Origin: Gemmatimonadaceae bacterium
Lineage (GTDB): Bacteria > Gemmatimonadota > Gemmatimonadetes > Gemmatimonadales > Gemmatimonadaceae
Assembly: GCA_036507855.1 (NCBI GenBank)
Contig: DATCIJ010000073.1
Span: 4,433-68,432 of the forward strand
Direction: 5' to 3'
Length of the DNA stretch: 64,000 nucleotides
The position numbers were made by a program, and so were the translations under genes. The notes under the pieces are model-generated. The model searched no databases and was not told where the DNA came from. It saw only the letters and a list, made by a program, of their open reading frames with translations. Position 1 is the first letter of the stretch. Each line of letters opens with the position of its first letter. Shown here in pieces: positions 1 to 64,000 of the stretch.

Positions 1-247
1 GCTGCGCGAGCAGGTTGTAGATCCTGAGGCTCACGCGGTATTGCCGACTGGGATCAATACAGTTCGGAAAACCGCCTACGGAAAACGCGATCCGCGTCTC
101 CGGGTTGAACGGATTCGGATAGTTCTGCCTGAGTTCCGAACCAGTGCGGTTATCTCTGCTGGACTGCTGGCCCTGTGCGGCGGCCGAGGACGCCGGTAAC
201 GCGAAGAGAGCAAGCACAAGCAGCCCGCCTGCCCAACACTGCTTCAT
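1..247 (-). CDS. secreted protein, N-terminal fragment (gene runs off window start); FlgD-Ig / T9SS-sorting-like NYPNPFNP motif
   Basis: Own translation of minus strand from ATG 247-245: MKQCWAGGLLVLALFALPASSAAAQGQQ...LRQNYPNPFNPETRIAFSV...VSLRIYNLLAQ. Signal-peptide-like N-terminus followed by the L-x-QNYPNPFNP-x-T-x-I-x-F signature. Absent from the ORF track because no stop lies inside the window. Confidence 0.6.
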   Translation of the reverse strand, partial: MKQCWAGGLLVLALFALPASSAAAQGQQSSRDNRTGSELRQNYPNPFNPETRIAFSVGGFPNCIDPSRQYRVSLRIYNLLAQ

Positions 248-321
248 GTGTCTTCTCCAAGCTGACCAAAGAGGGACTCGCTGCAATCTCCTGTATCGGG
301 TTTCCTGAACGGACTTTTGCG

Positions 322-350
322 AACTTAGGAACGCGCTACCGAACTGTCAA
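322..350 (-). promoter_or_regulatory. sigma70-like promoter for the 1..247 gene
   Basis: Minus strand reads TTGACA (350-345), then 17 nt, then TAAGTT (327-322). It lies in the selB stop / downstream gene spacer, about 75 nt before ATG 247. Confidence 0.4.
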
Positions 351-366
351 GCAAGCAGTTACGTCG

Positions 367-2208
367 TCACGACGTCAACCGTACCCGACCCGTCTCACGA
401 CGTTCCGTAACCCGCTTCCGGTCACAGTATTCGAGGAACGGAATGAGGTATTTGCGTGACAGACCGAGCACCTCCCGAAGCTCCGATGGGCTGTACTCGC
501 GACTTTCCGTCATTCCGTCCCGGAGTCGCGTGACCAGCCGATCGACCACTTCTACTGCATAAAACCTGCCCGGCTCCACTCCGACAATCAGGTTTTCCCG
601 TTCAAGTATGCGGAGAATGGGGACTGGGTCTCGGTGATGCAGGTCCGTGAGGGTAGCCACATCCGGGGGTTCCGTGCCACCGGCGCGAATGTCGGACAGG
701 AGTCGCGTCCGGTACTCCGCATCCCGTTCGCCGATCATCGCCCGCCAACCAGGAGTGGCCAGGACGGCGCCCCGCCGTTCGACCCGTCCGGCGGCCGCGA
801 GGTCCGCGACGGCGCGCTCCACCAGCTCCACCGCGAACGGCAGGACATCCGGCAGCCCCGCGATCGACTGACCGTCGCCTAACGGATCCAGGCGATGCCC
901 TTCCTTCACGAGCCCCTCGATCGCCTCGCGCGCCGCCGCAACTACCGCTGGATGATAGATCCTCGAGCCGATGCCAACCGCCACCTCCGTCCGGCCGAGC
1001 AGGTCGCGCAACGCACCAGGGGGAATCCCGGACCGTGCGGCGAGCAGCGACTGCTCCACCCCGTCGCCCGAGGCTTCCTGAAGAATCCTGCCTAACGTCT
1101 CCTCGTGTCGCTCGAGCCGGCTCCATGCGGACGGGCGCCGGCGTGGTGGCAGCGGGTCGACCACGACACCGCCCCCGATCGTAGCGGGCGGTGACGCGCG
1201 TCTCAACACGAACCGGTCACCGGCGCGCGCGGGCACCGGCTCCTGCAGCACGACGCGGGCCGCGCGCAAGTCCCCCGGTTGGAGCCCGCCTCCCCCAGCG
1301 ACGATGCGGGCGCCGACGTCGGCCGTGCCCAGGTGCAGGCGCACCCACTCCCGGGGGCCGAGCCCATGCGGCGCATCACTGAGCAGTGAGACTTCGGCGC
1401 GCATCAACGTCGTCAGAGGCCAGGCCACGTCCGCGCAGAGCCAGGCGCCGCGCGAAACGCCGCCGACCTCCACGCCCGTGACCGCGACCGCCGCGCGAGT
1501 CCCGGGTTGCGCCCGCGGGACGTCGACGCCGTGCGCCTGAACGCCGCGCACGCGAACGGTCTTGCCCGAGGGCTGGACGACCAGTGCGTCTCCCGTGGCG
1601 ACGCCGCCTTCCCACACCGTTCCCGTGACGACGGTGCCCGTTCCCCGCACCGAGAACGCCCGGTCGATGGGCATCCTGAACGCATCGCTGGCGTCGCGCG
1701 CGGGAATCGATGCCACCGCCGCACCTAACGCGGCACGCACCGCGTCGAGGCCGGCGCCCGTTGCCGCCGAGGTCCGCACCACGGGCGCGCCTTCCAGCGG
1801 CGTCCCCTGCACCGCCTCGGTAACGTCGGCTGTCACCAGGGCAAGCCAATCGTCATCCACCAGGTCGCACTTGGTGAGCGCGACCACTCCGGCGCGCGTG
1901 CCCAGTATCGAGAGAATCGAGAGATGCTCCCTCGTCTGCGGCATGACGCCCTCGTCGGCGGCAACCACGAGCAAGGCGACGTCGATCCCGCTGGCCCCTG
2001 CCACCATCGTGCGTACGAATGCCTCGTGCCCCGGCACGTCAACGATGCCCACCGTTCCAATGCCATCGAGCTCCAGCGGCGCGAATCCGAGTTCGATCGT
2101 GATCCCGCGACGCTTCTCCTCGGGCAACCGGTCGGTGTCCACGCCGGTGAGGGCGCGAACGAGCGACGTCTTGCCGTGATCGATGTGCCCTGCGGTCCCG
2201 ATGATCAT
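367..2208 (-). CDS. selB: selenocysteine-specific translation elongation factor SelB
   Basis: GTPase motifs GHIDHGKT, DVPGHE, TKCD, followed by long winged-helix-type C-terminal extension. ATG at 2208 (MIIGTAGH) overlaps the recO stop as ATGA. The ORF-track start at 2235 is probably an N-terminal over-extension. Confidence 0.9.
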   Translation of the reverse strand: MIIGTAGHIDHGKTSLVRALTGVDTDRLPEEKRRGITIELGFAPLELDGIGTVGIVDVPGHEAFVRTMVAGASGIDVALLVVAADEGVMPQTREHLSILSILGTRAGVVALTKCDLVDDDWLALVTADVTEAVQGTPLEGAPVVRTSAATGAGLDAVRAALGAAVASIPARDASDAFRMPIDRAFSVRGTGTVVTGTVWEGGVATGDALVVQPSGKTVRVRGVQAHGVDVPRAQPGTRAAVAVTGVEVGGVSRGAWLCADVAWPLTTLMRAEVSLLSDAPHGLGPREWVRLHLGTADVGARIVAGGGGLQPGDLRAARVVLQEPVPARAGDRFVLRRASPPATIGGGVVVDPLPPRRRPSAWSRLERHEETLGRILQEASGDGVEQSLLAARSGIPPGALRDLLGRTEVAVGIGSRIYHPAVVAAAREAIEGLVKEGHRLDPLGDGQSIAGLPDVLPFAVELVERAVADLAAAGRVERRGAVLATPGWRAMIGERDAEYRTRLLSDIRAGGTEPPDVATLTDLHHRDPVPILRILERENLIVGVEPGRFYAVEVVDRLVTRLRDGMTESREYSPSELREVLGLSRKYLIPFLEYCDRKRVTERRETGRVRLTS

Positions 2209-2966
2209 GCCGGCCGGCGAAGGCGGGCCTCCCATCCGTCGAGCGCGCGGAGCGCGCGGCCGTCTCCCATGTGGTGGTGCAGGAACTCGCGAAGCAGCCG
2301 GAGATGGGCGCGTCTCGCCAGGTCGCTCAGCGGCGGCACCTCCTCATCCTCCAGCCACGCTGACATCGCAGTTCGCGCGTCGGCGGGCAGTTCGCGACCG
2401 ACCGACACGCTACGGACACACTGCCCGCACACCACGCCGCCGCCGTGGTGGCTGAAGGGTGCCGCCCGATCCGGCGGCAGCTCTGCGGAACATGAGCAGC
2501 ATCGATTCATCGTCGGGCCAAAGCCCAGCGCCGCCACGTAGCGCCATGCGCCGGCCAGACCATGATCAGTCGCGGAACCTGCCGCTGACCCGGCAATCTC
2601 ATCGAGCGAGCGACCAAGGACATCGAACGCGTCGTCGTGCGGGTCCGCGTGCGCGAAGCGGAGCGCCAGTTCCGCCAGCGCCGAGGCGCCGGCAAAGCGA
2701 TCCAGGTCGGCGGCCAGGGCCATGCGACTTCGCGTCAGGTCGAAGCCCGAGAGGTTGGACAGCTCCCGGCCAGGCTTCAGCGTGAATTGCGCCACACCGC
2801 TGGCGAAAAGATCGAGCGAAGGACCGAAGCGGCTGCGGGGGCGACGCGCGCCGCGCGCGAGCACGGACTGCACGCCATGTTCCCGGGTCGCCAGTCGCAC
2901 GATGCGCGACGACTCGAGGTAGTCCTGCACGTGCAGGACCATGGCGTCGGTCGATACGAAGGTCAT
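2205..2966 (-). CDS. recO: DNA repair protein RecO
   Basis: MTFVSTDAMVLHVQDYLESSRIVRL OB-fold N-terminus and a C-terminal Cys cluster (CCSC...CGQC) typical of RecO. ATG confirmed at 2966. Confidence 0.85.
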   Translation of the reverse strand: MTFVSTDAMVLHVQDYLESSRIVRLATREHGVQSVLARGARRPRSRFGPSLDLFASGVAQFTLKPGRELSNLSGFDLTRSRMALAADLDRFAGASALAELALRFAHADPHDDAFDVLGRSLDEIAGSAAGSATDHGLAGAWRYVAALGFGPTMNRCCSCSAELPPDRAAPFSHHGGGVVCGQCVRSVSVGRELPADARTAMSAWLEDEEVPPLSDLARRAHLRLLREFLHHHMGDGRALRALDGWEARLRRPA

Positions 2967-2982
2967 CAGTTCGCGATTCTGC

Positions 2983-4929
2983 TCACCTGCGAAGGCTCGC
3001 GGCGCGCACACCGATCGTCAACGACCGTCCTGCCGCGGGATAGTTGACTATCTCCTCGTAACCCACACCGAGGGCGTTCTCGAGCCGGATCATCAGCGCG
3101 AACCGCGCGCCGGTCCAGTCGAGCGCCAGCGACCGCGTGAAGCCGATGTCGACTCGCGTCCAGCCCGGAAGCACGACTGGCGTGGCCGGGAACGTCGAAA
3201 AGTCACGATCATCGCGACGGCCGGTGTACGTGAGTGCCACATCCGCCGTCGCACCTCCAGGCAGCGCCATCGCCAGCGTACCCGTGGCCATCACCGGGGA
3301 GCGGCGCAAGAGCCGGCTTCCCTGGACGAACGTCGCCGACTCTCCCGTTTGCAGCCCGGCGTCGTCGACGCGCGTCCGGAGCAGCGTCGTAGTGGCGCCC
3401 GTCGTCAGGCGCGAAGAGAGCCTGGCGGTCGCCTCGAGTTCCAGCCCGCGAGCCGACGCCGCCGCGACATTGAAGTAGTTCGGGAGTTCAGGTGAAACGA
3501 AGGCGTACTGGATCATGTCCCGGAACCGTTGATCGAACCACGTCGCGCCAATGGTCAGGCGGCCACCATGCGCAACATGACGCACGCCCGCCTCCCAGCT
3601 GCTGGAGCGCTCCGGACTGAGGTCGCCGTTCCCGGTCGAGAAGGCGGTGTTGAACGACTCGAAGAAGGTCGGCGCCTTGAACGCCGTGCCGGCGCTGACA
3701 CGGAAGGTCCCGCCGCGCCAGGCGCGCACCGCAAAACCAGCTCGCGCCGTGCGGAACGCACCGAACGTGTCGTTCTCGTCGTACCGGCCACCCATGGTCA
3801 GCGCGACCGGTCCGTGCTCCGAGAGCCACTGCGCGTAGACACCGCTGTTCCTCCGATCTGCAACGAAACGGCTTCGCTCAAAGCTGAAGTTGGAGCTGTC
3901 GTTGCCTCGTTGCGCTTCGCGAACGGCCTCGCCGCCAATGGTCAGCACCGATGATTGAGACAACATCACATGCACTCGCGCATCCGCAGCGCGCCGGCGC
4001 ACGCTGGTGAGCGCGTCGTAGGAGTAGAACCCCATCGTATCAGCGGGCGTGTCGGGTCGATCGTCGTCCTTGCCCCGAATGTTCATTCCCGTCAGGGACA
4101 GCTCAGCGCGAAGTCGCGACGACATGGCGTGAGAGACTGTCGCCGAGCCGATGAAACGGCGGGTGTCGCGAAACGCATTCCTGTCTTCGACATTGCCCGC
4201 GCCGTCGGTCGGGAAGTGATACTCGTCGTTCATTCCGCGCAGACTCATCTCCAACCGCGTTGAGGCTGACGGCAAGGCACGCATCGCGACGCTGGCGACG
4301 TCGCGAGTGTAGCCGTTGTTGAAGGCCAGCAATCCGTCGCTTCGCTCGCGCGCACCACCGAAGATGACATTCAGGCGACTGGTGCCGGTCGAGGCACTTC
4401 CCTTCACCACACGACGTCCGTAACGGCCGGCGGCGATTTCCGCCTCGGCTGCCGAAGCCGAGCCTCGACGGGTGAAGAGCTGCACGACGCCGGTCACCGC
4501 ATCGGTTCCGTACAGCACGCTCGCAGGCCCTCGAACGACTTCGACCCGGTCCACGTCATCGACCGAGAGCCATGCGAGATCGATGGCGCCTCCCGGATCA
4601 TTCACCTGGACGCCGTCTATCAGAACGCGGACATAGTCGTTTTCGCCGCCGCGCAGGAAGAGCGAGGATTGCGCCCCCGGGCCTCCGCTCCGCGCGACCG
4701 ATATGCCGGGCACCAGACGCAGCAGTTCGGCAACATCGCGCACGCCGCTGCGGTCGATGAGCTCACGGTCGATGATCGTACTGGCGCTGATGGCGGCGCC
4801 GGCAGGCACGTCGACGCGTGTGGCCGTGATGACAACTCGCGGCAGTGAATCCTGCTGCTGCGAATGAGCCGCGGCAGGCGCGACAGCGGTGAGCAGGATG
4901 AGCGTGCGGCTTCGAAGGCTGGACGTCAT
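2983..4929 (-). CDS. btuB: TonB-dependent outer-membrane receptor, BtuB-like (cobalamin)
   Basis: Signal peptide. Plug-domain motifs VVITATR and RVEVVRGPASVLYGTDAVTGVVQLFT. Last gene of the riboswitch-controlled btuFCD string. Confidence 0.8.
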   Translation of the reverse strand: MTSSLRSRTLILLTAVAPAAAHSQQQDSLPRVVITATRVDVPAGAAISASTIIDRELIDRSGVRDVAELLRLVPGISVARSGGPGAQSSLFLRGGENDYVRVLIDGVQVNDPGGAIDLAWLSVDDVDRVEVVRGPASVLYGTDAVTGVVQLFTRRGSASAAEAEIAAGRYGRRVVKGSASTGTSRLNVIFGGARERSDGLLAFNNGYTRDVASVAMRALPSASTRLEMSLRGMNDEYHFPTDGAGNVEDRNAFRDTRRFIGSATVSHAMSSRLRAELSLTGMNIRGKDDDRPDTPADTMGFYSYDALTSVRRRAADARVHVMLSQSSVLTIGGEAVREAQRGNDSSNFSFERSRFVADRRNSGVYAQWLSEHGPVALTMGGRYDENDTFGAFRTARAGFAVRAWRGGTFRVSAGTAFKAPTFFESFNTAFSTGNGDLSPERSSSWEAGVRHVAHGGRLTIGATWFDQRFRDMIQYAFVSPELPNYFNVAAASARGLELEATARLSSRLTTGATTTLLRTRVDDAGLQTGESATFVQGSRLLRRSPVMATGTLAMALPGGATADVALTYTGRRDDRDFSTFPATPVVLPGWTRVDIGFTRSLALDWTGARFALMIRLENALGVGYEEIVNYPAAGRSLTIGVRAASLRR

Positions 4930-4965
4930 GAGGCTACGGGATGTGGGATGTCGGATGGCGGGTGA

Positions 4966-5763
4966 TCATTCGCGGGAAGGGACCGTCCGCCGCAGGGGAA
5001 CGAGCGTGGGAGCACCAATCGCCGGATCTCGCGACACGACGAGCGGCCATTCGTAGACCGCCTCGAGGACGGACGCCCGCATCACGTCGTCAGGCGCACC
5101 GTGCGCGGCCACGACGCCTCGATGCAGGAGCACGACCTGATCGGCGAAGCGCGACACCAGGTTGAGCTGATGACTGACGGCGAGCACGGTTCGACCTCGC
5201 CTGGCGAGGTCGGTCAGCAGTTCGAAAGCCGCCATCTCGTGGGCAACGTCGAGAAACGTCGTCGGCTCATCGAGCACGATCGCGTCGGATTCCTGGGCGA
5301 TGGCGCGCGCCAGCCGCAGTCTCTGCCACTCGCCCCCTGAGAGCTCGTCGGTATGTCGATCGAGCAGTGAACCGACCCCCGCCTGCGCGATGGCCTCTTC
5401 GATCGCCGCAGTCCCCCGCCTGTCGCCACCATCGCCCCAGGCCGAGGCGTGCGGTGTGCGGCCCAGCGCGACGTACTCCCGGGCGCGCATTGGAAAGGCG
5501 GGTTCTTCGCGCTGCACGACGACCGCGACGCGCTGGGCAAGCTCACGCGGCGACATCGCGGTGACATCGCTGCCGTTCACGAGTATCCGGCCACGCTCCA
5601 GCGGTACCCGCCTGAGGAGCGCTCGCACGAGCGTGCTCTTGCCGCTGCCGTTGGGACCGACGACCGCCGTAACGGAACGCGGCATGGCCGTGAACGACAC
5701 GCCGGCGAGCGCCGGGGTCGGGGCGCGCGGATAGCGTACCGAAACGTCATCCCACTCGATCAC
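4966..5763 (-). CDS. btuD: ABC transporter ATP-binding protein (BtuD/FecE type)
   Basis: Walker A GPNGSGKST, signature LSGGEWQR, Walker B IVLDEPT. GTG start overlaps the btuC stop (GTGA). Confidence 0.85.
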   Translation of the reverse strand: MIEWDDVSVRYPRAPTPALAGVSFTAMPRSVTAVVGPNGSGKSTLVRALLRRVPLERGRILVNGSDVTAMSPRELAQRVAVVVQREEPAFPMRAREYVALGRTPHASAWGDGGDRRGTAAIEEAIAQAGVGSLLDRHTDELSGGEWQRLRLARAIAQESDAIVLDEPTTFLDVAHEMAAFELLTDLARRGRTVLAVSHQLNLVSRFADQVVLLHRGVVAAHGAPDDVMRASVLEAVYEWPLVVSRDPAIGAPTLVPLRRTVPSRE

Positions 5764-6731
5764 CGCATCCTCCGCAACAGGGAGAGGAAGAACGGCACGC
5801 CAACCACCGCGGTCACGGCGCCTAACGGCAACTCGGCCGGGGCTCGCGCGGTGCGCGCGGCGAGATCGGCGCCCACGACCAGCGTGCTCCCGGCAAGCGC
5901 TGACACGGCGAGCGCAACGCGGTGACGGGACCCCACGAGTGCGCGGGCCAGATGCGGCACCAGCAGGCCGACAAAACCCACCAACCCCGCGGCAGCTACG
6001 GTGGCGGCGGCGAGCAGTGAGGCCGTGAGGTACAGCCGACGGCTCGCGGTTTCCGGCGCGACGCCGAGGGCCGCCGCGGCGTCGTGACCCAGCGCGAGGG
6101 CATCGAGGTCACGCGCCCAGTGCAGCAGGAGCGGTCCCGTCAGCGCGAGAACCACGGCCAGGCGCAGGACATCGCGCCATTGCGCAGACCCCAATGAACC
6201 CATCATCCACCAGAGCGCACCGCGCGTTGCCTCCGCGGGGGCGGTGGCCAGTAGCACCATGATCGCCGCGTTCGCAAAGGCGCCCACGACCACGCCGGCC
6301 ATGAGCAGCATCCGCGGATCGGCGCGCAACCCGCTGGCGCGGGCAATGCCCATCACCAGCAACACGGCCGACAGCGCGCCGACGAAGGCGGCGAGCGACA
6401 GGACCGTGGGCTCATTCCAGCCAATCGACACCGCCAGCACGGCGCCGACAGCCGCGCCGCCGGAGACCCCCAGCAGATACGGCTCGGCCAGCGGATTCCG
6501 CAGTGCGCCCTGGAGCACGGCGCCACTCATGCCTAACGCCGCCCCGACCAGCAGGGCCAGCGCCACCCGTGGGGCCCTGACGTCGAGCACGATGGCGCGA
6601 GCGACCGGATCCGCCCCGCCCGCGAGCACGCGCCACAGCTCACCCGGATGGAGCGCCACCGGGCCCAGGGCCAGCGCCGCGATCGATACCGCGATGAGGG
6701 TCGCGATCAGCAGGGCCAATCGACCGCTCAT
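5760..6731 (-). CDS. btuC: FecCD/BtuC-family ABC permease
   Basis: Polytopic membrane protein with GAVTAVVGVPFFLSLLRR C-terminus. ATG at 6731 (MSGRLALLIATL) overlaps the btuF stop (ATGA). The 109-codon upstream part of the track ORF overlaps btuF and is rejected. Confidence 0.85.
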   Translation of the reverse strand: MSGRLALLIATLIAVSIAALALGPVALHPGELWRVLAGGADPVARAIVLDVRAPRVALALLVGAALGMSGAVLQGALRNPLAEPYLLGVSGGAAVGAVLAVSIGWNEPTVLSLAAFVGALSAVLLVMGIARASGLRADPRMLLMAGVVVGAFANAAIMVLLATAPAEATRGALWWMMGSLGSAQWRDVLRLAVVLALTGPLLLHWARDLDALALGHDAAAALGVAPETASRRLYLTASLLAAATVAAAGLVGFVGLLVPHLARALVGSRHRVALAVSALAGSTLVVGADLAARTARAPAELPLGAVTAVVGVPFFLSLLRRMR

Positions 6732-7633
6732 GGGATGACGCCCGGATGCAGCAGTCGGGCGATCGACACCGCGGCCTCGCCAAGTCGCACCCCTGGTCTT
6801 CCCACCAGCACGGTATCCATCACCAGCACGTGGCCGTCGCGCACCGCCGGCAGTCCGCGCCAGCGTGCGTTCGACCCGAGCTTTCCCGCGGTCTCGGGTC
6901 GGCCGAGGATGAAGTCGGGATCGCGGCGCAGCACTTCCTCGAACGCCACCTGTGGAGATGGCCCGGCCAGGTCGCCAAACACGTTCCGGCCACCGGCAAT
7001 CTCCACGAGCTCGGACAGAAAGCTTCCGGAACCGATGGTCATGAGTGGCGTTTCCCACGACAGCATGAAGACTGTGGGGCGCGAGCGGCGTGCCGCCGCC
7101 GCGACACGCACCCGCTCCAGCGTGGCTCGCACGGAGTCGACGACCGCGCGCGCGCGCTCCGGCTCGCCAACGGCGTCACCGAGGAGTGTCGCCGCCCGCT
7201 CGAAATCGACGATGCGGTCGATGCGAAGGGAGATCACGGCGATGCCGGCGGCGCGCAGGGCACGGGCCGCGTCGCGGTTTTCACCGCTGGCGTAGAGCAC
7301 GACGAGGTCAGGACGCGCTCCAATCACGGTCTCGATCGATGGCCGGATGCCGTCGCCGAGGTCGGGAACATCGAGAACCTCGGGGGGCCATCCGTCCCAG
7401 TGCGTTCGACCGACCACACGATCGCCGGCACCTGACGCGAACAGGATTTCCGTGGTGGCGGGATTGAGCGAGACGATGCGCGAGGGTCTCGCGAGCGCGG
7501 GCAACGGATCGCCGGCATCGTCCACGGAGGGCACGCGCTCGGACGGTGCCGCGCACGCGAACAGCACGATCGCGGCCATTACCGCCGCGCGACTGTGCTT
7601 TCTGGTCGACCCGAGCGACTGAAAGAAGAACAC
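6728..7633 (-). CDS. btuF: periplasmic cobalamin/siderophore-binding protein (BtuF-like), probable lipoprotein
   Basis: RIVSLNPATTEILFASGAGDRVVG periplasmic-binding-protein motif and lipobox-like LFAC. GTG start at 7633, alternative ATG at 7579. Confidence 0.8.
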   Translation of the reverse strand: MFFFQSLGSTRKHSRAAVMAAIVLFACAAPSERVPSVDDAGDPLPALARPSRIVSLNPATTEILFASGAGDRVVGRTHWDGWPPEVLDVPDLGDGIRPSIETVIGARPDLVVLYASGENRDAARALRAAGIAVISLRIDRIVDFERAATLLGDAVGEPERARAVVDSVRATLERVRVAAAARRSRPTVFMLSWETPLMTIGSGSFLSELVEIAGGRNVFGDLAGPSPQVAFEEVLRRDPDFILGRPETAGKLGSNARWRGLPAVRDGHVLVMDTVLVGRPGVRLGEAAVSIARLLHPGVIP

Positions 7634-7689
7634 GGACTTTCACCCAGTGATGGGAGAACGCCCGTGCGCGGAGCGAACCTGACGGCCCG

Positions 7690-7880
7690 CATCGCCACCG
7701 GCCCTCCCCCGAGGGAACCGTCGGTGTGGCCCGTGCGGGGGTCGTCTCCTGGCTCCGGGATCGCCGGACTCGCCTTCCCGACCTTGCGGTCAGTGGCGCT
7801 CGAGTCCGGGACCTGCTCCCGTTACAGTGGCGGGGCCGCACCGGCATTGCACCGGTTTCCGTGGCCCCTGCACGTCACAT
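7690..7880 (-). promoter_or_regulatory. cobalamin (adenosylcobalamin) riboswitch
   Basis: Minus-strand RNA: GGAAACCGGUGCAAUGCCGGUGCGGCCCCGCCACUGUAACGGGAGC...GCCACUGACCGCAAGGUCGGGAAGGCG...GAGCCAGGAGACGACC. These match the conserved cores and B12 box of the cobalamin riboswitch family. It sits directly upstream of btuF. Confidence 0.85.
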
Positions 7881-7897
7881 GAATTGTGGGGCTGAAG

Positions 7898-9115
7898 CTA
7901 TGTCGGCGATTCCCGTTCTTCAACCGCCTGCGAGTCGACCAGCTGGCCCATGAGCGCGGCACGACGCGCGCGATACTGCTCACCAGCCGCACCCGCCCGT
8001 TTCCCGGGTTCGGCGTAGACGTGGTCGAGCGCGGCGATCTCGCGCGCCAATGCCTCGGTCGCAGGGCGCTCCGTGACCGACGGCGTGGAGAAGCCGGGGA
8101 CGTGACGGCGACCGAGGACGATGCCTAACGCGACAGCAATCGCCGCGACCGCAAGCAGGGCCAGCCGGCTGGCGCGCCCCCCGAGCCCGCCGCCGCTGCC
8201 GCCGACCGTGAACGACGTACCGGCCGCGACGGGTCCAGCGGTGAACCGCTGGAATGAACGCCCCTCCATGCTGACCGGTTCCTGCGGCGCCAGTCCCGCG
8301 CCGGAAACGGAGGCTCCGGCACCCTCCAGCAGCACCTCGAGCGTCGCCAGCCCATCCGCCACAGGAACGGCGACCGAGCTGCCGGCAGGAATGGCGTAAG
8401 TAAGGACGACTTGTCGGGCGCCCGGTGGGAACGGGACCAGGAGTTCCGCGCGGCCGGCCTGAAATCGAAATGCGTCCGGCGGGAGGTCACCGCCGCTCGA
8501 CCCGGGCTCCCGGGCGCCTTCAGGCAAGGCCACGCGCCAGGTACCGCCGTCCGCGCCACCGACGAGCGTCCGGTTGGAATCATTCGCGACCTCGAACACG
8601 TCCACCACGCGCCGAAGTCCGCCGGCATCGGCGGGCGCGATCACCACGTGGCGTGCGCGCACGGTCAGTGGAAACTCCACCGACGTCGTGTCGTAGACCG
8701 CGACGTCCCCGTCAGGGCTGGTCACCGCGGGCTCACGCAGCGGCGCCGTGAAGTACGCCACTCCCGAGTGGCGCGCGGAGACGATGTACATCGATCTCGG
8801 CCCCTCCAGCCGGTAGCGGAATCGATAGGCGCCCGTCGCCGACGTTGTAACCGAATCGACCGGTCCCGACGAATCAGCCGAAATCCGATGGAGGACCACG
8901 ACCTGTCCGCTCACCGGGCGGAGCGAGTCCGTGCTGCCGCGCAGCACGCGTCCGGCAACGGTTCGAATTTCGCCGGCCGTTCCGGGTGTCCCGGTGGCCG
9001 GCGGGAGCGCTCCCTGTGCTGATGCCGGTGCTGGTGACAGGAGACCAGGAAGCATGCACGCGATGAAAGTCGCGCAGCGTCCCGTTGCGCTCTGCGCTTT
9101 GCGCGTTGCGCTCAA
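7898..9115 (-). CDS. hypothetical secreted/membrane-anchored protein (carboxypeptidase-regulatory-like N-domain, C-terminal TM helix)
   Basis: Signal peptide ending ASAQG. VAGRVLRG...GQVVVLHR...TGAYRFRY resembles a CarboxypepD_reg-like fold. TM segment LALLAVAAIAVALGIVLG is followed by a roughly 80-aa charged tail. TTG start overlaps the upstream stop (TTGA). Confidence 0.5.
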   Translation of the reverse strand: MSATRKAQSATGRCATFIACMLPGLLSPAPASAQGALPPATGTPGTAGEIRTVAGRVLRGSTDSLRPVSGQVVVLHRISADSSGPVDSVTTSATGAYRFRYRLEGPRSMYIVSARHSGVAYFTAPLREPAVTSPDGDVAVYDTTSVEFPLTVRARHVVIAPADAGGLRRVVDVFEVANDSNRTLVGGADGGTWRVALPEGAREPGSSGGDLPPDAFRFQAGRAELLVPFPPGARQVVLTYAIPAGSSVAVPVADGLATLEVLLEGAGASVSGAGLAPQEPVSMEGRSFQRFTAGPVAAGTSFTVGGSGGGLGGRASRLALLAVAAIAVALGIVLGRRHVPGFSTPSVTERPATEALAREIAALDHVYAEPGKRAGAAGEQYRARRAALMGQLVDSQAVEERESPT

Positions 9116-9630
9116 AGATTGAACTTCCCGAAGTCTTCGGGACGCAGGTTCGAGAGATACCGCTGCAGTTGCTCGACGGTCATGTCCTCGGTGCTCTGCG
9201 CGGGTGGTGTCTCTGGCACCACGCCTTCATCCGGTTCCTCTTCACCCATCGCCACCAGCAGCGACTCGTCGGCAAAGATGGGCGCCGGGAACCTCAGGGC
9301 AATCGCGATGCTGTCGGATGGCCTCGCGTCCACGTGGACCACTTCACCGCCGCGCACGATATGCATTTCGGCGAAGTACGTGCCCTTGGCGACGCGGGTG
9401 ATCTGCACGCGCCGCAGTTCGCCGCCCAGGCCGGCAATAAGGCTCTTGCAGAGATCGTGGGTGAGCGGCCGTTCCTTGCGGACGTTATTGATCTCCATGA
9501 GGATCGAGTCCGCTTCCGCGGACCCGATCCAGATTGGCAACAGCCGCTCGCCGCCCTTTTCCTGTAGGATCACGACGTGGGCATTCGACACACCGTCGAT
9601 CGCCAGCCGGACCACTTGCACTTCGACCAT
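9112..9630 (-). CDS. bifunctional nuclease family protein (DUF151/BFN domain) with UVR-like C-terminus
   Basis: MVEVQVVRLAIDGVSNAHVVILQEKGGERLLPIWIGSAEADSI...RPLTHDL...ARPSDSIAIALR is the BFN signature. ATG confirmed at 9630. Confidence 0.75.
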   Translation of the reverse strand: MVEVQVVRLAIDGVSNAHVVILQEKGGERLLPIWIGSAEADSILMEINNVRKERPLTHDLCKSLIAGLGGELRRVQITRVAKGTYFAEMHIVRGGEVVHVDARPSDSIAIALRFPAPIFADESLLVAMGEEEPDEGVVPETPPAQSTEDMTVEQLQRYLSNLRPEDFGKFNL

Positions 9631-9659
9631 CGCACTCACCGCCGTGAACGACTTGTGAA

Positions 9660-10832
9660 CTATCGCACGGCGCGCCGCAGATCGCCAACCTTGTCGGTGC
9701 GTTCCCACGAGAATCGCGTCATGGCGCGCTTGCCGTGGCCGACGCGCTCGGGCGACCGACCGAAGTGTCCGTAGGACGATGTGGCGGAGAAGATGGGCTT
9801 GCGCAGGTCCAGCGACGCGATGATGCCGGCCGGCGTGAGGTCGAACACCTCGCGCACCGCGTCAGTGATGGCCGTGTCGGCCACCTGGCCCGTGCCGAAC
9901 GTGTCCACCATGATCGATACCGGCTCGCGGACGCCGATCGCGTACGCCAGCTGAACCTCGCAGCGCCTGGCGAGTCCGGCTGCCACGATGTTCTTGGCGA
10001 CCCAGCGCGCGGCATAGCATGCCGAGCGATCCACCTTCGTCGGATCCTTGCCGCTGAACGCGCCGCCGCCGTGGCGTCCCATGCCGCCGTACGTGTCGAC
10101 GATGATCTTGCGGCCGGTGAGTCCGGCGTCGCCCTGCGGCCCGCCCGTCACGAAGCGCCCGGTGGGGTTGATGTGGTACGTAGGCTTCTTCTTCCGCCAC
10201 TCGGGCGGAATCACCGGTTCGATGACCTCGGCAATCACGTCGCGCTTGACCCGGGAAGCCGCGACACGCTCATCGTGCTGCGTAGACACCACGACCGTAT
10301 CCACCGCGATCGGCCGATCTCCCTCGTAGATGACGGTGACCTGCGCCTTGCCGTCCGGACGAAGCCACAGGAGTTCGCCCGAGTGACGCAGCTCCGCCAG
10401 TCGCTTCGTGAGGCGATGCGCCAGGAGAATCGGCGCCGGCATCAGGTCTTCGGTCTCGTCGGTCGCGTAGCCGAACATCATCCCCTGATCGCCCGCACCG
10501 CCGGTATCAACACCCATCGCGATGTCGCCGGATTGCTTGTCGATCGTGCTCATCACGGCGCAGGTGTGGCTGTCGAAGCCATACGTCGCGTCGGTGTAGC
10601 CGATGCGCTTGATGGTGGACCGCACCACCGACGGAAGGTCAACCCAGGTGGACGTCGTGATTTCGCCGGCGATCACGGCCAGTCCGGTCGTGACCAGGGT
10701 TTCACAGGCGACTCGCGCGGTGGGATCCTCGCTGATGATGGCGTCGAGGACCGCGTCGGAGATGGCGTCGGCGACCTTGTCAGGATGTCCTTCGGTGACG
10801 GATTCGGAGGTGAACAGATGGGTCGCGGGCAC
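9660..10832 (-). CDS. metK: S-adenosylmethionine synthetase
   Basis: [24 protein letters not shown] and [16 protein letters not shown] motifs. GTG start. Confidence 0.95.
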
Positions 10833-10939
10833 GGGAGGGGGCGAAGAGTGGGTGTGATTCGACGATCGGCGAAACGTAAGGTCTCAGGGGGCGGCGACGG
10901 CAGTAGCGACAGGAAAACGCGGCTTGACTTCGGAATCCC

Positions 10940-12703
10940 CTACGCCGCGCCCTCGCCAGCGAGTGCGCCATTGCCCATTGCCGCCACGAGTCGGAAGCGT
11001 AGTTCGCGCTCCGCGTCAGGCGCCGTTCGTGACGCCAGGGCCGCGCTCGCGGCTTCGATCGCCAGGGCGGTGCTGATGCCACGCACCAATCGCTTGGTGG
11101 TCGACACCGCGCGCGGGTTCACGCTCAATTCGCGCACGCCGAGGCCAATGAGGGCAAAGGCCATGAGTGGTTGCGACGCCATTTCGCCGCAGACCGCGAC
11201 GTCGATGCCCTGCGCGTCCGCGACATCCACGATTCGGCGGATCAGCCGCAGGATGGCTGGATGCAGTGGGGTGAACCGCTGGGCAAGGTTCACGTTGCCT
11301 CGATCGACCGCGAGCGTGTACTGCACCAGGTCGTTGGTGCCGATGCTGAAGAACGCGACGTCTCCGGCAAAGGTGTCGGCGGCGACTGCCGCCCCCGGTG
11401 TTTCCATCATCACGCCCAGGGGAACCTGCCTGCGGAACGGTACGCCCGCCGCCGTCAGCTCCGCAGCGGCCTCATCGAGCAGTTGACGGGCCGCCCGGAC
11501 TTCGTCGACCGAAACGATGAGCGGAAGCATGATGCGCACGTCGCCGTGCATCGCGGCTCTCAGGAGCGCGCGCAACTGGACCTTGAACAGCTCCGGCGAG
11601 TCGAGGCACATCCGGATGGCGCGCCAGCCAAGAAACGGATTGGGCTCGGTCGGATATCCGCCGATTGGCAGCTTGTCGCCGCCGATGTCGAAGGTGCGAA
11701 CGATGACCGGTCGTCCCTCGAACGCCTCGACGACGCGCCGGTAGGCGCGGTACTGCTCCTCTTCATCGGGCATGGTCGCGCGGCCCACCACCAGGAACTC
11801 GGTGCGCATGAGCCCGACGCCGTCGGCGCCGCTGCGCGCCGCGGTTTCGGCCTCCTCGGGCAGGTCGACGTTGGCGCGAAGCGTGATGTGGACACCGTCC
11901 GTCGTGACCGCCTCCACGTCGGTGAGCAGCGCCAGCTCGGCGTCGCTCAGCGCCTGCGCGACGGCCCGCGACCGGAAGGCGTCGAGCTCGTTGGGGCTCG
12001 GGTCGATCACCAGCAGGCCGCTCGAGGCATCGAGCACGGCCGGCTCGCCGCCGCGCAGGCGGCTGGTGGCGTCGCGGAGGCCCACGACCGCCGGAATGCC
12101 TAACGATCTGGCCAGGATCGCGACGTGTGACGTTCGCGTCCCGGAATCCGTGGCGATGCCGGCGATGGCTTCGCGGTCGAGCTGTATCGTCAGGCTGGGC
12201 GTCAGGTCATGCGTGACCAGGATGGCGTTCGTTCCCTTCGGCACGTCGACCGGATCGTGATCCGGCAGCTGCATCAGCATCGACAGGACGCGAATGTGGA
12301 CGTCCGTCAGGTCGCCGACCCGCTCGCGCAGCATCGGCGCCGCGCTGCGCGCGAACTTCTGGCGCCATTCGAGCATCACCACGTCGAACGCCTTCTCGGC
12401 GTCCAGGTTCTGCCTGATGTACGACTCGACTTCGTTGAGCAGTGCCTCGTCCGAGAGCATGCCGATCTGCACCTCGAAGATCCCGGCCTCGTCCGATCCG
12501 GCGTGCTGCTCAGCGCGCTCGCGCACCTGTTGCACCCGGTCGGTGGCGCCCTTTACGGCGGTGCGGAACCGGGCGATCTCCGCGTCGATCTGGTCGTCGT
12601 CGATGATCCGGTGTGGAACCTCCGGCACCTCCCAGCGCAGGAGGCGCACCGGACCAACCACGATCCCGGGTGACGCCGAGATACCGTGAAAGACCCTGTT
12701 CAC
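10940..12703 (-). CDS. ptsI: phosphoenolpyruvate-protein phosphotransferase (PTS Enzyme I)
   Basis: GTRTSHVAILARSLGIPAVVG active-site His region and PEP-utilising C-terminal domain (MMETPGA, FFSIGTNDL). GTG start overlaps the ptsH stop. Confidence 0.9.
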   Translation of the reverse strand: MNRVFHGISASPGIVVGPVRLLRWEVPEVPHRIIDDDQIDAEIARFRTAVKGATDRVQQVRERAEQHAGSDEAGIFEVQIGMLSDEALLNEVESYIRQNLDAEKAFDVVMLEWRQKFARSAAPMLRERVGDLTDVHIRVLSMLMQLPDHDPVDVPKGTNAILVTHDLTPSLTIQLDREAIAGIATDSGTRTSHVAILARSLGIPAVVGLRDATSRLRGGEPAVLDASSGLLVIDPSPNELDAFRSRAVAQALSDAELALLTDVEAVTTDGVHITLRANVDLPEEAETAARSGADGVGLMRTEFLVVGRATMPDEEEQYRAYRRVVEAFEGRPVIVRTFDIGGDKLPIGGYPTEPNPFLGWRAIRMCLDSPELFKVQLRALLRAAMHGDVRIMLPLIVSVDEVRAARQLLDEAAAELTAAGVPFRRQVPLGVMMETPGAAVAADTFAGDVAFFSIGTNDLVQYTLAVDRGNVNLAQRFTPLHPAILRLIRRIVDVADAQGIDVAVCGEMASQPLMAFALIGLGVRELSVNPRAVSTTKRLVRGISTALAIEAASAALASRTAPDAERELRFRLVAAMGNGALAGEGAA

Positions 12704-12975
12704 GCCTCGCGCTCTCCGAACCGTGACGCGACCAGCGCGGCGATTGCCTCGACGGCCTGCTCGGCATCCTCACCGTTCGCGCGGAGCCACAACGTGGTCC
12801 CGTATTCGGCGGCCAGCATCATGACTCCCATGATGCTCTTGCCGTTGACCTCCATGTCGTCGCGCCGGATCGTGACCACACTCTTGAAGCGCGACGCGGC
12901 CTTGACGATTTCGGCCGCGGGCCTGGCGTGCAGCCCGTTTCGATTCTCGATCCGCACCCCGCGCTCGCAGGTCAT
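12700..12975 (-). CDS. ptsH: phosphocarrier protein HPr
   Basis: NGLHARPA (His15 region) and GKSIMGVM (Ser46 region). 91 aa. Confidence 0.9.
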   Translation of the reverse strand: MTCERGVRIENRNGLHARPAAEIVKAASRFKSVVTIRRDDMEVNGKSIMGVMMLAAEYGTTLWLRANGEDAEQAVEAIAALVASRFGEREA

Positions 12976-13745
12976 CGGATCACCGAGTAGAGGACGAACG
13001 CCGTGAGCACGCCGGCGGAGACCTTCCAGCCCTCGGCGCGCCCATGCAGCCGGGTGAGCACGATCGCACCTGCCAGCGCGCCGAGCAGGGTTCCACCGAG
13101 AAGGACGTTACCGGATCCGATGATCCGGTGGACGGCGATGGGAAGCGAGAGTCCGGCCAGGACGGCGGCGACGCGGCCCAGGTGCAGCGGCGCCTTCTGC
13201 AGGATCGGATGCCCTAACGACTGCGCGACGGCGAGTCCCTTGCGCCAGCCGGCCTGAAGGCCCCACACGCGCAGCCCGAGGTGCCCGGCATTGTACAGGC
13301 CGAGGAACGTCAGCACAGTCACCAGGGGTGACGCCCCGGTGCCGAACACGGCCAGCGCCGCGAATGAGCAGAGCGGCAGAAAGGTCGCCCAGACCAATCG
13401 ATCGCCCAGCGCGCCAAGCGGCCCGCACAGCGCCGTGCGAAAGCGCTCGATGCGCTCCGGCGCCTCGCCATCGAGCTCGGCACGCGCCAGCGCGCCGATC
13501 GCGACGCTGGTGAGGTATGGATGCGCGTTGAAGTACTGGCTCTCGCGGGCCAGCGCCGCGTGATACGCGTCGCCATCACGCCCTCCCGGGAGCCGGCGCA
13601 ACGCGGGCTCGACGCAGAAGCCGATCCCGTTCCCGAGCATCGTCTCGTAGTTCCACGCGCCCTGAACGGCCAGCATCCGGAAGAATATGACCACCTGGGT
13701 GCCAAGCGGCAGCGTGGGCGTCGCGCCAACGGGGCCGGCGCTCAT
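12972..13745 (-). CDS. PTS mannose/fructose/sorbose family EIID component
   Basis: AWNYETMLGNGIGFCVEPAL motif typical of EIID-Man. Membrane protein. ATGA overlaps on both sides. Confidence 0.8.
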   Translation of the reverse strand: MSAGPVGATPTLPLGTQVVIFFRMLAVQGAWNYETMLGNGIGFCVEPALRRLPGGRDGDAYHAALARESQYFNAHPYLTSVAIGALARAELDGEAPERIERFRTALCGPLGALGDRLVWATFLPLCSFAALAVFGTGASPLVTVLTFLGLYNAGHLGLRVWGLQAGWRKGLAVAQSLGHPILQKAPLHLGRVAAVLAGLSLPIAVHRIIGSGNVLLGGTLLGALAGAIVLTRLHGRAEGWKVSAGVLTAFVLYSVIR

Positions 13746-14425
13746 GACAGACTCACCAGGCCCAGACCCGCAGCCAGGCCGAGCATGAACTGCCAGCTGA
13801 ACCCGGGCACGGCATGGAACAGCTTGTACGCCGCACCTAACGAGACAGCGCCGGAAGCGCCCACCACCATGGCGCGCGACAGCGGCGCGCCGGTACCCCA
13901 GGCTTCGAGGGCCGCCATCTGGAGCGGCTGCAGCGCCATCAGCCCGATCGCGGTCAGGACGATGCCGCGCACGAGGTCCGCGCCCAGCCCTGCCATCTGC
14001 AATCCGATCACGGTTCGCCGCGCGCCGCCAGCGACCGCGTCATGACGATTGCGGGCCCACATGGCGTTCAGCTTGCGTACCTGCACCATCGACCACCCGC
14101 CGATCCATGCGATGGCCAGCGCGCCCAGCACGGTCGTCGTCAGGCGCCCGGCGTCAAAGCCGCCGGCCTTCGTGAACAGCGCGCCGCCAATCACCGCCGC
14201 GGAACCCCATTCCGGGTACCGGCTCGCGCCGAACGGCAGTGTGTCAACCGCGAAGAGCTCGAGCGCCGCGCCCACGAGCAGCCCGGCTCCCGCATCGCCA
14301 AGGATCGCGCCGGACAGTGTCGCGCCAACGATGGGCCGCGACAGCATGGCCTGGGGAAAGCTCACGGTGTCGAGCCCGAGCACGCCGCCCAGCAGCGACA
14401 GAACGACCACGTCAACGGCGCTCAC
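13742..14425 (-). CDS. PTS mannose family EIIC component
   Basis: Polytopic membrane protein with the N-terminus LLGGVLGLDTVSFPQAMLSRPIVGATLSGAILGD typical of EIIC-Man. GTG start overlaps the EIIB stop. Confidence 0.75.
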   Translation of the reverse strand: MSAVDVVVLSLLGGVLGLDTVSFPQAMLSRPIVGATLSGAILGDAGAGLLVGAALELFAVDTLPFGASRYPEWGSAAVIGGALFTKAGGFDAGRLTTTVLGALAIAWIGGWSMVQVRKLNAMWARNRHDAVAGGARRTVIGLQMAGLGADLVRGIVLTAIGLMALQPLQMAALEAWGTGAPLSRAMVVGASGAVSLGAAYKLFHAVPGFSWQFMLGLAAGLGLVSLS

Positions 14426-14910
14426 GATCCGTTACCCGCCAGCAATTCGTCGAGCGGGATCGGCCTCGCGGAAGGGACATCCTGCGCCGTGACCTCGATG
14501 CCCCTGGACTCCAGGTCATGCAACTGCACTTCCTCGTCCGGCGCGAGAAAGACATAGCGAAGGCGCTGCGTCCGTCCCGGCCGATGGTGGATGCCGCCGA
14601 GGTTCACGCGCCGGATGGCCTCGGTCGCAACGACCAGCCTCGCCATCGTATCGATGTCGCCGGTGAGGAGGATACCGCGGCGCGCGTCGTCCTGATAGCG
14701 CGACAGGTTGGTCGCCGCCGTGTCGACGGCGTCGAAGTAGACATCCATGTCGGGTGGCACGCCCATGCGATACAACTCCTGCTCCCAGTCACTTCCCGCG
14801 ACTTCGTCATCCACCAGCACGATGAATCGCAGGTCGAGCGGTTGTCCCCAGCCCACGACGACCTGGCCGTGAATCAGCCGGTCGTCGATTCGGTACAACT
14901 CAAGCGCCAC
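14422..14910 (-). CDS. PTS mannose family EIIB component
   Basis: LYRIDDRLIHGQVVVGWG phosphorylation-site motif. I place the start at GTG 14910 (codon checked), overlapping the EIIA 3' end by 11 nt. The track start at 14976 would overlap by 77 nt. Confidence 0.75.
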   Translation of the reverse strand: MALELYRIDDRLIHGQVVVGWGQPLDLRFIVLVDDEVAGSDWEQELYRMGVPPDMDVYFDAVDTAATNLSRYQDDARRGILLTGDIDTMARLVVATEAIRRVNLGGIHHRPGRTQRLRYVFLAPDEEVQLHDLESRGIEVTAQDVPSARPIPLDELLAGNGS

Positions 14911-15292
14911 GCGGTCCTCCGGTGACGACCAACGAGGCCCTGCCCCTGTCGGCCGCGTGCTCCACCGCGTGCTCATCGCCGGCTTCGACGTGAAACGCGA
15001 AGTCCAGCAGCGTTGCCAGGTTCACTCCCGTGACGACGGCCATACCGGGCTGCTCGCGCTGAATGCGGCGGGCCGCCATGGTGCAGCTGCCGGCCGGCAA
15101 GTCGGTGAAGATCACCGACGCGCCCGACGTGGCGAGTCGATCGCGCATCAGCGCCTCGACGTCATGCGCCGACAGGTCGCGATTGGTGACGCCGATGAAC
15201 AGGTCGGAGCGGCCCGTGATCTGCTCGATCGCGGACAGCATGCCTTCCGCGAACGTGCCGTGACCGGCCACGATCGCCTTGACGCTACTCAT
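14900..15292 (-). CDS. PTS mannose family EIIA component
   Basis: KAIVAGHGTFAEGMLSAIEQITG, with the conserved His of EIIA-Man. ATG at 15292. Confidence 0.8.
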   Translation of the reverse strand: MSSVKAIVAGHGTFAEGMLSAIEQITGRSDLFIGVTNRDLSAHDVEALMRDRLATSGASVIFTDLPAGSCTMAARRIQREQPGMAVVTGVNLATLLDFAFHVEAGDEHAVEHAADRGRASLVVTGGPRGA

Positions 15293-16250
15293 CGTCCTGC
15301 ACGAGGTACTGGCGTGCGTCCCGCGCGTCCCGCATGCGTCCGATCAGCCGCTGATTGAACGCTTCGGCCGGATTCTCTCCGTAGTATCGAAGCAGGTGAT
15401 TCATGGCGATGACTTCCGAAATCACCGTGATGTTCTTCCCGGGATTCAGGTAGACCGTGATCCTCGGCAGCTCAACGCCCAGGATGGTCGTGACCTGCGG
15501 CTCGAGTCCCGTCCTCTCGACGGGCGAGTTCTCGGCCCACTCATCGAGCTGGACGACGACTTCGATCCGCTTCTGCTGGCGAACGGCGCGAATGCCGAAG
15601 ATCGAGCGCACGTCGATGAGCCCCACGCCGCGAATCTCCATGAAGTGCCGCTGCAGCTCGTGTCCTCGCCCGATCAGGAGGTCGTTGCCGCGCCGGAAGC
15701 AGATGACCAGGTCGTCAGCCACGAGGCGGTGCCCGCGCTCGACGAGGTCGAGTACGCATTCCGACTTCCCGATCCCGCTGGCGCCGGTGAACAGCAGGCC
15801 GACGCCGAAGACGTCCGCCAGTGACCCGTGCAGCGTGCTGCTCGGCGCGAACAACTCCTCCATCACCGGCTTGAGCCGCCGGTACACCTCGGCCGTCTTC
15901 AGCGGGGAGCGAAGCACCGGCACCCTCGCTGCCGCGGCGAGGTCGATCAACGGCGTGACGGCCTCGAGCCCCTTGGTGATTAAGACACAGGGAATGGGAA
16001 AGGAAAAGAACTGGGCGAGTATCCTTCCCCGATCCGCCTCACTGAGCGTGCTCAGGTACGTGATCTCGGTCTCGCCGAGGATCTGCACGCGCTGCGCAGT
16101 GAACCTCCCGACGTAGCCGGCGAGGGCGAGCCCGGGACTCGACACGTCGGGGTTCTCGATTTCGCGCTCATGACCGTCGGTGCCGCTCAATTCCTCGAGC
16201 TGGAGGGGCACCTTGAGCCGGTCGATCAGCTTGCCGACAGTCACCGCCAC
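15285..16250 (-). CDS. hprK: HPr kinase/phosphorylase
   Basis: Walker A GASGIGKSE and LVADD...IEIRGVGLIDV signature. GTG start at 16250. Confidence 0.9.
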   Translation of the reverse strand: MAVTVGKLIDRLKVPLQLEELSGTDGHEREIENPDVSSPGLALAGYVGRFTAQRVQILGETEITYLSTLSEADRGRILAQFFSFPIPCVLITKGLEAVTPLIDLAAAARVPVLRSPLKTAEVYRRLKPVMEELFAPSSTLHGSLADVFGVGLLFTGASGIGKSECVLDLVERGHRLVADDLVICFRRGNDLLIGRGHELQRHFMEIRGVGLIDVRSIFGIRAVRQQKRIEVVVQLDEWAENSPVERTGLEPQVTTILGVELPRITVYLNPGKNITVISEVIAMNHLLRYYGENPAEAFNQRLIGRMRDARDARQYLVQDDE

Positions 16251-16268
16251 CGGGCGCCGCTCCTCTCG

Positions 16269-16367
16269 CTAGTGCCGTTCCAACCTGTTCGGTCTACGAC
16301 AGGGATTCGCATGCATTCTTCGTCGTCACTTGAGGACATTTGGCGCAACAAGTTGGAACGGTACTAG
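16269..16367. repeat. inverted-repeat element, copy 1 (arms CTAGTGCCGTTCCAAC / GTTGGAACGGTACTAG, 67-nt unique loop)
   Basis: 16-bp arms at 16269-16284 and 16352-16367 with one mismatch. Fills the hpf-hprK spacer. The right-arm CTAG supplies the hpf TAG stop. Confidence 0.8.
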
Positions 16368-16741
16368 GCGCGAACCGGGCGGCGCGCCCGGCGAATGGTC
16401 AACCGTCCAACACGGCGCAGCTGGGCCTCGAGGTGCGCGAGCGCCGCGGCCAGGGCAGGTCCATAGTACCGCCCGGTCCCCTCGGCCACGAGACGGCGGC
16501 CCCGCCCGACCAGCTCGAGCTCGACCCGCCGCATTCGTCCATCCTCCTCGAACCGGATGACGCCCGACACGGGTCGCGTTAGGCGCTGGCCGAGCTTGTC
16601 CAGTGCGCGGCTGGCGTTCTGGCGGACCCGTTCAGGGACCGTGGCATGATGCGACTGAAAGACGATTTCCACCGGTACTACCCTCCACCCTCGTTCACTT
16701 CGTCCAGGTGACGCGCCGTTTCCGACGCCGCCCGCTCCCAT
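16364..16741 (-). CDS. hpf: ribosome hibernation promoting factor / RaiA family (short form)
   Basis: VEIVFQSHHATVPERVRQNASRALDKLGQRL...RVELEL... fits the sigma54-modulation/HPF fold pattern, and the position next to hprK/PTS is typical. The only in-frame start is ATG 16741, which gives a 64-nt overlap with the upstream gene. Confidence 0.65.
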   Translation of the reverse strand: MGAGGVGNGASPGRSERGWRVVPVEIVFQSHHATVPERVRQNASRALDKLGQRLTRPVSGVIRFEEDGRMRRVELELVGRGRRLVAEGTGRYYGPALAAALAHLEAQLRRVGRLTIRRARRPVRA

Positions 16742-17784
16742 GTGAATGTCGTTGCGAAAGATCTCGCCTGCGTGCCGAGTTGCTCAACCAGCGAGCGATC
16801 GGCGGCCACGGTCGCCATCGCCGCTGCCAACGCGCCGGTGTCGCCATGACGCACCAGGAAGCCGGTTTCGCCGTGGCGCACGGATTCCCGAATCCCCGGT
16901 GAGTCGGATGCGATGACCGCGGTCCCGCACGCGGCGGCCTCCAGGTTGGTGATGCCCCAGCCCTCCTTAGGTGACGTGAAGACCAGGGCCCAGGCGCGGC
17001 GCAGGAGCCGGAGCTTTTCAGCCTCGCTGATTCGCCCAAGAAACGTCACGCGATCACCTAGGTCAAGCGAGTTCGCGAGGCGCTCCAGCGCGGGCCGATA
17101 GTCGCCCGCTCCCGCCACTTCGAGCCGGGCGCCGGGGATGGCCGCCTTCGCAAAACCCTCCAGAACGAGGTCCACCGCCTTGTATCGCTTCAACCGACCC
17201 AGGTAGGCGAACACGGGCGCTTCCGCCCGCGCCGTCGCGTCCGGCGTGTAGTGCTGTGAGTCGATGCCGCAGTAGATCACCCTGATCCGCTCGCGCTTGA
17301 TCCCGCGGGCGACAAGGTCGTCCGCCGTACTCTCGCTGATGGCCTCGAACGGTACCCGGCCGTAGACCCACGGGATCGACCGCTCCGCGAGCCAGACGGC
17401 GGCCGCGACCGGCGCGGGAAGCTCCTGGAATGCCGTCGAGCCGAACAGGTGCGGCACCACGGCTACGACCGGAACCGTACCCCAGTGCGGCGTGTGGAGG
17501 GGCATCTTGTTGATGTCCTCGACAAGCACGTCAAACGGCCGGCCGGCGAAATGCGCCCGGTACCCGCGGCGTGCCAGCAGGCGGAACGAGTTGCGGGTGC
17601 CGACCCGGACGACCTCGATGCCGTCGAGCGTCGCTCGTGGCGCACACCCGCGCCATCCCCCGCAGAGGAGGCTGACGTCGTGTCCCTGCGCCGCCAGGCG
17701 ACCGAAGATCTCGTGCAGATGGATCTCGGCCCCGCCGGCCTGAGGGTTCTCGCGGTCCTGCCAGTTCACCAGGAGGATCCGCAA
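16678..17784 (-). CDS. glycosyltransferase family 4 (GT-B)
   Basis: MRILLVNWQDRENPQAGGAEIHLHEI N-terminus and the EGWGITNLEAAACGTAVIAS E-x7-E region. TTG start directly after the nusB stop. Confidence 0.8.
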   Translation of the reverse strand: MRILLVNWQDRENPQAGGAEIHLHEIFGRLAAQGHDVSLLCGGWRGCAPRATLDGIEVVRVGTRNSFRLLARRGYRAHFAGRPFDVLVEDINKMPLHTPHWGTVPVVAVVPHLFGSTAFQELPAPVAAAVWLAERSIPWVYGRVPFEAISESTADDLVARGIKRERIRVIYCGIDSQHYTPDATARAEAPVFAYLGRLKRYKAVDLVLEGFAKAAIPGARLEVAGAGDYRPALERLANSLDLGDRVTFLGRISEAEKLRLLRRAWALVFTSPKEGWGITNLEAAACGTAVIASDSPGIRESVRHGETGFLVRHGDTGALAAAMATVAADRSLVEQLGTQARSFATTFTWERAASETARHLDEVNEGGG

Positions 17785-18216
17785 TCAGATCCTCCCGAGC
17801 CGCCGCGCCAGGGCGTCCAGCACGCCGTTGACGAAGCGCGCGCTCGCATCCGTCCCGAACCGCTCGGCCAGGTGAATCGCCTCCTTGATCACCGTGACCG
17901 GCGGCGTTGCTCCGATGCGGAGTTCAGCCGCGGCCAGACGAAGTACCGAGCGATCGATGGCGCTGAGACGCTCCAGGCGCCAGTTGGTAGTCACCGACGC
18001 GAGGTCCTTGTCGATCTCGACCACGTCGACCGCAGCCCTGGAGAGCAGGGGTGCGGCGATGCTGCGCTCGTCGGGACCGACCTCCAGATCCGCGAAGAGT
18101 CGCTCGCCTACCGCTACAAGTCCGCCGTCCGGCACGAGGTCCCACGCGTACAGCGCCTGCAGGGCGCGGGCGCGCGCACGCCGGCGGACCCGGATCTCAT
18201 GTGCTGTCAGCGGCAT
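17785..18216 (-). CDS. nusB: transcription antitermination factor NusB
   Basis: RRRARARALQALYAWDL and IDRSVLRLAAAEL NusB motifs. ATG 18216 confirmed. Follows ribH as in many genomes. Confidence 0.85.
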   Translation of the reverse strand: MPLTAHEIRVRRRARARALQALYAWDLVPDGGLVAVGERLFADLEVGPDERSIAAPLLSRAAVDVVEIDKDLASVTTNWRLERLSAIDRSVLRLAAAELRIGATPPVTVIKEAIHLAERFGTDASARFVNGVLDALARRLGRI

Positions 18217-18676
18217 CGAGTCGATCGAGCAGGTCCGCCATCTCGAGCGCCGCCAGGGCCGCGTCCCAGCCCTTGTTCCCATGGTCGCCGCCGGCGCGGG
18301 CCACCGCTTGTTCCTTGGTATCGCATGTCAGGACTCCCAGCGACACCGGAGTCTCGAACTCCGCCGAAGCCTGTTGCAGGGACCGGGTGCACTCCCCGGC
18401 GACGTAGTCGAAGTGCGGCGTCTCACCGCGGATGACCGCGCCGAGGGCCACGACGGCATCGTACCGATCCATTGACAGGAGCCGCCTGACGGCGACTCCC
18501 AGCTCCCAGGCGCCTGGCACCCAGATCACGTCGATGTCATCCAGCGCGGCGCCGTGACGGGTGAGCGCGTCCAGTGCGCCATCCACCAGCTTCTGTGTCA
18601 CGTCCTCGTTGAACCGGCTCACGGCAACCGCCACCTTCCGCCCGGCCCCGTGCGGGGTCCCGCCGAATTCGGCCAT
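18197..18676 (-). CDS. ribH: 6,7-dimethyl-8-ribityllumazine synthase
   Basis: VAVAVSRFNEDVT...VPGAWELGV...GAVIRGETPHFDYV signature. Confidence 0.95.
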   Translation of the reverse strand: MAEFGGTPHGAGRKVAVAVSRFNEDVTQKLVDGALDALTRHGAALDDIDVIWVPGAWELGVAVRRLLSMDRYDAVVALGAVIRGETPHFDYVAGECTRSLQQASAEFETPVSLGVLTCDTKEQAVARAGGDHGNKGWDAALAALEMADLLDRLDAADST

Positions 18677-19885
18677 TCAGGTCGAGAGCAGGTGCCCGAG
18701 CTTGTCGCGCTTGGCGTCAAGGTACCCCGCGTTCTCTTCCGTGGTCGGCGCGGTCAGGTGCACCCGGCCCACGATCTCGAGTCCGTAGCCGCCGAGGCCA
18801 ACGAGCTTCTTCGGGTTGTTGGTGAGGACCCGGATCCGCCTAACGCCGAGGTCGAGGAGGATCTGCGCGCCGATGCCGTAGTTCCTGAGGTCGGGGGCGA
18901 AACCGAGCTTCTCGTTCGCCTCGACGGTGTCGTGCCCCGCGTCCTGCAGCGCGTAGGCCTTGATCTTGTTCAGCAGGCCAATGCCTCGCCCTTCCTGGTC
19001 GAGATAGACGATGACGCCCCGTCCCTCGGCGGCGATGGCCTCCATGGCCTTGTGCAACTGCCAGCCGCAGTCGCAGCGCCGTGAGTGGAACACATCACCC
19101 GTCAGGCACTTGGAGTGCATGCGCACGAGGACGCTGTCGCCGGCCGCGAGGTCGCCGTACGCAATGGCCACGTGCTCGTGGTCGTCGACATCGTTGCGAT
19201 ACGCGTAGACGCGCCAATCGGCGGAACCGAAGTCCGTGGGCAGTCGCGCCTCCGCCACGCGATGCACCAGCCGCTCCGTCGACAGGCGATGCGCGACCAG
19301 GTCGGCGACCGTGATGAACGTGAGCCGGTGCGTTGCGGCATAGGCGTCGAGCGCGTCGCGGCGCATGGGACGCCCGTCTTCGTCGAGAATCTCGCAGATC
19401 ACACCGGCGGGTGTGAGGCCGGCGAGGCGGCACAGGTCGACGGCCGCTTCGGTGTGGCCAACCCGTTGCAGAACACCCCCACCCCGCGCCCGCAGCGGAT
19501 GCACGTGACCAGGGGTCCGGATGTCCGCCGGCCCGTTGGAAGGATCGGCGGCGACTCGAAGGGTCGTGGCCCGGTCCGACGCGCTGATGCCCGTCGTCAC
19601 ACCGTACTTCGGTGCGGCGTCGATGCTCACCGTGAACGCCGTGCGCATGGCGTCGGTGTTCTCGCGTGCCTGGAGCGAGAGACCCAGGCTGCCCACTCGC
19701 GCCGGTTCGAGGGCCAGGCAGATCATGCCCTTGGCGCGGAGCATGACGTTGACCATGTCCGTCGTCACCAGCTCGGCAGCGCAGATGAGGTCACCCTCGT
19801 TCTCGCGGGACTCGTCGTCGGCCACGACGACGAACTTCCCCTCGCGGATGTCGCTGATTGCCTGGTCTACGGTGCCAAAAGCCAT
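18677..19885 (-). CDS. ribBA: bifunctional 3,4-dihydroxy-2-butanone-4-phosphate synthase / GTP cyclohydrolase II
   Basis: DDESRENEGDLI (DHBP synthase) and CLTGDVFHSRRCDCG...EGRGIGL (GCH II). Confidence 0.95.
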   Translation of the reverse strand: MAFGTVDQAISDIREGKFVVVADDESRENEGDLICAAELVTTDMVNVMLRAKGMICLALEPARVGSLGLSLQARENTDAMRTAFTVSIDAAPKYGVTTGISASDRATTLRVAADPSNGPADIRTPGHVHPLRARGGGVLQRVGHTEAAVDLCRLAGLTPAGVICEILDEDGRPMRRDALDAYAATHRLTFITVADLVAHRLSTERLVHRVAEARLPTDFGSADWRVYAYRNDVDDHEHVAIAYGDLAAGDSVLVRMHSKCLTGDVFHSRRCDCGWQLHKAMEAIAAEGRGVIVYLDQEGRGIGLLNKIKAYALQDAGHDTVEANEKLGFAPDLRNYGIGAQILLDLGVRRIRVLTNNPKKLVGLGGYGLEIVGRVHLTAPTTEENAGYLDAKRDKLGHLLST

Positions 19886-19947
19886 GCCTGAATCCTAGTT
19901 GAGGCCGACCCCTGGCAGCCAGCAGGTGAGGGCCTGTTGGAACGCCG

Positions 19948-20544
19948 TCAGGGGCCTTGATACGGCGTGAGCAGGGCCTGCACGTATTTCCCGATGACGT
20001 CGGCCTCCAGGTGCACGCGGTCTCCCGGCTGAAGCCGACCTAACGTCGTGTGGTGTTCCGTCCACTCGATGAGCGAAACCTGCACCGTCCCTGGAGAGGG
20101 CAAGTGGTTCACGGTCAGGCTGACGCCGTCGACCGTCAGGGATCCGTGAGGGACCAGCAGTCGCTCCACTTCGAGGGGTACGGCGATGTCCACCAGCAAG
20201 GCGCTGTCGCGGCGTTTCACCTCCCCTACGGTCCCCACCGCGTCGACGTGGCCTTGCACGAGGTGCCCCCCAAGGCGATCGCCAAGTTTCAGTGCCCTTT
20301 CGAGATTCACCGCGGTGCCCACCGCCCACGAGCCGATGGTAGTGCGATCCAGGGTCGTCGTGACGGCGGCGACGACGAACCAGCCAGCATCGGCCTCGCG
20401 CACGGTGAGGCAAGCGCCATTGAGCGCGATGCTCTCGCCCGCCTTCAGGTCGTTCCATGGACAACGCACGCGGAATTCGCGACCGGCATCCACGTCGGTC
20501 ACGCGGTCTATCTTCCCGATGGCTTCCACCAGTCCAGTGAACAT
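19948..20544 (-). CDS. ribE: riboflavin synthase alpha chain
   Basis: MFTGLVEAIGKI start and an internal duplicated barrel (GESIALNGACLTV / HGSLTVDGVSLTV). ATG 20544 overlaps the ribD TGA by 1 nt. Confidence 0.9.
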   Translation of the reverse strand: MFTGLVEAIGKIDRVTDVDAGREFRVRCPWNDLKAGESIALNGACLTVREADAGWFVVAAVTTTLDRTTIGSWAVGTAVNLERALKLGDRLGGHLVQGHVDAVGTVGEVKRRDSALLVDIAVPLEVERLLVPHGSLTVDGVSLTVNHLPSPGTVQVSLIEWTEHHTTLGRLQPGDRVHLEADVIGKYVQALLTPYQGP

Positions 20545-21677
20545 CAGTGGCCGCTCGGCGCCAGCACCAGCATGTGATCGTCCCCGATCCACTCGGAATA
20601 GAGAGGACGCCAGCGGCGCACATCGGCGGTCCCGCGGCCAGACAGCCGACCGAAGGCGGACAGCGCTCCCTCGCCAAGCAGGACTGGAGCCTGAAACAGG
20701 ACGACGCGATCGACCAGGTCCGCCTCCAGCAATGAAGCAGCCAGCGACGCTCCACCCTCCACGAGCAGCGAGTGCACGCCCCGGGCGCGAAGTATGCGCA
20801 GCGCCTCGAGCAACGATGCGGCGGTGATCACCTCGACGCCGAGGCCGCGCAGGTCGTGGTCATAGCTGGGATCCGGCATGTTGGCAAAGACAACCACCGG
20901 TCCCTCGTGCGTCCGCTGCGCCAGCTTTGAGGTGAGGGGCAATCGACCGGTGCGCGAAAAGATGACGCGAGTCGGCGCGACGCGCGGAGGATCCGCGTCA
21001 CGCACAGTGAGCAAGGGATCATCGGTGAGCACCGTACCCATTCCAACCCCCATCGCATCCGAACCCGCGCGCAGGTAGTGGACCCGCCGGCGCGCCTCCG
21101 GCCCGGTGATCCAACCCGGGCGGCGCGACGCATCGGCGATGGCTCCGTCCATGGATACCGCCAGTTTCAGGGTCACCCAGGGACGGTCGGACCCGAAGGA
21201 ATGCAGAAAAGGCGCGTTCAGCTCCGCCGCGGCTTCACTCAGCAGACCGACATCGACGCGAATGCCGGCGGCCCTGAGGCGCTCCACGCCGCCACCCGCT
21301 TCAGGATTGGGATCGCGAACCGCAACGACAACCCGTGAAAGCCCGGCGCCGACAATGGCGTCGACGCAGGGTGGCGTCTTTCCGTGGTGCGTGCACGGTT
21401 CCAGCGTCAGGTACAGGGAGGCGCTGCGGGCCCGGCCTCCGGCCGCGGCCAATGCCTCGATTTCGGCGTGCGCGCCCCCGAAGCGCCGATGTGCTCCCTC
21501 GCCGACCATGGCGTCGTTGTTCACCACGACGGCGCCAACGAGGGGGTTCGGAGCCACCTGTCCCCACCCCAACCGGGCCAGCGCCAGCGCGCGATCCATC
21601 CATTTCTCGTCCTGCGCCGAGAAGCCGGCCGTCGCGGCCGGCGCCGGATGGGCGCCGAGGACGGTGCGGCCCGGCAT
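20544..21677 (-). CDS. ribD: bifunctional riboflavin biosynthesis deaminase/reductase RibD
   Basis: HAEIEAL...PCTHHGKTPPC CMP/dCMP deaminase zinc motif plus a C-terminal RibD reductase domain. ATG 21677. Confidence 0.9.
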   Translation of the reverse strand: MPGRTVLGAHPAPAATAGFSAQDEKWMDRALALARLGWGQVAPNPLVGAVVVNNDAMVGEGAHRRFGGAHAEIEALAAAGGRARSASLYLTLEPCTHHGKTPPCVDAIVGAGLSRVVVAVRDPNPEAGGGVERLRAAGIRVDVGLLSEAAAELNAPFLHSFGSDRPWVTLKLAVSMDGAIADASRRPGWITGPEARRRVHYLRAGSDAMGVGMGTVLTDDPLLTVRDADPPRVAPTRVIFSRTGRLPLTSKLAQRTHEGPVVVFANMPDPSYDHDLRGLGVEVITAASLLEALRILRARGVHSLLVEGGASLAASLLEADLVDRVVLFQAPVLLGEGALSAFGRLSGRGTADVRRWRPLYSEWIGDDHMLVLAPSGH

Positions 21678-21680
21678 TGC

Positions 21681-22700
21681 CTAACGCCCGTCCAGTCGAA
21701 CGGCGCCCGATCCGGACACGACCTCACCAGCGTGCCACGCCTTCACGCCATGCCCAGTCGCGGAGGCGATCAGAGCCTCCGCGTCGGCCGGCGCGACCAG
21801 CGCCATCATGCCGACGCCCATGTTGAAGGCGCGGAACAACTCGTCCCGCGGCACGCCACCGGCCGCTCCCAGGCGCTCGAACACGTCAGGCACTCTCCAG
21901 CTGGCCGTCTGGACCACGGCGTCGAGCGACGGCGGCAGGGCGCGGTTGAGGTTGCCGGGGATGCCGCCGCCGGTGATGTGAGCCAGGGCGTGAACCCGCG
22001 TCAGGTGCGGCCGCAGGATAGCCAGGTACGATCGATGAACGCGCAACAGAACGTCGGCCACCGACTGCCCGCCTTCACCGGGAAACTCGTCGTCAACGCC
22101 GAGTCCCATGCGGTCCCGCACGATACGCCGCGCCAGCGAGAAGCCGTTTGTGTGCAAGCCGGTCGACTCGAACGCGATGACCGCGTCACCGGCGCGCACG
22201 CGCTCAGGCCCCAGCGCGGCCGATTCCTCGACCGAGCCGACGATGAATCCAGCCAGGTCGTAGTCCGGAGGGGTGTAGAGGCCGGGCAGCTCGGCCGTCT
22301 CTCCACCGATCAGTGCGCAGCCGTTCTCGCGGCACCCGGCCGCCACTCCGGTAACGACGGATTCGGCGACGGCCGGATCCAGCGCCCCGAACCCCACGTA
22401 ATCGAGGACGAAGAGGGGCTCGGCGCCCAGCGCGAGGATATCATTGACACAATGGTTCACGAGGCAGTGGCCGATCGTGTCATGCCGTCCCGCTTCGATT
22501 GCCACTTTGATCTTGGTCCCGACGCTATCGGCACTGGCGACCAGTAGCGGGCGATCGCCCACCGGCGCCCGGAACAGTCCCCCGAACGACCCGAATGCAC
22601 CGATTGCGCCTGCCGTGCGCGTCGACTCGACCAGCCGGCGATATCGTTCCTTGGCATCGTTGGCCACCTCGATGTCGACGCCCGCGGATTTGTAGTCCAT
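21681..22700 (-). CDS. purM: phosphoribosylformylglycinamidine cyclo-ligase (AIR synthetase)
   Basis: MDYKSAGVDIEVAN start and ADSVGTKIK motif. ATG 22700 confirmed. The 126-codon upstream extension of the track ORF is rejected. Confidence 0.95.
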   Translation of the reverse strand: MDYKSAGVDIEVANDAKERYRRLVESTRTAGAIGAFGSFGGLFRAPVGDRPLLVASADSVGTKIKVAIEAGRHDTIGHCLVNHCVNDILALGAEPLFVLDYVGFGALDPAVAESVVTGVAAGCRENGCALIGGETAELPGLYTPPDYDLAGFIVGSVEESAALGPERVRAGDAVIAFESTGLHTNGFSLARRIVRDRMGLGVDDEFPGEGGQSVADVLLRVHRSYLAILRPHLTRVHALAHITGGGIPGNLNRALPPSLDAVVQTASWRVPDVFERLGAAGGVPRDELFRAFNMGVGMMALVAPADAEALIASATGHGVKAWHAGEVVSGSGAVRLDGR

Positions 22701-22723
22701 CGATCCCGTCACTCGCGAGTCTG

Positions 22724-23644
22724 TCACTCGTCCAACTCCTCCTCGAACGCCACCAGCTTCCGGAACTCCTCGAGCCGGCGGGCGATGTCCACCCGGTGGA
22801 TCTCGAGCAGCCGGTCGATCGAGAACCGCTCCACGGCGAAGGAGCCTAACGTCGAGCCGTAGACCACGGCCCGGCGCATTGCCTGCTCGTCCGACCGCCC
22901 GGTCCGCGCGAGGTAACCCATGAAGCCGCCGGCGAAGGAATCGCCAGCGCCCGTGGGATCGAAGACCTCTTCCAGCGGATACGCTGGCGCGAAGAACACC
23001 GAGTTCCCGGAAAACATGTACGCACCGTGCTCGCCCTTCTTGATGACCACGTGCTTCGGTCCGCGCGCCAGGATCCATCGGGCCGCGCGGACCAGGTTGT
23101 ACTCTTCGGTGAGCTGCCTGGCTTCGCCATCGTTGACCAGCAGGATGTCCACGCGACCGAGCAGGCGCATCAGCTCGTTCCGCCGGCTCTCGATCCAGAA
23201 ATTCATGGTGTCGCAGGCCACCAGCCGCGGCTTCTCGACCTGGTCGAGCACATCGAGCTGGAGTCGCGGATCGATGTTCCCCAGGAAGACGTACGGAGAT
23301 TTCCGGAACTGCTCGGGAATCTGCGGGCGGAACTGGGAGAATACGCCCAGTCGCGTCTCCAGCGTCTCCGCGGCATTGAGGTCGTGGCGATAGCGACCCC
23401 GCCAGCGGAACGACTCACCGTCCGCGTGCATCAGCCCCGCCAGATCCACGCCCTTGGCGCGCAGCGGCTCCAGCTTCTCCATCGGGTAGTCGTTCCCGAC
23501 CACGCCGACGAGGTTCACCTTGGTCAGGTGCGACGCCGAGGCGGAGAAGAACGTTCCCGAACCCCCGATGGCGTCCTCGATCTTGCCGAAGGGCGTCTCG
23601 ACGGAATCGAGGGCGACGGATCCAACGACGAGGACAGCGGTCAT
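22724..23644 (-). CDS. PfkB-family carbohydrate/nucleoside kinase
   Basis: VVGSVALDSVETPFG N-terminus and DPTGAGDSFAGGF PfkB signature 2. ATG 23644. Confidence 0.8.
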   Translation of the reverse strand: MTAVLVVGSVALDSVETPFGKIEDAIGGSGTFFSASASHLTKVNLVGVVGNDYPMEKLEPLRAKGVDLAGLMHADGESFRWRGRYRHDLNAAETLETRLGVFSQFRPQIPEQFRKSPYVFLGNIDPRLQLDVLDQVEKPRLVACDTMNFWIESRRNELMRLLGRVDILLVNDGEARQLTEEYNLVRAARWILARGPKHVVIKKGEHGAYMFSGNSVFFAPAYPLEEVFDPTGAGDSFAGGFMGYLARTGRSDEQAMRRAVVYGSTLGSFAVERFSIDRLLEIHRVDIARRLEEFRKLVAFEEELDE

Positions 23645-23678
23645 GAGACGTGAGATGGGAGAGGTGAGACGTGAGAAC
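23645..23678. repeat. heptanucleotide tandem-repeat block (minus strand TTCTCAC GTCTCAC CTCTCCC ATCTCAC GTCTC) abutting the pfkB-family start codon
   Basis: Read directly. The block ends at the nucleotide before ATG 23644. Confidence 0.85.
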
Positions 23679-23730
23679 ACCTGCACGTCGATGGACTCGG
23701 GAATCTCATGGCAGATCGCGGTTGCAGTTC

Positions 23731-23766
23731 ATCTCGATTCTCCCATCTGCCATCTCATCTCTCGCT
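23731..23766. repeat. heptanucleotide repeat block, inverted partner of 23645-23678
   Basis: Plus strand ATCTCGATTCTCCCATCTGCCATCTCATCTCTCGC. GAGATGGGAGA / TCTCCCATCTC complementarity with the other block. Starts right after the argS stop. Confidence 0.8.
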
Positions 23767-25410
23767 TCACATGCGCTCCGGCGCCGAGATGCCGAGAATC
23801 GTCAGGCCATTGCGTAGCACGATCTGCGCAGCGCGCGCCAGAGCCAGCCTTGCCTCCCGAACGCCGTCAGGCGCCTCGAGTACCCTCACGCGATGATACC
23901 AGTTGTGAGCCAGCCGCGCGGTATCGAGCAGATACGCCGCCAGTCGCTGAGGCTCGCGGGCTTCGCTCGCTGACGCCACCAGTCTCGGGAAGTCCAGCAG
24001 CGCGGCCGAAAGGTTGCGTTCCGAATCTTCGCTGAGCGTGGAATAGTCCACGGCGTCACCGCGGATTGAAGCCGCGTCGATCGCGCCGACGCGGAAGATG
24101 CCGCTCATGCGCGCATGCGCCATCTGGATGTAATAGACCGGGTTCTCCTCGGACTGCGACCGCGCCAGGTCCACGTCGAAGGTCAGCGGCGTGTCCGCCT
24201 TGCGCATCAGGAGGAAGTAGCGCACGGCGTCACGGCCGACTTCGTCGACGAGGTCGCGCACGGTCACATAGCTCCCGGCGCGCTTGGAAATCTTCACTTC
24301 CTCGCCACCGCGCATCACCGTGACCATCTGGTGGAGCTGGTATTCCGGATATCCCTCCGGAATGCCGGCATCGAGCGCCTGAAGGCCGGCCCTGACGCGC
24401 ACCACCGTGCTGTGGTGATCGGCTCCCTGCACGTTGATCGCGTGACGGAAACCGCGACGCCACTTGGTGACATGGTACGCCACGTCAGGCACGAAATAGG
24501 TGTACGACCCGTCGGACTTCCGCATCACCCGATCCTTGTCGTCACCGAAGTCGGTCGTTCGCAGCCAGGTCGCCCCGCCTTCCTCGAACGTGTGGCCCGC
24601 GTCACCGAGCATCCTGACGGTCTCGTCGACGTTGCCGTCAGTGTACAGCGATGACTCCAGGAAGTAGACGTCGAAGTGGACGCCGAGCGCCTTGAGGTCG
24701 CGATCCTGTTCTTCGCGGAGCGCCTGCACCGCGAACGTGCGGACCTGTTCGAGCTGTTCGCCCTGGGCGTCGTCGGGATGCGCCTTGGCATACGCGGCGG
24801 CGATCTCGCGGATGTACTCCCCGTGATATCCGCCCTCCGGGATTTCCAGTCGGCCCGTCGCCTGCTCGATCAGCCGGGCGCGCACGGACAGGGCGAGGTT
24901 CTGGATCTGGCCGCCGCCGTCGTTGTAGTAGAACTCTCTCGTCACGGCCCAGCCGGTCCACTCGAGCAATGACGCAATCGCGTCCCCAAGCGCCGCCTGC
25001 CTGCCGTGGCCAACGTGGAGAGGACCCGTCGGATTCGCGGACACGAACTCCACGTTGAACGTGGCGCCCTTTCCCTCGTCGTGACGGCCATATGCCGCGC
25101 CAGCGACGATCAGGTCCGCAAGGCCCCCGGCCGCGGCGCCAGTTTCGAGCTTGAAGTTGATGAACCCTGCGCCGGCCACCGTCGCTTCGCGCACGCCGGC
25201 GCGCTGCACGTCCATGCTCCCGATCAAGTCCACCGCGATGTCGTGTGGCTTGCGCCGCAACGAGCGCGCGAGGGTCATCGCGAGATTCGTCGTCCAATCG
25301 CCAAACGAAGGATCTCGCGGACGCTCGACCACCGGATCAATCGGTTCGGGAGCGCCGAGTGTGCGTGCCGCGTGAATCAGGGCGTCGCGAATGATCGCGT
25401 CAGGCGTCAC
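23767..25410 (-). CDS. argS: arginyl-tRNA synthetase
   Basis: ANPTGPLHVGHGR (HIGH) and ISKRAGS (KMSK-like) motifs. Start placed at GTG 25410 (codon checked), overlapping the zinc-ribbon gene by 11 nt. The track start at 25470 is an alternative. Confidence 0.9.
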   Translation of the reverse strand: MTPDAIIRDALIHAARTLGAPEPIDPVVERPRDPSFGDWTTNLAMTLARSLRRKPHDIAVDLIGSMDVQRAGVREATVAGAGFINFKLETGAAAGGLADLIVAGAAYGRHDEGKGATFNVEFVSANPTGPLHVGHGRQAALGDAIASLLEWTGWAVTREFYYNDGGGQIQNLALSVRARLIEQATGRLEIPEGGYHGEYIREIAAAYAKAHPDDAQGEQLEQVRTFAVQALREEQDRDLKALGVHFDVYFLESSLYTDGNVDETVRMLGDAGHTFEEGGATWLRTTDFGDDKDRVMRKSDGSYTYFVPDVAYHVTKWRRGFRHAINVQGADHHSTVVRVRAGLQALDAGIPEGYPEYQLHQMVTVMRGGEEVKISKRAGSYVTVRDLVDEVGRDAVRYFLLMRKADTPLTFDVDLARSQSEENPVYYIQMAHARMSGIFRVGAIDAASIRGDAVDYSTLSEDSERNLSAALLDFPRLVASASEAREPQRLAAYLLDTARLAHNWYHRVRVLEAPDGVREARLALARAAQIVLRNGLTILGISAPERM

Positions 25411-25714
25411 TCGACCCTGATCCCTTCGATGGTTTCTTCTCGCCCGCCGGCTTGGCGCTGGATTCTCCACTCGACCCGCCGGCCTCGCCGCTGCTGCTGT
25501 CGGTCGCCTTTCGCTGGTGCTTCTTCCCGTCCTTGCCGTAGTCGGTGATGTAGAAGCCTGAGCCCTTGAAGAGCAGGGCTGAACCGCCGGACATCTTGCG
25601 CTCGGCCAGCGCCCCGCATTCCGGGCACTTCATCTGGCTTTCAGCCGAGCTGATGGTCCGGAAGAAATGCTCGAACGTGTGACCCTTCGGGCAGCGATAC
25701 TCGTACGTGGGCAT
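25400..25714 (-). CDS. FmdB-family zinc-ribbon protein
   Basis: MPTYEYRCPKGHTFE...CPECG...FKGSGFY hallmark, then a low-complexity Ser/Gly/Lys tail. Confidence 0.8.
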   Translation of the reverse strand: MPTYEYRCPKGHTFEHFFRTISSAESQMKCPECGALAERKMSGGSALLFKGSGFYITDYGKDGKKHQRKATDSSSGEAGGSSGESSAKPAGEKKPSKGSGSSDA

Positions 25715-25839
25715 GGTGACGAATAGGGCGGGACAACCACTGGACTTGAAAGTGCACGTTCCAAGTCATTACAAGTTAACGACTTGCTTCAGCATATCGG
25801 AAGCGGTTTAGAAAGAGGCTGGAGTTGATTCTCAGACGG

Positions 25840-27441
25840 TCAGGCAGGCTCGAAAGCTCCCCATTCCTGACCGAGGGCCTCAGCGACTTCACCAACCGTC
25901 GCGCGCGCGCGCGCAGCGTCGATTATGGCCGGCATGAGCGAGAGCCTGACGACCGTTTCCGCGTCATCTCGATACGTGCGCGCCCTGTTCCGAACGTCGG
26001 CCAGAGCGCTGGACAGCGTCGCGCCATCGCGCGCCGTTCGACGTTCGGAGAGCCGCGCGATCTGGTCGGATTCGAGACGGCCATAGTCGGGGCGCGGGAC
26101 AACCGGCGCCTCTTCAGCATCGGTGAACCGGTTCACGCCGACGATCGTCGTCTCTCCCGACTCCACACGCATCTGGTGGGCGTAGGCGCTCCTGGCGATC
26201 TCCTCGTGCAGGAACCCGTTCTCGATGGCGCGGGCCGCGCCTCCCAGCTCATCGATCCGCGCCATCAACGCCAGCGCGCCACGCTCCAGTTCATCCGTGA
26301 GCGCTTCGACGAAGTAGCTCCCTGCCAGCGGATCGACGGTGTTCGCGATACCCGACTCGTACGCCACCAGTTGTTGCGTCCGCAGCGCCAGGGTCGCGGC
26401 CTCGCGCGTGGGGAGCGAGAGCGCTTCGTCGTACCCGTTGGTATGGAGAGACTGCGTGCCGCCCAGGATGGCGGCCAGTGCCTGAATCGTGACGCGTACG
26501 ACGTTGTTGAGTGGCGACTGCGCCGTCAGCGTCACCCCGCCGGTCTGTGTATGAAACCGAAGCCGGCAGCTCGCGTCGGCGGCCCCGAAGCGATCCCGCA
26601 TGAGGCGTGCGTAGATCCGTCGCGCCGCGCGAAACTTCGCCGCCTCCTCGAAGAGATCGGTATGCGCGGCGAAGAAGAACGACAGCCGCGGCGCGAAGTC
26701 ATCCACGCGAAGGCCACCGTCGATCGCGCCACGCACGTATTCGATCGTGTTGGCGAGCGTGAACGCGAGCTCCTGCACCGCGGTGGCGCCCGCTTCCCGG
26801 ATATGGTAGCCGGAAATGGAGATCGGATTCCACTGAGGCACTTCTTCGGCGCAGAACCGGAACGTGTCCGTGATGAGTCGAAGGCTGGGCCCTGGCGGGT
26901 AGATGTAGGTGCCACGGGCCAGGTACTCCTTGAGGATGTCGTTCTGGATCGTGCCGGACAGTTTCGCGCGCGGAAAGCCGCGTTCCTCGGCGACCACGAT
27001 GTACATCGCCAGCAGCGTTGCCGCGGTGGCGTTGATGGTCATGGACGTGGACACGGAGTCGAGGGGTATCCCGTCAAGGAGCGTGTGCATGTCGTCGACC
27101 GTGTCGATCGCGACGCCAACACGCCCGACCTCTCCCGCGGCGCGCGGGGAGTCCGAGTCGATCCCCATTTGCGTGGGGAGGTCGAAGGCGACGGACAAAC
27201 CGGTCTGTCCGGCATCGAGCAGCTGGCGAAAGCGCGTGTTCGTTTCGGACGCTGTGCCAAAACCGGCGTACTGCCGCATGGTCCACAGGCGCCCGCGATA
27301 CATGCTGGCCTGGACGCCACGGGTGAACGGGAAGGTCCCGGGATCGCCTAACGCTTCGTCGTAGCTTCCCTGCCAGTCGTCCGGCCGGTACACGGGGGCC
27401 ACGGGGATCCCCGATGGAGTACGCTTTTCGCCCGAACTCAT
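25840..27441 (-). CDS. methylmalonyl-CoA mutase family, catalytic (large, TIM-barrel) subunit without fused B12-binding domain
   Basis: FPFTRGV...RQYAGFGTA...FDLPTQMG...[10 protein letters not shown] motifs. 533 aa ending before any DxHxxG cobalamin-binding domain. Confidence 0.9.
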
Positions 27442-27471
27442 GCCGTCAAACCTAGCCCAGCACCCGCCGAG

Positions 27472-27510
27472 TCACGAAGCACGATTCACGAATCACGATT
27501 CACGAAGCAC
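27472..27510. repeat. heptanucleotide tandem repeat (TCACGAA/GCACGAT, about 5.5 units)
   Basis: TCACGAAGCACGATTCACGAATCACGATTCACGAAGCAC. Spans the fbp stop and the fbp-mutase spacer. Confidence 0.85.
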
Positions 27511-28503
27511 TTCTCGCGCCGTCTGGACGTCGTCCTTGCTCCCGATGTACAGCGGCGTCCGCTGGTGAAGCTCGTCAGGCATGATGTTGAGGATATCAGT
27601 CCTGCCGTCCGTGGCCGCGCCTCCCGCGGCCTCAACCACGAACGCCAGCGGGTTCGCCTCGTACAGCAGCCGGAGCTTGCCGTGCGGACTCTGTGTGTTG
27701 GCCGGATACGCGAACAGCCCGCCGCCGAGGAGGTTCCGGTGAAAATCCGCGACGAGTGAGCCGACGTACCGCGAGTTCATCGGCTTCTGCACGCCGTCGA
27801 GTCCGCGATAGCGCCGCATGAGCGCCTTCACACGGTCATCCCAGTTCTGTTCGTACCCGCTGTTCACCGAGAGATACCGTCCGCGCGCCGGGATCTGGAT
27901 GTACGGGTGCGAGAGCAGGAACTCGCCGATCGACGGATCGAGCGTGAAGCCATGGACGCCCTGCCCCGTCGTATACACCATCATCGTGCTCGACCCGTAG
28001 ATGACGTAGCCGGCGGCGACCTGTCGGCGGCCCGGCTGCAGCATGTCCTCGAGGTTCCCGTGGTTCCCGCGTGTGATCTTCTTGAGCACCGAGAAGATCG
28101 TGCCGACCGGGACGTTCACGTCGATGTTCGACGATCCGTCGAGCGGGTCGAACAGCAGGACGTACTTCCCGCACTTGAATTCGTCGGGAATGGGGATGAT
28201 GTCCGGCTCTTCCTCCGACGCCATCGCCGCCAGCCGTCCCGTGTGGTCCATTGCCTTCACGATGATCTCGTTGGCAAAGACATCGAGCTTCTGCTGGATT
28301 TCGCCCTGCACGTTCGTGGAGTCGAGGGCGCCAAGGATGTCGACCAGCCCCGCCCGACGGACCTTGCTCGAAATCATCTTCGCTGCCAGGCAGACGTCGT
28401 ACAGGATGCCCGACAGCTCGCCCGTCGCCTCGGGGTACAACTTCTCCTGCTCGATGATGTAGCGCTCGATCGTGACGACTGAGGTCGCGGTGTGCTTGAC
28501 CAC
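27493..28503 (-). CDS. fbp: fructose-1,6-bisphosphatase class I
   Basis: [11 protein letters not shown] and [12 protein letters not shown] metal-site motifs. Start placed at GTG 28503 (336 aa). The track start at 28629 would overlap the comEC 3' end. Confidence 0.85.
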
Positions 28504-28577
28504 TGGCGGCCCTGGCTGGGGTATCGGGTTCGGCGACTGAAACTGACCCGTAATGCAAAACCCGTGCAAGGGCAGAA

Positions 28578-30818
28578 TCAGCCGGGTCCCGGCCGCAGAA
28601 CCGCTGGCCGCGAACGCCGCAACGTCCATCGAGAGTCTTCGGTTGAGACTTGCAGATTGTCGGTGCCGTCAATGCCGACAACGATTGATCCGCCGTCGTC
28701 CGTCCGCAGCGCCTGCGCCCCACGCGACCGCAACGCGCCGAGCACCTCGGGACTTGGATGTCCATATCTGTTGCCCGCGCCAACGCTCACCAGGGCGAGC
28801 CGGGGTTCAACGGCCTCCAGCAACGGAGGCGTCGTGCTCGTTGCGCTCCCATGGTGCCCGACCTTCAGCACATCGGCCCGAAGGGTCCGCCCGAATCGCC
28901 GCGCCAGTCGGGCCTCGACGTCGCGTTCGGCGTCGCCCGTCAGGAGAATGCGGACACCGCGGTACTCCGCCATCACCACTACGGACGCCGCATTGGCGTC
29001 GGGCGCTCCGGCAATCTCCGCTGAATCCGGGGACAGCACTGTGAGGCGCACGCCGTCGATTTCGATCGCACCACCCGCCCGCGCCGCGCGCCAGGGCACT
29101 CCCCGCTCACGCGCGGCATCGAGTACGCCCTCGTACACGCTGCTACCCTGCGGGAAGCCTCCGTCCCAGAGAAAGGCCACCGGCAACCTGCGGATCACCG
29201 ACGCCGCTCCACCGATATGATCGGCATGCGGATGCGAGAGAATGAAGGCCGCGATTTCGCCGCCTCGCCGGCGGAGGTACGGCACGACGACGCGTTCGCC
29301 GACGTCTCCCTCCCGCCATTGGTCGCCGGCATCAACGAGTATCCATCGCCAGCGAGGCGTGCGCAGGGCAATCGCGTCACCCTGTCCGACGTCGATCATG
29401 TGCAGCTCCAGTCGCGAACCCGGCAGACGCACGACCGGCCACCACAGCGCTACGCACAGGGCGGATGCCGAGACCAGCGCCGGTCGTCCCCAGTGGCGTG
29501 AGGCACAGGCCGCGAGCAGTGATGCCGATGCGGCCGCAAGCAACGCCGCGGTCACCGCGCTTGGCTGCACATCCAGCGCCGATGCGGGTATCGCCGCGCC
29601 GATGACCCCGACCTTCTCGATGCCCGCCAGGAGCACTCGTGTGCCGTCCGCGAGAAGCGCCGCCACTGCTCGAACCGGGGCCAATGCCAGCGAAAGAAAC
29701 AGGACCGGCTGCGCCAGGCCGAACAGCGGCGCCGCGGCGAGGTTCGTCAGCGGCGCCGCGAGACTCACGCGCCCGAAGTGCCACGCAACAATCGGCGCGG
29801 TCACCGCGCTCGCCACGATCGTGGCCAGCACCTCACGCGCCAGACGACGGCTCCACTCCGGCACTCGATCCAGGGGCAGGCGCCGTGAGAGCCTGCCGCT
29901 TGCGATGAGTCCGGCCATGCCGGCCACGCTCAGGTGATACCCGATTTCGTTCACCACCCGCGGCTGGATCAACGGCAATGCGGCTCCCAGTGCGAGGAGC
30001 GCCCACGGGGATGTCGGCCGCTGCAGTCGTCGTGACAGGACCAGCGCCGCGTACATCGCGGCCGAACGCACGGCGGGCGACGGCGCGCCCACGAAGAGAA
30101 CGAACGCGGCAATGGTAATCGTCGCCGCCAGCTCCGCGCGACGCGTGGATGCGCCGGCAATCATCAGCACCAGCACGACTCCCTCGGCGAGCACCGCGAC
30201 ATGCAACCCCGAAACCGAAAGCATGTGGATGATGCCGGCGTCGGCGAACTGGCGGCGGATTTCCGGCGCGATGTCGCGCTCATCGGCGATGAGGAGGGCG
30301 CGAGCCAATGGCGCCTGGTCGCCGTAGAGCAAATCGATCGTCGCGCCGGCTCTGGTCCTCCAGCGCGCCAGGATTCCCGGTCCCTGCTCGACCCTGACGC
30401 GAGCCTCAGCCATCGAGACGCGCGCGCCTTCCCGGCGGGCCTCCCCTCGCGCATGAACCGTCGCGCCGGCCGGTGCGGAGCCACTGGTTACCCGGATCCG
30501 GATCGGCACCCGGCATCCGCTGCCTAACGCAAACCCGCGTGCACTGGCGCCCGGTTTGGCTTCCTCACGAAGCCGGACAGTGGCATACCCATTGGCTTCC
30601 AGCGCGACGGCGCAGCTGATATCGGCGCGAGCGACACTCCAGCCGGTCAGGCTGCCAGCCGCGGCCAGCCCGGCGAGCGACACGCCTTCGAGCGATCGAC
30701 GCCAGATCGCGACGGCAGCCGCGAGAACCGCCCCACCCACGGCTGGAAAGACTGCGCCGCCAGACCCCATGAGGAGCCCGGCGGCGACGGCGACATACGC
30801 CAGGGTCACCAGCGGCAC
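28578..30818 (-). CDS. comEC: DNA internalization competence protein ComEC/Rec2 (with metallo-beta-lactamase domain)
   Basis: Polytopic competence domain ([14 protein letters not shown]) plus C-terminal MBL motif [15 protein letters not shown] start. Confidence 0.85.
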
Positions 30819-30830
30819 CGCCCACCTCCG

Positions 30831-31130
30831 TTAACGCACGGCGCCTCCCTGTGCGACAAAACCTTCAGGACCGTGCTGGGGATTCCGTTGAACACGGCGC
30901 ATGGCTTCGAGCACCAGCACCGCCACCTCCGCCTGGGCCTGGTCCCGTGTCAGCGCCACGCGCGTTACCGCTGACCCGATAGCGGCCCCGGAGATGTACC
31001 TGGGCCTAGCTTGGTTCAGCGCGAGCGTGATTACATCATCCTGGCATTTCGAGCAGTGGCAATATCCCGCCTCCATGTCGCGGAGGCGGCAGAAGACTTC
31101 GTGCACGGATTCTTCGAGAACGTTTTGCAT
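30831..31130 (-). CDS. comFB: ComFB-family (late competence development) protein
   Basis: MQNVLEESVHEVF...GYCHCSKCQDDVITLALNQARPRYI matches the C-x-C-x2-C...D...LN...P-x-Y pattern I associate with ComFB. Alternative start at 31166. Confidence 0.6.
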   Translation of the reverse strand: MQNVLEESVHEVFCRLRDMEAGYCHCSKCQDDVITLALNQARPRYISGAAIGSAVTRVALTRDQAQAEVAVLVLEAMRRVQRNPQHGPEGFVAQGGAVR

Positions 31131-31263
31131 TGGTCCAGCCGGTTGGGCCGCGGCGTGGTACGCCACGGGCTCACTCCTTAGACGCCCCGGGCAGAAGGAG
31201 GTAAGGCGGACCCCGACGCTGGCGCGGGAAACGTGAGCTGCCTCACAACCGCGGCGCCCAGAC

Positions 31264-32628
31264 TCAGGCGAGTCCTGACGTCTGGGTGGCCACCGGCAGG
31301 GGAATCCGCTCCGGCACCGGCGTGCCGGTGAACGTCGACCCCGTCGTCCCGGTGAGCTCCACGGTGAGATACCGGCCGATCATCGAATCGGAACCCGGGA
31401 TCAACACGGTCTTGAAGTCGCGGGTACGGGTCTGCAACAACTCGCCACGGCGGGCGGCACGCTCGACGAGCACTTCGCGGCGCTGTCCGAGCAGCCCGAG
31501 GTTCCGGCGCCGCGCGTTGACCCGCACCAGCGTAATCAGCCGATCCAGGCGCTCGGTGGCCACATCGTCGGGCACCGTGTCGGACTCCGGGAGTCGCGTC
31601 GCCGCGGTGCCTTCACGCGGCGAGAACTTGAAGGTGAACGCGTCGTCGAATCCGACCTCTTCCACCGCCGACAGCGTCTCCGCGAAGTCGGCCTCGGATT
31701 CGCCGGGGAATCCGACAATGATGTCCGTCGTCAGGCAGAGACCCGGAATGGCGTCACGCAGGCGGCGCACGCAGTCGAGATACCCTTCCCTCGTGTACCG
31801 GCGGAGCATTCGCCGCAGAACACGCGTCGAGCCGGACTGCATGGGCAGGTGCACGTGCTCGCACACGGCCTCTACCCCGGCCATCGCCGCAACCACCTCA
31901 TCCGGGAAGTCATTCGGATGCGGACTGGTGAAGCGCACGCGCCTGATGCCCTGCACGCGGCCAACGGCGCGCAACAGCGCCGCGAAATCAGCTTCACCGT
32001 CATGGTAGGAGTTCACCGTCTGGCCCAGCAGCACGACTTCGCTGATCCCTTCCGACGCGACCGCCTCCACCTCGCGAACGACGTCAACCAGCCGGCGGCT
32101 GCGCTCAGATCCACGCGTCATCGGCACGATGCAGTATGTGCACCGATAGTCGCAGCCGCGCTGCACCGGAATCCACGCCTTCACGCGGTCGAACCGCCTT
32201 GGCGTGAAATCCTCGTAATGCTCCTCGAGGTCGAAGGTCGTCTCGATGGCGCGCTCGCCCGTCCTGGCGCGATCGAGCAATGCCGGCAGCGCGCGATACC
32301 CGTCGGGCCCGATCACCAGGCTGACGTGGCGCGCCCGCTCGAGCAGCGTCGGCCCCATGCGCTGCGCCATGCACCCGGTGACGCCCACCACCGCCGTCGG
32401 CTTCATCACGCCCTTCAATTCCCCGAGACGTCCCAGCACACGCTGCTCAGCGTGGTCGCGGATAGCGCAGGTATTCAGCAGGATGACGTCTGCTTCCTGG
32501 GGCGTCGCCGCCTCTTCGTAGCCATCCGCGGTCAACCGCCCGAGCATCAACTCGGAGTCGCTGACGTTCATCTGGCAGCCGTACGTTTCCACGTACACGC
32601 GGCCCTTTGTCGTCGGCATGGCGTTCAC
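31264..32628 (-). CDS. miaB: tRNA-i6A37 methylthiotransferase MiaB
   Basis: ETYGCQMN (UPF0004 domain), radical-SAM CDYRCTYCIVP, TRAM C-terminus. GTG 32628 or ATG 32619. Confidence 0.9.
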   Translation of the reverse strand: MNAMPTTKGRVYVETYGCQMNVSDSELMLGRLTADGYEEAATPQEADVILLNTCAIRDHAEQRVLGRLGELKGVMKPTAVVGVTGCMAQRMGPTLLERARHVSLVIGPDGYRALPALLDRARTGERAIETTFDLEEHYEDFTPRRFDRVKAWIPVQRGCDYRCTYCIVPMTRGSERSRRLVDVVREVEAVASEGISEVVLLGQTVNSYHDGEADFAALLRAVGRVQGIRRVRFTSPHPNDFPDEVVAAMAGVEAVCEHVHLPMQSGSTRVLRRMLRRYTREGYLDCVRRLRDAIPGLCLTTDIIVGFPGESEADFAETLSAVEEVGFDDAFTFKFSPREGTAATRLPESDTVPDDVATERLDRLITLVRVNARRRNLGLLGQRREVLVERAARRGELLQTRTRDFKTVLIPGSDSMIGRYLTVELTGTTGSTFTGTPVPERIPLPVATQTSGLA

Positions 32629-32632
32629 GGGA

Positions 32633-33856
32633 TCAGGCGGGAGTGGCAGTGAGACGACCGCGCCCTTGTGCGAGACGGGCGGTCAGACGGGTACCACGCG
32701 GGAGCCGCGGCCCGTCGAGTTCGACCTGAAGATAGTCCTCGGTCAGGCCTTCGCGACGGTCGGCGCGGACCACGATGACATCGGCCGTTCCCCCGGCGCG
32801 CCTGTCACGATGAGCCGACGCCAGCGTTTCTCCGGCCGCGCGAAGCTCTGCCGAGCGAGCCCGCGCGGCGCCGGTGTCGACCTGCCCGGAAAGCCTCGTG
32901 GCGGCGGTCCCTGGACGCGCCGAATACGGAAACACGTGCAGGTACGTGAACGGCAACGACTGGACGAAGGCGACGGTTTCGCGGTGATCTGCATCGCTTT
33001 CGCCGGGGAAGCCGGCGATGACATCGGCGCCCAGGCCGAACACCGTTCGATCTCGCACGATGCGCTCCACGGCCCGTGCGTAGCTCGAACTGGTGTACCA
33101 GTGGCGACCCATTCGCCTGAGCACGCGATCCGAGCCGGACTGCAACGGGGCGTGGAGATGAGGCGCCACCCGCGCCGGCTCGCCGAACAGTTCCCGCAAC
33201 CCGTCGTCCACTTCGGTGGCCTCGACCGACGAGAGCCGGAACCGCACCAGGGGCACCTCACGCACCAGGCGCTGCACCAGCATGCCTAACGCACCGCCGA
33301 TATCCTGTCCCCAGGTGCCGATGTGAATGCCGGTCAGGACGATTTCCGGATGGCGGACCGCCAGTCTTCTCGCCTCTTCCACGAGGTCATCCGCCGGACG
33401 CGATCGATTGACGCCGCGAGCCAGCGTCGTCGCGCAAAACGTGCAGTGTTCGTCGCAGCCTTCCTGAATGCGCAGCAGCGCCCGCGTACCCTGCTGCGCC
33501 AGCGCGCCGCCGCCCGCTCGCGGCCTGAGCCCGAGGGATTCGGCCACGCCCAGCGCATCTCCGCCGGGAATGACCGCGGACACGGTCGGCAGCGTCGCCA
33601 GCTGCCCGTCGTCCAGGGCCGCCGCGCATCCCATCACCACGGTCCGCAGCCTCGCATTGCTGCGCGCCGCCCGCCGGATCCCTTTCCGCAACTCGACTTC
33701 GGCCTCGGCCGTCACCGCGCAGCTGTTGAAGACGGCGGTGTCTGCGTCCGACGGATCATCCACGATGGTGCCGCCGTCGCCTTCCACCAGCGCGCGTACC
33801 TGTTCGCTGTCGTACTGGTTGGCACGGCAACCGTAGGTGCGCAGGTAGACCCTCAC
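32633..33856 (-). CDS. mtaB: radical-SAM methylthiotransferase, MtaB-like
   Basis: RTYGCRANQYDSE and CDEHCTFCAT motifs. GTG start overlaps the upstream kinase stop (GTGA). Confidence 0.8.
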   Translation of the reverse strand: MRVYLRTYGCRANQYDSEQVRALVEGDGGTIVDDPSDADTAVFNSCAVTAEAEVELRKGIRRAARSNARLRTVVMGCAAALDDGQLATLPTVSAVIPGGDALGVAESLGLRPRAGGGALAQQGTRALLRIQEGCDEHCTFCATTLARGVNRSRPADDLVEEARRLAVRHPEIVLTGIHIGTWGQDIGGALGMLVQRLVREVPLVRFRLSSVEATEVDDGLRELFGEPARVAPHLHAPLQSGSDRVLRRMGRHWYTSSSYARAVERIVRDRTVFGLGADVIAGFPGESDADHRETVAFVQSLPFTYLHVFPYSARPGTAATRLSGQVDTGAARARSAELRAAGETLASAHRDRRAGGTADVIVVRADRREGLTEDYLQVELDGPRLPRGTRLTARLAQGRGRLTATPA

Positions 33857-34563
33857 TGGTCCTGCTCCAGCGCCTGACGAGTGAGCACGACCGCGGCCGG
33901 CAGCTCAACCATGAATGTCGCCCCTCGTTCCCCCGGACGAAGTGCAATGGTTCCATCCATCGCGGCGAGAGCGGCGCGGCAGTAGGCGAGGCCCAGTCCG
34001 TTGGTACGATGGGAGCCGGCAGCCCCCAGCGTGACGAAGGGATCGAAGATGCGCTCCGCGTCCGCTGCCCGAACGCCGGGCCCATCGTCCGCCACGATGA
34101 TCCGTACGACATCGTCGGCGCGCTGGGCGCCCATTGTCACCGACACGTCCGGACCCGCATGGACCAGAGCGTTCATCAGCAGGTTATCGAACACGCGCCG
34201 CAGCACGTCGACATCCGCCACGACGTCGGGAACGTCGGATGCGACGACGCTCGTCAGGCGGGGAAGTCGCAGGTTCCACTCCGCCCGGATGTCGCGAAGG
34301 AAGGCGGTAAGATCCAGGGGCACGGCCTGTATGGCGAATGCCGGGGACCGGGTTCGCCCAAGCTCGAGCAACTCATCGATCATCCGCACCAGTCCAGCGC
34401 CCTGCGCTTCCATCGCGCTCACCGCGCTGTGCTGGTCGGCGTTCAGTTCGCCCAGGTCGCCGTCGGACAGCATTTCCAGCGACGCCATGATGCCGGTCAG
34501 CGGCGCTTTCAGGTTGTGGACGAGCATTTGCTCGAACGCAAGGCGCTCGACGTCGGCCATCAT
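33853..34563 (-). CDS. histidine kinase core only (HisKA + HATPase_c, no sensor or TM region)
   Basis: H-box VHNLKAPLTGI, N-box LLMNALVHAG, G-boxes DDGPGV and GLGLAYC. 236 aa. Confidence 0.8.
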   Translation of the reverse strand: MMADVERLAFEQMLVHNLKAPLTGIMASLEMLSDGDLGELNADQHSAVSAMEAQGAGLVRMIDELLELGRTRSPAFAIQAVPLDLTAFLRDIRAEWNLRLPRLTSVVASDVPDVVADVDVLRRVFDNLLMNALVHAGPDVSVTMGAQRADDVVRIIVADDGPGVRAADAERIFDPFVTLGAAGSHRTNGLGLAYCRAALAAMDGTIALRPGERGATFMVELPAAVVLTRQALEQDQ

Positions 34564-35697
34564 TCAGGGCCTGACCGTGAACCCCAGGCTGATGATCCAG
34601 GCGCGCTCCGAGACGCCAGCCACCGGACCGCGAGTGGCGTGCTGCAGCGCCATGTCCAGGACAACACGAGGTCCCGCAAGCGGAATTCCCGCGCCTCCTG
34701 AGTAGAAGCGCTCCGGAACGACCTCTCCGGCGATCGAAAACGGCAGGTCGCGGCGTCGATAGCCAAGGTAGAGAAGCGCCGGGACCGCACGAAACTTGGG
34801 CCCCGCCATCTCGAGTCCGGCGCCCACCTCCCACGTGTCATTCGCCGTCAGCGTCGTCTGCGAGAGCTCGCCCAGGCTCGACCACTGGGTGCGCTCGACC
34901 GAGATGGCCACGCTCGCGCCTGGCAACCCGTCGAAGCGCACGCCGGCGCCGAATCGGTTGGGCATGCTCCCGCTGGCTATGAGCGTGTCGGCGATACGGA
35001 TATCGAGGTTACCGCCGCTCCGAACCGACGCCGCCAGGGCAAGGCGCGGATGCGGTCTCCAGGTGGCGCCCGCGGAAAAGGCGTTGCCGAGATACCCGAT
35101 GGTCAGTTGCCTGATGAGCGTTCCATACCGGAGGCTGTCATCGAACTGTCGCGTGAGGCTCATCCGGTTCTCGCCGGTGAACCCGTGCAGGCCGATGCCT
35201 ATCGAGAAGCTCGGGCGTACCGAGTAGGAAACGCCGAGCCGCACGTCGTTGATCGCGCCGGCGGACTCGACGCGCTCCTCGTATCCCACGGAGTCGGGAC
35301 CCAATATCTGGCCGCCGCGGATTCGCGTCGCCCACGTCCGGTCCAGGAGCGTCGACGACGTCAGCGTCCCCATGGCGCGCGACCCGAGTTGCATCCCGGC
35401 CATCCAGATGGGGAATCGCGCCGTCATGGTGTTGTCGGCCGACGGACCGGCCACCACGCGCCGGTACTCGGGCTCGTACTGGAAGTACAGACCGCCCCGG
35501 CCCCATCCGAGCGTGGACGACGGATTCCGGGGCGACGAGAAGTCGAACTCGCCGAAGGCTCCGCCGGCAGCCGCGGCACGCGTGCTCAGACCACCGGTCG
35601 GGTATCCGAAGCCCTGCGTGCTGATGCTCCCCTGCGCGGAAGTGATCGCGGGAACAAGGACCAGGGCGGTCATGGTGAGCAGGAGTCGGCGCATCAT
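34564..35697 (-). CDS. outer-membrane beta-barrel protein (FadL/OMPP1-like, tentative)
   Basis: Signal peptide MMRRLLLTMTALVLVPAITSAQG, alternating beta-strand pattern, C-terminal ...IISLGFTVRP. ATG 35697 overlaps the upstream stop (ATGA). Confidence 0.5.
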   Translation of the reverse strand: MMRRLLLTMTALVLVPAITSAQGSISTQGFGYPTGGLSTRAAAAGGAFGEFDFSSPRNPSSTLGWGRGGLYFQYEPEYRRVVAGPSADNTMTARFPIWMAGMQLGSRAMGTLTSSTLLDRTWATRIRGGQILGPDSVGYEERVESAGAINDVRLGVSYSVRPSFSIGIGLHGFTGENRMSLTRQFDDSLRYGTLIRQLTIGYLGNAFSAGATWRPHPRLALAASVRSGGNLDIRIADTLIASGSMPNRFGAGVRFDGLPGASVAISVERTQWSSLGELSQTTLTANDTWEVGAGLEMAGPKFRAVPALLYLGYRRRDLPFSIAGEVVPERFYSGGAGIPLAGPRVVLDMALQHATRGPVAGVSERAWIISLGFTVRP

Positions 35698-36992
35698 GGT
35701 ATCCCGAAGCTCCGGACGGGGGAGTAGCTCACCCGGAGCCGTGGCCGCAGATTCGCCGCGGCACGGCTCGAGTAGAAGGAAACGAACCGCGGGTCGACCG
35801 ACTCGGGTCCGGCCCGCAGAACGATCCCCCGTTGCGCTGAAACCGAGATGGGCAGGCTCCACGCCCGCAGGGCGTTCACGATTTCGATCTGCCTGACGCC
35901 GCTGTCGCCCGGGGCAAACCGCACCGAATCGAAGCCGGCGCCAGGCGCGTTGGTGAGGAACGCCGACCGCCCGACGTCGGTGATGTTCTTCCCGGCCGTG
36001 ACGACCAGCGGGAAGATCGTGAGTTGGCTCGTGTCGTCGACGCTCTCGACCGGCCGCTGGGTCAGCTCGAGCGTCGCGCGGAGCACGTTGGAGGAGTCGA
36101 GGATCCGCGCCGGGATGTTGAATCGGATGAGCGTCCGCCGTCCGGGAATCCCGCCGACGGTCAGGAACGAGCCGTCAGGGACCGCGGGGAAACTGAAGAC
36201 GTGGACGTAATCCGTCAGATCTGCCGCGAGCGTCACCTGGGAGCGAGGTACTACCGACCGAGGGAAGATGGTGAGCGCGCGAAAGGCCGTGTCGGCGCTG
36301 GGCAGGAATCGCAACACCGGCGGATCGCCGCCTTCGTAGGCTACGATCCGGATCTGCACCGGTCCCGCGCTGGTGGCTCGCAGGCCAAGCCGCAGTCGCT
36401 GCTGGCCAGTGATCTTGTTGATCAGCGTCAGGCTGTCGATGGGGATGCGTATAGAGTCAGTGATCGCCGCCGTATCGAGCGTGATCAACCCGATGCGGCG
36501 GTCGTCGCGGAAAAGCTGCCGTTCGATGGCGGTCGACGTGTCGTTCCTCGCGAACGCGGAATCGCCGGTCGTCGTATCGACGTCAAACACCTCGAACGTC
36601 ACCGGCTGCGTGAACACCGAGCTGGCGCGGTTGATCCGCAACTTCACGTACGGGCTGTCGATCACCTGGATGACCGTGTCCCCCGTCGCCGACCCCGAGT
36701 TGTAGTAGATCGGGAGCGAGTCGAACCGGATCACGGGTCGCGTGTCCACCGTATCGCCGCGGCGCGCGAGGAGCAGTTCCGTCTCCGTGCCCTGGGTGGG
36801 GAACCCGGTCACCGTCGTATCGAGTTCGACCGGATCGAACGTGGTGTCGAAGACGACGACGTTCTGCTCCGGACACAGTGCGGGGCACGCCGCCCCGCCC
36901 TGAAAATCCTCGGCGCACGCGGCGAGAGTCCCGGCCACGACGAGCGCCAGGACGACCAGTGGCGGCCGCCACCCCGGCCCCGAAGTACGCAT
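35694..36992 (-). CDS. hypothetical lipoprotein
   Basis: MRTSGPGWRPPLVVLALVVAGTLAAC lipobox. No domain recognised (vaguely DUF4270-like). Alternative starts at 37001, 37013 and 37055. Confidence 0.5.
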   Translation of the reverse strand: MRTSGPGWRPPLVVLALVVAGTLAACAEDFQGGAACPALCPEQNVVVFDTTFDPVELDTTVTGFPTQGTETELLLARRGDTVDTRPVIRFDSLPIYYNSGSATGDTVIQVIDSPYVKLRINRASSVFTQPVTFEVFDVDTTTGDSAFARNDTSTAIERQLFRDDRRIGLITLDTAAITDSIRIPIDSLTLINKITGQQRLRLGLRATSAGPVQIRIVAYEGGDPPVLRFLPSADTAFRALTIFPRSVVPRSQVTLAADLTDYVHVFSFPAVPDGSFLTVGGIPGRRTLIRFNIPARILDSSNVLRATLELTQRPVESVDDTSQLTIFPLVVTAGKNITDVGRSAFLTNAPGAGFDSVRFAPGDSGVRQIEIVNALRAWSLPISVSAQRGIVLRAGPESVDPRFVSFYSSRAAANLRPRLRVSYSPVRSFGIP

Positions 36993-37026
36993 CGTCGCCA
37001 TCAGGGCGACCATCCTGTCCGACGCA

Positions 37027-37437
37027 TCATGTATTCGAGAGTGACGCTGGTGCAAAAGGTTGCGGCAGGAGCTCGCTCAATGCCCACTCCGCGCGCTTGC
37101 CGGCCGTGGTGATCGCCACCACGTGCAGCGAAGGAGCGAACTCAGCGAGCGCCTGACGACACATCCCGCACGGCGGCGTGGGCTCCGCGGCGTCCGTCGC
37201 GACGACGAGGAGATCGAAGTCGCGATGACCGGTGGCCACGGCTGCCGCCAACGCACCGCGTTCCGCGCACGTGCCCGCGGGGAATGCCGCGTTCTCGACG
37301 TTGCAGCCGGCGACCACCGTGCCATCCGTGGCGCGCAAGGCGGCACCGACGCGGAAGTGCGAGTACGGCGCATAGGCGTGCTGCAGCGCGGCCAGTGCGG
37401 CCGCGTCCGCATCGACTGCCTCACGCGATGGTGTCAC
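37027..37437 (-). CDS. cdd: cytidine deaminase
   Basis: CAERGA and PCGMCRQ zinc motifs. GTG 37437 (checked) overlaps the deoB stop (GTGA). Confidence 0.9.
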
Positions 37438-38618
37438 GCCATGATCTCCTGGAGAAACGAGGTCCCGCGCCCCCGAAACGATATCCCGAACCATTCGGCG
37501 ATCGTCGCGCCCAGGTCCGAGAACGTCGTGCGGTCGCCGAGACTCACCGCGTTGATCCTCCGCCCCGTCACGAGCAGGGGCACGCGCTCGCGCGCATGGT
37601 CTGTCGATGGAGTCGTCGGATCGTTGCCGTGGTCGGCCGTAATGGCCAGTAAATCACCGTCGCGGAGCCCAGCGAGAAGTCCCGGCAGTGCCGCATCGAA
37701 GTGCCGGAGCGCCCCGTAGAACCCCGCGACGTCATTCCTGTGCCCGTACAACTGGTCGAAATCTACAAGGTTGGCGAAGAGGAACCCACTGTGAGACACC
37801 TGCGGGTTGCTTGTTCCCCCGATCCACGACTGAATCCTCGCGATGCCATCGCGATTGTCGGCCGTGTGCTGTGACGAGATGCCGCGCCCGGCAAAGAGGT
37901 CATCGACCTTGCCAACGCCCTGCCGCTCGATACCGGCTGCCTGCAGGGCATCCAGCAGCGTCTCGCCGAGCGGCTCGAGCGAGAAGTCGCGGCGATGCTG
38001 CGTCCGGCGGTACGAGCCGGGCTCACCCGCGAACGGTCGCGCGATGACCCGCGACACGTTATGCGGTGGCGCAAGGATCACGCGGGCCGCGGCGCATGCC
38101 TGGTACAACTCCGTGAGCGGGACGATCGATTCGTGCGCCGCGACCTGGAAGACCGAGTCCGCGGACGTGTACACGATCCAGGCGCCGGTGGCGAAATGTT
38201 CCGCCGCGAATCGATCGATTAACACCGTCCCGCTTCCCGCCACGTTCCCCAGCACAGGCCTGCCGGTAACTCGAATGAACTCCTCGATCACCCGTGCCGG
38301 AAACCCGTTGGGATAGGTTGGGAAGGGGCGCTCGAGATGGAGACCCGCCAGCTCCCAGTGTCCCGTCGTTGAATCCTTGCCGGGCGAGGCCGGATGCATG
38401 ATACCCCACGCGCCGATCGCGGGGACGTCGTCGCGTATGCCACGAATCCGGAGCGCGCGTCCAAGACCAAGCGACTCCAGCGTCGGCAGGTCGGCACCGC
38501 CCACTGCCTCGGCCACGTTCGCCAGGGTGTTGCTGCCGGCATCGCCGTAGTCGTCCGCGTCACGCGCCGCACCGGCGCCGACGCCATCCAGCACGATCAG
38601 GATCGCGCGTCGGCTCAC
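37434..38618 (-). CDS. deoB: phosphopentomutase
   Basis: [20 protein letters not shown] metal-site motifs. GTG start overlaps the alr stop. Confidence 0.9.
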
Positions 38619-39697
38619 GTCGCCCCGCCCAGATACACTCGTGGCGCCCGTAACCCGAGACCAACCAGCACTTCGTACGGCGACAACTCTCCCGATGCCG
38701 CGACGTCGGCAATCGCGAGTTCCCGATTGCCCTGCCGGCCGAGGAACGTGGCAACGTCCCCAACGGCGCAGTCGATCCCGGTCACATCGACCATGGTCAT
38801 GTCCATCGTCACGATGCCGGCGATCGGCGCGCGTTCCCCGTTTACCAGGGCCACACCTCGATTGCTCAGGCTGCGACGAAGGCCATCGGCGTAACCGGCG
38901 GCGACCGTCGCGACGTGCCGTGCACTGTCAGCGCGCCAGGTCGCGCCATAGCTGACCGTCTCACCAGCTTCGATCCGGCGAAGCTCCACGACGCGCCCGT
39001 GGAGCGACGCCACCGCGCCGGGCGCGACCGCGGATCCCGTTCCCCCGCCAACCCCGTACAGGGCAACGCCGGGCCGGACCAGGTCCCACGGCGACGTTTC
39101 CTGACGCTCGATCGCGGGACTGTTCTCCGCGTGCAGGTACTTCGGCCGGGTCGGCAAGACCGCGACGGCTTCCTCGAATCGCTGCTGCTGCAATTCGAGC
39201 GAACCATCGTTCGCATCGGCTGAATGGAAATGGGTGAACGCGCCCTCCGGGGGCGACGCCTGTATCGCAGACACGTGTTCCGACACGCGCTGCCACGGCA
39301 TGCCGGCTCGATTCATTCCGGTATCGATGGCCAGGTGCCACTCGGCGCTGCCTGACGAGTTCCACGCCTTGATCCGCTCGACGTCACCGAGCGTCGGCGT
39401 CAGGCGATGCGCACGAGCCTCGTCGAACTCATCGACCAGTAGCGGCGTGAAGACCAGGACCGGCCGGGAAATGCCTATCGAGCGAAGACGCGCACCCTCG
39501 GCGACGGTGGCGACCCCGTATCCCCAGGGAGCCATGAGCTCCAATGCTCCGACCACGGCCTCAACGCCCAGGCCGTAGGCATCGGCCTTGACCATGGGGA
39601 GCAACGGCACGCGCGCCCGCTGGGCAAGCATTGACGCGTTTCGTTTCAGCGCACCGAGGTCCACCTCTACCCAGGCGCGCCGCTGGTCGTGCCGCAT
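38615..39697 (-). CDS. alr: alanine racemase
   Basis: PMVKADAYGLG PLP-lysine motif. ATG 39697 (MRHDQRRAWVEVDL). Confidence 0.9.
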   Translation of the reverse strand: MRHDQRRAWVEVDLGALKRNASMLAQRARVPLLPMVKADAYGLGVEAVVGALELMAPWGYGVATVAEGARLRSIGISRPVLVFTPLLVDEFDEARAHRLTPTLGDVERIKAWNSSGSAEWHLAIDTGMNRAGMPWQRVSEHVSAIQASPPEGAFTHFHSADANDGSLELQQQRFEEAVAVLPTRPKYLHAENSPAIERQETSPWDLVRPGVALYGVGGGTGSAVAPGAVASLHGRVVELRRIEAGETVSYGATWRADSARHVATVAAGYADGLRRSLSNRGVALVNGERAPIAGIVTMDMTMVDVTGIDCAVGDVATFLGRQGNRELAIADVAASGELSPYEVLVGLGLRAPRVYLGGAT

Positions 39698-39726
39698 TGA
39701 CGTCCCGATTCGGGGGCGGGTAGTAT
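39697..39726 (+). promoter_or_regulatory. sigma70-like promoter for mazG
   Basis: TTGACG (39697-39702), 18 nt, TAGTAT (39721-39726), then GGGGAGG about 4 nt before ATG 39746. Overlaps the divergent alr start codon. Confidence 0.35.
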
Positions 39727-39745
39727 ACCCTGTCCCGGGGAGGCT

Positions 39746-40543
39746 ATGCAACCCAAGGCTACACTTGAAGATACGCTCGCGCTCATGCGCGATCTACGCG
39801 CCCGCTGCGAGTGGGACGCGGTCCAGACACACGAGTCCTTGAGGCCCTACCTGGTCGAGGAGGCGGCGGAGCTGGACGAAGCCGTCCGACTCGGCGAAGA
39901 CCCGCTGATCCGCGAGGAACTCGGTGACGTTCTGCTGCAGGTGCTTTTTCATTCTGTCATCGCCGAGGAACGCGGTGCGTTCGACGTGGCGGAAGTGGCC
40001 GGCGGTCTCATAGCGAAAATGCGGGCCAGACACCCTCACCTCTACGGCGGCGGAGAGCGCGAGCCATGGGAGCGCCTGAAGGCGCGCAGGAGAGCGTCCA
40101 TCGAAGACGGACTTCCGCCCGGACTGCCGTCGCTGCATCGCGCGCATCGCCTGCAGGATCGCGCGGCGGGCGTCGGGTTCGACTGGCCTGATGTCGAGGG
40201 CCCTGCCCGAAAGGTCGATGAGGAGATGGCCGAGGTCCGCGCTCATCTGCCGTCGGGCGCGAAGCCCGATTCCGGTACTCGTCAGGCAGAGCTGGAAGCG
40301 GAGCTGGGGGATCTTCTCTTTGCCGTCGTGAATCTCTGCCGGAAATGCGGCGTGCACTCCGCGCTCGCGCTCGACGCGGCGAACGAAAAGTTCGTCAGGC
40401 GCTGGACGGCGATCGAGCGATTGGCGGCTGAGCGAGGGATTGATGTTCCGAGCGCCGGACTGGAGACCCTCGACGCGATGTGGGATGAAGTGAAGAGGGA
40501 CGAGGCCAGAGGCCAGAAGCCAGAGGTCAGAGACGCGGAGTAA
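39746..40543 (+). CDS. mazG: nucleoside triphosphate pyrophosphohydrolase MazG
   Basis: Two MazG-type domains (EEAAELDEA...ELGDVLLQV and EEMAEV...ELGDLLFAVVNL). The last roughly 13 codons lie inside a repeat block. Confidence 0.9.
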   Translation: MQPKATLEDTLALMRDLRARCEWDAVQTHESLRPYLVEEAAELDEAVRLGEDPLIREELGDVLLQVLFHSVIAEERGAFDVAEVAGGLIAKMRARHPHLYGGGEREPWERLKARRRASIEDGLPPGLPSLHRAHRLQDRAAGVGFDWPDVEGPARKVDEEMAEVRAHLPSGAKPDSGTRQAELEAELGDLLFAVVNLCRKCGVHSALALDAANEKFVRRWTAIERLAAERGIDVPSAGLETLDAMWDEVKRDEARGQKPEVRDAE

Positions 40544-40584
40544 ACCTCAGACCTATTCTGGCCTCTGGCCTCTGGCCTCTGGCC
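40502..40584. repeat. inverted pair of GAGGCCA heptamer tandem repeats (long imperfect hairpin) between convergent mazG and the DinB-family gene
   Basis: GAGGCCAGAGGCCAGAAGCCAGAGGTCAGAG ... TTCTGGCCTCTGGCCTCTGGCCTCTGGCC. Both stop codons (40541 and 40553) lie between the arms. Confidence 0.9.
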
Positions 40585-41125
40585 TTGCCGGTCCCATTTC
40601 AAACTCACCCTCACCAAGGAAGAGGGGAGTCGCGGTCCCGTCGCCGTCGTCGTAGAAACGGACCGCTCCCGGCGACCCCATCTTCGCGATCCAGATGATC
40701 TGGCCTGTGTGGCCGGCGAAGTGCTCGACCACGTGGTAGACGGCCTCCATCACCGTCGTTTCCCTGCCCTGAATCGACCGTCGCTCCAGCAGCTCGCTCG
40801 GCAACAGCGCGCGCAGGACGTCGTCCGCCTCGCGCAGCGTCGCGTCCATGCCATCCAGCATGCCGGACGCGGTCGCCCCGCCGCGGGCCGCGAATTCCAT
40901 GTTCCGCTTTCGAACGTCCGGCTGACCGCCCACACCGCTCACGATCCATTGTCGCACGTTGCCGGAAAGATGGAGCAGCAGGTTGCCGACGCTGTTGGCC
41001 CGCTCGTTAGGTCGCCACCAGAGCCGGTCGGCCGGCAGCGACTCTACCGCCGCGCGGATCTTGGTCGGGTATTCGCGGCAGAGGTAGTACCGCGATCGTT
41101 CGAGAAACGATGCTGCTATCGACAT
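40553..41125 (-). CDS. DinB-family (DUF1572/DinB_2-like) protein
   Basis: N-terminal ...RLWWRPNERANSVGNLLLHLSGNVRQWIV and HVVEHFAGHTGQI His-triad-like pattern. The C-terminal tail is encoded by the repeat. Confidence 0.7.
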   Translation of the reverse strand: MSIAASFLERSRYYLCREYPTKIRAAVESLPADRLWWRPNERANSVGNLLLHLSGNVRQWIVSGVGGQPDVRKRNMEFAARGGATASGMLDGMDATLREADDVLRALLPSELLERRSIQGRETTVMEAVYHVVEHFAGHTGQIIWIAKMGSPGAVRFYDDGDGTATPLFLGEGEFEMGPARPEARGQRPE

Positions 41126-41162
41126 GGTTGGCGAAGCTTCAATGCGTCTGATGTGAAACTGC

Positions 41163-41188
41163 CATTCCTGTTTCCTGTTTCCTGTTTT

Positions 41189-41190
<2 letters not shown>
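41163..41190. repeat. heptanucleotide tandem repeat (GTTTCCT x3-4)
   Basis: CATTCCTGTTTCCTGTTTCCTGTTTTCT. Ends at the asnS TAG stop. Confidence 0.85.
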
Positions 41191-42496
<1,306 letters not shown>

Positions 42497-42550
42497 GGGG
42501 GCGGAAGTGAGCACGGAAAGGTAGGGACAGCGGAGATGAAGCGGGATGGA

Positions 42551-42608
42551 GAGCCCGAGCCCGAGCACCAGCACCAGCACCAGCAGCAGCAGCAGCACCA
42601 GCGAGCAG
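42551..42608. repeat. hexa/trinucleotide simple repeat (GAGCCC x2, CAGCAC x3, CAG x4...)
   Basis: GAGCCCGAGCCCGAGCACCAGCACCAGCACCAGCAGCAGCAGCAGCACCAGCGAGCAG, in the divergent asnS / histidine kinase spacer. Confidence 0.85.
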
Positions 42609-42668
42609 TACTAGTCCACGAAGCAGCAACAAGCACGCAGCTATCCCCTGGTCCCCACCAATTCCACC

Positions 42669-44159
42669 GTGACCTTAGCGTCCCGCCTCAACCTCGGCAT
42701 TGTCGCCATAGCGGTCGTGCTCGTCGCGCCACTGGTGCTGTCGTTGCGGGCTCTCCAGGAGCTCCAGAAAGACACGGCGCTGCTCCGCGATCGCGAGTAC
42801 AAGGCGACCGCGTTGTTGAATCGCATGCGAGCGGTTCACGACGACCTGGAACAGAGCACCATCTACCTCGCCGTATTCCCCAGCGACAGCTCGCAAAAGC
42901 AGTACGTGGAGCAGTTGCAGACCCTGGCCCGCCAGACCGACACGCTCGCGCTGCTCACGGAGTCGGCAGCGGTCGCCCAGATCCGGTCATCCATCACGCG
43001 GCTGAACGAGCAGACGCCGCGAGCGTTCACCTTTGCCAGGGCCAATCGGGCGGCGCGCCGCGACTCCATCATTGACCTCGTCATCTCTCCAGCACTGCTC
43101 CAGGTCGATCGGGTTCTCTCAGCCCAGGGCGCGGCGATGGAGCAGAAAACCGCCGAACAGGTCGACGATTTTGCGGTCCGTACCGCGGATGCGGCAGTCC
43201 TTGCCGTTGGCGCACTCGGGATCGCCATTCTCATCGCCTTCGGCGTCGCCGTCTGGCTCACGCGATCAATCAGCTCGCCGCTCAAGGAACTCGATGCGGG
43301 CATGCGAGCCGTCGCCGAAGGACACTTTCGCCGGCCGCTCGCCATCAGCGGCGAACGCGGTGACGAGTTCGGCCGGCTTGCCGAGAGCTTCCGATCCATG
43401 GCCGCTCAGCTCGAGGAACTGGACCGGCTGAAGGCGGAGTTCGTGTCCATCGCCACGCACGAGCTCAAGACCCCGGTCAACGTCATGCTCGGCTACCTGC
43501 AGTTGCTCCAGGAAAACGTGTACGGGGCACTGACTGACCGTCAGCGCGAAATCGCCGCTACGCTGGTATCGCAGACGCAGCAGCTCTCACGACTCATCAG
43601 GCAGTTGCTCGATGTGAGCCGCTTCGACGCAGGCGGGGGCAAGCTCGAGACGAGGCCCGTCGTGCTCCTCGAGTTCCTCGATGACCTCGAGCGGGCCTTC
43701 CGCGTGCTTGCCCTTCAGCGCGAAGTGAGTTTCGACGTGAAGAGCGACCGTGACATTCCGCATGAAGTCCTGTGGGATCCCGTGCGCATCAACGAGGTCC
43801 TCGGCAACCTGCTGTCCAACGCGTTCAAGTTCACCAACCGGGGAGGCCGGGTTTCCCTCGTGGTCGGACGCGAAGGTGATCATGTGCGCATGGAGGTGGG
43901 GGACACCGGGGCCGGAATCCCGCACGACCAGATCCCCCACATTTTCGAGAAGTTCTACCAGGCCGATACCCAGGCGCCGCTGGCGTTGCGAGGCGCCGGA
44001 CTCGGTCTGGCGATCGCAAGGAGCATCGTGACCGCGCATAGTGGCTCGATCGAGGTGGAAAGCCGGGTCAGTGTCGGTACCACATTCACCATTCGGCTCC
44101 CGGTCCGGGTCATTCGTCGCCCGTCTACCAGCGTTCCGGTTCAGGGCGCAACAGCCTGA
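42669..44159 (+). CDS. sensor histidine kinase with N-terminal TM/sensor region and HAMP domain
   Basis: Two hydrophobic segments, HAMP (SISSPLKELDAGMRAVAEGHF), H-box THELKTPVN, DTGAGIP, GAGLGLAI. GTG start. Confidence 0.85.
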   Translation: MTLASRLNLGIVAIAVVLVAPLVLSLRALQELQKDTALLRDREYKATALLNRMRAVHDDLEQSTIYLAVFPSDSSQKQYVEQLQTLARQTDTLALLTESAAVAQIRSSITRLNEQTPRAFTFARANRAARRDSIIDLVISPALLQVDRVLSAQGAAMEQKTAEQVDDFAVRTADAAVLAVGALGIAILIAFGVAVWLTRSISSPLKELDAGMRAVAEGHFRRPLAISGERGDEFGRLAESFRSMAAQLEELDRLKAEFVSIATHELKTPVNVMLGYLQLLQENVYGALTDRQREIAATLVSQTQQLSRLIRQLLDVSRFDAGGGKLETRPVVLLEFLDDLERAFRVLALQREVSFDVKSDRDIPHEVLWDPVRINEVLGNLLSNAFKFTNRGGRVSLVVGREGDHVRMEVGDTGAGIPHDQIPHIFEKFYQADTQAPLALRGAGLGLAIARSIVTAHSGSIEVESRVSVGTTFTIRLPVRVIRRPSTSVPVQGATA

Positions 44160-44170
44160 GGCGTTGTTCG

Positions 44171-46255
44171 CTATCCTACCCGGAACAGTTCCATCGCGCG
44201 CGCATAACGCTGGCTGAGCACCTTGCGCAGCGCCCGATGCTCCGGTGCCTTGAGCTCGGGATCCCGCTCCATGACCGCCGACGCCGCTTCGCGCGCCTGC
44301 ACATTGAGTGCCTCGTCGCGGATCGGATCCGCCACGCGGAACATCGGCAGTCCGCTCTGCCGCTCTCCAAAGAGATCTCCCATGCCGCGCAAGCGCAGAT
44401 CGGCGCGGGCGATCTCGAATCCATCGTCGGTGTCCACGAGGACCTGCAGCCGCGCCGCGGAGTCGGGACCACCCCGCCCCACCAGGATGCAGTACGACTC
44501 CTCGGCGCCCCGCCCGACGCGACCGCGCAGCTGGTGGAGTTGGGACAGGCCAAACCGCTCGGGATGCTCCACGATCATGACCGTAGCGTTAGGCACGTCG
44601 ATACCGACCTCGATCACCGTCGTCGCCACCAGGACGTCGATTTCGCCGTCGCGGAACCGCCGCATGATGGCGTCGCGCTCCTCGGCGCCAACCCGCCCGT
44701 GCAGCAGCGCCAGGCGGCGGCTCTTCAGGACCCCGGCCGAGAGCTCCTCGTACATGGTCGTCGCCGCCTTGAGGGCGAGCTTGTCCGATTCCTCGATGAT
44801 CGGATAGACGATGTATCCCTGCCGCCCCTTGGCCACCTCGCGGTCCAGGAACGTCATCACCTTGTCGTGGGACGAGGCTTTTCGCAGCAGCGTCGTCACC
44901 GGCCGGCGACCCGGCGGCCGTTCATCAAGCACGCTGACGTCGAGATCTCCGTACAGCGTCAGCGCCAGCGACCGTGGGATCGGGGTGGCGCTCATCAGCA
45001 GGGTGTCGGGACGCTCTCCCTTTTCACCGAGCGCTGCCCGGTGCTCGACACCGAACCGATGCTGCTCGTCGATGATCGCGAGCCCAAGACGACCGAACCG
45101 CGTCTCTTCCTGCACGAGCGCATGCGTCCCCACCGCGAGCAGCGGCTCGCCGGAGGCGATCCGCCGGTCCGCCTCACGTCGCTCCGCTGAACCGAGGCTG
45201 CCCGTGAGAAGAACCGGCGCGATCCCGAGCGGCGCCAGCAACGACCCCAGCGTGCGTGCATGCTGCTCGGCCAGCAATTCGGTCGGCGCCATCAGCGCAG
45301 CCTGATAGCCGTTCTCCATTGCCAGCAGCGAGGCGAACACCGCCACGACCGTCTTGCCGCTCCCCACGTCACCCTGCAGCAGCCGGTGCATCCGCCTGGC
45401 CGAGCTCATGTCGGCGAAGATCTCGCGAACGGCCCGGGTCTGGGCCCCGGTGAGTGTGTACGGCAACGCTTCCTTCAGACGCGTCGTCAGGGTCCGTTTC
45501 AATTCGAATGAGATGCCGGCGCGTGGCGCCCGAGCGACCGTATTGGCGCGACGGTGGAGTATCTGGACGAAGAACAGCTCGTCGAATGCCAGGCGTGCGC
45601 GTCCCCGCTCCGCTTCGGCGACGGTGCCCGGTCGATGAACCAGGCGCAGCGCCTCGTGCAGGCCGGGCTGGCCCACCGACGAGCGCAACTCGTCAGGCAG
45701 GTGTTCCTCGACGAGCGGAATCAGCGCATCCAGGTGCTGGTCGATCAGTGCGCGCAGCTGCCGGACGGTGATTCCCTCGGTGGCCGGATACACGGCCAAC
45801 ACGCGCCCTGCGGCGCTGCCGGGATCTTCGGCACCCAGGTTCACCCACTCGCGCGGCTGCAATTGCCGGCCGTGAAAGAACCGGCAGGGTCCATTCAGCA
45901 GGAGCACGTCGTTCTTCTGTATGCTGCGATCGAGGAAGGGCTGGCCCGGCCACGCGCACTCGATCATCCCCGATTCGTCGCGCACCACCGCCTGGAAGAT
46001 CCTGAGCCCCTTCCTGGTCGGCAGGATGCCCTTGGAGACCACTCGCCCGATAATCGTGACCTCCTGTCCGACATCCACCGACCTGATAGGCGTGATGGTA
46101 CTGGCGTCGTCGTACCGGTGAGGGACGTGATAGAGCAGGTCGCCGGCGGTATGGATGTTCAGCCGATCGAGGAGTTGGGCACGACGTTCGCCGACGCCCT
46201 TGAGAAACTGCACGGGCATCTCGAAGTAGAGCCGCGACCGCGCTGTCGCCGCCAC
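44171..46255 (-). CDS. recG: ATP-dependent DNA helicase RecG
   Basis: Wedge domain, Walker A GDVGSGKT, DEQHRFG, QLHQLRGRVGRG. GTG 46255 or ATG 46219. Confidence 0.9.
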   Translation of the reverse strand: MAATARSRLYFEMPVQFLKGVGERRAQLLDRLNIHTAGDLLYHVPHRYDDASTITPIRSVDVGQEVTIIGRVVSKGILPTRKGLRIFQAVVRDESGMIECAWPGQPFLDRSIQKNDVLLLNGPCRFFHGRQLQPREWVNLGAEDPGSAAGRVLAVYPATEGITVRQLRALIDQHLDALIPLVEEHLPDELRSSVGQPGLHEALRLVHRPGTVAEAERGRARLAFDELFFVQILHRRANTVARAPRAGISFELKRTLTTRLKEALPYTLTGAQTRAVREIFADMSSARRMHRLLQGDVGSGKTVVAVFASLLAMENGYQAALMAPTELLAEQHARTLGSLLAPLGIAPVLLTGSLGSAERREADRRIASGEPLLAVGTHALVQEETRFGRLGLAIIDEQHRFGVEHRAALGEKGERPDTLLMSATPIPRSLALTLYGDLDVSVLDERPPGRRPVTTLLRKASSHDKVMTFLDREVAKGRQGYIVYPIIEESDKLALKAATTMYEELSAGVLKSRRLALLHGRVGAEERDAIMRRFRDGEIDVLVATTVIEVGIDVPNATVMIVEHPERFGLSQLHQLRGRVGRGAEESYCILVGRGGPDSAARLQVLVDTDDGFEIARADLRLRGMGDLFGERQSGLPMFRVADPIRDEALNVQAREAASAVMERDPELKAPEHRALRKVLSQRYARAMELFRVG

Positions 46256-47185
46256 CTATTCCTCCAGCACCTCGCGCGCGAACGCGTCCGCGTCGAACAG
46301 TTCCAGGTCACCGACCTGCTCCCCGGTGCCAAGGAACTTCACCGGCGCGTCGATGGCTTCGTGCACCGCCACGACGATGCCTCCTTTTGCCGTGCCGTCC
46401 ACCTTGGTCACCACCAATCCGGTGACGGGGACGGCGGCGGCGAATGTCTTCGCCTGCGCGACCGCGTTCTGTCCAATCGTGCCGTCGAGCACGAGCAGCG
46501 TTTCGTGCGGGGCGTCCGGGCGACGCTTGCGAATGACACGCTCCACCTTCTTCAGTTCGTCCATCAGCCTTTCGCTCGTATGCAGCCGGCCAGCGGTGTC
46601 GACGATGACGACGTCAGCGCCTCGTGTGGTGGCGGCGTCGATGGCGTCGAATGCGACTGCCGCCGGATCACCGCCTGGTTGGCCGCCGACAAAGTCCGCT
46701 CCCACCCGGCCCGCCCAGGCCCGAAGCTGGTCCATCGCACCGGCACGGAACGTGTCGGCTGCCGCCACAACGACACGCTTCCCCTGCCCGCGCAATCGCG
46801 CAGCGAGCTTGCCGATGAACGTGGTCTTCCCCGCGCCATTCACGCCAATCACGACGATGACCGTCGGCTTCTGCGCGCTGAGTGTGAGGCCGGGATCCGA
46901 CGAACCCGTTCGAAGCGAAGTGGCAATGCTGCTGCGTAGCGCGGCGAGGAACTCCGCTTCCGACTTGATCGTGCCACGCATCGCCAGCCGCTTCACCTCG
47001 TCAACGAGTCGAAGAGTGACCGGCACGCCAAAGTCGGCTTCGAGGAGCAGTTCCTCGAGGTTCTCGATCGAGCCGGCCTTGACTCCTCCGCGCGCGAGAA
47101 CCGTGACGTCGGCGAGCGCGACGTCCTTGATGCGCTGCCAGAGTGAACGCCGCGGAACGTCGCCGGCTTTACGAAGAAGGGGCAT
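46256..47185 (-). CDS. ftsY: signal recognition particle receptor FtsY
   Basis: GVNGAGKTTFIGKLA, DTAGRL, TKVDGTAKGG SRP-GTPase motifs. Confidence 0.95.
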   Translation of the reverse strand: MPLLRKAGDVPRRSLWQRIKDVALADVTVLARGGVKAGSIENLEELLLEADFGVPVTLRLVDEVKRLAMRGTIKSEAEFLAALRSSIATSLRTGSSDPGLTLSAQKPTVIVVIGVNGAGKTTFIGKLAARLRGQGKRVVVAAADTFRAGAMDQLRAWAGRVGADFVGGQPGGDPAAVAFDAIDAATTRGADVVIVDTAGRLHTSERLMDELKKVERVIRKRRPDAPHETLLVLDGTIGQNAVAQAKTFAAAVPVTGLVVTKVDGTAKGGIVVAVHEAIDAPVKFLGTGEQVGDLELFDADAFAREVLEE

Positions 47186-47195
47186 TGAACGGCGA

Positions 47196-47237
47196 GGAGA
47201 CAGGAGACAGGAAACTGGAAACAGGAAACAGGAAACA
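47196..47237. repeat. heptanucleotide tandem repeat (GGAGACA x2, GGAAAC(T/A) x4)
   Basis: GGAGACAGGAGACAGGAAACTGGAAACAGGAAACAGGAAACA. Fills the spacer between the membrane-protein stop (47240) and the ftsY ATG (47185). It is the reverse complement of the 41163 block unit. Confidence 0.9.
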
Positions 47238-47239
47238 AG

Positions 47240-49036
47240 TCATCGGAGTCCCAACCTCCGCCGGACGATCCACTCCACGCAAAGAGACACGATCACAATC
47301 GCAAAGATCCAGCCGATCCCGCGCAATCGCGGCGCGTCCGTGAGTGCTTCGCCCGTGCCGATCTCGCCCTCAACCACTGTCGGACGGCGCGGCAACACCT
47401 CGGCTGAGGGATTCACCACCAGGACGGACGACCCTCCCTTCGTCGTGATGTCGTACACTCCGGCCGGCCGCGGAGGCGATTCCGAGAACAGTGATCCGGC
47501 CGGGAAGCTTACCGTAATGGAGTCACTCGTGCCGGTACCGCGCCTGACGAGCGTTACCGGCACGACCGTGTCGGTTGGCAGGCCGCGTCGCCAGCGAATG
47601 GACTGTCCTTCGCGAACGGCGCCGTCGGCCGGGCTGGCTGCACGATTGTCGGCGCGCTCGGCCGCCAGCCAGTCGATGATGCTGCCCCAGAACGCGGAGT
47701 GGGCGGCAGCGGGTGCGCCGCCGCGGAATCGCCACCGCCAGAATCCGGATGCCGGCACGAGCACGGTTCGCTTCGGGCGATCCCATCCCATGGCCGCCAC
47801 GCGACGTTCCAGCCGGCGAGCGCGGCGCGTCTCCAGCACCTCGAAGTTGCCCGTCCCGACCACCGGAGACACTTCAAGGGGTGGCAGACTGTCCCACGCG
47901 GATCCGCCGAGGGCCGTCGCCATGGGAGACGCCGGCGCTCCGGTGGCGTACCATTCCTCCGCCGGCGTTGAGGGCGTCGCGACGAGCAGCAGCGATCCGC
48001 GGGCGAAGGTCCTTGGATCCCCGAACATCGCGGTGTCTCCATGCAGGACCAGAAGCGGCGCCTCGCGAGCCGCGCGCCGCACTTCTTCTTCGGAGATCAT
48101 TCCCAGCGATCCCTCTTCGCGCCAGCGCTCCGGGGCCACACGATAGAATCCCCGCGTCGGCAACAGGACGGTTCCGCGGAGCACCGTTGCGAGGTCGCGA
48201 ACGTCATAGTCGGGCGCGGTCGAAACGACGACTGCCCCGGCGCCAGGCATGACGTCGACCGCCACGGCGAGGGAGTCATTGGCCACGGTCCGGTCCCCCG
48301 GCGCGGTGAGCGCCGCGGCGATGAGAACGGCACCGGTGACGTTAGGCACGGGCAGACGAGTACGAACCACTCGCTCCCCGTAGGGCCCCACCGAGTCGAC
48401 CGACACCGTCGCGAGAACCCGATCGCCCAGGCGGAGTGTCAGGCGTGAGGGGGGACCCCCGCGGACGGAGGCGGTCAGCACCACGTCGACATCGAGCGTG
48501 TCACCGCCGACCGTGGCCCGCACGACGCGCAGCTCGGAGATCGCGACGTCCGCCCCATCCTCCGCTCGCACGACGACGACACCCGAGCCACCCACGAGCG
48601 GCGTCAGCGCCTCGGCGTCCTCCAGTTCCCCATCGGTGTAGATCCGGAGCGGGCGACCTTCCGCCACCGCGCGTTCGACGGCCGGGCGCACTCGCGAGGC
48701 GACATCGGCCGGCGTGCGCGTGCCGCCATCGACACGCGTCGAATCCCCGAAGAGAAGCAGCTCGCCGTCGGCTTCTCCGCGGGCCCGTTTCAGCGCAGTC
48801 TGGAAACGCGTTGAATCACCATCGCGCAACCAGCTCGCCGAAGCGTCCAGCGCCACCAGTGCCGGCGCCGGGCGCGCCGCCCCGAGGGCAGCGTTCAGGA
48901 TGAGCGCCACGAGACCCGTGACCGCAATCAGGCGTAGTGCCGCGGAAACGAGCGTCAGCCCCGAACCCGGTCGGAGTCCGTAGACGATGACGACGGCCGC
49001 TGCGCCGGCGACGAGCGCCGCGATCCAGATCAGCAT
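47240..49036 (-). CDS. hypothetical membrane protein (N-terminal double TM, C-terminal TM anchor)
   Basis: MLIWIAALVAGAAAVVIVYG...LTLVSAALRLIAVTGLVALILNAALG at the N-terminus and GIGWIFAIVIVSLCVEWIVRRR at the C-terminus. No catalytic motif recognised. Topology is reminiscent of BatA-type N-terminal double-TM proteins. Confidence 0.5.
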   Translation of the reverse strand: MLIWIAALVAGAAAVVIVYGLRPGSGLTLVSAALRLIAVTGLVALILNAALGAARPAPALVALDASASWLRDGDSTRFQTALKRARGEADGELLLFGDSTRVDGGTRTPADVASRVRPAVERAVAEGRPLRIYTDGELEDAEALTPLVGGSGVVVVRAEDGADVAISELRVVRATVGGDTLDVDVVLTASVRGGPPSRLTLRLGDRVLATVSVDSVGPYGERVVRTRLPVPNVTGAVLIAAALTAPGDRTVANDSLAVAVDVMPGAGAVVVSTAPDYDVRDLATVLRGTVLLPTRGFYRVAPERWREEGSLGMISEEEVRRAAREAPLLVLHGDTAMFGDPRTFARGSLLLVATPSTPAEEWYATGAPASPMATALGGSAWDSLPPLEVSPVVGTGNFEVLETRRARRLERRVAAMGWDRPKRTVLVPASGFWRWRFRGGAPAAAHSAFWGSIIDWLAAERADNRAASPADGAVREGQSIRWRRGLPTDTVVPVTLVRRGTGTSDSITVSFPAGSLFSESPPRPAGVYDITTKGGSSVLVVNPSAEVLPRRPTVVEGEIGTGEALTDAPRLRGIGWIFAIVIVSLCVEWIVRRRLGLR

Positions 49037-49045
49037 CCGGGAAAA

Positions 49046-49132
49046 CTAGTGCCGTTCCAAGTATCTCATCCAACGGCAGCCGCGCAAGCACGTCCACCGG
49101 AGCGTTGGCGGAGTGACTTGGAACGGCACTAG
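49046..49132. repeat. inverted-repeat element, copy 2 (perfect 17-bp arms CTAGTGCCGTTCCAAGT / ACTTGGAACGGCACTAG, 53-nt unique loop)
   Basis: Arms at 49046-49062 and 49116-49132. The left arm ends 9 nt before ATG 49036. Confidence 0.85.
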
Positions 49133-49158
49133 CGCCGGGAACTCCCTGCCCGCGCTGG

Positions 49159-49177
49159 GCCGCGGCAGCGCCGCGGC
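49159..49177 (-). terminator. GC-rich hairpin downstream of the M23 peptidase gene (no U-tract)
   Basis: GCCGCGGC-GCT-GCCGCGGC, an 8-bp all-GC stem 17 nt after the stop at 49194. No U-run follows, so intrinsic-terminator function is uncertain. Confidence 0.3.
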
Positions 49178-49193
49178 GACTACTTCGCTCGCG

Positions 49194-50447
49194 TCAGTTG
49201 ACGTTCAGTGCGACGCGTGACCCTTCCCGCTCGATCATGGCGATGTAACGGAATCGAAGGGCATCGAACTCCGCACGCTGTGCGGCGGGGAGCGGCGGAC
49301 CGGCCTTGGCCTGCAACGCGGTGCGGGGATTCCTGGCGACGCCGTTCACCAGCACCTCGAAGTGCAGGTGAGGTCCCGTGGCCAGGCCGGTCTGTCCGAC
49401 GTAACCGATGGTCTGTCCCATCGAAACGCGCGTGCCGGCGCGGACGCCCTTGGCGAAACTGCGAAGGTGACCATAGCGGGTCACGATGCCGTTCGTGTGC
49501 CGCACGTCAATCATGTTGCCATAGCCGCCACGAGCGCCGGCGGCGATCACGAGACCATCACCGATGGCGCGCACCTGGGTGCCCGAGCTTGCCGCGTAGT
49601 CGGTGCCTTGATGGCGCCGGAAAATCCCGAGTACCGGATGGCGCCGGCCACCGAATCCACTCGAGATGCGGCGGAACTCCAATGGTGCGAGGAGGAAGTT
49701 GGCCGCGAGTGACTTCCCCTGCTGGTCGTAGTACTTCGGCTTGCCGTCCGCGAGATGACGAATCGCTTCGATCGTGGCGCCGCCGTTCGTGAACGTTGCC
49801 GCGAGAACTTCACCCATTCGCGTGACGCCGCTGGCGAGCTGGCGCCGCTCGACGAGCACCGTGAACGCGTCGCCCTCCTGGACGTCGCGGCTCATGTCGA
49901 TGCGAAACTCGAAGATATTGGCGACCGACCACGCCAGTTCCCGTCGCGACCCGGGTGGCAGGTCGGTCTCAGCCGCGTCGATCCCTTCGTAGAGATTGTC
50001 CGTGATCTGCCCGCGGACGACCAGCGTGTCGGTGGTCCAGGGGATGGAATCCAGTCGCGCTGTCCACCCGGAGTCGCCGCGCACCAGGCGCAGGACACGG
50101 TCGACGTCCACGTGGAACGACACCTGGCGAGGCATCGAGTCATCACGCAGGGCGCCGAACGAGATCCGCATTCCCCGCCGGACACGGTTCGGATTGATGG
50201 CCTTGGTGGACGACGCCGCGTCCAGCACCTGCAGCATGTTCTGGCCGGACACCCCGCCGCGCTCCAGCACTTTTCCGAGCGTCTCGCCGTTGGCGATCGA
50301 ATCGACCCGCTCTTCCCACGACGCCGCCAGACCCGCTACGTCAGCCAGTGGCTTCCGCTCGGGCAGGGGACGCATGAAGGCGATTGCCAGGGCAGCCAGG
50401 CCTCCGGAAATCCCGTACGTAATGAGTCGAGCGGCCCACGGCTTCAA
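49194..50447 (-). CDS. M23/LytM-family metallopeptidase (MepM-like, OapA/LysM-like N-domain)
   Basis: HQGTDYAA (HxxxD) and GPHLHFEV (HxH) catalytic motifs are intact. N-terminal TM. TTG start overlaps the ftsZ stop (TTGA). Confidence 0.85.
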
Positions 50448-51649
50448 TCCATCTGTCTCCGAATGAAGGTCGGAATGTCCATGTCGGTCAGCTCCGGCTC
50501 CGGCCGCTGCGGCGGCTGAGAGGGCGGAATAACGCGACGTGGAGCTCCGTCCGCCAGTGGAACCACCGTCCGGGGCACTGCTGCAGCCCGTCCCGGGTTC
50601 CGCTGAGTGATTGGAATCACGTTGCGAGGCACCGTCACCGCTGACTGGGAAGCCACCCGCACGGAACCTCCCGGCAGCCCTACCTCGATTTGACGATCGA
50701 AGCCGGTGGCGATCACGGTAACACGGATCTCACCCTGCATTGCCGGCTCGTTGACGGCACCAAAGATGATTTCCGCGTCATCTCCGACCGCGTCGTGAAC
50801 GATTTCGGAGATCTGCGTGACCTCGCCCAGTGTGAGGTCGGTTCCACCCGTGATGTTAAGCAGGACCCCGGTGGAACCAGCGACGGAAATATTGTCGAGC
50901 AGGGGGCTCGAGATGGCCTGCTGCGCGGCTTCCATGGCCCGGTTTTCTCCACGGCCGATGCCGGTCCCCATCAGCGCCGAGCCGCCGTTCTGCATGACGG
51001 TGCGGACATCGGCGAAATCGACGTTCACGAGGCCGGTGCGCGAAATCAGGGTGGAGATGCCCTGCGTGGCGTGGAGGAGCACCTCGTCAGCCTTCTTGAG
51101 CGCGTCCTGGAAGGGAATGCCCTTTCCAACCACCGCCAGCAATCGCTCGTTAGGTACGACGATCATCGTGTCGACGTGCTGACGCAGGTCGACGATGCCC
51201 TGCTCCGCCTGGCGCATTCGCTTGCGGCCCTCGAACAGGAACGGCTTCGTCACAATGCCGACCGTGAGCGCGCCAGCTTCCTTGCCCAGCTGCGCGATGA
51301 TGGGCGCGGCCCCTGTCCCCGTTCCCCCGCCCATGCCGCAGGTGACGAAGACGAGGTCGGCGCCGGCAAGCGCGCGACCCACTTCCTCACGGTTTTCCTC
51401 GATGGCCTGACGCCCGATTTCAGGTCGCGCTCCGGCGCCGAGTCCTCGCGTGAGCTTCTTCCCGATCTGGATCTTCACGTCCGACTTCGAGGCCAGCAGG
51501 GCCTGTGAGTCCGTGTTGATCGAGATGAACTCCACGCTTTCGAGGCGTTCGTCGATCATGCGGTTGACCGCGTTCCCGCCGCCGCCGCCGACGCCCACGA
51601 CCTTCATGCGAGCGTTCTGGGGTGGGGTCTCTTCGAACTCGAAGATCAT
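50444..51649 (-). CDS. ftsZ: cell division GTPase FtsZ
   Basis: [13 protein letters not shown] and [10 protein letters not shown] tubulin signature. Conserved C-terminal peptide [14 protein letters not shown] 51649. Confidence 0.95.
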
Positions 51650-51856
51650 GCGCGCGTGGCTCCAATGCTTGGAGGATGGGCCCAAGCGGGCCGACAGAAA
51701 CGGCGCGACCCCGGCGCGCGCCTCGCCCTTACCAAGCGCGACCGGCCGTCACCCCGCGTCTCCAGCCCGTACGACGGCAGGCAATATACGTCGTTTCTTC
51801 ACAAAGGCCATGTTCACTTCCGCCCTTAGTGAAAGAGCCACAAGTGGTTGCGAGCC

Positions 51857-51885
51857 AAAATAGTTTTCCACATGGAAAGTCACAA
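51857..51885 (-). promoter_or_regulatory. candidate sigma70-like promoter in the ftsA-ftsZ spacer
   Basis: Minus strand TTGTGA (51885-51880), 17 nt, TATTTT (51862-51857), in the only AT-rich patch of the 325-nt spacer. Confidence 0.3.
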
Positions 51886-51896
51886 AACAGATGTGT

Positions 51897-51978
51897 GATG
51901 AGGGCAAGGGCATAGGCAAAGGGCAGAGAGTCGCGTTTCGCGGCCCTCTGCCCCCTTGCCACTGTCCTCTGCCCTTAG
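51897..51978. repeat. inverted GGGCAGA/GGGCAAG-type short-repeat hairpin just after the ftsA stop
   Basis: GAGGGCAAGGGCATAGGCAAAGGGCAGAGAGTCGCG TTT CGCGGCCCTCTGCCCCCTTGCCACTGTCCTCTGCCCTTAG. The ftsA TAA lies at 51975-51977, inside the right arm. Confidence 0.8.
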
Positions 51979-53237
51979 AAGAAGTCCTGCAGCCACAGCT
52001 TCACGCGCTGCGCCAGCTTCTCCATCCCCGGAGCGTTCAGCATCGGCGCCTTTTTCGATGCCGGCGTTCCGGCGCCAATGGCGAAGCGATTCGCGCCGTA
52101 TTGGGTGAGGCCCACCGCCGTCGCAAATCGCGGCGCCTCAACGGCATCGCTCAACCCGACGATGTTCTCGTGAGGCACCGCCACCCGCACCGCCGTTCCG
52201 AAGAGATCAGCCGCCAATTCACCCATTCCCGGCAGCGCCGACGCTCCGCCGGTAAGGACAATTCCTGACGACAACTTGCTCAGGTATCCGGAGCTCTGGA
52301 TGTCCCGAAGCACCAGGTCGAAGATCTCATCCATCCGCTGGTGGATGATGTGAGCAAGGAGATCGCGTGAGATCTGCCGATCGCCCTGAGCGGCGGTACT
52401 TGGCAGCGTGATCATGTCCGCACGATCCACCATCGGTTCGTACGCGCATCCGTGACGTTCCTTCACGCGCTCGGCGTCGGCCTGCGTGAGCCCGAGCCCG
52501 TGAACGATGTCATTCGTGACGTTGTTTCCACCGTACATGATGGCCGCCAGGTGCCTGATCTTCCCCTCGTGGAACACGGCGACATCGGTTGATCCGGCAC
52601 CCATCTCGATGAGCGCGACGCCAAGCTCCTTTTCGTCCTCGGTCAGGACGGCAAGCGCGCTGGCCAGCGGCTCGAGGACCAGTTCCTGCACCTTGTAGCC
52701 GGCGCGTTCCACGGCGCGTCGCAGATTGGAGGCCGGCCCGCCGCCGATCGTGACGAGGTACATCTCGGTCTCCAGCCGCGTGCCGACCATGCCCACCGGC
52801 TCCCGGATGCCTTCCTGCCGGTCCACCGTGTACTCCTGCGGGATAGCGTGCAGCAGCTCGCGGTCCGGCGGGATGTCACGAGTTCGCGCCACGGCGTTCA
52901 CCCGCTCGATGTCGGAGCGGGAGATTTCGTCGCCGCTGACCACCACGATCCCCTTCGAGATCATCGCCTCCATGTGCTCACCGGCGATGCCCGTATAGAG
53001 ATGGTCAACGCGGGCGCCGGACATGCGCTCGGCGTCGGTGAGCGCCTTCTTGATCGATCGCGTCGCCTCCTCGATGTCGGCCACTACACCTCGACGCAGT
53101 CCCGTGGTACGCGCCTGACCCACCCCCAGCACCTTGATGCCCGGATGGCGTGGCAGTTCCCCTACGACCTCGGCGATGATGGCCGTGGTCTTCGAGGAAC
53201 CGATGTCGAGTCCAGCAACGAGTCGTTCTGGGATCAT
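51975..53237 (-). CDS. ftsA: cell division protein FtsA
   Basis: Actin-like ATPase with VAGLDIGSSKTTAII and GGNNVTNDI motifs. ATGA overlap with ftsQ. Confidence 0.95.
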   Translation of the reverse strand: MIPERLVAGLDIGSSKTTAIIAEVVGELPRHPGIKVLGVGQARTTGLRRGVVADIEEATRSIKKALTDAERMSGARVDHLYTGIAGEHMEAMISKGIVVVSGDEISRSDIERVNAVARTRDIPPDRELLHAIPQEYTVDRQEGIREPVGMVGTRLETEMYLVTIGGGPASNLRRAVERAGYKVQELVLEPLASALAVLTEDEKELGVALIEMGAGSTDVAVFHEGKIRHLAAIMYGGNNVTNDIVHGLGLTQADAERVKERHGCAYEPMVDRADMITLPSTAAQGDRQISRDLLAHIIHQRMDEIFDLVLRDIQSSGYLSKLSSGIVLTGGASALPGMGELAADLFGTAVRVAVPHENIVGLSDAVEAPRFATAVGLTQYGANRFAIGAGTPASKKAPMLNAPGMEKLAQRVKLWLQDFF

Positions 53238-53944
53238 GGGAATCGGGCGATCACCTGGTCACGGAAGCGGAAATCGAGTTCGCGGGGACGCGTCTGACGT
53301 CGTGCGAGTTCGGCCTCGACAGAAGATATCTGCGCCAGCCGTTCCACGCCGATGTCGGGGCGCAGGCGAACCGAGACGCTCACGAGGTCAAGAACGAACT
53401 CGTCCCGGCCAGTGCGCCGGACTTCGTTCACTCTCGCGAAGAGGTCACGCTGCACGGCCTGGAGCTGGCCGAGAAATCGCAACAGCGCGGAGTCCGCGCT
53501 GGCAATGATCGGCACGTCCACCGGCGTTTGGCTGGGATCGAGCGGCAGGGCGTGACCCGTGGCATCGTAGGCCCGGAGTCCGTTCCGCGACGCTACGAAG
53601 GCCACCGGCTGATGCTCCTCAACGGTGATCACCAGCGTCGAGGGAAATCGCCTGGCAATGCGAACGCCACTGAGTTGAGGATGCTTCGCGACCCGCTGCC
53701 GCAGCGGCTCCAGGTCGTTCCAGATCGAAAACGTCGTGTCGATGGCAAGCCGTCTCCGGATCTCCTCCGGCGGAGTAAACCTTGCATCCCTCACTTCCAC
53801 ACGCCGCACACGGAAGAAATCCAGCCGCGACAGGACTGGTCGGGCCCAGAAGGGACCGGTGATGGCGGCAAGCAGCGCCAGGGCGGCGATTCGACGTCCC
53901 CAGCGAGGCCGGCTCGGCGTTGAAGAGTCGTCCTGATCGTTCAT
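53234..53944 (-). CDS. ftsQ: cell division protein FtsQ
   Basis: Single N-terminal TM, then a POTRA-like FRVRRVEVRDARFTPPEEI segment. Position between murC and ftsA. Confidence 0.8.
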   Translation of the reverse strand: MNDQDDSSTPSRPRWGRRIAALALLAAITGPFWARPVLSRLDFFRVRRVEVRDARFTPPEEIRRRLAIDTTFSIWNDLEPLRQRVAKHPQLSGVRIARRFPSTLVITVEEHQPVAFVASRNGLRAYDATGHALPLDPSQTPVDVPIIASADSALLRFLGQLQAVQRDLFARVNEVRRTGRDEFVLDLVSVSVRLRPDIGVERLAQISSVEAELARRQTRPRELDFRFRDQVIARFP

Positions 53945-55320
53945 CGCGGCACACCAAGACGCTGCAACAGCTCGGTGCCGGTGTGCGTGATATCGCCCGC
54001 GCCAAGCGTCAGCACGACGTCACCGTCGCGCGCGGCGGCCGCGATGGCATCGGCGAGTGCTGCTCGCTCTCCAACCCATACCGGCGAATGCCCCGCCCGT
54101 CGCAACGCGTCCGCCACCAGGGCCGACGTGATGCCTGGCAACGGCTGCTCCCGGGCCGGATAGATCTCGGTGAGGAAGACGAGATCCGCGCGTGCCAGGG
54201 CGACGCCAAAGGCATCCGCGAAATCCCGCGTCCGCGTGAACAGATGCGGCTGGAAGGCGGCGATGAGACGCCGGCCAGGAAAGGCAGCGCGTGCCGCATC
54301 CAGCGTCGCGGTGATCTCCGTCGGATGATGCGCGTAGTCGTCCACCACCTGCACGCCGCGCACAGCACCAAGGCGCTGGAACCGGCGCTCGACGCCCTCG
54401 AACCCCTCAAGACCGCCGCGCAGCGACTCCAGCGTCGCTCCCAGTGTGACCCCGACGCCGATGGCTGCCAGCGCATTTCGCACGTTGTGCATTCCGGGAA
54501 CACGCAGCGCGAGCTCACCCAGGTCGGCTCCGTCGAGCCGAACGAGGAATCGCAACCGGCCTTCCACCGAAAGGAGTTCCTGCGCCGAGAGCCGGGCCGC
54601 CCCATTGGCGATGCCGTAGGACAGAAGCTCGGCCCGCGCCGGGATAGCGAGCGTCGATGACCCGGGATCGTCAGCACAGGCCACCACGGTCCGTGCGGGC
54701 GCCAGGAACTGCTCGAAGGCTTTCCTGATGTCGTCAAGGTCCGCGTAGATGTCGAGATGATCTGTTTCGACGTTCGTGATGACCGCGACCGTCGGCGTGA
54801 GAGCGAGGAAGGAGCGATCGTACTCATCAGCCTCCACCACGAACAGGCTGTCGCCGCCGGCGCGAAGATTCCCCTGCCAGGCAGCTACGCGACCACCCGC
54901 CAGTCCCGTCGGCGAGTAGCCGGCCGCCGCCAATGCCTCGGTCGTCATGACCGTCGTCGTGGTCTTGCCGTGCGTACCCGCCACCGCCACGAGCTCGGCG
55001 CCGGCTACCGCCTCGCCTAACGCCTCCGCCCGTCGCACGACCGGAATGCCGAGTTGCCTGGCTCGCATCAATTCCGGGTGATCTTTTGGCACCGCGGAGG
55101 TGACGACGACAGCACGCGCCCTTTCGACGTGGACGGGATCGTGACCGCTCACGACCTCGATCCCATGCCGGCCGAGATCGCCTGCCGCATCGGGAGCCAC
55201 GTCGCAGCCAGTCACCGCCACGCCGCGACGCCGATACAGTTCCGCGAGCGCGCTCATCCCGGCGCCCGCGATCCCCATGAAGTGAACTGGTCGCGAATCT
55301 CCGTCGTGGAGTAGCGTCAC
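53941..55320 (-). CDS. murC: UDP-N-acetylmuramate--L-alanine ligase
   Basis: HFMGIAGAGMSALAE and GTHGKTTTT motifs. GTG start overlaps the murG stop. Confidence 0.95.
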   Translation of the reverse strand: MTLLHDGDSRPVHFMGIAGAGMSALAELYRRRGVAVTGCDVAPDAAGDLGRHGIEVVSGHDPVHVERARAVVVTSAVPKDHPELMRARQLGIPVVRRAEALGEAVAGAELVAVAGTHGKTTTTVMTTEALAAAGYSPTGLAGGRVAAWQGNLRAGGDSLFVVEADEYDRSFLALTPTVAVITNVETDHLDIYADLDDIRKAFEQFLAPARTVVACADDPGSSTLAIPARAELLSYGIANGAARLSAQELLSVEGRLRFLVRLDGADLGELALRVPGMHNVRNALAAIGVGVTLGATLESLRGGLEGFEGVERRFQRLGAVRGVQVVDDYAHHPTEITATLDAARAAFPGRRLIAAFQPHLFTRTRDFADAFGVALARADLVFLTEIYPAREQPLPGITSALVADALRRAGHSPVWVGERAALADAIAAAARDGDVVLTLGAGDITHTGTELLQRLGVPR

Positions 55321-56420
55321 CGCGCCCCTGCCTGCTCGAGGAGGCGCGCCACTCGCCCGGCGATATCCATGGCCGCGCCGGCGCGCGCGCGCGACGCGGC
55401 GCCGGCAGCCAACGCGCGCAGCGACCGATCATCCGCCAGCAACGATCGGATCTCGGTGTCGATCCGATTCGCGGTCGCTTCGGATTCGGGTATGCATCGC
55501 GCCGCGCCGGCTTCGGCCAGCGCCCGGGCGTTGGCCGTTTGATGGTCGGCCGCCGCCGTGGGCAGAGGCACCAGCAACGCCGGGATTCCCCAGGCGCAGA
55601 GTTCTGCGGTGGTCATGGCCCCGGCTCGCGTCAAAGCGATGTCGGCAACGGCGTACGCTTCGGCTATTGGAGACAGGTAATCCCTGACGATTACGCGCTC
55701 CGATGAGTGGTGTGCGTGACGCTGGAAGTGCGACGGCCCTGTCGCCCAGATGATGTGAAGACCATCGGGCAACCCGGCCGCGACCCACTCGTCGACGCGC
55801 GCATTGAGTGCGGCCGAGCCCTGGCTTCCGCCGAAAACAAGGAGCACCCGCGCGCCCACGGGAATTCCCAGCCGTCTCCGGCCTTCCTCACGCGATGGGC
55901 GCGGCTCTGGAGGCGGCTCAACGGGATTGCCCGTGTGCACGGCACGCGACATCGCGCGACCAGGCAGTCGCATCGCCGCTTCCGGAAAGCCCAGGTAGAC
56001 CTCGCGCGCCCAGCGACTGAAGAAGCGGTTGGTCTGGCCAGGAACGCTGTTCTGTTCCTGCAAGACGAATGGAAGGCCTTTCACGACGCACCAGGCCAGC
56101 GTCGCCGAGGAGGCGTACCCGCCGGTGGCGACCGCCAGCGCGGGCACGCGAGCGCCTAACGCGCGACCGATTTCACCCCACGACACGACGAGGCCCCGCA
56201 CGGTCCGCCAGCTGCGCCAGGGCGCAGCGCGATAGAGCGGGTGCAGGTCCAGCAGGATATGCGGAAATCCGGTACCCGGCAGCACGGTCCGCTCGATTCC
56301 CCGCTGCGCGCCGACGAAGAAGGGATCGACATCGGGGCGAAGCCTGACGAGAGCCCGCGCGATGGCCAGCGCTGGATAGAGATGTCCGCCGGTGCCACCG
56401 CCGGAAAAGACCACCAGCAC
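55317..56420 (-). CDS. murG: undecaprenyldiphospho-muramoylpentapeptide beta-N-acetylglucosaminyltransferase
   Basis: GGGTGGHLYPALA motif and C-terminal GAMTTAEL. Confidence 0.95.
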   Translation of the reverse strand: MLVVFSGGGTGGHLYPALAIARALVRLRPDVDPFFVGAQRGIERTVLPGTGFPHILLDLHPLYRAAPWRSWRTVRGLVVSWGEIGRALGARVPALAVATGGYASSATLAWCVVKGLPFVLQEQNSVPGQTNRFFSRWAREVYLGFPEAAMRLPGRAMSRAVHTGNPVEPPPEPRPSREEGRRRLGIPVGARVLLVFGGSQGSAALNARVDEWVAAGLPDGLHIIWATGPSHFQRHAHHSSERVIVRDYLSPIAEAYAVADIALTRAGAMTTAELCAWGIPALLVPLPTAAADHQTANARALAEAGAARCIPESEATANRIDTEIRSLLADDRSLRALAAGAASRARAGAAMDIAGRVARLLEQAGAR

Positions 56421-57587
56421 CTACGCCGCGACCGAAAGAGGGTTTGTCGCGCCGCTACCCAGGACTTTTTCCCGCCGGCTGCCGATGTTCACGAGGATGC
56501 CGGTCATCAGGAACGACAGCAGAAGGTTCGAGCGCCCATACGACACGAAGGGCAGCGTCAGGCCTGTCGTCGGGAGCAGGCCGATGACGACGCCGATGTG
56601 CACGAATGCCGTGATCACCGTGGTAATGGTGAGGCCGACGGCGACGAGTTGCTGGAACGGCGTCCTGGCCTGCCGCGCGATTCTGATTCCGAGCCACGCG
56701 TAACCGGCAAAAAGACCGACCAGCAGCAGCATTCCGAGAAAGCCCCATTCCTCCCCCACCGTGCTGGCGATGAAGTCGTTGTATCCGAGAGGAACCCATC
56801 CGAATTGCTGGCGTCCCTGGCCGAAGCCCTGTCCCCAGAACCCGCCCGATCCGACAGCAATCAGCGACTCCTTCAACTGATGCTCGATAGCGGAGTTCTC
56901 GGCGCCAAAGAACGAAACCACCCTGAGCAAGGCGTACTGCAGCCGCAGGAGCTGGCCCCACAGCAACGGAATGGCGATGACGCCGAGCACGACGAAATGT
57001 CCGATTCGCGCGCCGGCGACGAACAGGATGATCCCCATGGTCAGCGTGAACATCAGCGCGACGGAAAGATCCGGCTGGAGGATCGCGAGCATGTTCAGCA
57101 CGCCAACCACCATCAGGATCGGCAACAAGCCCTTCGTCAGGCGGCGCATCTTGTCACCCTTCTTCACCACCAGCATGGACGTCCAGATGACGACCGCCAG
57201 CTTGCCAAGCTCCGATGGTTGCAGGGATGCGCCCAGAATGAAGCGTCGCGACCCGTGGCGCACCGGAGCAATCAAGGTCGTGAAGGGCAGCACGGTGATC
57301 AGCATGAGTGCGATCGTCAGGAACATGAGTGGCCACGCGAGCTTCCGGAGCTTCTCGGCATCCACCTTGGCGGCGACACCGAACGCCACGACGCCCACAC
57401 ACACGCCAAGCGCCTGACGACTCACGAAGAACCAGCTGGCGTGATCATCCTGCATGGCGACTATGGCGCTCGCGCTATACAGGAAGGCCAGGCCGAAAAC
57501 GGTCAGCGCCGCCGTGAGCACCACGAGGGCTCGCGCCTCGACGCTCATGGCCCACCGATCTCGAACCTGCAGAGCCACGGAGGTCAT
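56421..57587 (-). CDS. ftsW: SEDS-family peptidoglycan polymerase FtsW
   Basis: 10-TM SEDS protein (QPSELGKLAVV, GSGGFWGQGFGQG). ATG 57587 overlaps the murD stop. The 81-codon upstream extension of the track ORF is rejected. Confidence 0.9.
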   Translation of the reverse strand: MTSVALQVRDRWAMSVEARALVVLTAALTVFGLAFLYSASAIVAMQDDHASWFFVSRQALGVCVGVVAFGVAAKVDAEKLRKLAWPLMFLTIALMLITVLPFTTLIAPVRHGSRRFILGASLQPSELGKLAVVIWTSMLVVKKGDKMRRLTKGLLPILMVVGVLNMLAILQPDLSVALMFTLTMGIILFVAGARIGHFVVLGVIAIPLLWGQLLRLQYALLRVVSFFGAENSAIEHQLKESLIAVGSGGFWGQGFGQGRQQFGWVPLGYNDFIASTVGEEWGFLGMLLLVGLFAGYAWLGIRIARQARTPFQQLVAVGLTITTVITAFVHIGVVIGLLPTTGLTLPFVSYGRSNLLLSFLMTGILVNIGSRREKVLGSGATNPLSVAA

Positions 57588-58966
57588 GGGCGACCGTCCG
57601 CGCTGCGAGCCAGACGGGTGAACGAGCGCCCGCGATCCTCGTAATCGGTGAACATGTCGAAGCTCTTGCAGGCTGGTGAAAGCAGGACGCAGTCGCCGGG
57701 AACGGCGAGCTCCCGCGCCCGGGCCACCACGTCGGCGAAATGACCCGTCAGGCGCTGCAGAGGCGCCACGCCACTGAGATCGTGCTGGATCAGGTCCGCC
57801 GATTCGCCATACGCGAGGACGGCCTTGCAACGCTTTCGAATTGGCTCCGAGAGGTCAGTGTACGGTTCACCAGCGTGTCGACCGCCGAGCAACAGCACGG
57901 TCGGCCGGGTCATGGCGCAAATGCCGACCTTCGCGGCCGCCACGTTGGTGGCCTTGGAGTCATTCACCCAGAGGACGCCGCCAGAATCGGCGACCGTCTC
58001 CAGCCGGTGCGCGAGCGGGGGCATGCTCCGTAATCCGGCGGCGATCCTCCGTCTTGCATTGATGGAAGTGTGCGCTGGGTCCGCGGAGGCGACGGCGAGC
58101 GCGGCGGCCAGCGCGTTCCCCACGTTGTGATCGCCAAGCAGCGGCAATTCAGCGCGCCGAAGCAGTGGCTCGTCGAGGACGATCAGCGCCCCGTGCTGTC
58201 GATCGTAGAACGCGTCGCACAGACGACCCTCACCGCTGAATCGCATGAGATAACCCGATGCCTTGCGCGCCATCTCGAGGGCCGTGGGGTCGTCGGCGTT
58301 CACGACCCAGCGCGACGACGACTCGGCGTTCCGGAAGAGGAGTGCCTTGTCGCTGTAGTACGACCCGACGTCGTGATATCGGTCCAGATGATCCGGCGAC
58401 AGGTTGGTCAGAACGCCCACCGTCGGCGCGATCGAGGGTGTGTCGTGCAGCTGGTACGACGACACCTCGAGCGCGATCCACGTCGGTGGTCGTGTGTGAA
58501 GGGCGACTTCACTCAGCGGCCGGCCGATGTTCCCGGCGACCTCGGTCTCGAGTCCCAGGTTGCGCAGCAGCTGACCGATGATCGACGTGACGGTGGTCTT
58601 TCCGTTGGTGCCGGTGACGGCGACGTAGCGCACGTCCGGCAGCTCCGACAAGGCCAGCTCCAACTCGCTGATCACCGGCACGCCACTCCGACGGGCGGCG
58701 GTGAGCGCCGCCGCATCGGAAGGAACCCCCGGACTCGTCACCACCACCGAGGCGCGCGCGAGGCGCGCGAGATCGTGACCGCCCACCTGCACCTCGACGC
58801 CGGCCGCCCGCAGCGCGGTCGCCACCGACTCAAGGTCGGCGGATCGCCCGCTATCGGACGCGTACACCCTGGCGTGCCTCGAGCGCAACAACCTGCACGC
58901 GGCATCGCCACTCCGGCCGAGTCCGATCACCGCAACTTCACCATGACGCCAGGAGTCGGGGATCAT
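57584..58966 (-). CDS. murD: UDP-N-acetylmuramoylalanine--D-glutamate ligase
   Basis: VIGLGRSG Rossmann motif and GTNGKTTV P-loop. ATG 58966 overlaps the mraY stop. Confidence 0.9.
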   Translation of the reverse strand: MIPDSWRHGEVAVIGLGRSGDAACRLLRSRHARVYASDSGRSADLESVATALRAAGVEVQVGGHDLARLARASVVVTSPGVPSDAAALTAARRSGVPVISELELALSELPDVRYVAVTGTNGKTTVTSIIGQLLRNLGLETEVAGNIGRPLSEVALHTRPPTWIALEVSSYQLHDTPSIAPTVGVLTNLSPDHLDRYHDVGSYYSDKALLFRNAESSSRWVVNADDPTALEMARKASGYLMRFSGEGRLCDAFYDRQHGALIVLDEPLLRRAELPLLGDHNVGNALAAALAVASADPAHTSINARRRIAAGLRSMPPLAHRLETVADSGGVLWVNDSKATNVAAAKVGICAMTRPTVLLLGGRHAGEPYTDLSEPIRKRCKAVLAYGESADLIQHDLSGVAPLQRLTGHFADVVARARELAVPGDCVLLSPACKSFDMFTDYEDRGRSFTRLARSADGRP

Positions 58967-60105
58967 CGCAGTTTCAGGGTCGTAAGGGCGACGAAGGCGC
59001 ACAGGATGCCAAGAATCCAGAAGCGCACCACGACCTGGGATTCCGTCCAACCCTTCATTTCGAAATGATGATGAAGGGGCGCTTTGCGGAACAGCCGGTT
59101 CGCCTTCGCATACTCGATGCCGTGGCGCGCCTTTCGAAACTTGAACACTCCACGCTGCAGGATGACCGACATCGTCTCAGCGACAAACACCCCGCCGATG
59201 AACAGGAGCAGGAATTCGGACTTGAGCAGGATGGCGATCGCGCCGATGGCGCCCCCGAGCGCGAGCGCTCCGGTATCGCCCATGAAGACCTCGGCAGGGT
59301 GCGCGTTGAACCACAGGAACCCGGTGCACGCACCAGCGAGCGCCAGGCAGAACACGGCGAGTTCACCGGAGCCCGGCAGGTAGAACAACTGGAGGTACTC
59401 GCTGGCGTCGACGCGCCCCATGACGTAGGCGAACAGTCCGAACGTCACGAGCGCGATGGCGGAGAGACCGGCGGACAGTCCATCCAGTCCGTCGGCGAGG
59501 TTCACGGAGTTACTGACGCCGGTGAGAATGAAGGTCACCCAACCGACGTACAGCCACTCGAGCGCGGGCCAGGCGGGAACGATGATGATGTACTTGAAGA
59601 ACGGGAGCGTCGCCGATGCGCCGGGCAACGTGGACAGCGGCACCCTCCAGAGCAGGATGCCCACCATGAGTCCGATGGTGATCTGGCCGGCGAGCTTGTA
59701 GCGCTCGACCAGCCCGGCCACGTCGCGCCCTTCACGCTTCTGCTTGAGCTTCAGGTAGTCGTCGAGAAACCCGATGCCGCCCATCCAGATCGTCACGATC
59801 AGCGCGACGATGACATACGGGTTGTCCAGGCGGGTCCAGAGCACCGCCGGTCCGATTCCCGCGGCCAGCAGTATCAACCCACCCATCGTCGGCGTGGCGG
59901 CCTTCCCCTTGTGCGAATCCGGCGTGCCCTGCCGAACGCCCTGCTGGACCTTCATCGCGCGCAGCCGGCGGATGATCGGCGGTCCGACCAGGAACGACAG
60001 CAGCAACGCCGTGACCGCCGCGCCCGCACCCCGGAACGCGAGGTAGTTGATCAGCCTCAGCGTCGGGATTTCATCCTGGAGCGGGGACAGAAGCCAGTGA
60101 AGCAC
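58963..60105 (-). CDS. mraY: phospho-N-acetylmuramoyl-pentapeptide transferase
   Basis: GTPTMGG, NAVNLTDGLDGL-type (NSVNLADGLDGL) and PLHHHFE motifs. GTG start at 60105 (checked). Confidence 0.95.
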   Translation of the reverse strand: MLHWLLSPLQDEIPTLRLINYLAFRGAGAAVTALLLSFLVGPPIIRRLRAMKVQQGVRQGTPDSHKGKAATPTMGGLILLAAGIGPAVLWTRLDNPYVIVALIVTIWMGGIGFLDDYLKLKQKREGRDVAGLVERYKLAGQITIGLMVGILLWRVPLSTLPGASATLPFFKYIIIVPAWPALEWLYVGWVTFILTGVSNSVNLADGLDGLSAGLSAIALVTFGLFAYVMGRVDASEYLQLFYLPGSGELAVFCLALAGACTGFLWFNAHPAEVFMGDTGALALGGAIGAIAILLKSEFLLLFIGGVFVAETMSVILQRGVFKFRKARHGIEYAKANRLFRKAPLHHHFEMKGWTESQVVVRFWILGILCAFVALTTLKLR

Positions 60106-60140
60106 AGATGGGAGATGTGAGATGGGAGATTTGAGATAAG
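60106..60140. repeat. heptanucleotide repeat block (minus strand ATCTCAA ATCTCCC ATCTCAC ATCTCCC ATCT) abutting the mraY start codon
   Basis: Read directly. Shares CTCCCATCTCAC(R)TCTC with the block in front of the PfkB-family gene at 23645. Confidence 0.85.
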
Positions 60141-60153
60141 CTGCTCGATCTGA

Positions 60154-61515
60154 TTACGCTGAGGACCAATCCTGCAGTAGAGGCACGAGACGCTCGAGGC
60201 GCACGCCGCGAGACGCCTTCAGCATAACGATAGCATCGCGTGGAAGCCGGGACGCCAGAGACTGCCAGAGTTCCGGGACATCGGGCGCGGTCAGGACTCG
60301 ATCACGGGCGTCGCTGCGCGCTGACAGGGGCGCGACGAAATCTCCGATTCCGGCAACCAGCACGGCGCCTGACGACAGCGCCCTCCCGGCGATTTCCTCG
60401 TGCAGCGCCGGAGACTGAGGTCCAAGTTCGCGCATCGTGCCGAGCACCAGGACACGAGGCTTGCCGCCGTCGAGCGAGTCGAGCAGGGCGATCGCCTCGC
60501 GCATGGACGCCGGGTTGGCGTTGTAGGCGTCGTTGATGATTGTCAGATCGCCGCTGGTCATCCACCGCCCTCGCATGTCGAGGGGCTCCACCCGCGAGAT
60601 GCCCGCGGCGGCAACGTCGTCAGGAATACCGCAGGCTCTGGCGACAGCCATCGCCAGCATGGCATTCCGCAGATTGTGGGCGCCGGGCACCCGCATCGAG
60701 ATCCGCGTGTCAGCAAACGAGGCCCAGCCGCGCCCGTCGCTGTTCATGCCCCATCGATCGGGATGCACGTCTCCGCCATCGAGACCCGCCTCAATGACTC
60801 GACCAGCCCGGGATCGCGCCGCGCGCCCAATCTCGGGTTGCGCGGTCGGGGCGACACCAAGAGGAACGCGGTCATAGATCGCGGCCTCTTCATTCAGCAC
60901 ACCTTCCAGCGAGCCCAGTCCTTCGAGGTGCTCCTCGCCGATCGACGTCACAACCGACAGGTCGGGTGACACGATGCGACGGAGGAGTCCCACTTCGCCG
61001 GGGATGCTCGTGCCGACTTCCACGACAGCGACCTGCGCGTTCGACGGCAACCGCAACAGGGTCAACGGCACCCCGACCTGGTTGTTCAGGTTTCCCGTCG
61101 TGGCGTAGACGTCGAGGGATCCTGACAACGCCGCCCGGATGAACTCCTTCGTGGTCGTCTTGCCGTTGGAGCCCGCCACGGCCACGACCGTGCCGCCCCA
61201 GACTCCGCGCCACCAGGCGCCTAACGCGCCCAGCGCCCGCGTCGTGTCCCGGACGGCGATGACGGGAACACCAGGGCCAACGGTGCCGGAAGGATCGTCC
61301 ACGACGAGCGCCGAGGCGCCCGCGCTGGCCGCTTGTGCGAGAAAGTCATGTCCGTCGAAACGTTCGCCGCGAAGGGCGACGAAGATGTCGCCCGACGCCA
61401 GTGTCCTGGTGTCGGTAGAGACGTTGCCAAGTACCGAAGTCCCCGCGGGCCTCGCCGACGGCTGCAACTCCGCGCGCAGCGCCTCCCCGAGGCGATCGAG
61501 GGTCCAGGTCATCAT
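60154..61515 (-). CDS. murF: UDP-N-acetylmuramoyl-tripeptide--D-alanyl-D-alanine ligase
   Basis: GSNGKTTT P-loop, Mur ligase middle and C-terminal domains. ATGA overlap with murE. Confidence 0.9.
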   Translation of the reverse strand: MMTWTLDRLGEALRAELQPSARPAGTSVLGNVSTDTRTLASGDIFVALRGERFDGHDFLAQAASAGASALVVDDPSGTVGPGVPVIAVRDTTRALGALGAWWRGVWGGTVVAVAGSNGKTTTKEFIRAALSGSLDVYATTGNLNNQVGVPLTLLRLPSNAQVAVVEVGTSIPGEVGLLRRIVSPDLSVVTSIGEEHLEGLGSLEGVLNEEAAIYDRVPLGVAPTAQPEIGRAARSRAGRVIEAGLDGGDVHPDRWGMNSDGRGWASFADTRISMRVPGAHNLRNAMLAMAVARACGIPDDVAAAGISRVEPLDMRGRWMTSGDLTIINDAYNANPASMREAIALLDSLDGGKPRVLVLGTMRELGPQSPALHEEIAGRALSSGAVLVAGIGDFVAPLSARSDARDRVLTAPDVPELWQSLASRLPRDAIVMLKASRGVRLERLVPLLQDWSSA

Positions 61516-62984
61516 GGCTGGCCGGCCGGCTGTGCCGCGAGCTCACGAACGATCGCCTGCTCATCGAATGGCAGCGACGTCGTTCCGCGGATCTGGTATG
61601 TCTCATGGCCCTTTCCGGCCAGGAGCACGAGATCGTCGGGTGAAGCGAGGGCAAGCGCGCGGGCAATCGCTGCGCGCCGGTCCTCGATTCGCTCGTGATT
61701 CCTGCCCCGCATACCGCGCTCGATGTCGTCGAGGATGCGCTCCGGATCTTCCGTGCGCGGGTTGTCGCTGGTGATTATCACCTGGTCAGCTCTTGATTCG
61801 GCGATGGCGCCCATTTGAGGACGCTTGCCGCGATCGCGGTCTCCGCCACAACCGAAAACGACGATCAATCGCCCGCCGACAAAGGGGCGCACGGCATCCA
61901 GCGCACGATCGAGTGCATCCGGGGTGTGCGCGTAGTCCCTCAGGACCGCTGGCTTGTCCAGCAATCGTTCAAGGCGGCCCGGCACTTGCGGTGACGACGA
62001 GAGGCGCTCGGCCACGCTATCCAATGATTGGCCCAGTGCCCACGCCGCGGCGGCAGCGCCCAGCGCGTTGGCGACGTTGAACGCGCCGAGCAGCGGCAAC
62101 GAGACGCTGGCGCGTTCGGTGCCGGCCGACAGCGTCCATTCGCTTCCCCGCGCCGTCCAACGGATACCCGTGGCGGCAACGTCGGCCGGGACAGCCATGC
62201 CGAACCGGACGCGCCGGCGGCGGACAGGCAGGACGTCCCACGCGCGATCGTCGGCGTTGACCACCTCCACGCCGTCACTGGCGACATAGTCGAGCAGCCG
62301 CGCCTTGGCTCTCACGTATGCCTCCATGGTCTGGTGGTAATCGAGGTGATCTCTGGTGACGTTAGTGAAGACCGCCGCCTGAAACGTCACGCCCTCGACG
62401 CGCCGCTGGTCGAGGCTGTGCGAGGATACTTCCATCGCCACGCGCCGTACGCCCGAGTCTTTCAGTTGGCGCAGGACGCGCTGGAGTTCCACGACTCCTG
62501 GCGTGGTGAGGCCGCTGCCTCCCGGAATCACTTCACCGGCGCTGCCACGCAGTACGCCCAGCGTGCCAATCGATGCCGCCGCGGCGCCGGGATCGTGAAG
62601 CTGGTGTCGGAGCAACCCGACGGTAGTGGTCTTTCCGTTGGTTCCCGTGACACCCACCATCGTCAGGCCCGCGGCGGGATCACCGAAGGCCGCGCGCGCC
62701 ACCACGCCCGCGGCATGGCGGGCGTCGTGCACGACGAAGGCAGGAAGGCTGCAGCGCGATACATCCTCGACGATCGCCGCGGTGGCGCCTGACGTGGCCG
62801 CCACGCCCAGGTAGTCATGGCCATCGAACGCCGCGCCGCGCATCGCCACGAACAGGGCGCCCCTGGTGACGCGCCGGCTGTCATCCGTGATGTCGGTGAA
62901 CGAGTCAGGCATGCTGCCTGACGAGCGCAATTCCCCGCTCCGCGACAACGCGTCTTCGATCGCCCGGGCGGTGATGGCGTTCAC
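61512..62984 (-). CDS. murE: UDP-N-acetylmuramoyl-L-alanyl-D-glutamate--2,6-diaminopimelate ligase
   Basis: GTNGKTTT P-loop and a DNPR motif (TSDNPRTEDP) typical of meso-DAP-adding MurE. GTG start overlaps the ftsI stop. Confidence 0.9.
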   Translation of the reverse strand: MNAITARAIEDALSRSGELRSSGSMPDSFTDITDDSRRVTRGALFVAMRGAAFDGHDYLGVAATSGATAAIVEDVSRCSLPAFVVHDARHAAGVVARAAFGDPAAGLTMVGVTGTNGKTTTVGLLRHQLHDPGAAAASIGTLGVLRGSAGEVIPGGSGLTTPGVVELQRVLRQLKDSGVRRVAMEVSSHSLDQRRVEGVTFQAAVFTNVTRDHLDYHQTMEAYVRAKARLLDYVASDGVEVVNADDRAWDVLPVRRRRVRFGMAVPADVAATGIRWTARGSEWTLSAGTERASVSLPLLGAFNVANALGAAAAAWALGQSLDSVAERLSSSPQVPGRLERLLDKPAVLRDYAHTPDALDRALDAVRPFVGGRLIVVFGCGGDRDRGKRPQMGAIAESRADQVIITSDNPRTEDPERILDDIERGMRGRNHERIEDRRAAIARALALASPDDLVLLAGKGHETYQIRGTTSLPFDEQAIVRELAAQPAGQP

Positions 62985-64000
62985 CGACGCGCGACCCTCA
63001 CCAGCGTTCCCCCCACGACCAGGGTCCCCGGGGGCGGAGACACCTCGAACGGCACGCCGCTGACGATGGCGACGCGCAGGCCGGCCCGGTGCAGCTCGCG
63101 GGCGGCCACACGAACCGGAAGACCGCGCACATCGGGAATGGTCACGCGCTCCCGCGCGGCGGGCCTGGTGGACTCCGCGCGCAGGTCGAAACGGGCACGC
63201 GCCGGCGGGGGCATGGGCGTCGAGTCGACGAGTGCATAACGAGGCTGCGGCGGCGGCACGTCCGCCCCCACGCGGCCGGTCGCCACGACGCGGCGCGTGG
63301 TCGAGGACTCCTCGGGCGGTGGTACGTATCGCGCGCGCTGCATGGCCAGGTCACCCCGGTCAAGCGACGCGTCGCGCGCGGCGATCGCGGCCTGCAGCAC
63401 GGCCTTTGCCACGGGCGCCGCGGTCTTTCCGCCGTAGTAGGCCCCACGCGGGTTGTCGAGCTTCACCAGCACGACGTACTGGGGTTCCTTCGCCGGGAAG
63501 AGTCCCACGAAGGTCGACGTGTAGCTCCCGTCGACATACCTCCCATTCGAAACGCCACGGGCCGTTCCGCTCTTTCCGCCGAGGTCGAAGGTCGCCAGGC
63601 TGGCATCGGTGGCGGTGCCGCTGTCGACGACGCTCGCCAGCACGTCCCGAAGCGCGCGCGCCGTTCTCGGTTTGAGCACCCGACGCACCAGTTGCGGGCG
63701 ATGCTCGTACACCAACTCGCCATCGGCATCGCGGATCGACTTGACCAGCGTGGGAACGAGGAGGAGACCGTCGTTGGCGATGGCGCCGTACGCGGCGGCG
63801 AGTTGCACCGCCGTGACCGAGATTTCGTATCCAATGGCCATCGACGCCTGACTGGGACAGCTCCAGAGGCGTGGCTCCTTGAGCCGCCCGCTCGCCTCGG
63901 ACGCGTACGCGATACCCGTCGGCGTCCCGAATCCGAAGTCTCGCAGGATTTCAAAGACCTCCCGCCTGGACAGCCGCTCCGTGAAGCGGGCGATCCCGAT
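62981..64000 (-). CDS. ftsI: penicillin-binding protein FtsI/PBP3, C-terminal part (5' end beyond window), with one C-terminal PASTA-like domain
   Basis: The frame is open from 64000 (own translation IGIARFTERLSRREVFEILRDFGFGTPTGIAYASEASGRL... joins the track ORF). Contains a KSGTA motif (GKSGTARG). The tail VTIPDVRGLPVRVAARELHRAGLRVAIVSG...GTLVRV is PASTA-like. Confidence 0.85.
   Translation of the reverse strand: MGIARFTERLSRREVFEILRDFGFGTPTGIAYASEASGRLKEPRLWSCPSQASMAIGYEISVTAVQLAAAYGAIANDGLLLVPTLVKSIRDADGELVYEHRPQLVRRVLKPRTARALRDVLASVVDSGTATDASLATFDLGGKSGTARGVSNGRYVDGSYTSTFVGLFPAKEPQYVVLVKLDNPRGAYYGGKTAAPVAKAVLQAAIAARDASLDRGDLAMQRARYVPPPEESSTTRRVVATGRVGADVPPPQPRYALVDSTPMPPPARARFDLRAESTRPAARERVTIPDVRGLPVRVAARELHRAGLRVAIVSGVPFEVSPPPGTLVVGGTLVRVARR

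Follow-up and report, generated by a model that had tools for sequence, protein, structure and literature searches.

A lineage-specific octamer in soil Gemmatimonadaceae is a possible uptake-type DNA signature word

The uptake signal sequences (USS) of Pasteurellaceae, with their AAGTGCGGT core, and the DNA uptake sequences (DUS) of Neisseriaceae (GCCGTCTGAA) are short non-palindromic words present at about one copy per kb and roughly 100-fold enriched. They occur in both orientations without replication polarity, favor certain frames in coding DNA where they leave a measurable imprint on peptides, are also found in non-coding DNA, and are restricted to lineages, with dialect-like variation and a graded tolerance of single variants. 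Other over-represented 7- to 8-mers that are scattered through genes and act at the DNA level include Chi (e.g. GCTGGTGG) and the KOPS/SRS words (GGGNAGGG, GAGAAGGG), which are G-rich and strongly co-oriented with replication, show a strand skew of 70–90% (Chi and KOPS), and are only a few-fold enriched. The cyanobacterial octamer HIP1 (GCGATCGC) is present in great excess in genes and spacers and is patchy across lineages; this palindrome is methylated by DmtA/DmtC, and its function is still debated but has lately been linked to transformation (bioRxiv 10.64898/2026.06.24.733823).

A word that shares the listed properties of USS and DUS is described here from Gemmatimonadaceae. It departs from these systems in its phylum (Gemmatimonadota), in being an AT-containing word of a high-GC genome, and in its presence or absence within a single family. 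It is 8 bp long and lacks both extended AT flanks and inverted-repeat terminator pairs like those of Neisseria, as its close pairs are mostly direct. It also coincides with an integron core site. Like HIP1, it is an octamer of comparable excess in genes and spacers with a patchy distribution, but it is asymmetric. Unlike Chi, KOPS and SRS, it is without polarity and in roughly 100-fold excess.

The window, which is the entire 64-kb stretch of Gemmatimonadaceae DNA analyzed, carries 24 copies of CGTTAGG (19 on the minus and 5 on the plus strand), of which 18 are the full 8-mer CGTTAGGC. Coordinates, strands and counts all agree exactly with the original prediction. The copies, followed by a weaker C variant, are:

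878–884, minus: CGTTAGGC in selB, CCG-TTA-GGC (Pro-Leu-Gly)
1091–1097, minus: CGTTAGGC in selB, ACG-TTA-GGC
1724–1730, minus: CGTTAGGT in selB, GCG-TTA-GGT
5821–5827, minus: CGTTAGGC in a FecCD-type permease gene, CCG-TTA-GGC
6532–6538, minus: CGTTAGGC in a FecCD-type permease gene, GCG-TTA-GGC
8124–8130, minus: CGTTAGGC in ORF 7898–9115 (no Pfam match), GCG-TTA-GGC
12099–12105, minus: CGTTAGGC in the PTS enzyme I gene, TCG-TTA-GGC
13213–13219, minus: CGTTAGGG in the PTS EIID gene, TCG-TTA-GGG
13836–13842, minus: CGTTAGGT in the PTS EIIC gene, TCG-TTA-GGT
16577–16583, plus: CGTTAGGC between hprK and a glycosyltransferase gene, outside gene models; possibly CTA-ACG within a short ORF on the minus strand
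18839–18845, minus: CGTTAGGC in ribBA, C-GTT-AGG-C (Val-Arg)
20039–20045, minus: CGTTAGGT in the riboflavin synthase gene (ribE), ACG-TTA-GGT
21680–21686, minus: CGTTAGGC, with its TAG serving as the stop codon of purM, 3 nt ahead of the ribD start
22845–22851, minus: CGTTAGGC in a pfkB-family kinase gene, ACG-TTA-GGC
27347–27353, minus: CGTTAGGC in a methylmalonyl-CoA mutase gene, GCG-TTA-GGC
30523–30529, minus: CGTTAGGC in comEC, GCG-TTA-GGC
33285–33291, minus: CGTTAGGC in a MiaB/MtaB-type radical SAM gene, GCG-TTA-GGC
41005–41011, plus: CGTTAGGT antisense in a DinB-family gene, CCT-AAC-G (Pro-Asn)
44587–44593, plus: CGTTAGGC antisense in recG, CCT-AAC-G
48340–48346, plus: CGTTAGGC antisense in ORF 47240–49036, CCT-AAC-G
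51148–51154, plus: CGTTAGGT antisense in ftsZ, CCT-AAC-G
55016–55022, minus: CGTTAGGC in a murC-type ligase gene, GCG-TTA-GGC
56155–56161, minus: CGTTAGGC in murG, GCG-TTA-GGC
61220–61226, minus: CGTTAGGC in a murF-type ligase gene, GCG-TTA-GGC
2733–62923 (range), 37 plus and 23 minus: 60 copies of CGTCAGG, 36 of them CGTCAGGC

Dinucleotide shuffles of the window yield 2.4 ± 1.6 copies of the 7-mer (maximum 9); the zero-order estimate of about 7 copies offered previously was too generous. For the 8-mer, 0.85 copies are expected by chance. When synonymous codons are shuffled inside each gene, a null that retains the inflated TTA count, 1.69 ± 1.23 in-gene copies are expected (maximum 6 in 1000 shuffles) versus the 22 observed. 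The predicted reading frames are borne out (17 NCG-TTA-GGN, one GTT-AGG in ribBA, four antisense CCT-AAC-G and the purM TAG stop). Two subsidiary claims require correction: 24 of 68 TAAC tetramers (35%) rather than nearly half lie inside the word, and the gene models hold seven TTA codons elsewhere, not two, in addition to the 17 of 24 that carry the word. The word is used in 17 of the 46 NCG-Leu-GGN tripeptides of the window, and TTA in none of its 160 other x-Leu-Gly tripeptides. The enrichment extends beyond the window, whose T-variant density is 0.38/kb, as evident by three T-variant and five C-variant copies in the first 5 kb outside its start in the same organism. We found no earlier description of the enriched word.

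The enriched CGTCAGG variant was absent from the original account. Codon shuffles predict 23 copies in the window versus the 60 observed (0.94/kb), and 8 versus 36 for CGTCAGGC. Together, the T and C forms (CGTYAGG) give 84 sites, 42 per strand, or ~1.3/kb. The refined motif is C-G-T-[T>>C>G]-A-[G>>T]-G-[C>T>G], with single variants tolerated in a graded fashion and with lineages differing in their 'dialects'. Gemmatirosa copies are 97% CGTTAGGC; the lineage of the window has a looser eighth base and many C variants.

CGTTAGGC is ~100 times more common in one subset of soil Gemmatimonadaceae than in sister species, in both genes and spacers. Among 80 related species, density is bimodal, with 0.54/kb in 29 species (plus lineages) and 0.005/kb in 49 (minus lineages), and the excess over sister lineages is ~95-fold (258 copies versus 2.7 expected). 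Plus lineages carry 0.4–1.4 copies per kb on chromosome and megaplasmids alike. The cultured species Gemmatirosa kalamazoonensis has 801 copies on a single 1.1-Mb replicon (0.72/kb), and the word is its top outlier 8-mer under a third-order Markov model (685 observed versus 31 expected). To our knowledge, an excess on such a scale is reached only by USS, DUS and HIP1. This pattern of presence and absence among relatives had not been noticed previously.

Comparisons with these relatives also indicate how copies enter genes. Orthologous positions in minus genomes encode Leu-Gly with CTC or CTG rather than TTA, and the same alignment columns gained the word independently in separate clades. The routes are recoding of conserved x-Leu-Gly (CTC/CTG to TTA), Pro-Asn on the opposite strand, and conservative amino-acid replacement. 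In plus proteomes, [SPTA]-Leu-Gly is 31% more common and Pro-Asn-x 62% more common, and 25% and 45% of such peptides, respectively, carry the word. Moreover, the word is 2.7 times denser in non-coding than in coding DNA. The proposal that the target of selection is the DNA word and not the protein is supported by these orthologue comparisons, the codon-aware nulls, and the enrichment of both orientations and of non-coding copies.

The concentration of TTA codons within the word could instead reflect special TTA decoding or a frameshift or pause site, and UUAGGC resembles the Ty1 +1 frameshift heptamer. However, orthologues keep Leu at the TTA positions, and antisense and non-coding copies are enriched as strongly as sense copies. 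Base-calling or polishing error is countered by the recovery of identical sites in 10 independent short-read assemblies (MEGAHIT and JGI) and by the presence of the word in the PacBio-finished genome of a cultured strain (PMC3974934). These observations contradict both the artefact and the translation or mRNA readings, to which we assign a negligible probability.

A polar signal, either Chi for RecBCD/AddAB or KOPS/SRS for FtsK/SpoIIIE, would fit the 19 of 24 T-variant copies on the G-rich, gene-rich strand and a density close to that of Chi in E. coli. However, the bias tracks gene strand rather than replication. The original prediction had warned that gene orientation confounds the 19:5 ratio, and it indeed becomes 42:42 once the C variant is included. 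Within 477 kb of sequence, 145 copies are sense, 86 antisense and 27 non-coding. On the complete 1.1-Mb Gemmatirosa replicon, a megaplasmid with weak GC skew rather than a chromosome, there is no replication polarity: sense preference is ~62% for genes on either strand, non-coding copies divide 146:127 by strand, and the inferred leading:lagging ratio is 423:378. The antisense Pro-Asn class shows the highest realized fraction, and a better Chi-like candidate in the window is GCTGGTGG, with 11 of its 15 copies on the minus strand. A polar signal is therefore very unlikely. The lack of polarity, the enrichment of antisense and non-coding copies and the agreement across assemblies lead us to reject the Chi, KOPS, RNA-level and artefact readings.

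Copy spacing is slightly more regular than random (CV 0.88). The even spread, orientation neutrality, abundance in non-coding DNA and occurrence on all replicons examined might suit binding sites of an abundant sequence-specific nucleoid or chromosome-organizing protein, in which case selection for chromosome structure, and not a drive, would maintain the word. We consider this improbable, as no known nucleoid protein imposes ~5,000 exact 8-mers on a genome or remodels the sequences of proteins. Selection at any single site would be very weak, but 25–45% of permissive peptides carry the word, which is wholly missing from sister lineages of the same biology.

Somewhat less doubtful, but still unlikely, is a HIP1-like target of DNA modification (m5C or a SMRT-invisible mark), with biased short-patch repair converting near-cognate sites. 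Known very-short-patch repair, however, yields only mild word biases. The presence and absence of the word among relatives fits a mobile methyltransferase/repair module, and unshared sites of related species differ at 2 to 4 of 7 positions more often than expected from background divergence (mean 2.56 versus ~1.8). HIP1, which is similarly abundant both within and outside coding sequence and has ties to methyltransferases, offers a precedent (bioRxiv 10.64898/2026.06.24.733823). However, the word is not palindromic, and a conversion sink predicts depletion of one-mismatch neighbors, which is not seen in plus genomes. The SMRT methylome of G. kalamazoonensis KBS708 contains only RGATCY, ATGCAC and CCAGN7TCA as methylated motifs (PMC3974934), and so m6A and m4C are excluded there and only m5C or exotic marks are possible. 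Of the DNA-level analogues listed in the original prediction, Chi/KOPS fails for want of polarity and m6A/m4C methylation on this methylome, and an uptake sequence stands as the best fit.

The word has exactly the sequence of the commonest core, C-GTTAGGC, of integron attC/attI sites (R-box GTTRRRY, inverse core RYYYAAC). This identity was unexpected and formed no part of the original prediction. Gemmatirosa plasmid 1 carries at ~810–856 kb a large array of roughly 35–45 cassettes, adjoined by a genuine integrase of the integron type (TIGR02249, 423 bits). Its attC hairpins (~97 nt) end in GCCTAACG ... CGTTAGG[C/T/G], each attC having exactly this word at either end. In 85 integron loci of other soil bacteria, CGTTAGGC is the top N-GTTARRY word. 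By our estimate, an arbitrary 8-mer would match a common attC core by chance with a probability of ~1e-3. The tolerated variants (GTTATG; C, T or G at the eighth base) are similar in range to the IntI1 binding boxes of attI1.

The word may be an R-box bound genome-wide by an integron-integrase or Xer-type tyrosine recombinase of the plus lineages, whereby thousands of isolated R-boxes would serve a chromosome-wide function or cassette landing and be kept up by recombinase-linked conversion or selection. We regard this as unlikely, though more probable than the HIP1-like reading. Possession of an integron does not by itself suffice for enrichment across the genome, as the motif-minus Gemmatimonadaceae MAG DATANT01 bears an integron with R-box CGTTAGAC and lacks the genome-wide word. 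Integron flanks in other taxa show no enrichment, and intergenic copies show no cassette-like orientation about genes. Unlike attC sites, window copies are solitary words in conserved housekeeping genes, outside hairpins or cassettes and with no L-box or hairpin partner, and thousands of active recombination sites within essential genes would be hazardous. Genomic attG sites, for which enrichment is not reported, need only GWT, and the enriched C variant (GTC) disrupts this GTT/GWT triplet needed for IntI cleavage (bioRxiv 10.1101/2022.09.11.507474).

On balance, we tentatively favor a lineage-specific signature word, read in double-stranded form and maintained by a recombination-coupled drive in the manner of uptake signal sequences. 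The presence of comEC, recO and recG in the window counts for this uptake reading; comEC is probably also present in minus lineages, which would count against it. Identity with the attC core is not predicted by a plain uptake model and may indicate a different reader protein. According to the uptake model, a sequence-specific protein restricted to plus lineages would read the word in either orientation, and the competence machinery would preferentially import conspecific DNA that bears it. Alleles carrying the word could then spread through homologous replacement, a molecular drive in which selection for self-recognition might assist, and loss of the putative receptor in a lineage would result in complete loss of the word.

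A recount of the window recovered all 24 predicted copies of the word CGTTAGG with every coordinate exact, 19 on the minus strand and five on the plus strand, and likewise the 18 copies that extend to the 8-mer CGTTAGGC. For the 7-mer, dinucleotide-preserving shuffles yield 2.4 ± 1.6 copies, and for the 8-mer 0.85. We also shuffled synonymous codons 1000 times within each gene of our own gene models, which are based on codon statistics, a procedure that retains the inflated TTA count. Inside genes, 22 copies are observed versus 1.69 ± 1.23 (largest value 6) in these controls, and the proposed excess therefore withstands a codon-aware null. The reading frames are as had been described: 17 NCG-TTA-GGN, one GTT-AGG, four antisense CCT-AAC-G and the TAG stop of purM (21680). 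Two of the original figures require correction, since 35% of the TAAC tetramers, rather than nearly half, lie in the word, and the gene models contain seven TTA codons outside the word rather than two. Thus 17 of 24 TTA codons fall within the word, and TTA is used in 17 of 46 NCG-Leu-GGN tripeptides versus 0 of 160 other x-Leu-Gly tripeptides. Bases flanking the 8-mer are random, and a search of these flanks for an extended consensus or AT tracts found none.

Independent metagenome assemblies from ENA (MEGAHIT) and JGI include 17 contigs that encode the window's murF-type protein, and the word is present at homologous positions in 10 of 10 assemblies fetched from this set. Because the same sites recur in 10 short-read assemblies, and because the word is also found in a PacBio genome, a base-calling or polishing artefact is rejected. 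Two differences among these assemblies were observed. At the ftsL/PBP junction, one assembly carries CGTTAGG (L006, position 1315) where eight others among L001-L010 carry CGTTAGA, and another (L008, 518-1921) carries a group II intron-type reverse transcriptase (RVT_1 + GIIM) upstream of rsmH that is absent from the other assemblies of this species. The original prediction had hinged in part on enrichment outside the window. Such enrichment exists in the adjoining 5 kb past the window start (read from a different contig of this organism), where there are three CGTTAGG and five CGTCAGG, in relatives, and in plasmid 1, the 1.1-Mb replicon of the cultured strain Gemmatirosa kalamazoonensis KBS708.

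To survey relatives, the window FtsZ was searched against one genome per species, which gave 80 Gemmatimonadaceae species with up to 21 kb each around ftsZ. Word density among them is bimodal: 29 'plus' loci (477 kb) hold 258 copies (0.54/kb), whereas 49 'minus' loci (791 kb) hold four (0.005/kb), most lacking any TTAGG. The word is therefore specific to some lineages. In an FtsZ neighbour-joining tree, the entire clade of the window is plus except for two members with very few T-variant (CGTTAGG) copies, and plus status recurs in a number of distinct subclades and in a single isolated species in the tree's other half. This scatter indicates that the trait was gained or lost several times. A search of a plasmid collection with the PtsI protein returned no Gemmatimonadota match. 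Other odd enriched words in two relatives proved to be plain tandem repeats near ftsZ that are unrelated to the word, one of 8-9 bp units (L079, 8236-9740; GTAGGACC) and one of the 7-bp unit GGGAACT (L051, 14590-14709).

Copies in plus loci comprise 145 sense, 86 antisense and 27 non-coding occurrences. Because antisense copies are far above the level of minus genomes, a function at the level of RNA or translation is excluded and the word acts independently of orientation. With the agreement among assemblies also considered, an explanation by artefact or RNA-level effects is scarcely credible.

How the word enters genes can be seen in query-anchored codon alignments that cover, for the 80 species, 14 genes of the dcw region and its neighbourhood. 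NCG-TTA-GGN occurs 106 times in 40 alignment columns, at which minus genomes mostly encode Leu-Gly with CTC (427) or CTG (204), the remainder being the conservative states Leu-Ala, Ile-Gly, Val-Gly and Phe-Gly. The same column often bears the word in unrelated plus clades, as for the Thr-Leu-Gly of FtsZ, which carries it in six species spread over five parts of the tree. For the word to arise, a conserved dipeptide must therefore have taken two or more substitutions, or an amino acid must have changed, and this has occurred repeatedly. Together with the codon nulls and the excess of antisense and non-coding copies, these alignments uphold the original claim that selection acts on the DNA and not on the protein.

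The word is strong enough to alter protein sequences. Among [SPTA]-Leu-Gly peptides, 25% carry the word in plus genomes versus 0.2% in minus genomes, and for Pro-Asn-[VADEG] the values are 45% versus 2%. The peptides themselves are more frequent in plus than in minus proteomes, by 31% and 62%, respectively. A proteome imprint of comparable kind is described for uptake sequences in an earlier account (PMC2817400).

The original prediction missed a second form, the C variant CGTCAGG (2733-62923), which is present in 60 copies versus 23.2 ± 4.6 under codon shuffles, with 36 copies of its 8-mer CGTCAGGC versus 8.2. At 2.5-4.4 times the codon-aware expectation, CGTCAGG(C) lies mostly on the antisense strand as CTG-ACG, which uses common codons, whereas the T variant is mainly sense (TTA-GG). 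The two combined (CGTYAGG) are divided 42:42 between the strands. The 19:5 strand bias of the T variant is therefore a coding effect, as the warning that gene orientation confounded it had anticipated. In plus genomes, the single variants CGTCAGGC (3-fold) and CGTTATGC (14-fold) are likewise enriched, and the eighth base follows the preference C>T>G, with next to no variation at positions 2, 3, 5 and 7.

Two derivations of one form from the other were considered. Origin of CGTTAGG by m5C deamination of CGTCAGG is rejected because the dominant NCG-TTA-GGN frame would require a change from Ser to Leu, and the orthologues have Leu (CTC/CTG). There is also little support for C variants as decayed T-variant sites, as evident by the fact that a relative has the T variant at just seven of 64 plus-private C columns. 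Two close relatives of the window's species (L014 and L015) have one CGTTAGG each and a raised density of CGTCAGG (0.33-0.39/kb versus a background of 0.155/kb), and may represent a lineage in which the word is being lost or the preference is changing.

The full sequence of plasmid 1 (NZ_CP007129; 1,106,233 bp, 72.7% GC) was scanned to examine the word in a finished replicon. It carries 801 copies of CGTTAGG (416 forward, 385 reverse; 0.72/kb), of which 97% are CGTTAGGC. This is the top outlier of all 8-mers, with 685 copies versus 31 from a third-order Markov model when a duplicated 53-kb segment and an integron are left out. The word occurs at 0.58/kb in coding versus 1.54/kb in non-coding DNA, and its spacing is slightly more regular than random (CV 0.88; largest gap 8.3 kb). 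Like the purM stop, 44 of the 186 TAG stops (5% of called genes) are CGT-TAG-G. Intergenic copies show no preferred, cassette-like orientation relative to neighbouring genes, and a search for inverted-repeat terminator pairs of the word found none, close pairs being direct.

Several other repeats were observed on this replicon: a 12-bp tandem array made from the word itself (GCGTTAGGCGCG, seven units; 1,005,342-1,005,430), smaller direct duplications at 735,994 and 22,094, and, at about 120 sites (e.g. 183,402-183,500), triplets of the 11-bp sequence AGGACTGAAGG. These triplets form inverted pairs beside conserved CTCCACGTACGTGT arms, are absent from the window and look like an intergenic palindromic element.

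The original prediction named Chi and KOPS-type motifs as possible analogues, and such polar signals would be expected to follow the direction of replication. On plasmid 1, about 62% of copies are sense by our own gene calls, whichever strand the gene is on. Non-coding copies are divided 146:127 and leading versus lagging copies 423:378, if origin and terminus are placed by the cumulative GC skew, which is weak. The strong co-orientation with replication that marks Chi sites is thus lacking, as it is for CGTYAGG in the window. KOPS, SRS and architecture-imparting sequences exceed approximately 80% leading-strand skew and switch at ori and dif, whereas 36%-66% of copies are forward in 50-kb bins of plasmid 1. 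The word is therefore unrelated to replication direction and polar signals are rejected as very improbable, with the caveat that this test used a megaplasmid of weak skew. The E. coli Chi word GCTGGTGG has 15 copies in the window (e.g. 819, 6802, 9252) versus three expected, 11 of these on the gene-rich minus strand, and CCACCAG is also enriched in two other loci (L016, L033). GCTGGTGG is codon-compatible (CTG-GTG) and is a more classical Chi-like candidate than the word.

Methylation was another proposed analogue. The published SMRT methylome of KBS708 names three methylated motifs only, RGATCY, ATGCAC and CCAGN7TCA (PMC3974934), so the word is not an m6A or m4C target, the two modifications to which this result applies; it may yet carry m5C. 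A further possibility is a modification-and-repair word like HIP1, which is a palindromic octamer and the target of cognate DNA methyltransferases. CGTTAGGC is not palindromic (its reverse complement is GCCTAACG), and the depletion of one-mismatch neighbours that would be the signature of conversion was looked for and not seen. We consider a HIP1-like origin unlikely.

At ~810-856 kb of plasmid 1, word density is two to three times the usual value and the copies follow a regular pattern. Units of ~400-800 bp begin with ...TCAGCTGCAACGATTCGTTAGGC and finish with the reverse complement of GCAGCTGAACTCCAGCGTTAGGC, the next unit starting ~88 bp on, and the variable bases after the word agree between the start and end of each unit. 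The ~97-nt elements fold as hairpins and have the attC architecture R''(GCCTAACG)-L''-variable-L'-R'(CGTTAGGC). An integrase gene adjoins them:

Plasmid 1, 856,827-857,810, minus strand: integron integrase ORF (TIGR02249, E = 8.5e-127, 423 bits versus a cut-off of 265)

The whole region (~810,000-857,810; L107, L108) is a large sedentary integron with an estimated 35-45 cassettes and very uniform ~97-nt attC sites. The word is thus identical to the integron core site: GTTAGGC, with its preceding C, fits GTTRRRY / RYYYAAC and bounds every attC of the Gemmatirosa array. Moreover, CGTTAGGC is the commonest N-GTTARRY word in 85 integron loci of other soil bacteria (37 occurrences).

This identity raises the possibility that the word is bound by a tyrosine recombinase of the IntI/Xer type. 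However, 723 of the 801 copies on plasmid 1 lie outside the array, where only seven attC-like pairs occur. Copies in the window differ from attC and attI sites in lacking the R''-L''...L'-R' inverted repeat and adjacent intI or cassettes; no hairpin partner was found, flanks are random, the sites are inside conserved housekeeping genes, and no intI was found in the window. An IntI-bearing contig of the same sample (L201/L200), considered as the integron of the window's species, belongs to a genome without the word. A minus Gemmatimonadaceae MAG (DATANT01; L088 and L195) carries an integron whose R-box is CGTTAGAC and lacks the word in its 20 kb. Flanks of other integrons show no enrichment, and in 80 metagenome loci with IntI homologues, mostly short and from other taxa, the word is inside cassette arrays only. 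An integron is therefore not sufficient for the genome-wide word. Furthermore, IntI cleavage needs a GTT/GWT triplet (bioRxiv 10.1101/2022.09.11.507474), which is broken by the C variant that abounds in the window's lineage. A recombinase-binding word seems somewhat unlikely.

We estimate the chance of a coincidental match between word and integron core at ~1e-3. That the word is a self-recognition or uptake signal deliberately matched to the attC core, or is read genome-wide by an IntI/Xer-type recombinase, is decidedly doubtful. If true, acquisition of DNA, and of gene cassettes especially, would be tied to the cassette core in its thousands of copies on the chromosome, and transformation-type molecular drive would be linked to integron biology in a way not known before.

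We infer that the word depends on a sequence-specific DNA-binding protein confined to plus lineages, and that copies probably build up by a process linked to recombination. That the word is the site of a nucleoid protein is distinctly improbable. Biased uptake of the USS/DUS type, in which competent cells would preferentially take up word-bearing DNA and homologous replacement would then spread the word, is the best, if tentative, account. To our knowledge, no other mechanism yields this whole set of features. Like USS and DUS, the word is in very large excess (24 versus 2.4 in the window, 0.54 versus 0.005/kb among loci, 801 in 1.1 Mb), is neutral to replication while its orientation in genes is set by coding constraints, and fits genes through particular frames and peptides that imprint the proteome. 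The presence of comEC, recO and recG in the window lends weak support to the uptake reading, and no candidate pilin or word-specific receptor (ComP-type minor pilin) was found.

Full-text literature searches returned no paper with the word in a relevant context and nothing on uptake, Chi or iterated sequences in Gemmatimonadota, and the KBS708 genome announcement does not mention the word (PMC3974934). We classify it among the hyper-abundant genomic words, where it is unusual for its new phylum, its sharp presence or absence inside one family and its identity with the integron cassette core. We know of only one other word of comparable abundance, HIP1, whose function is still debated, and of sequence-specific uptake signals established experimentally in only two proteobacterial families. 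An uptake signal here would be a third, independent case, in an abundant yet poorly studied soil phylum. The clean contrast of presence and absence between sister species, together with a cultured strain with a finished genome, makes the origin of such words directly testable. The word is also a strong taxonomic and binning marker, and it may help in the design of transforming DNA for Gemmatimonadota. In these genomes it accounts for almost all TTA codons (17 of 24 in the window) and for one in four TAG stops. Unless coincidental, its match to the integron core has implications for the recruitment and exchange of cassettes.
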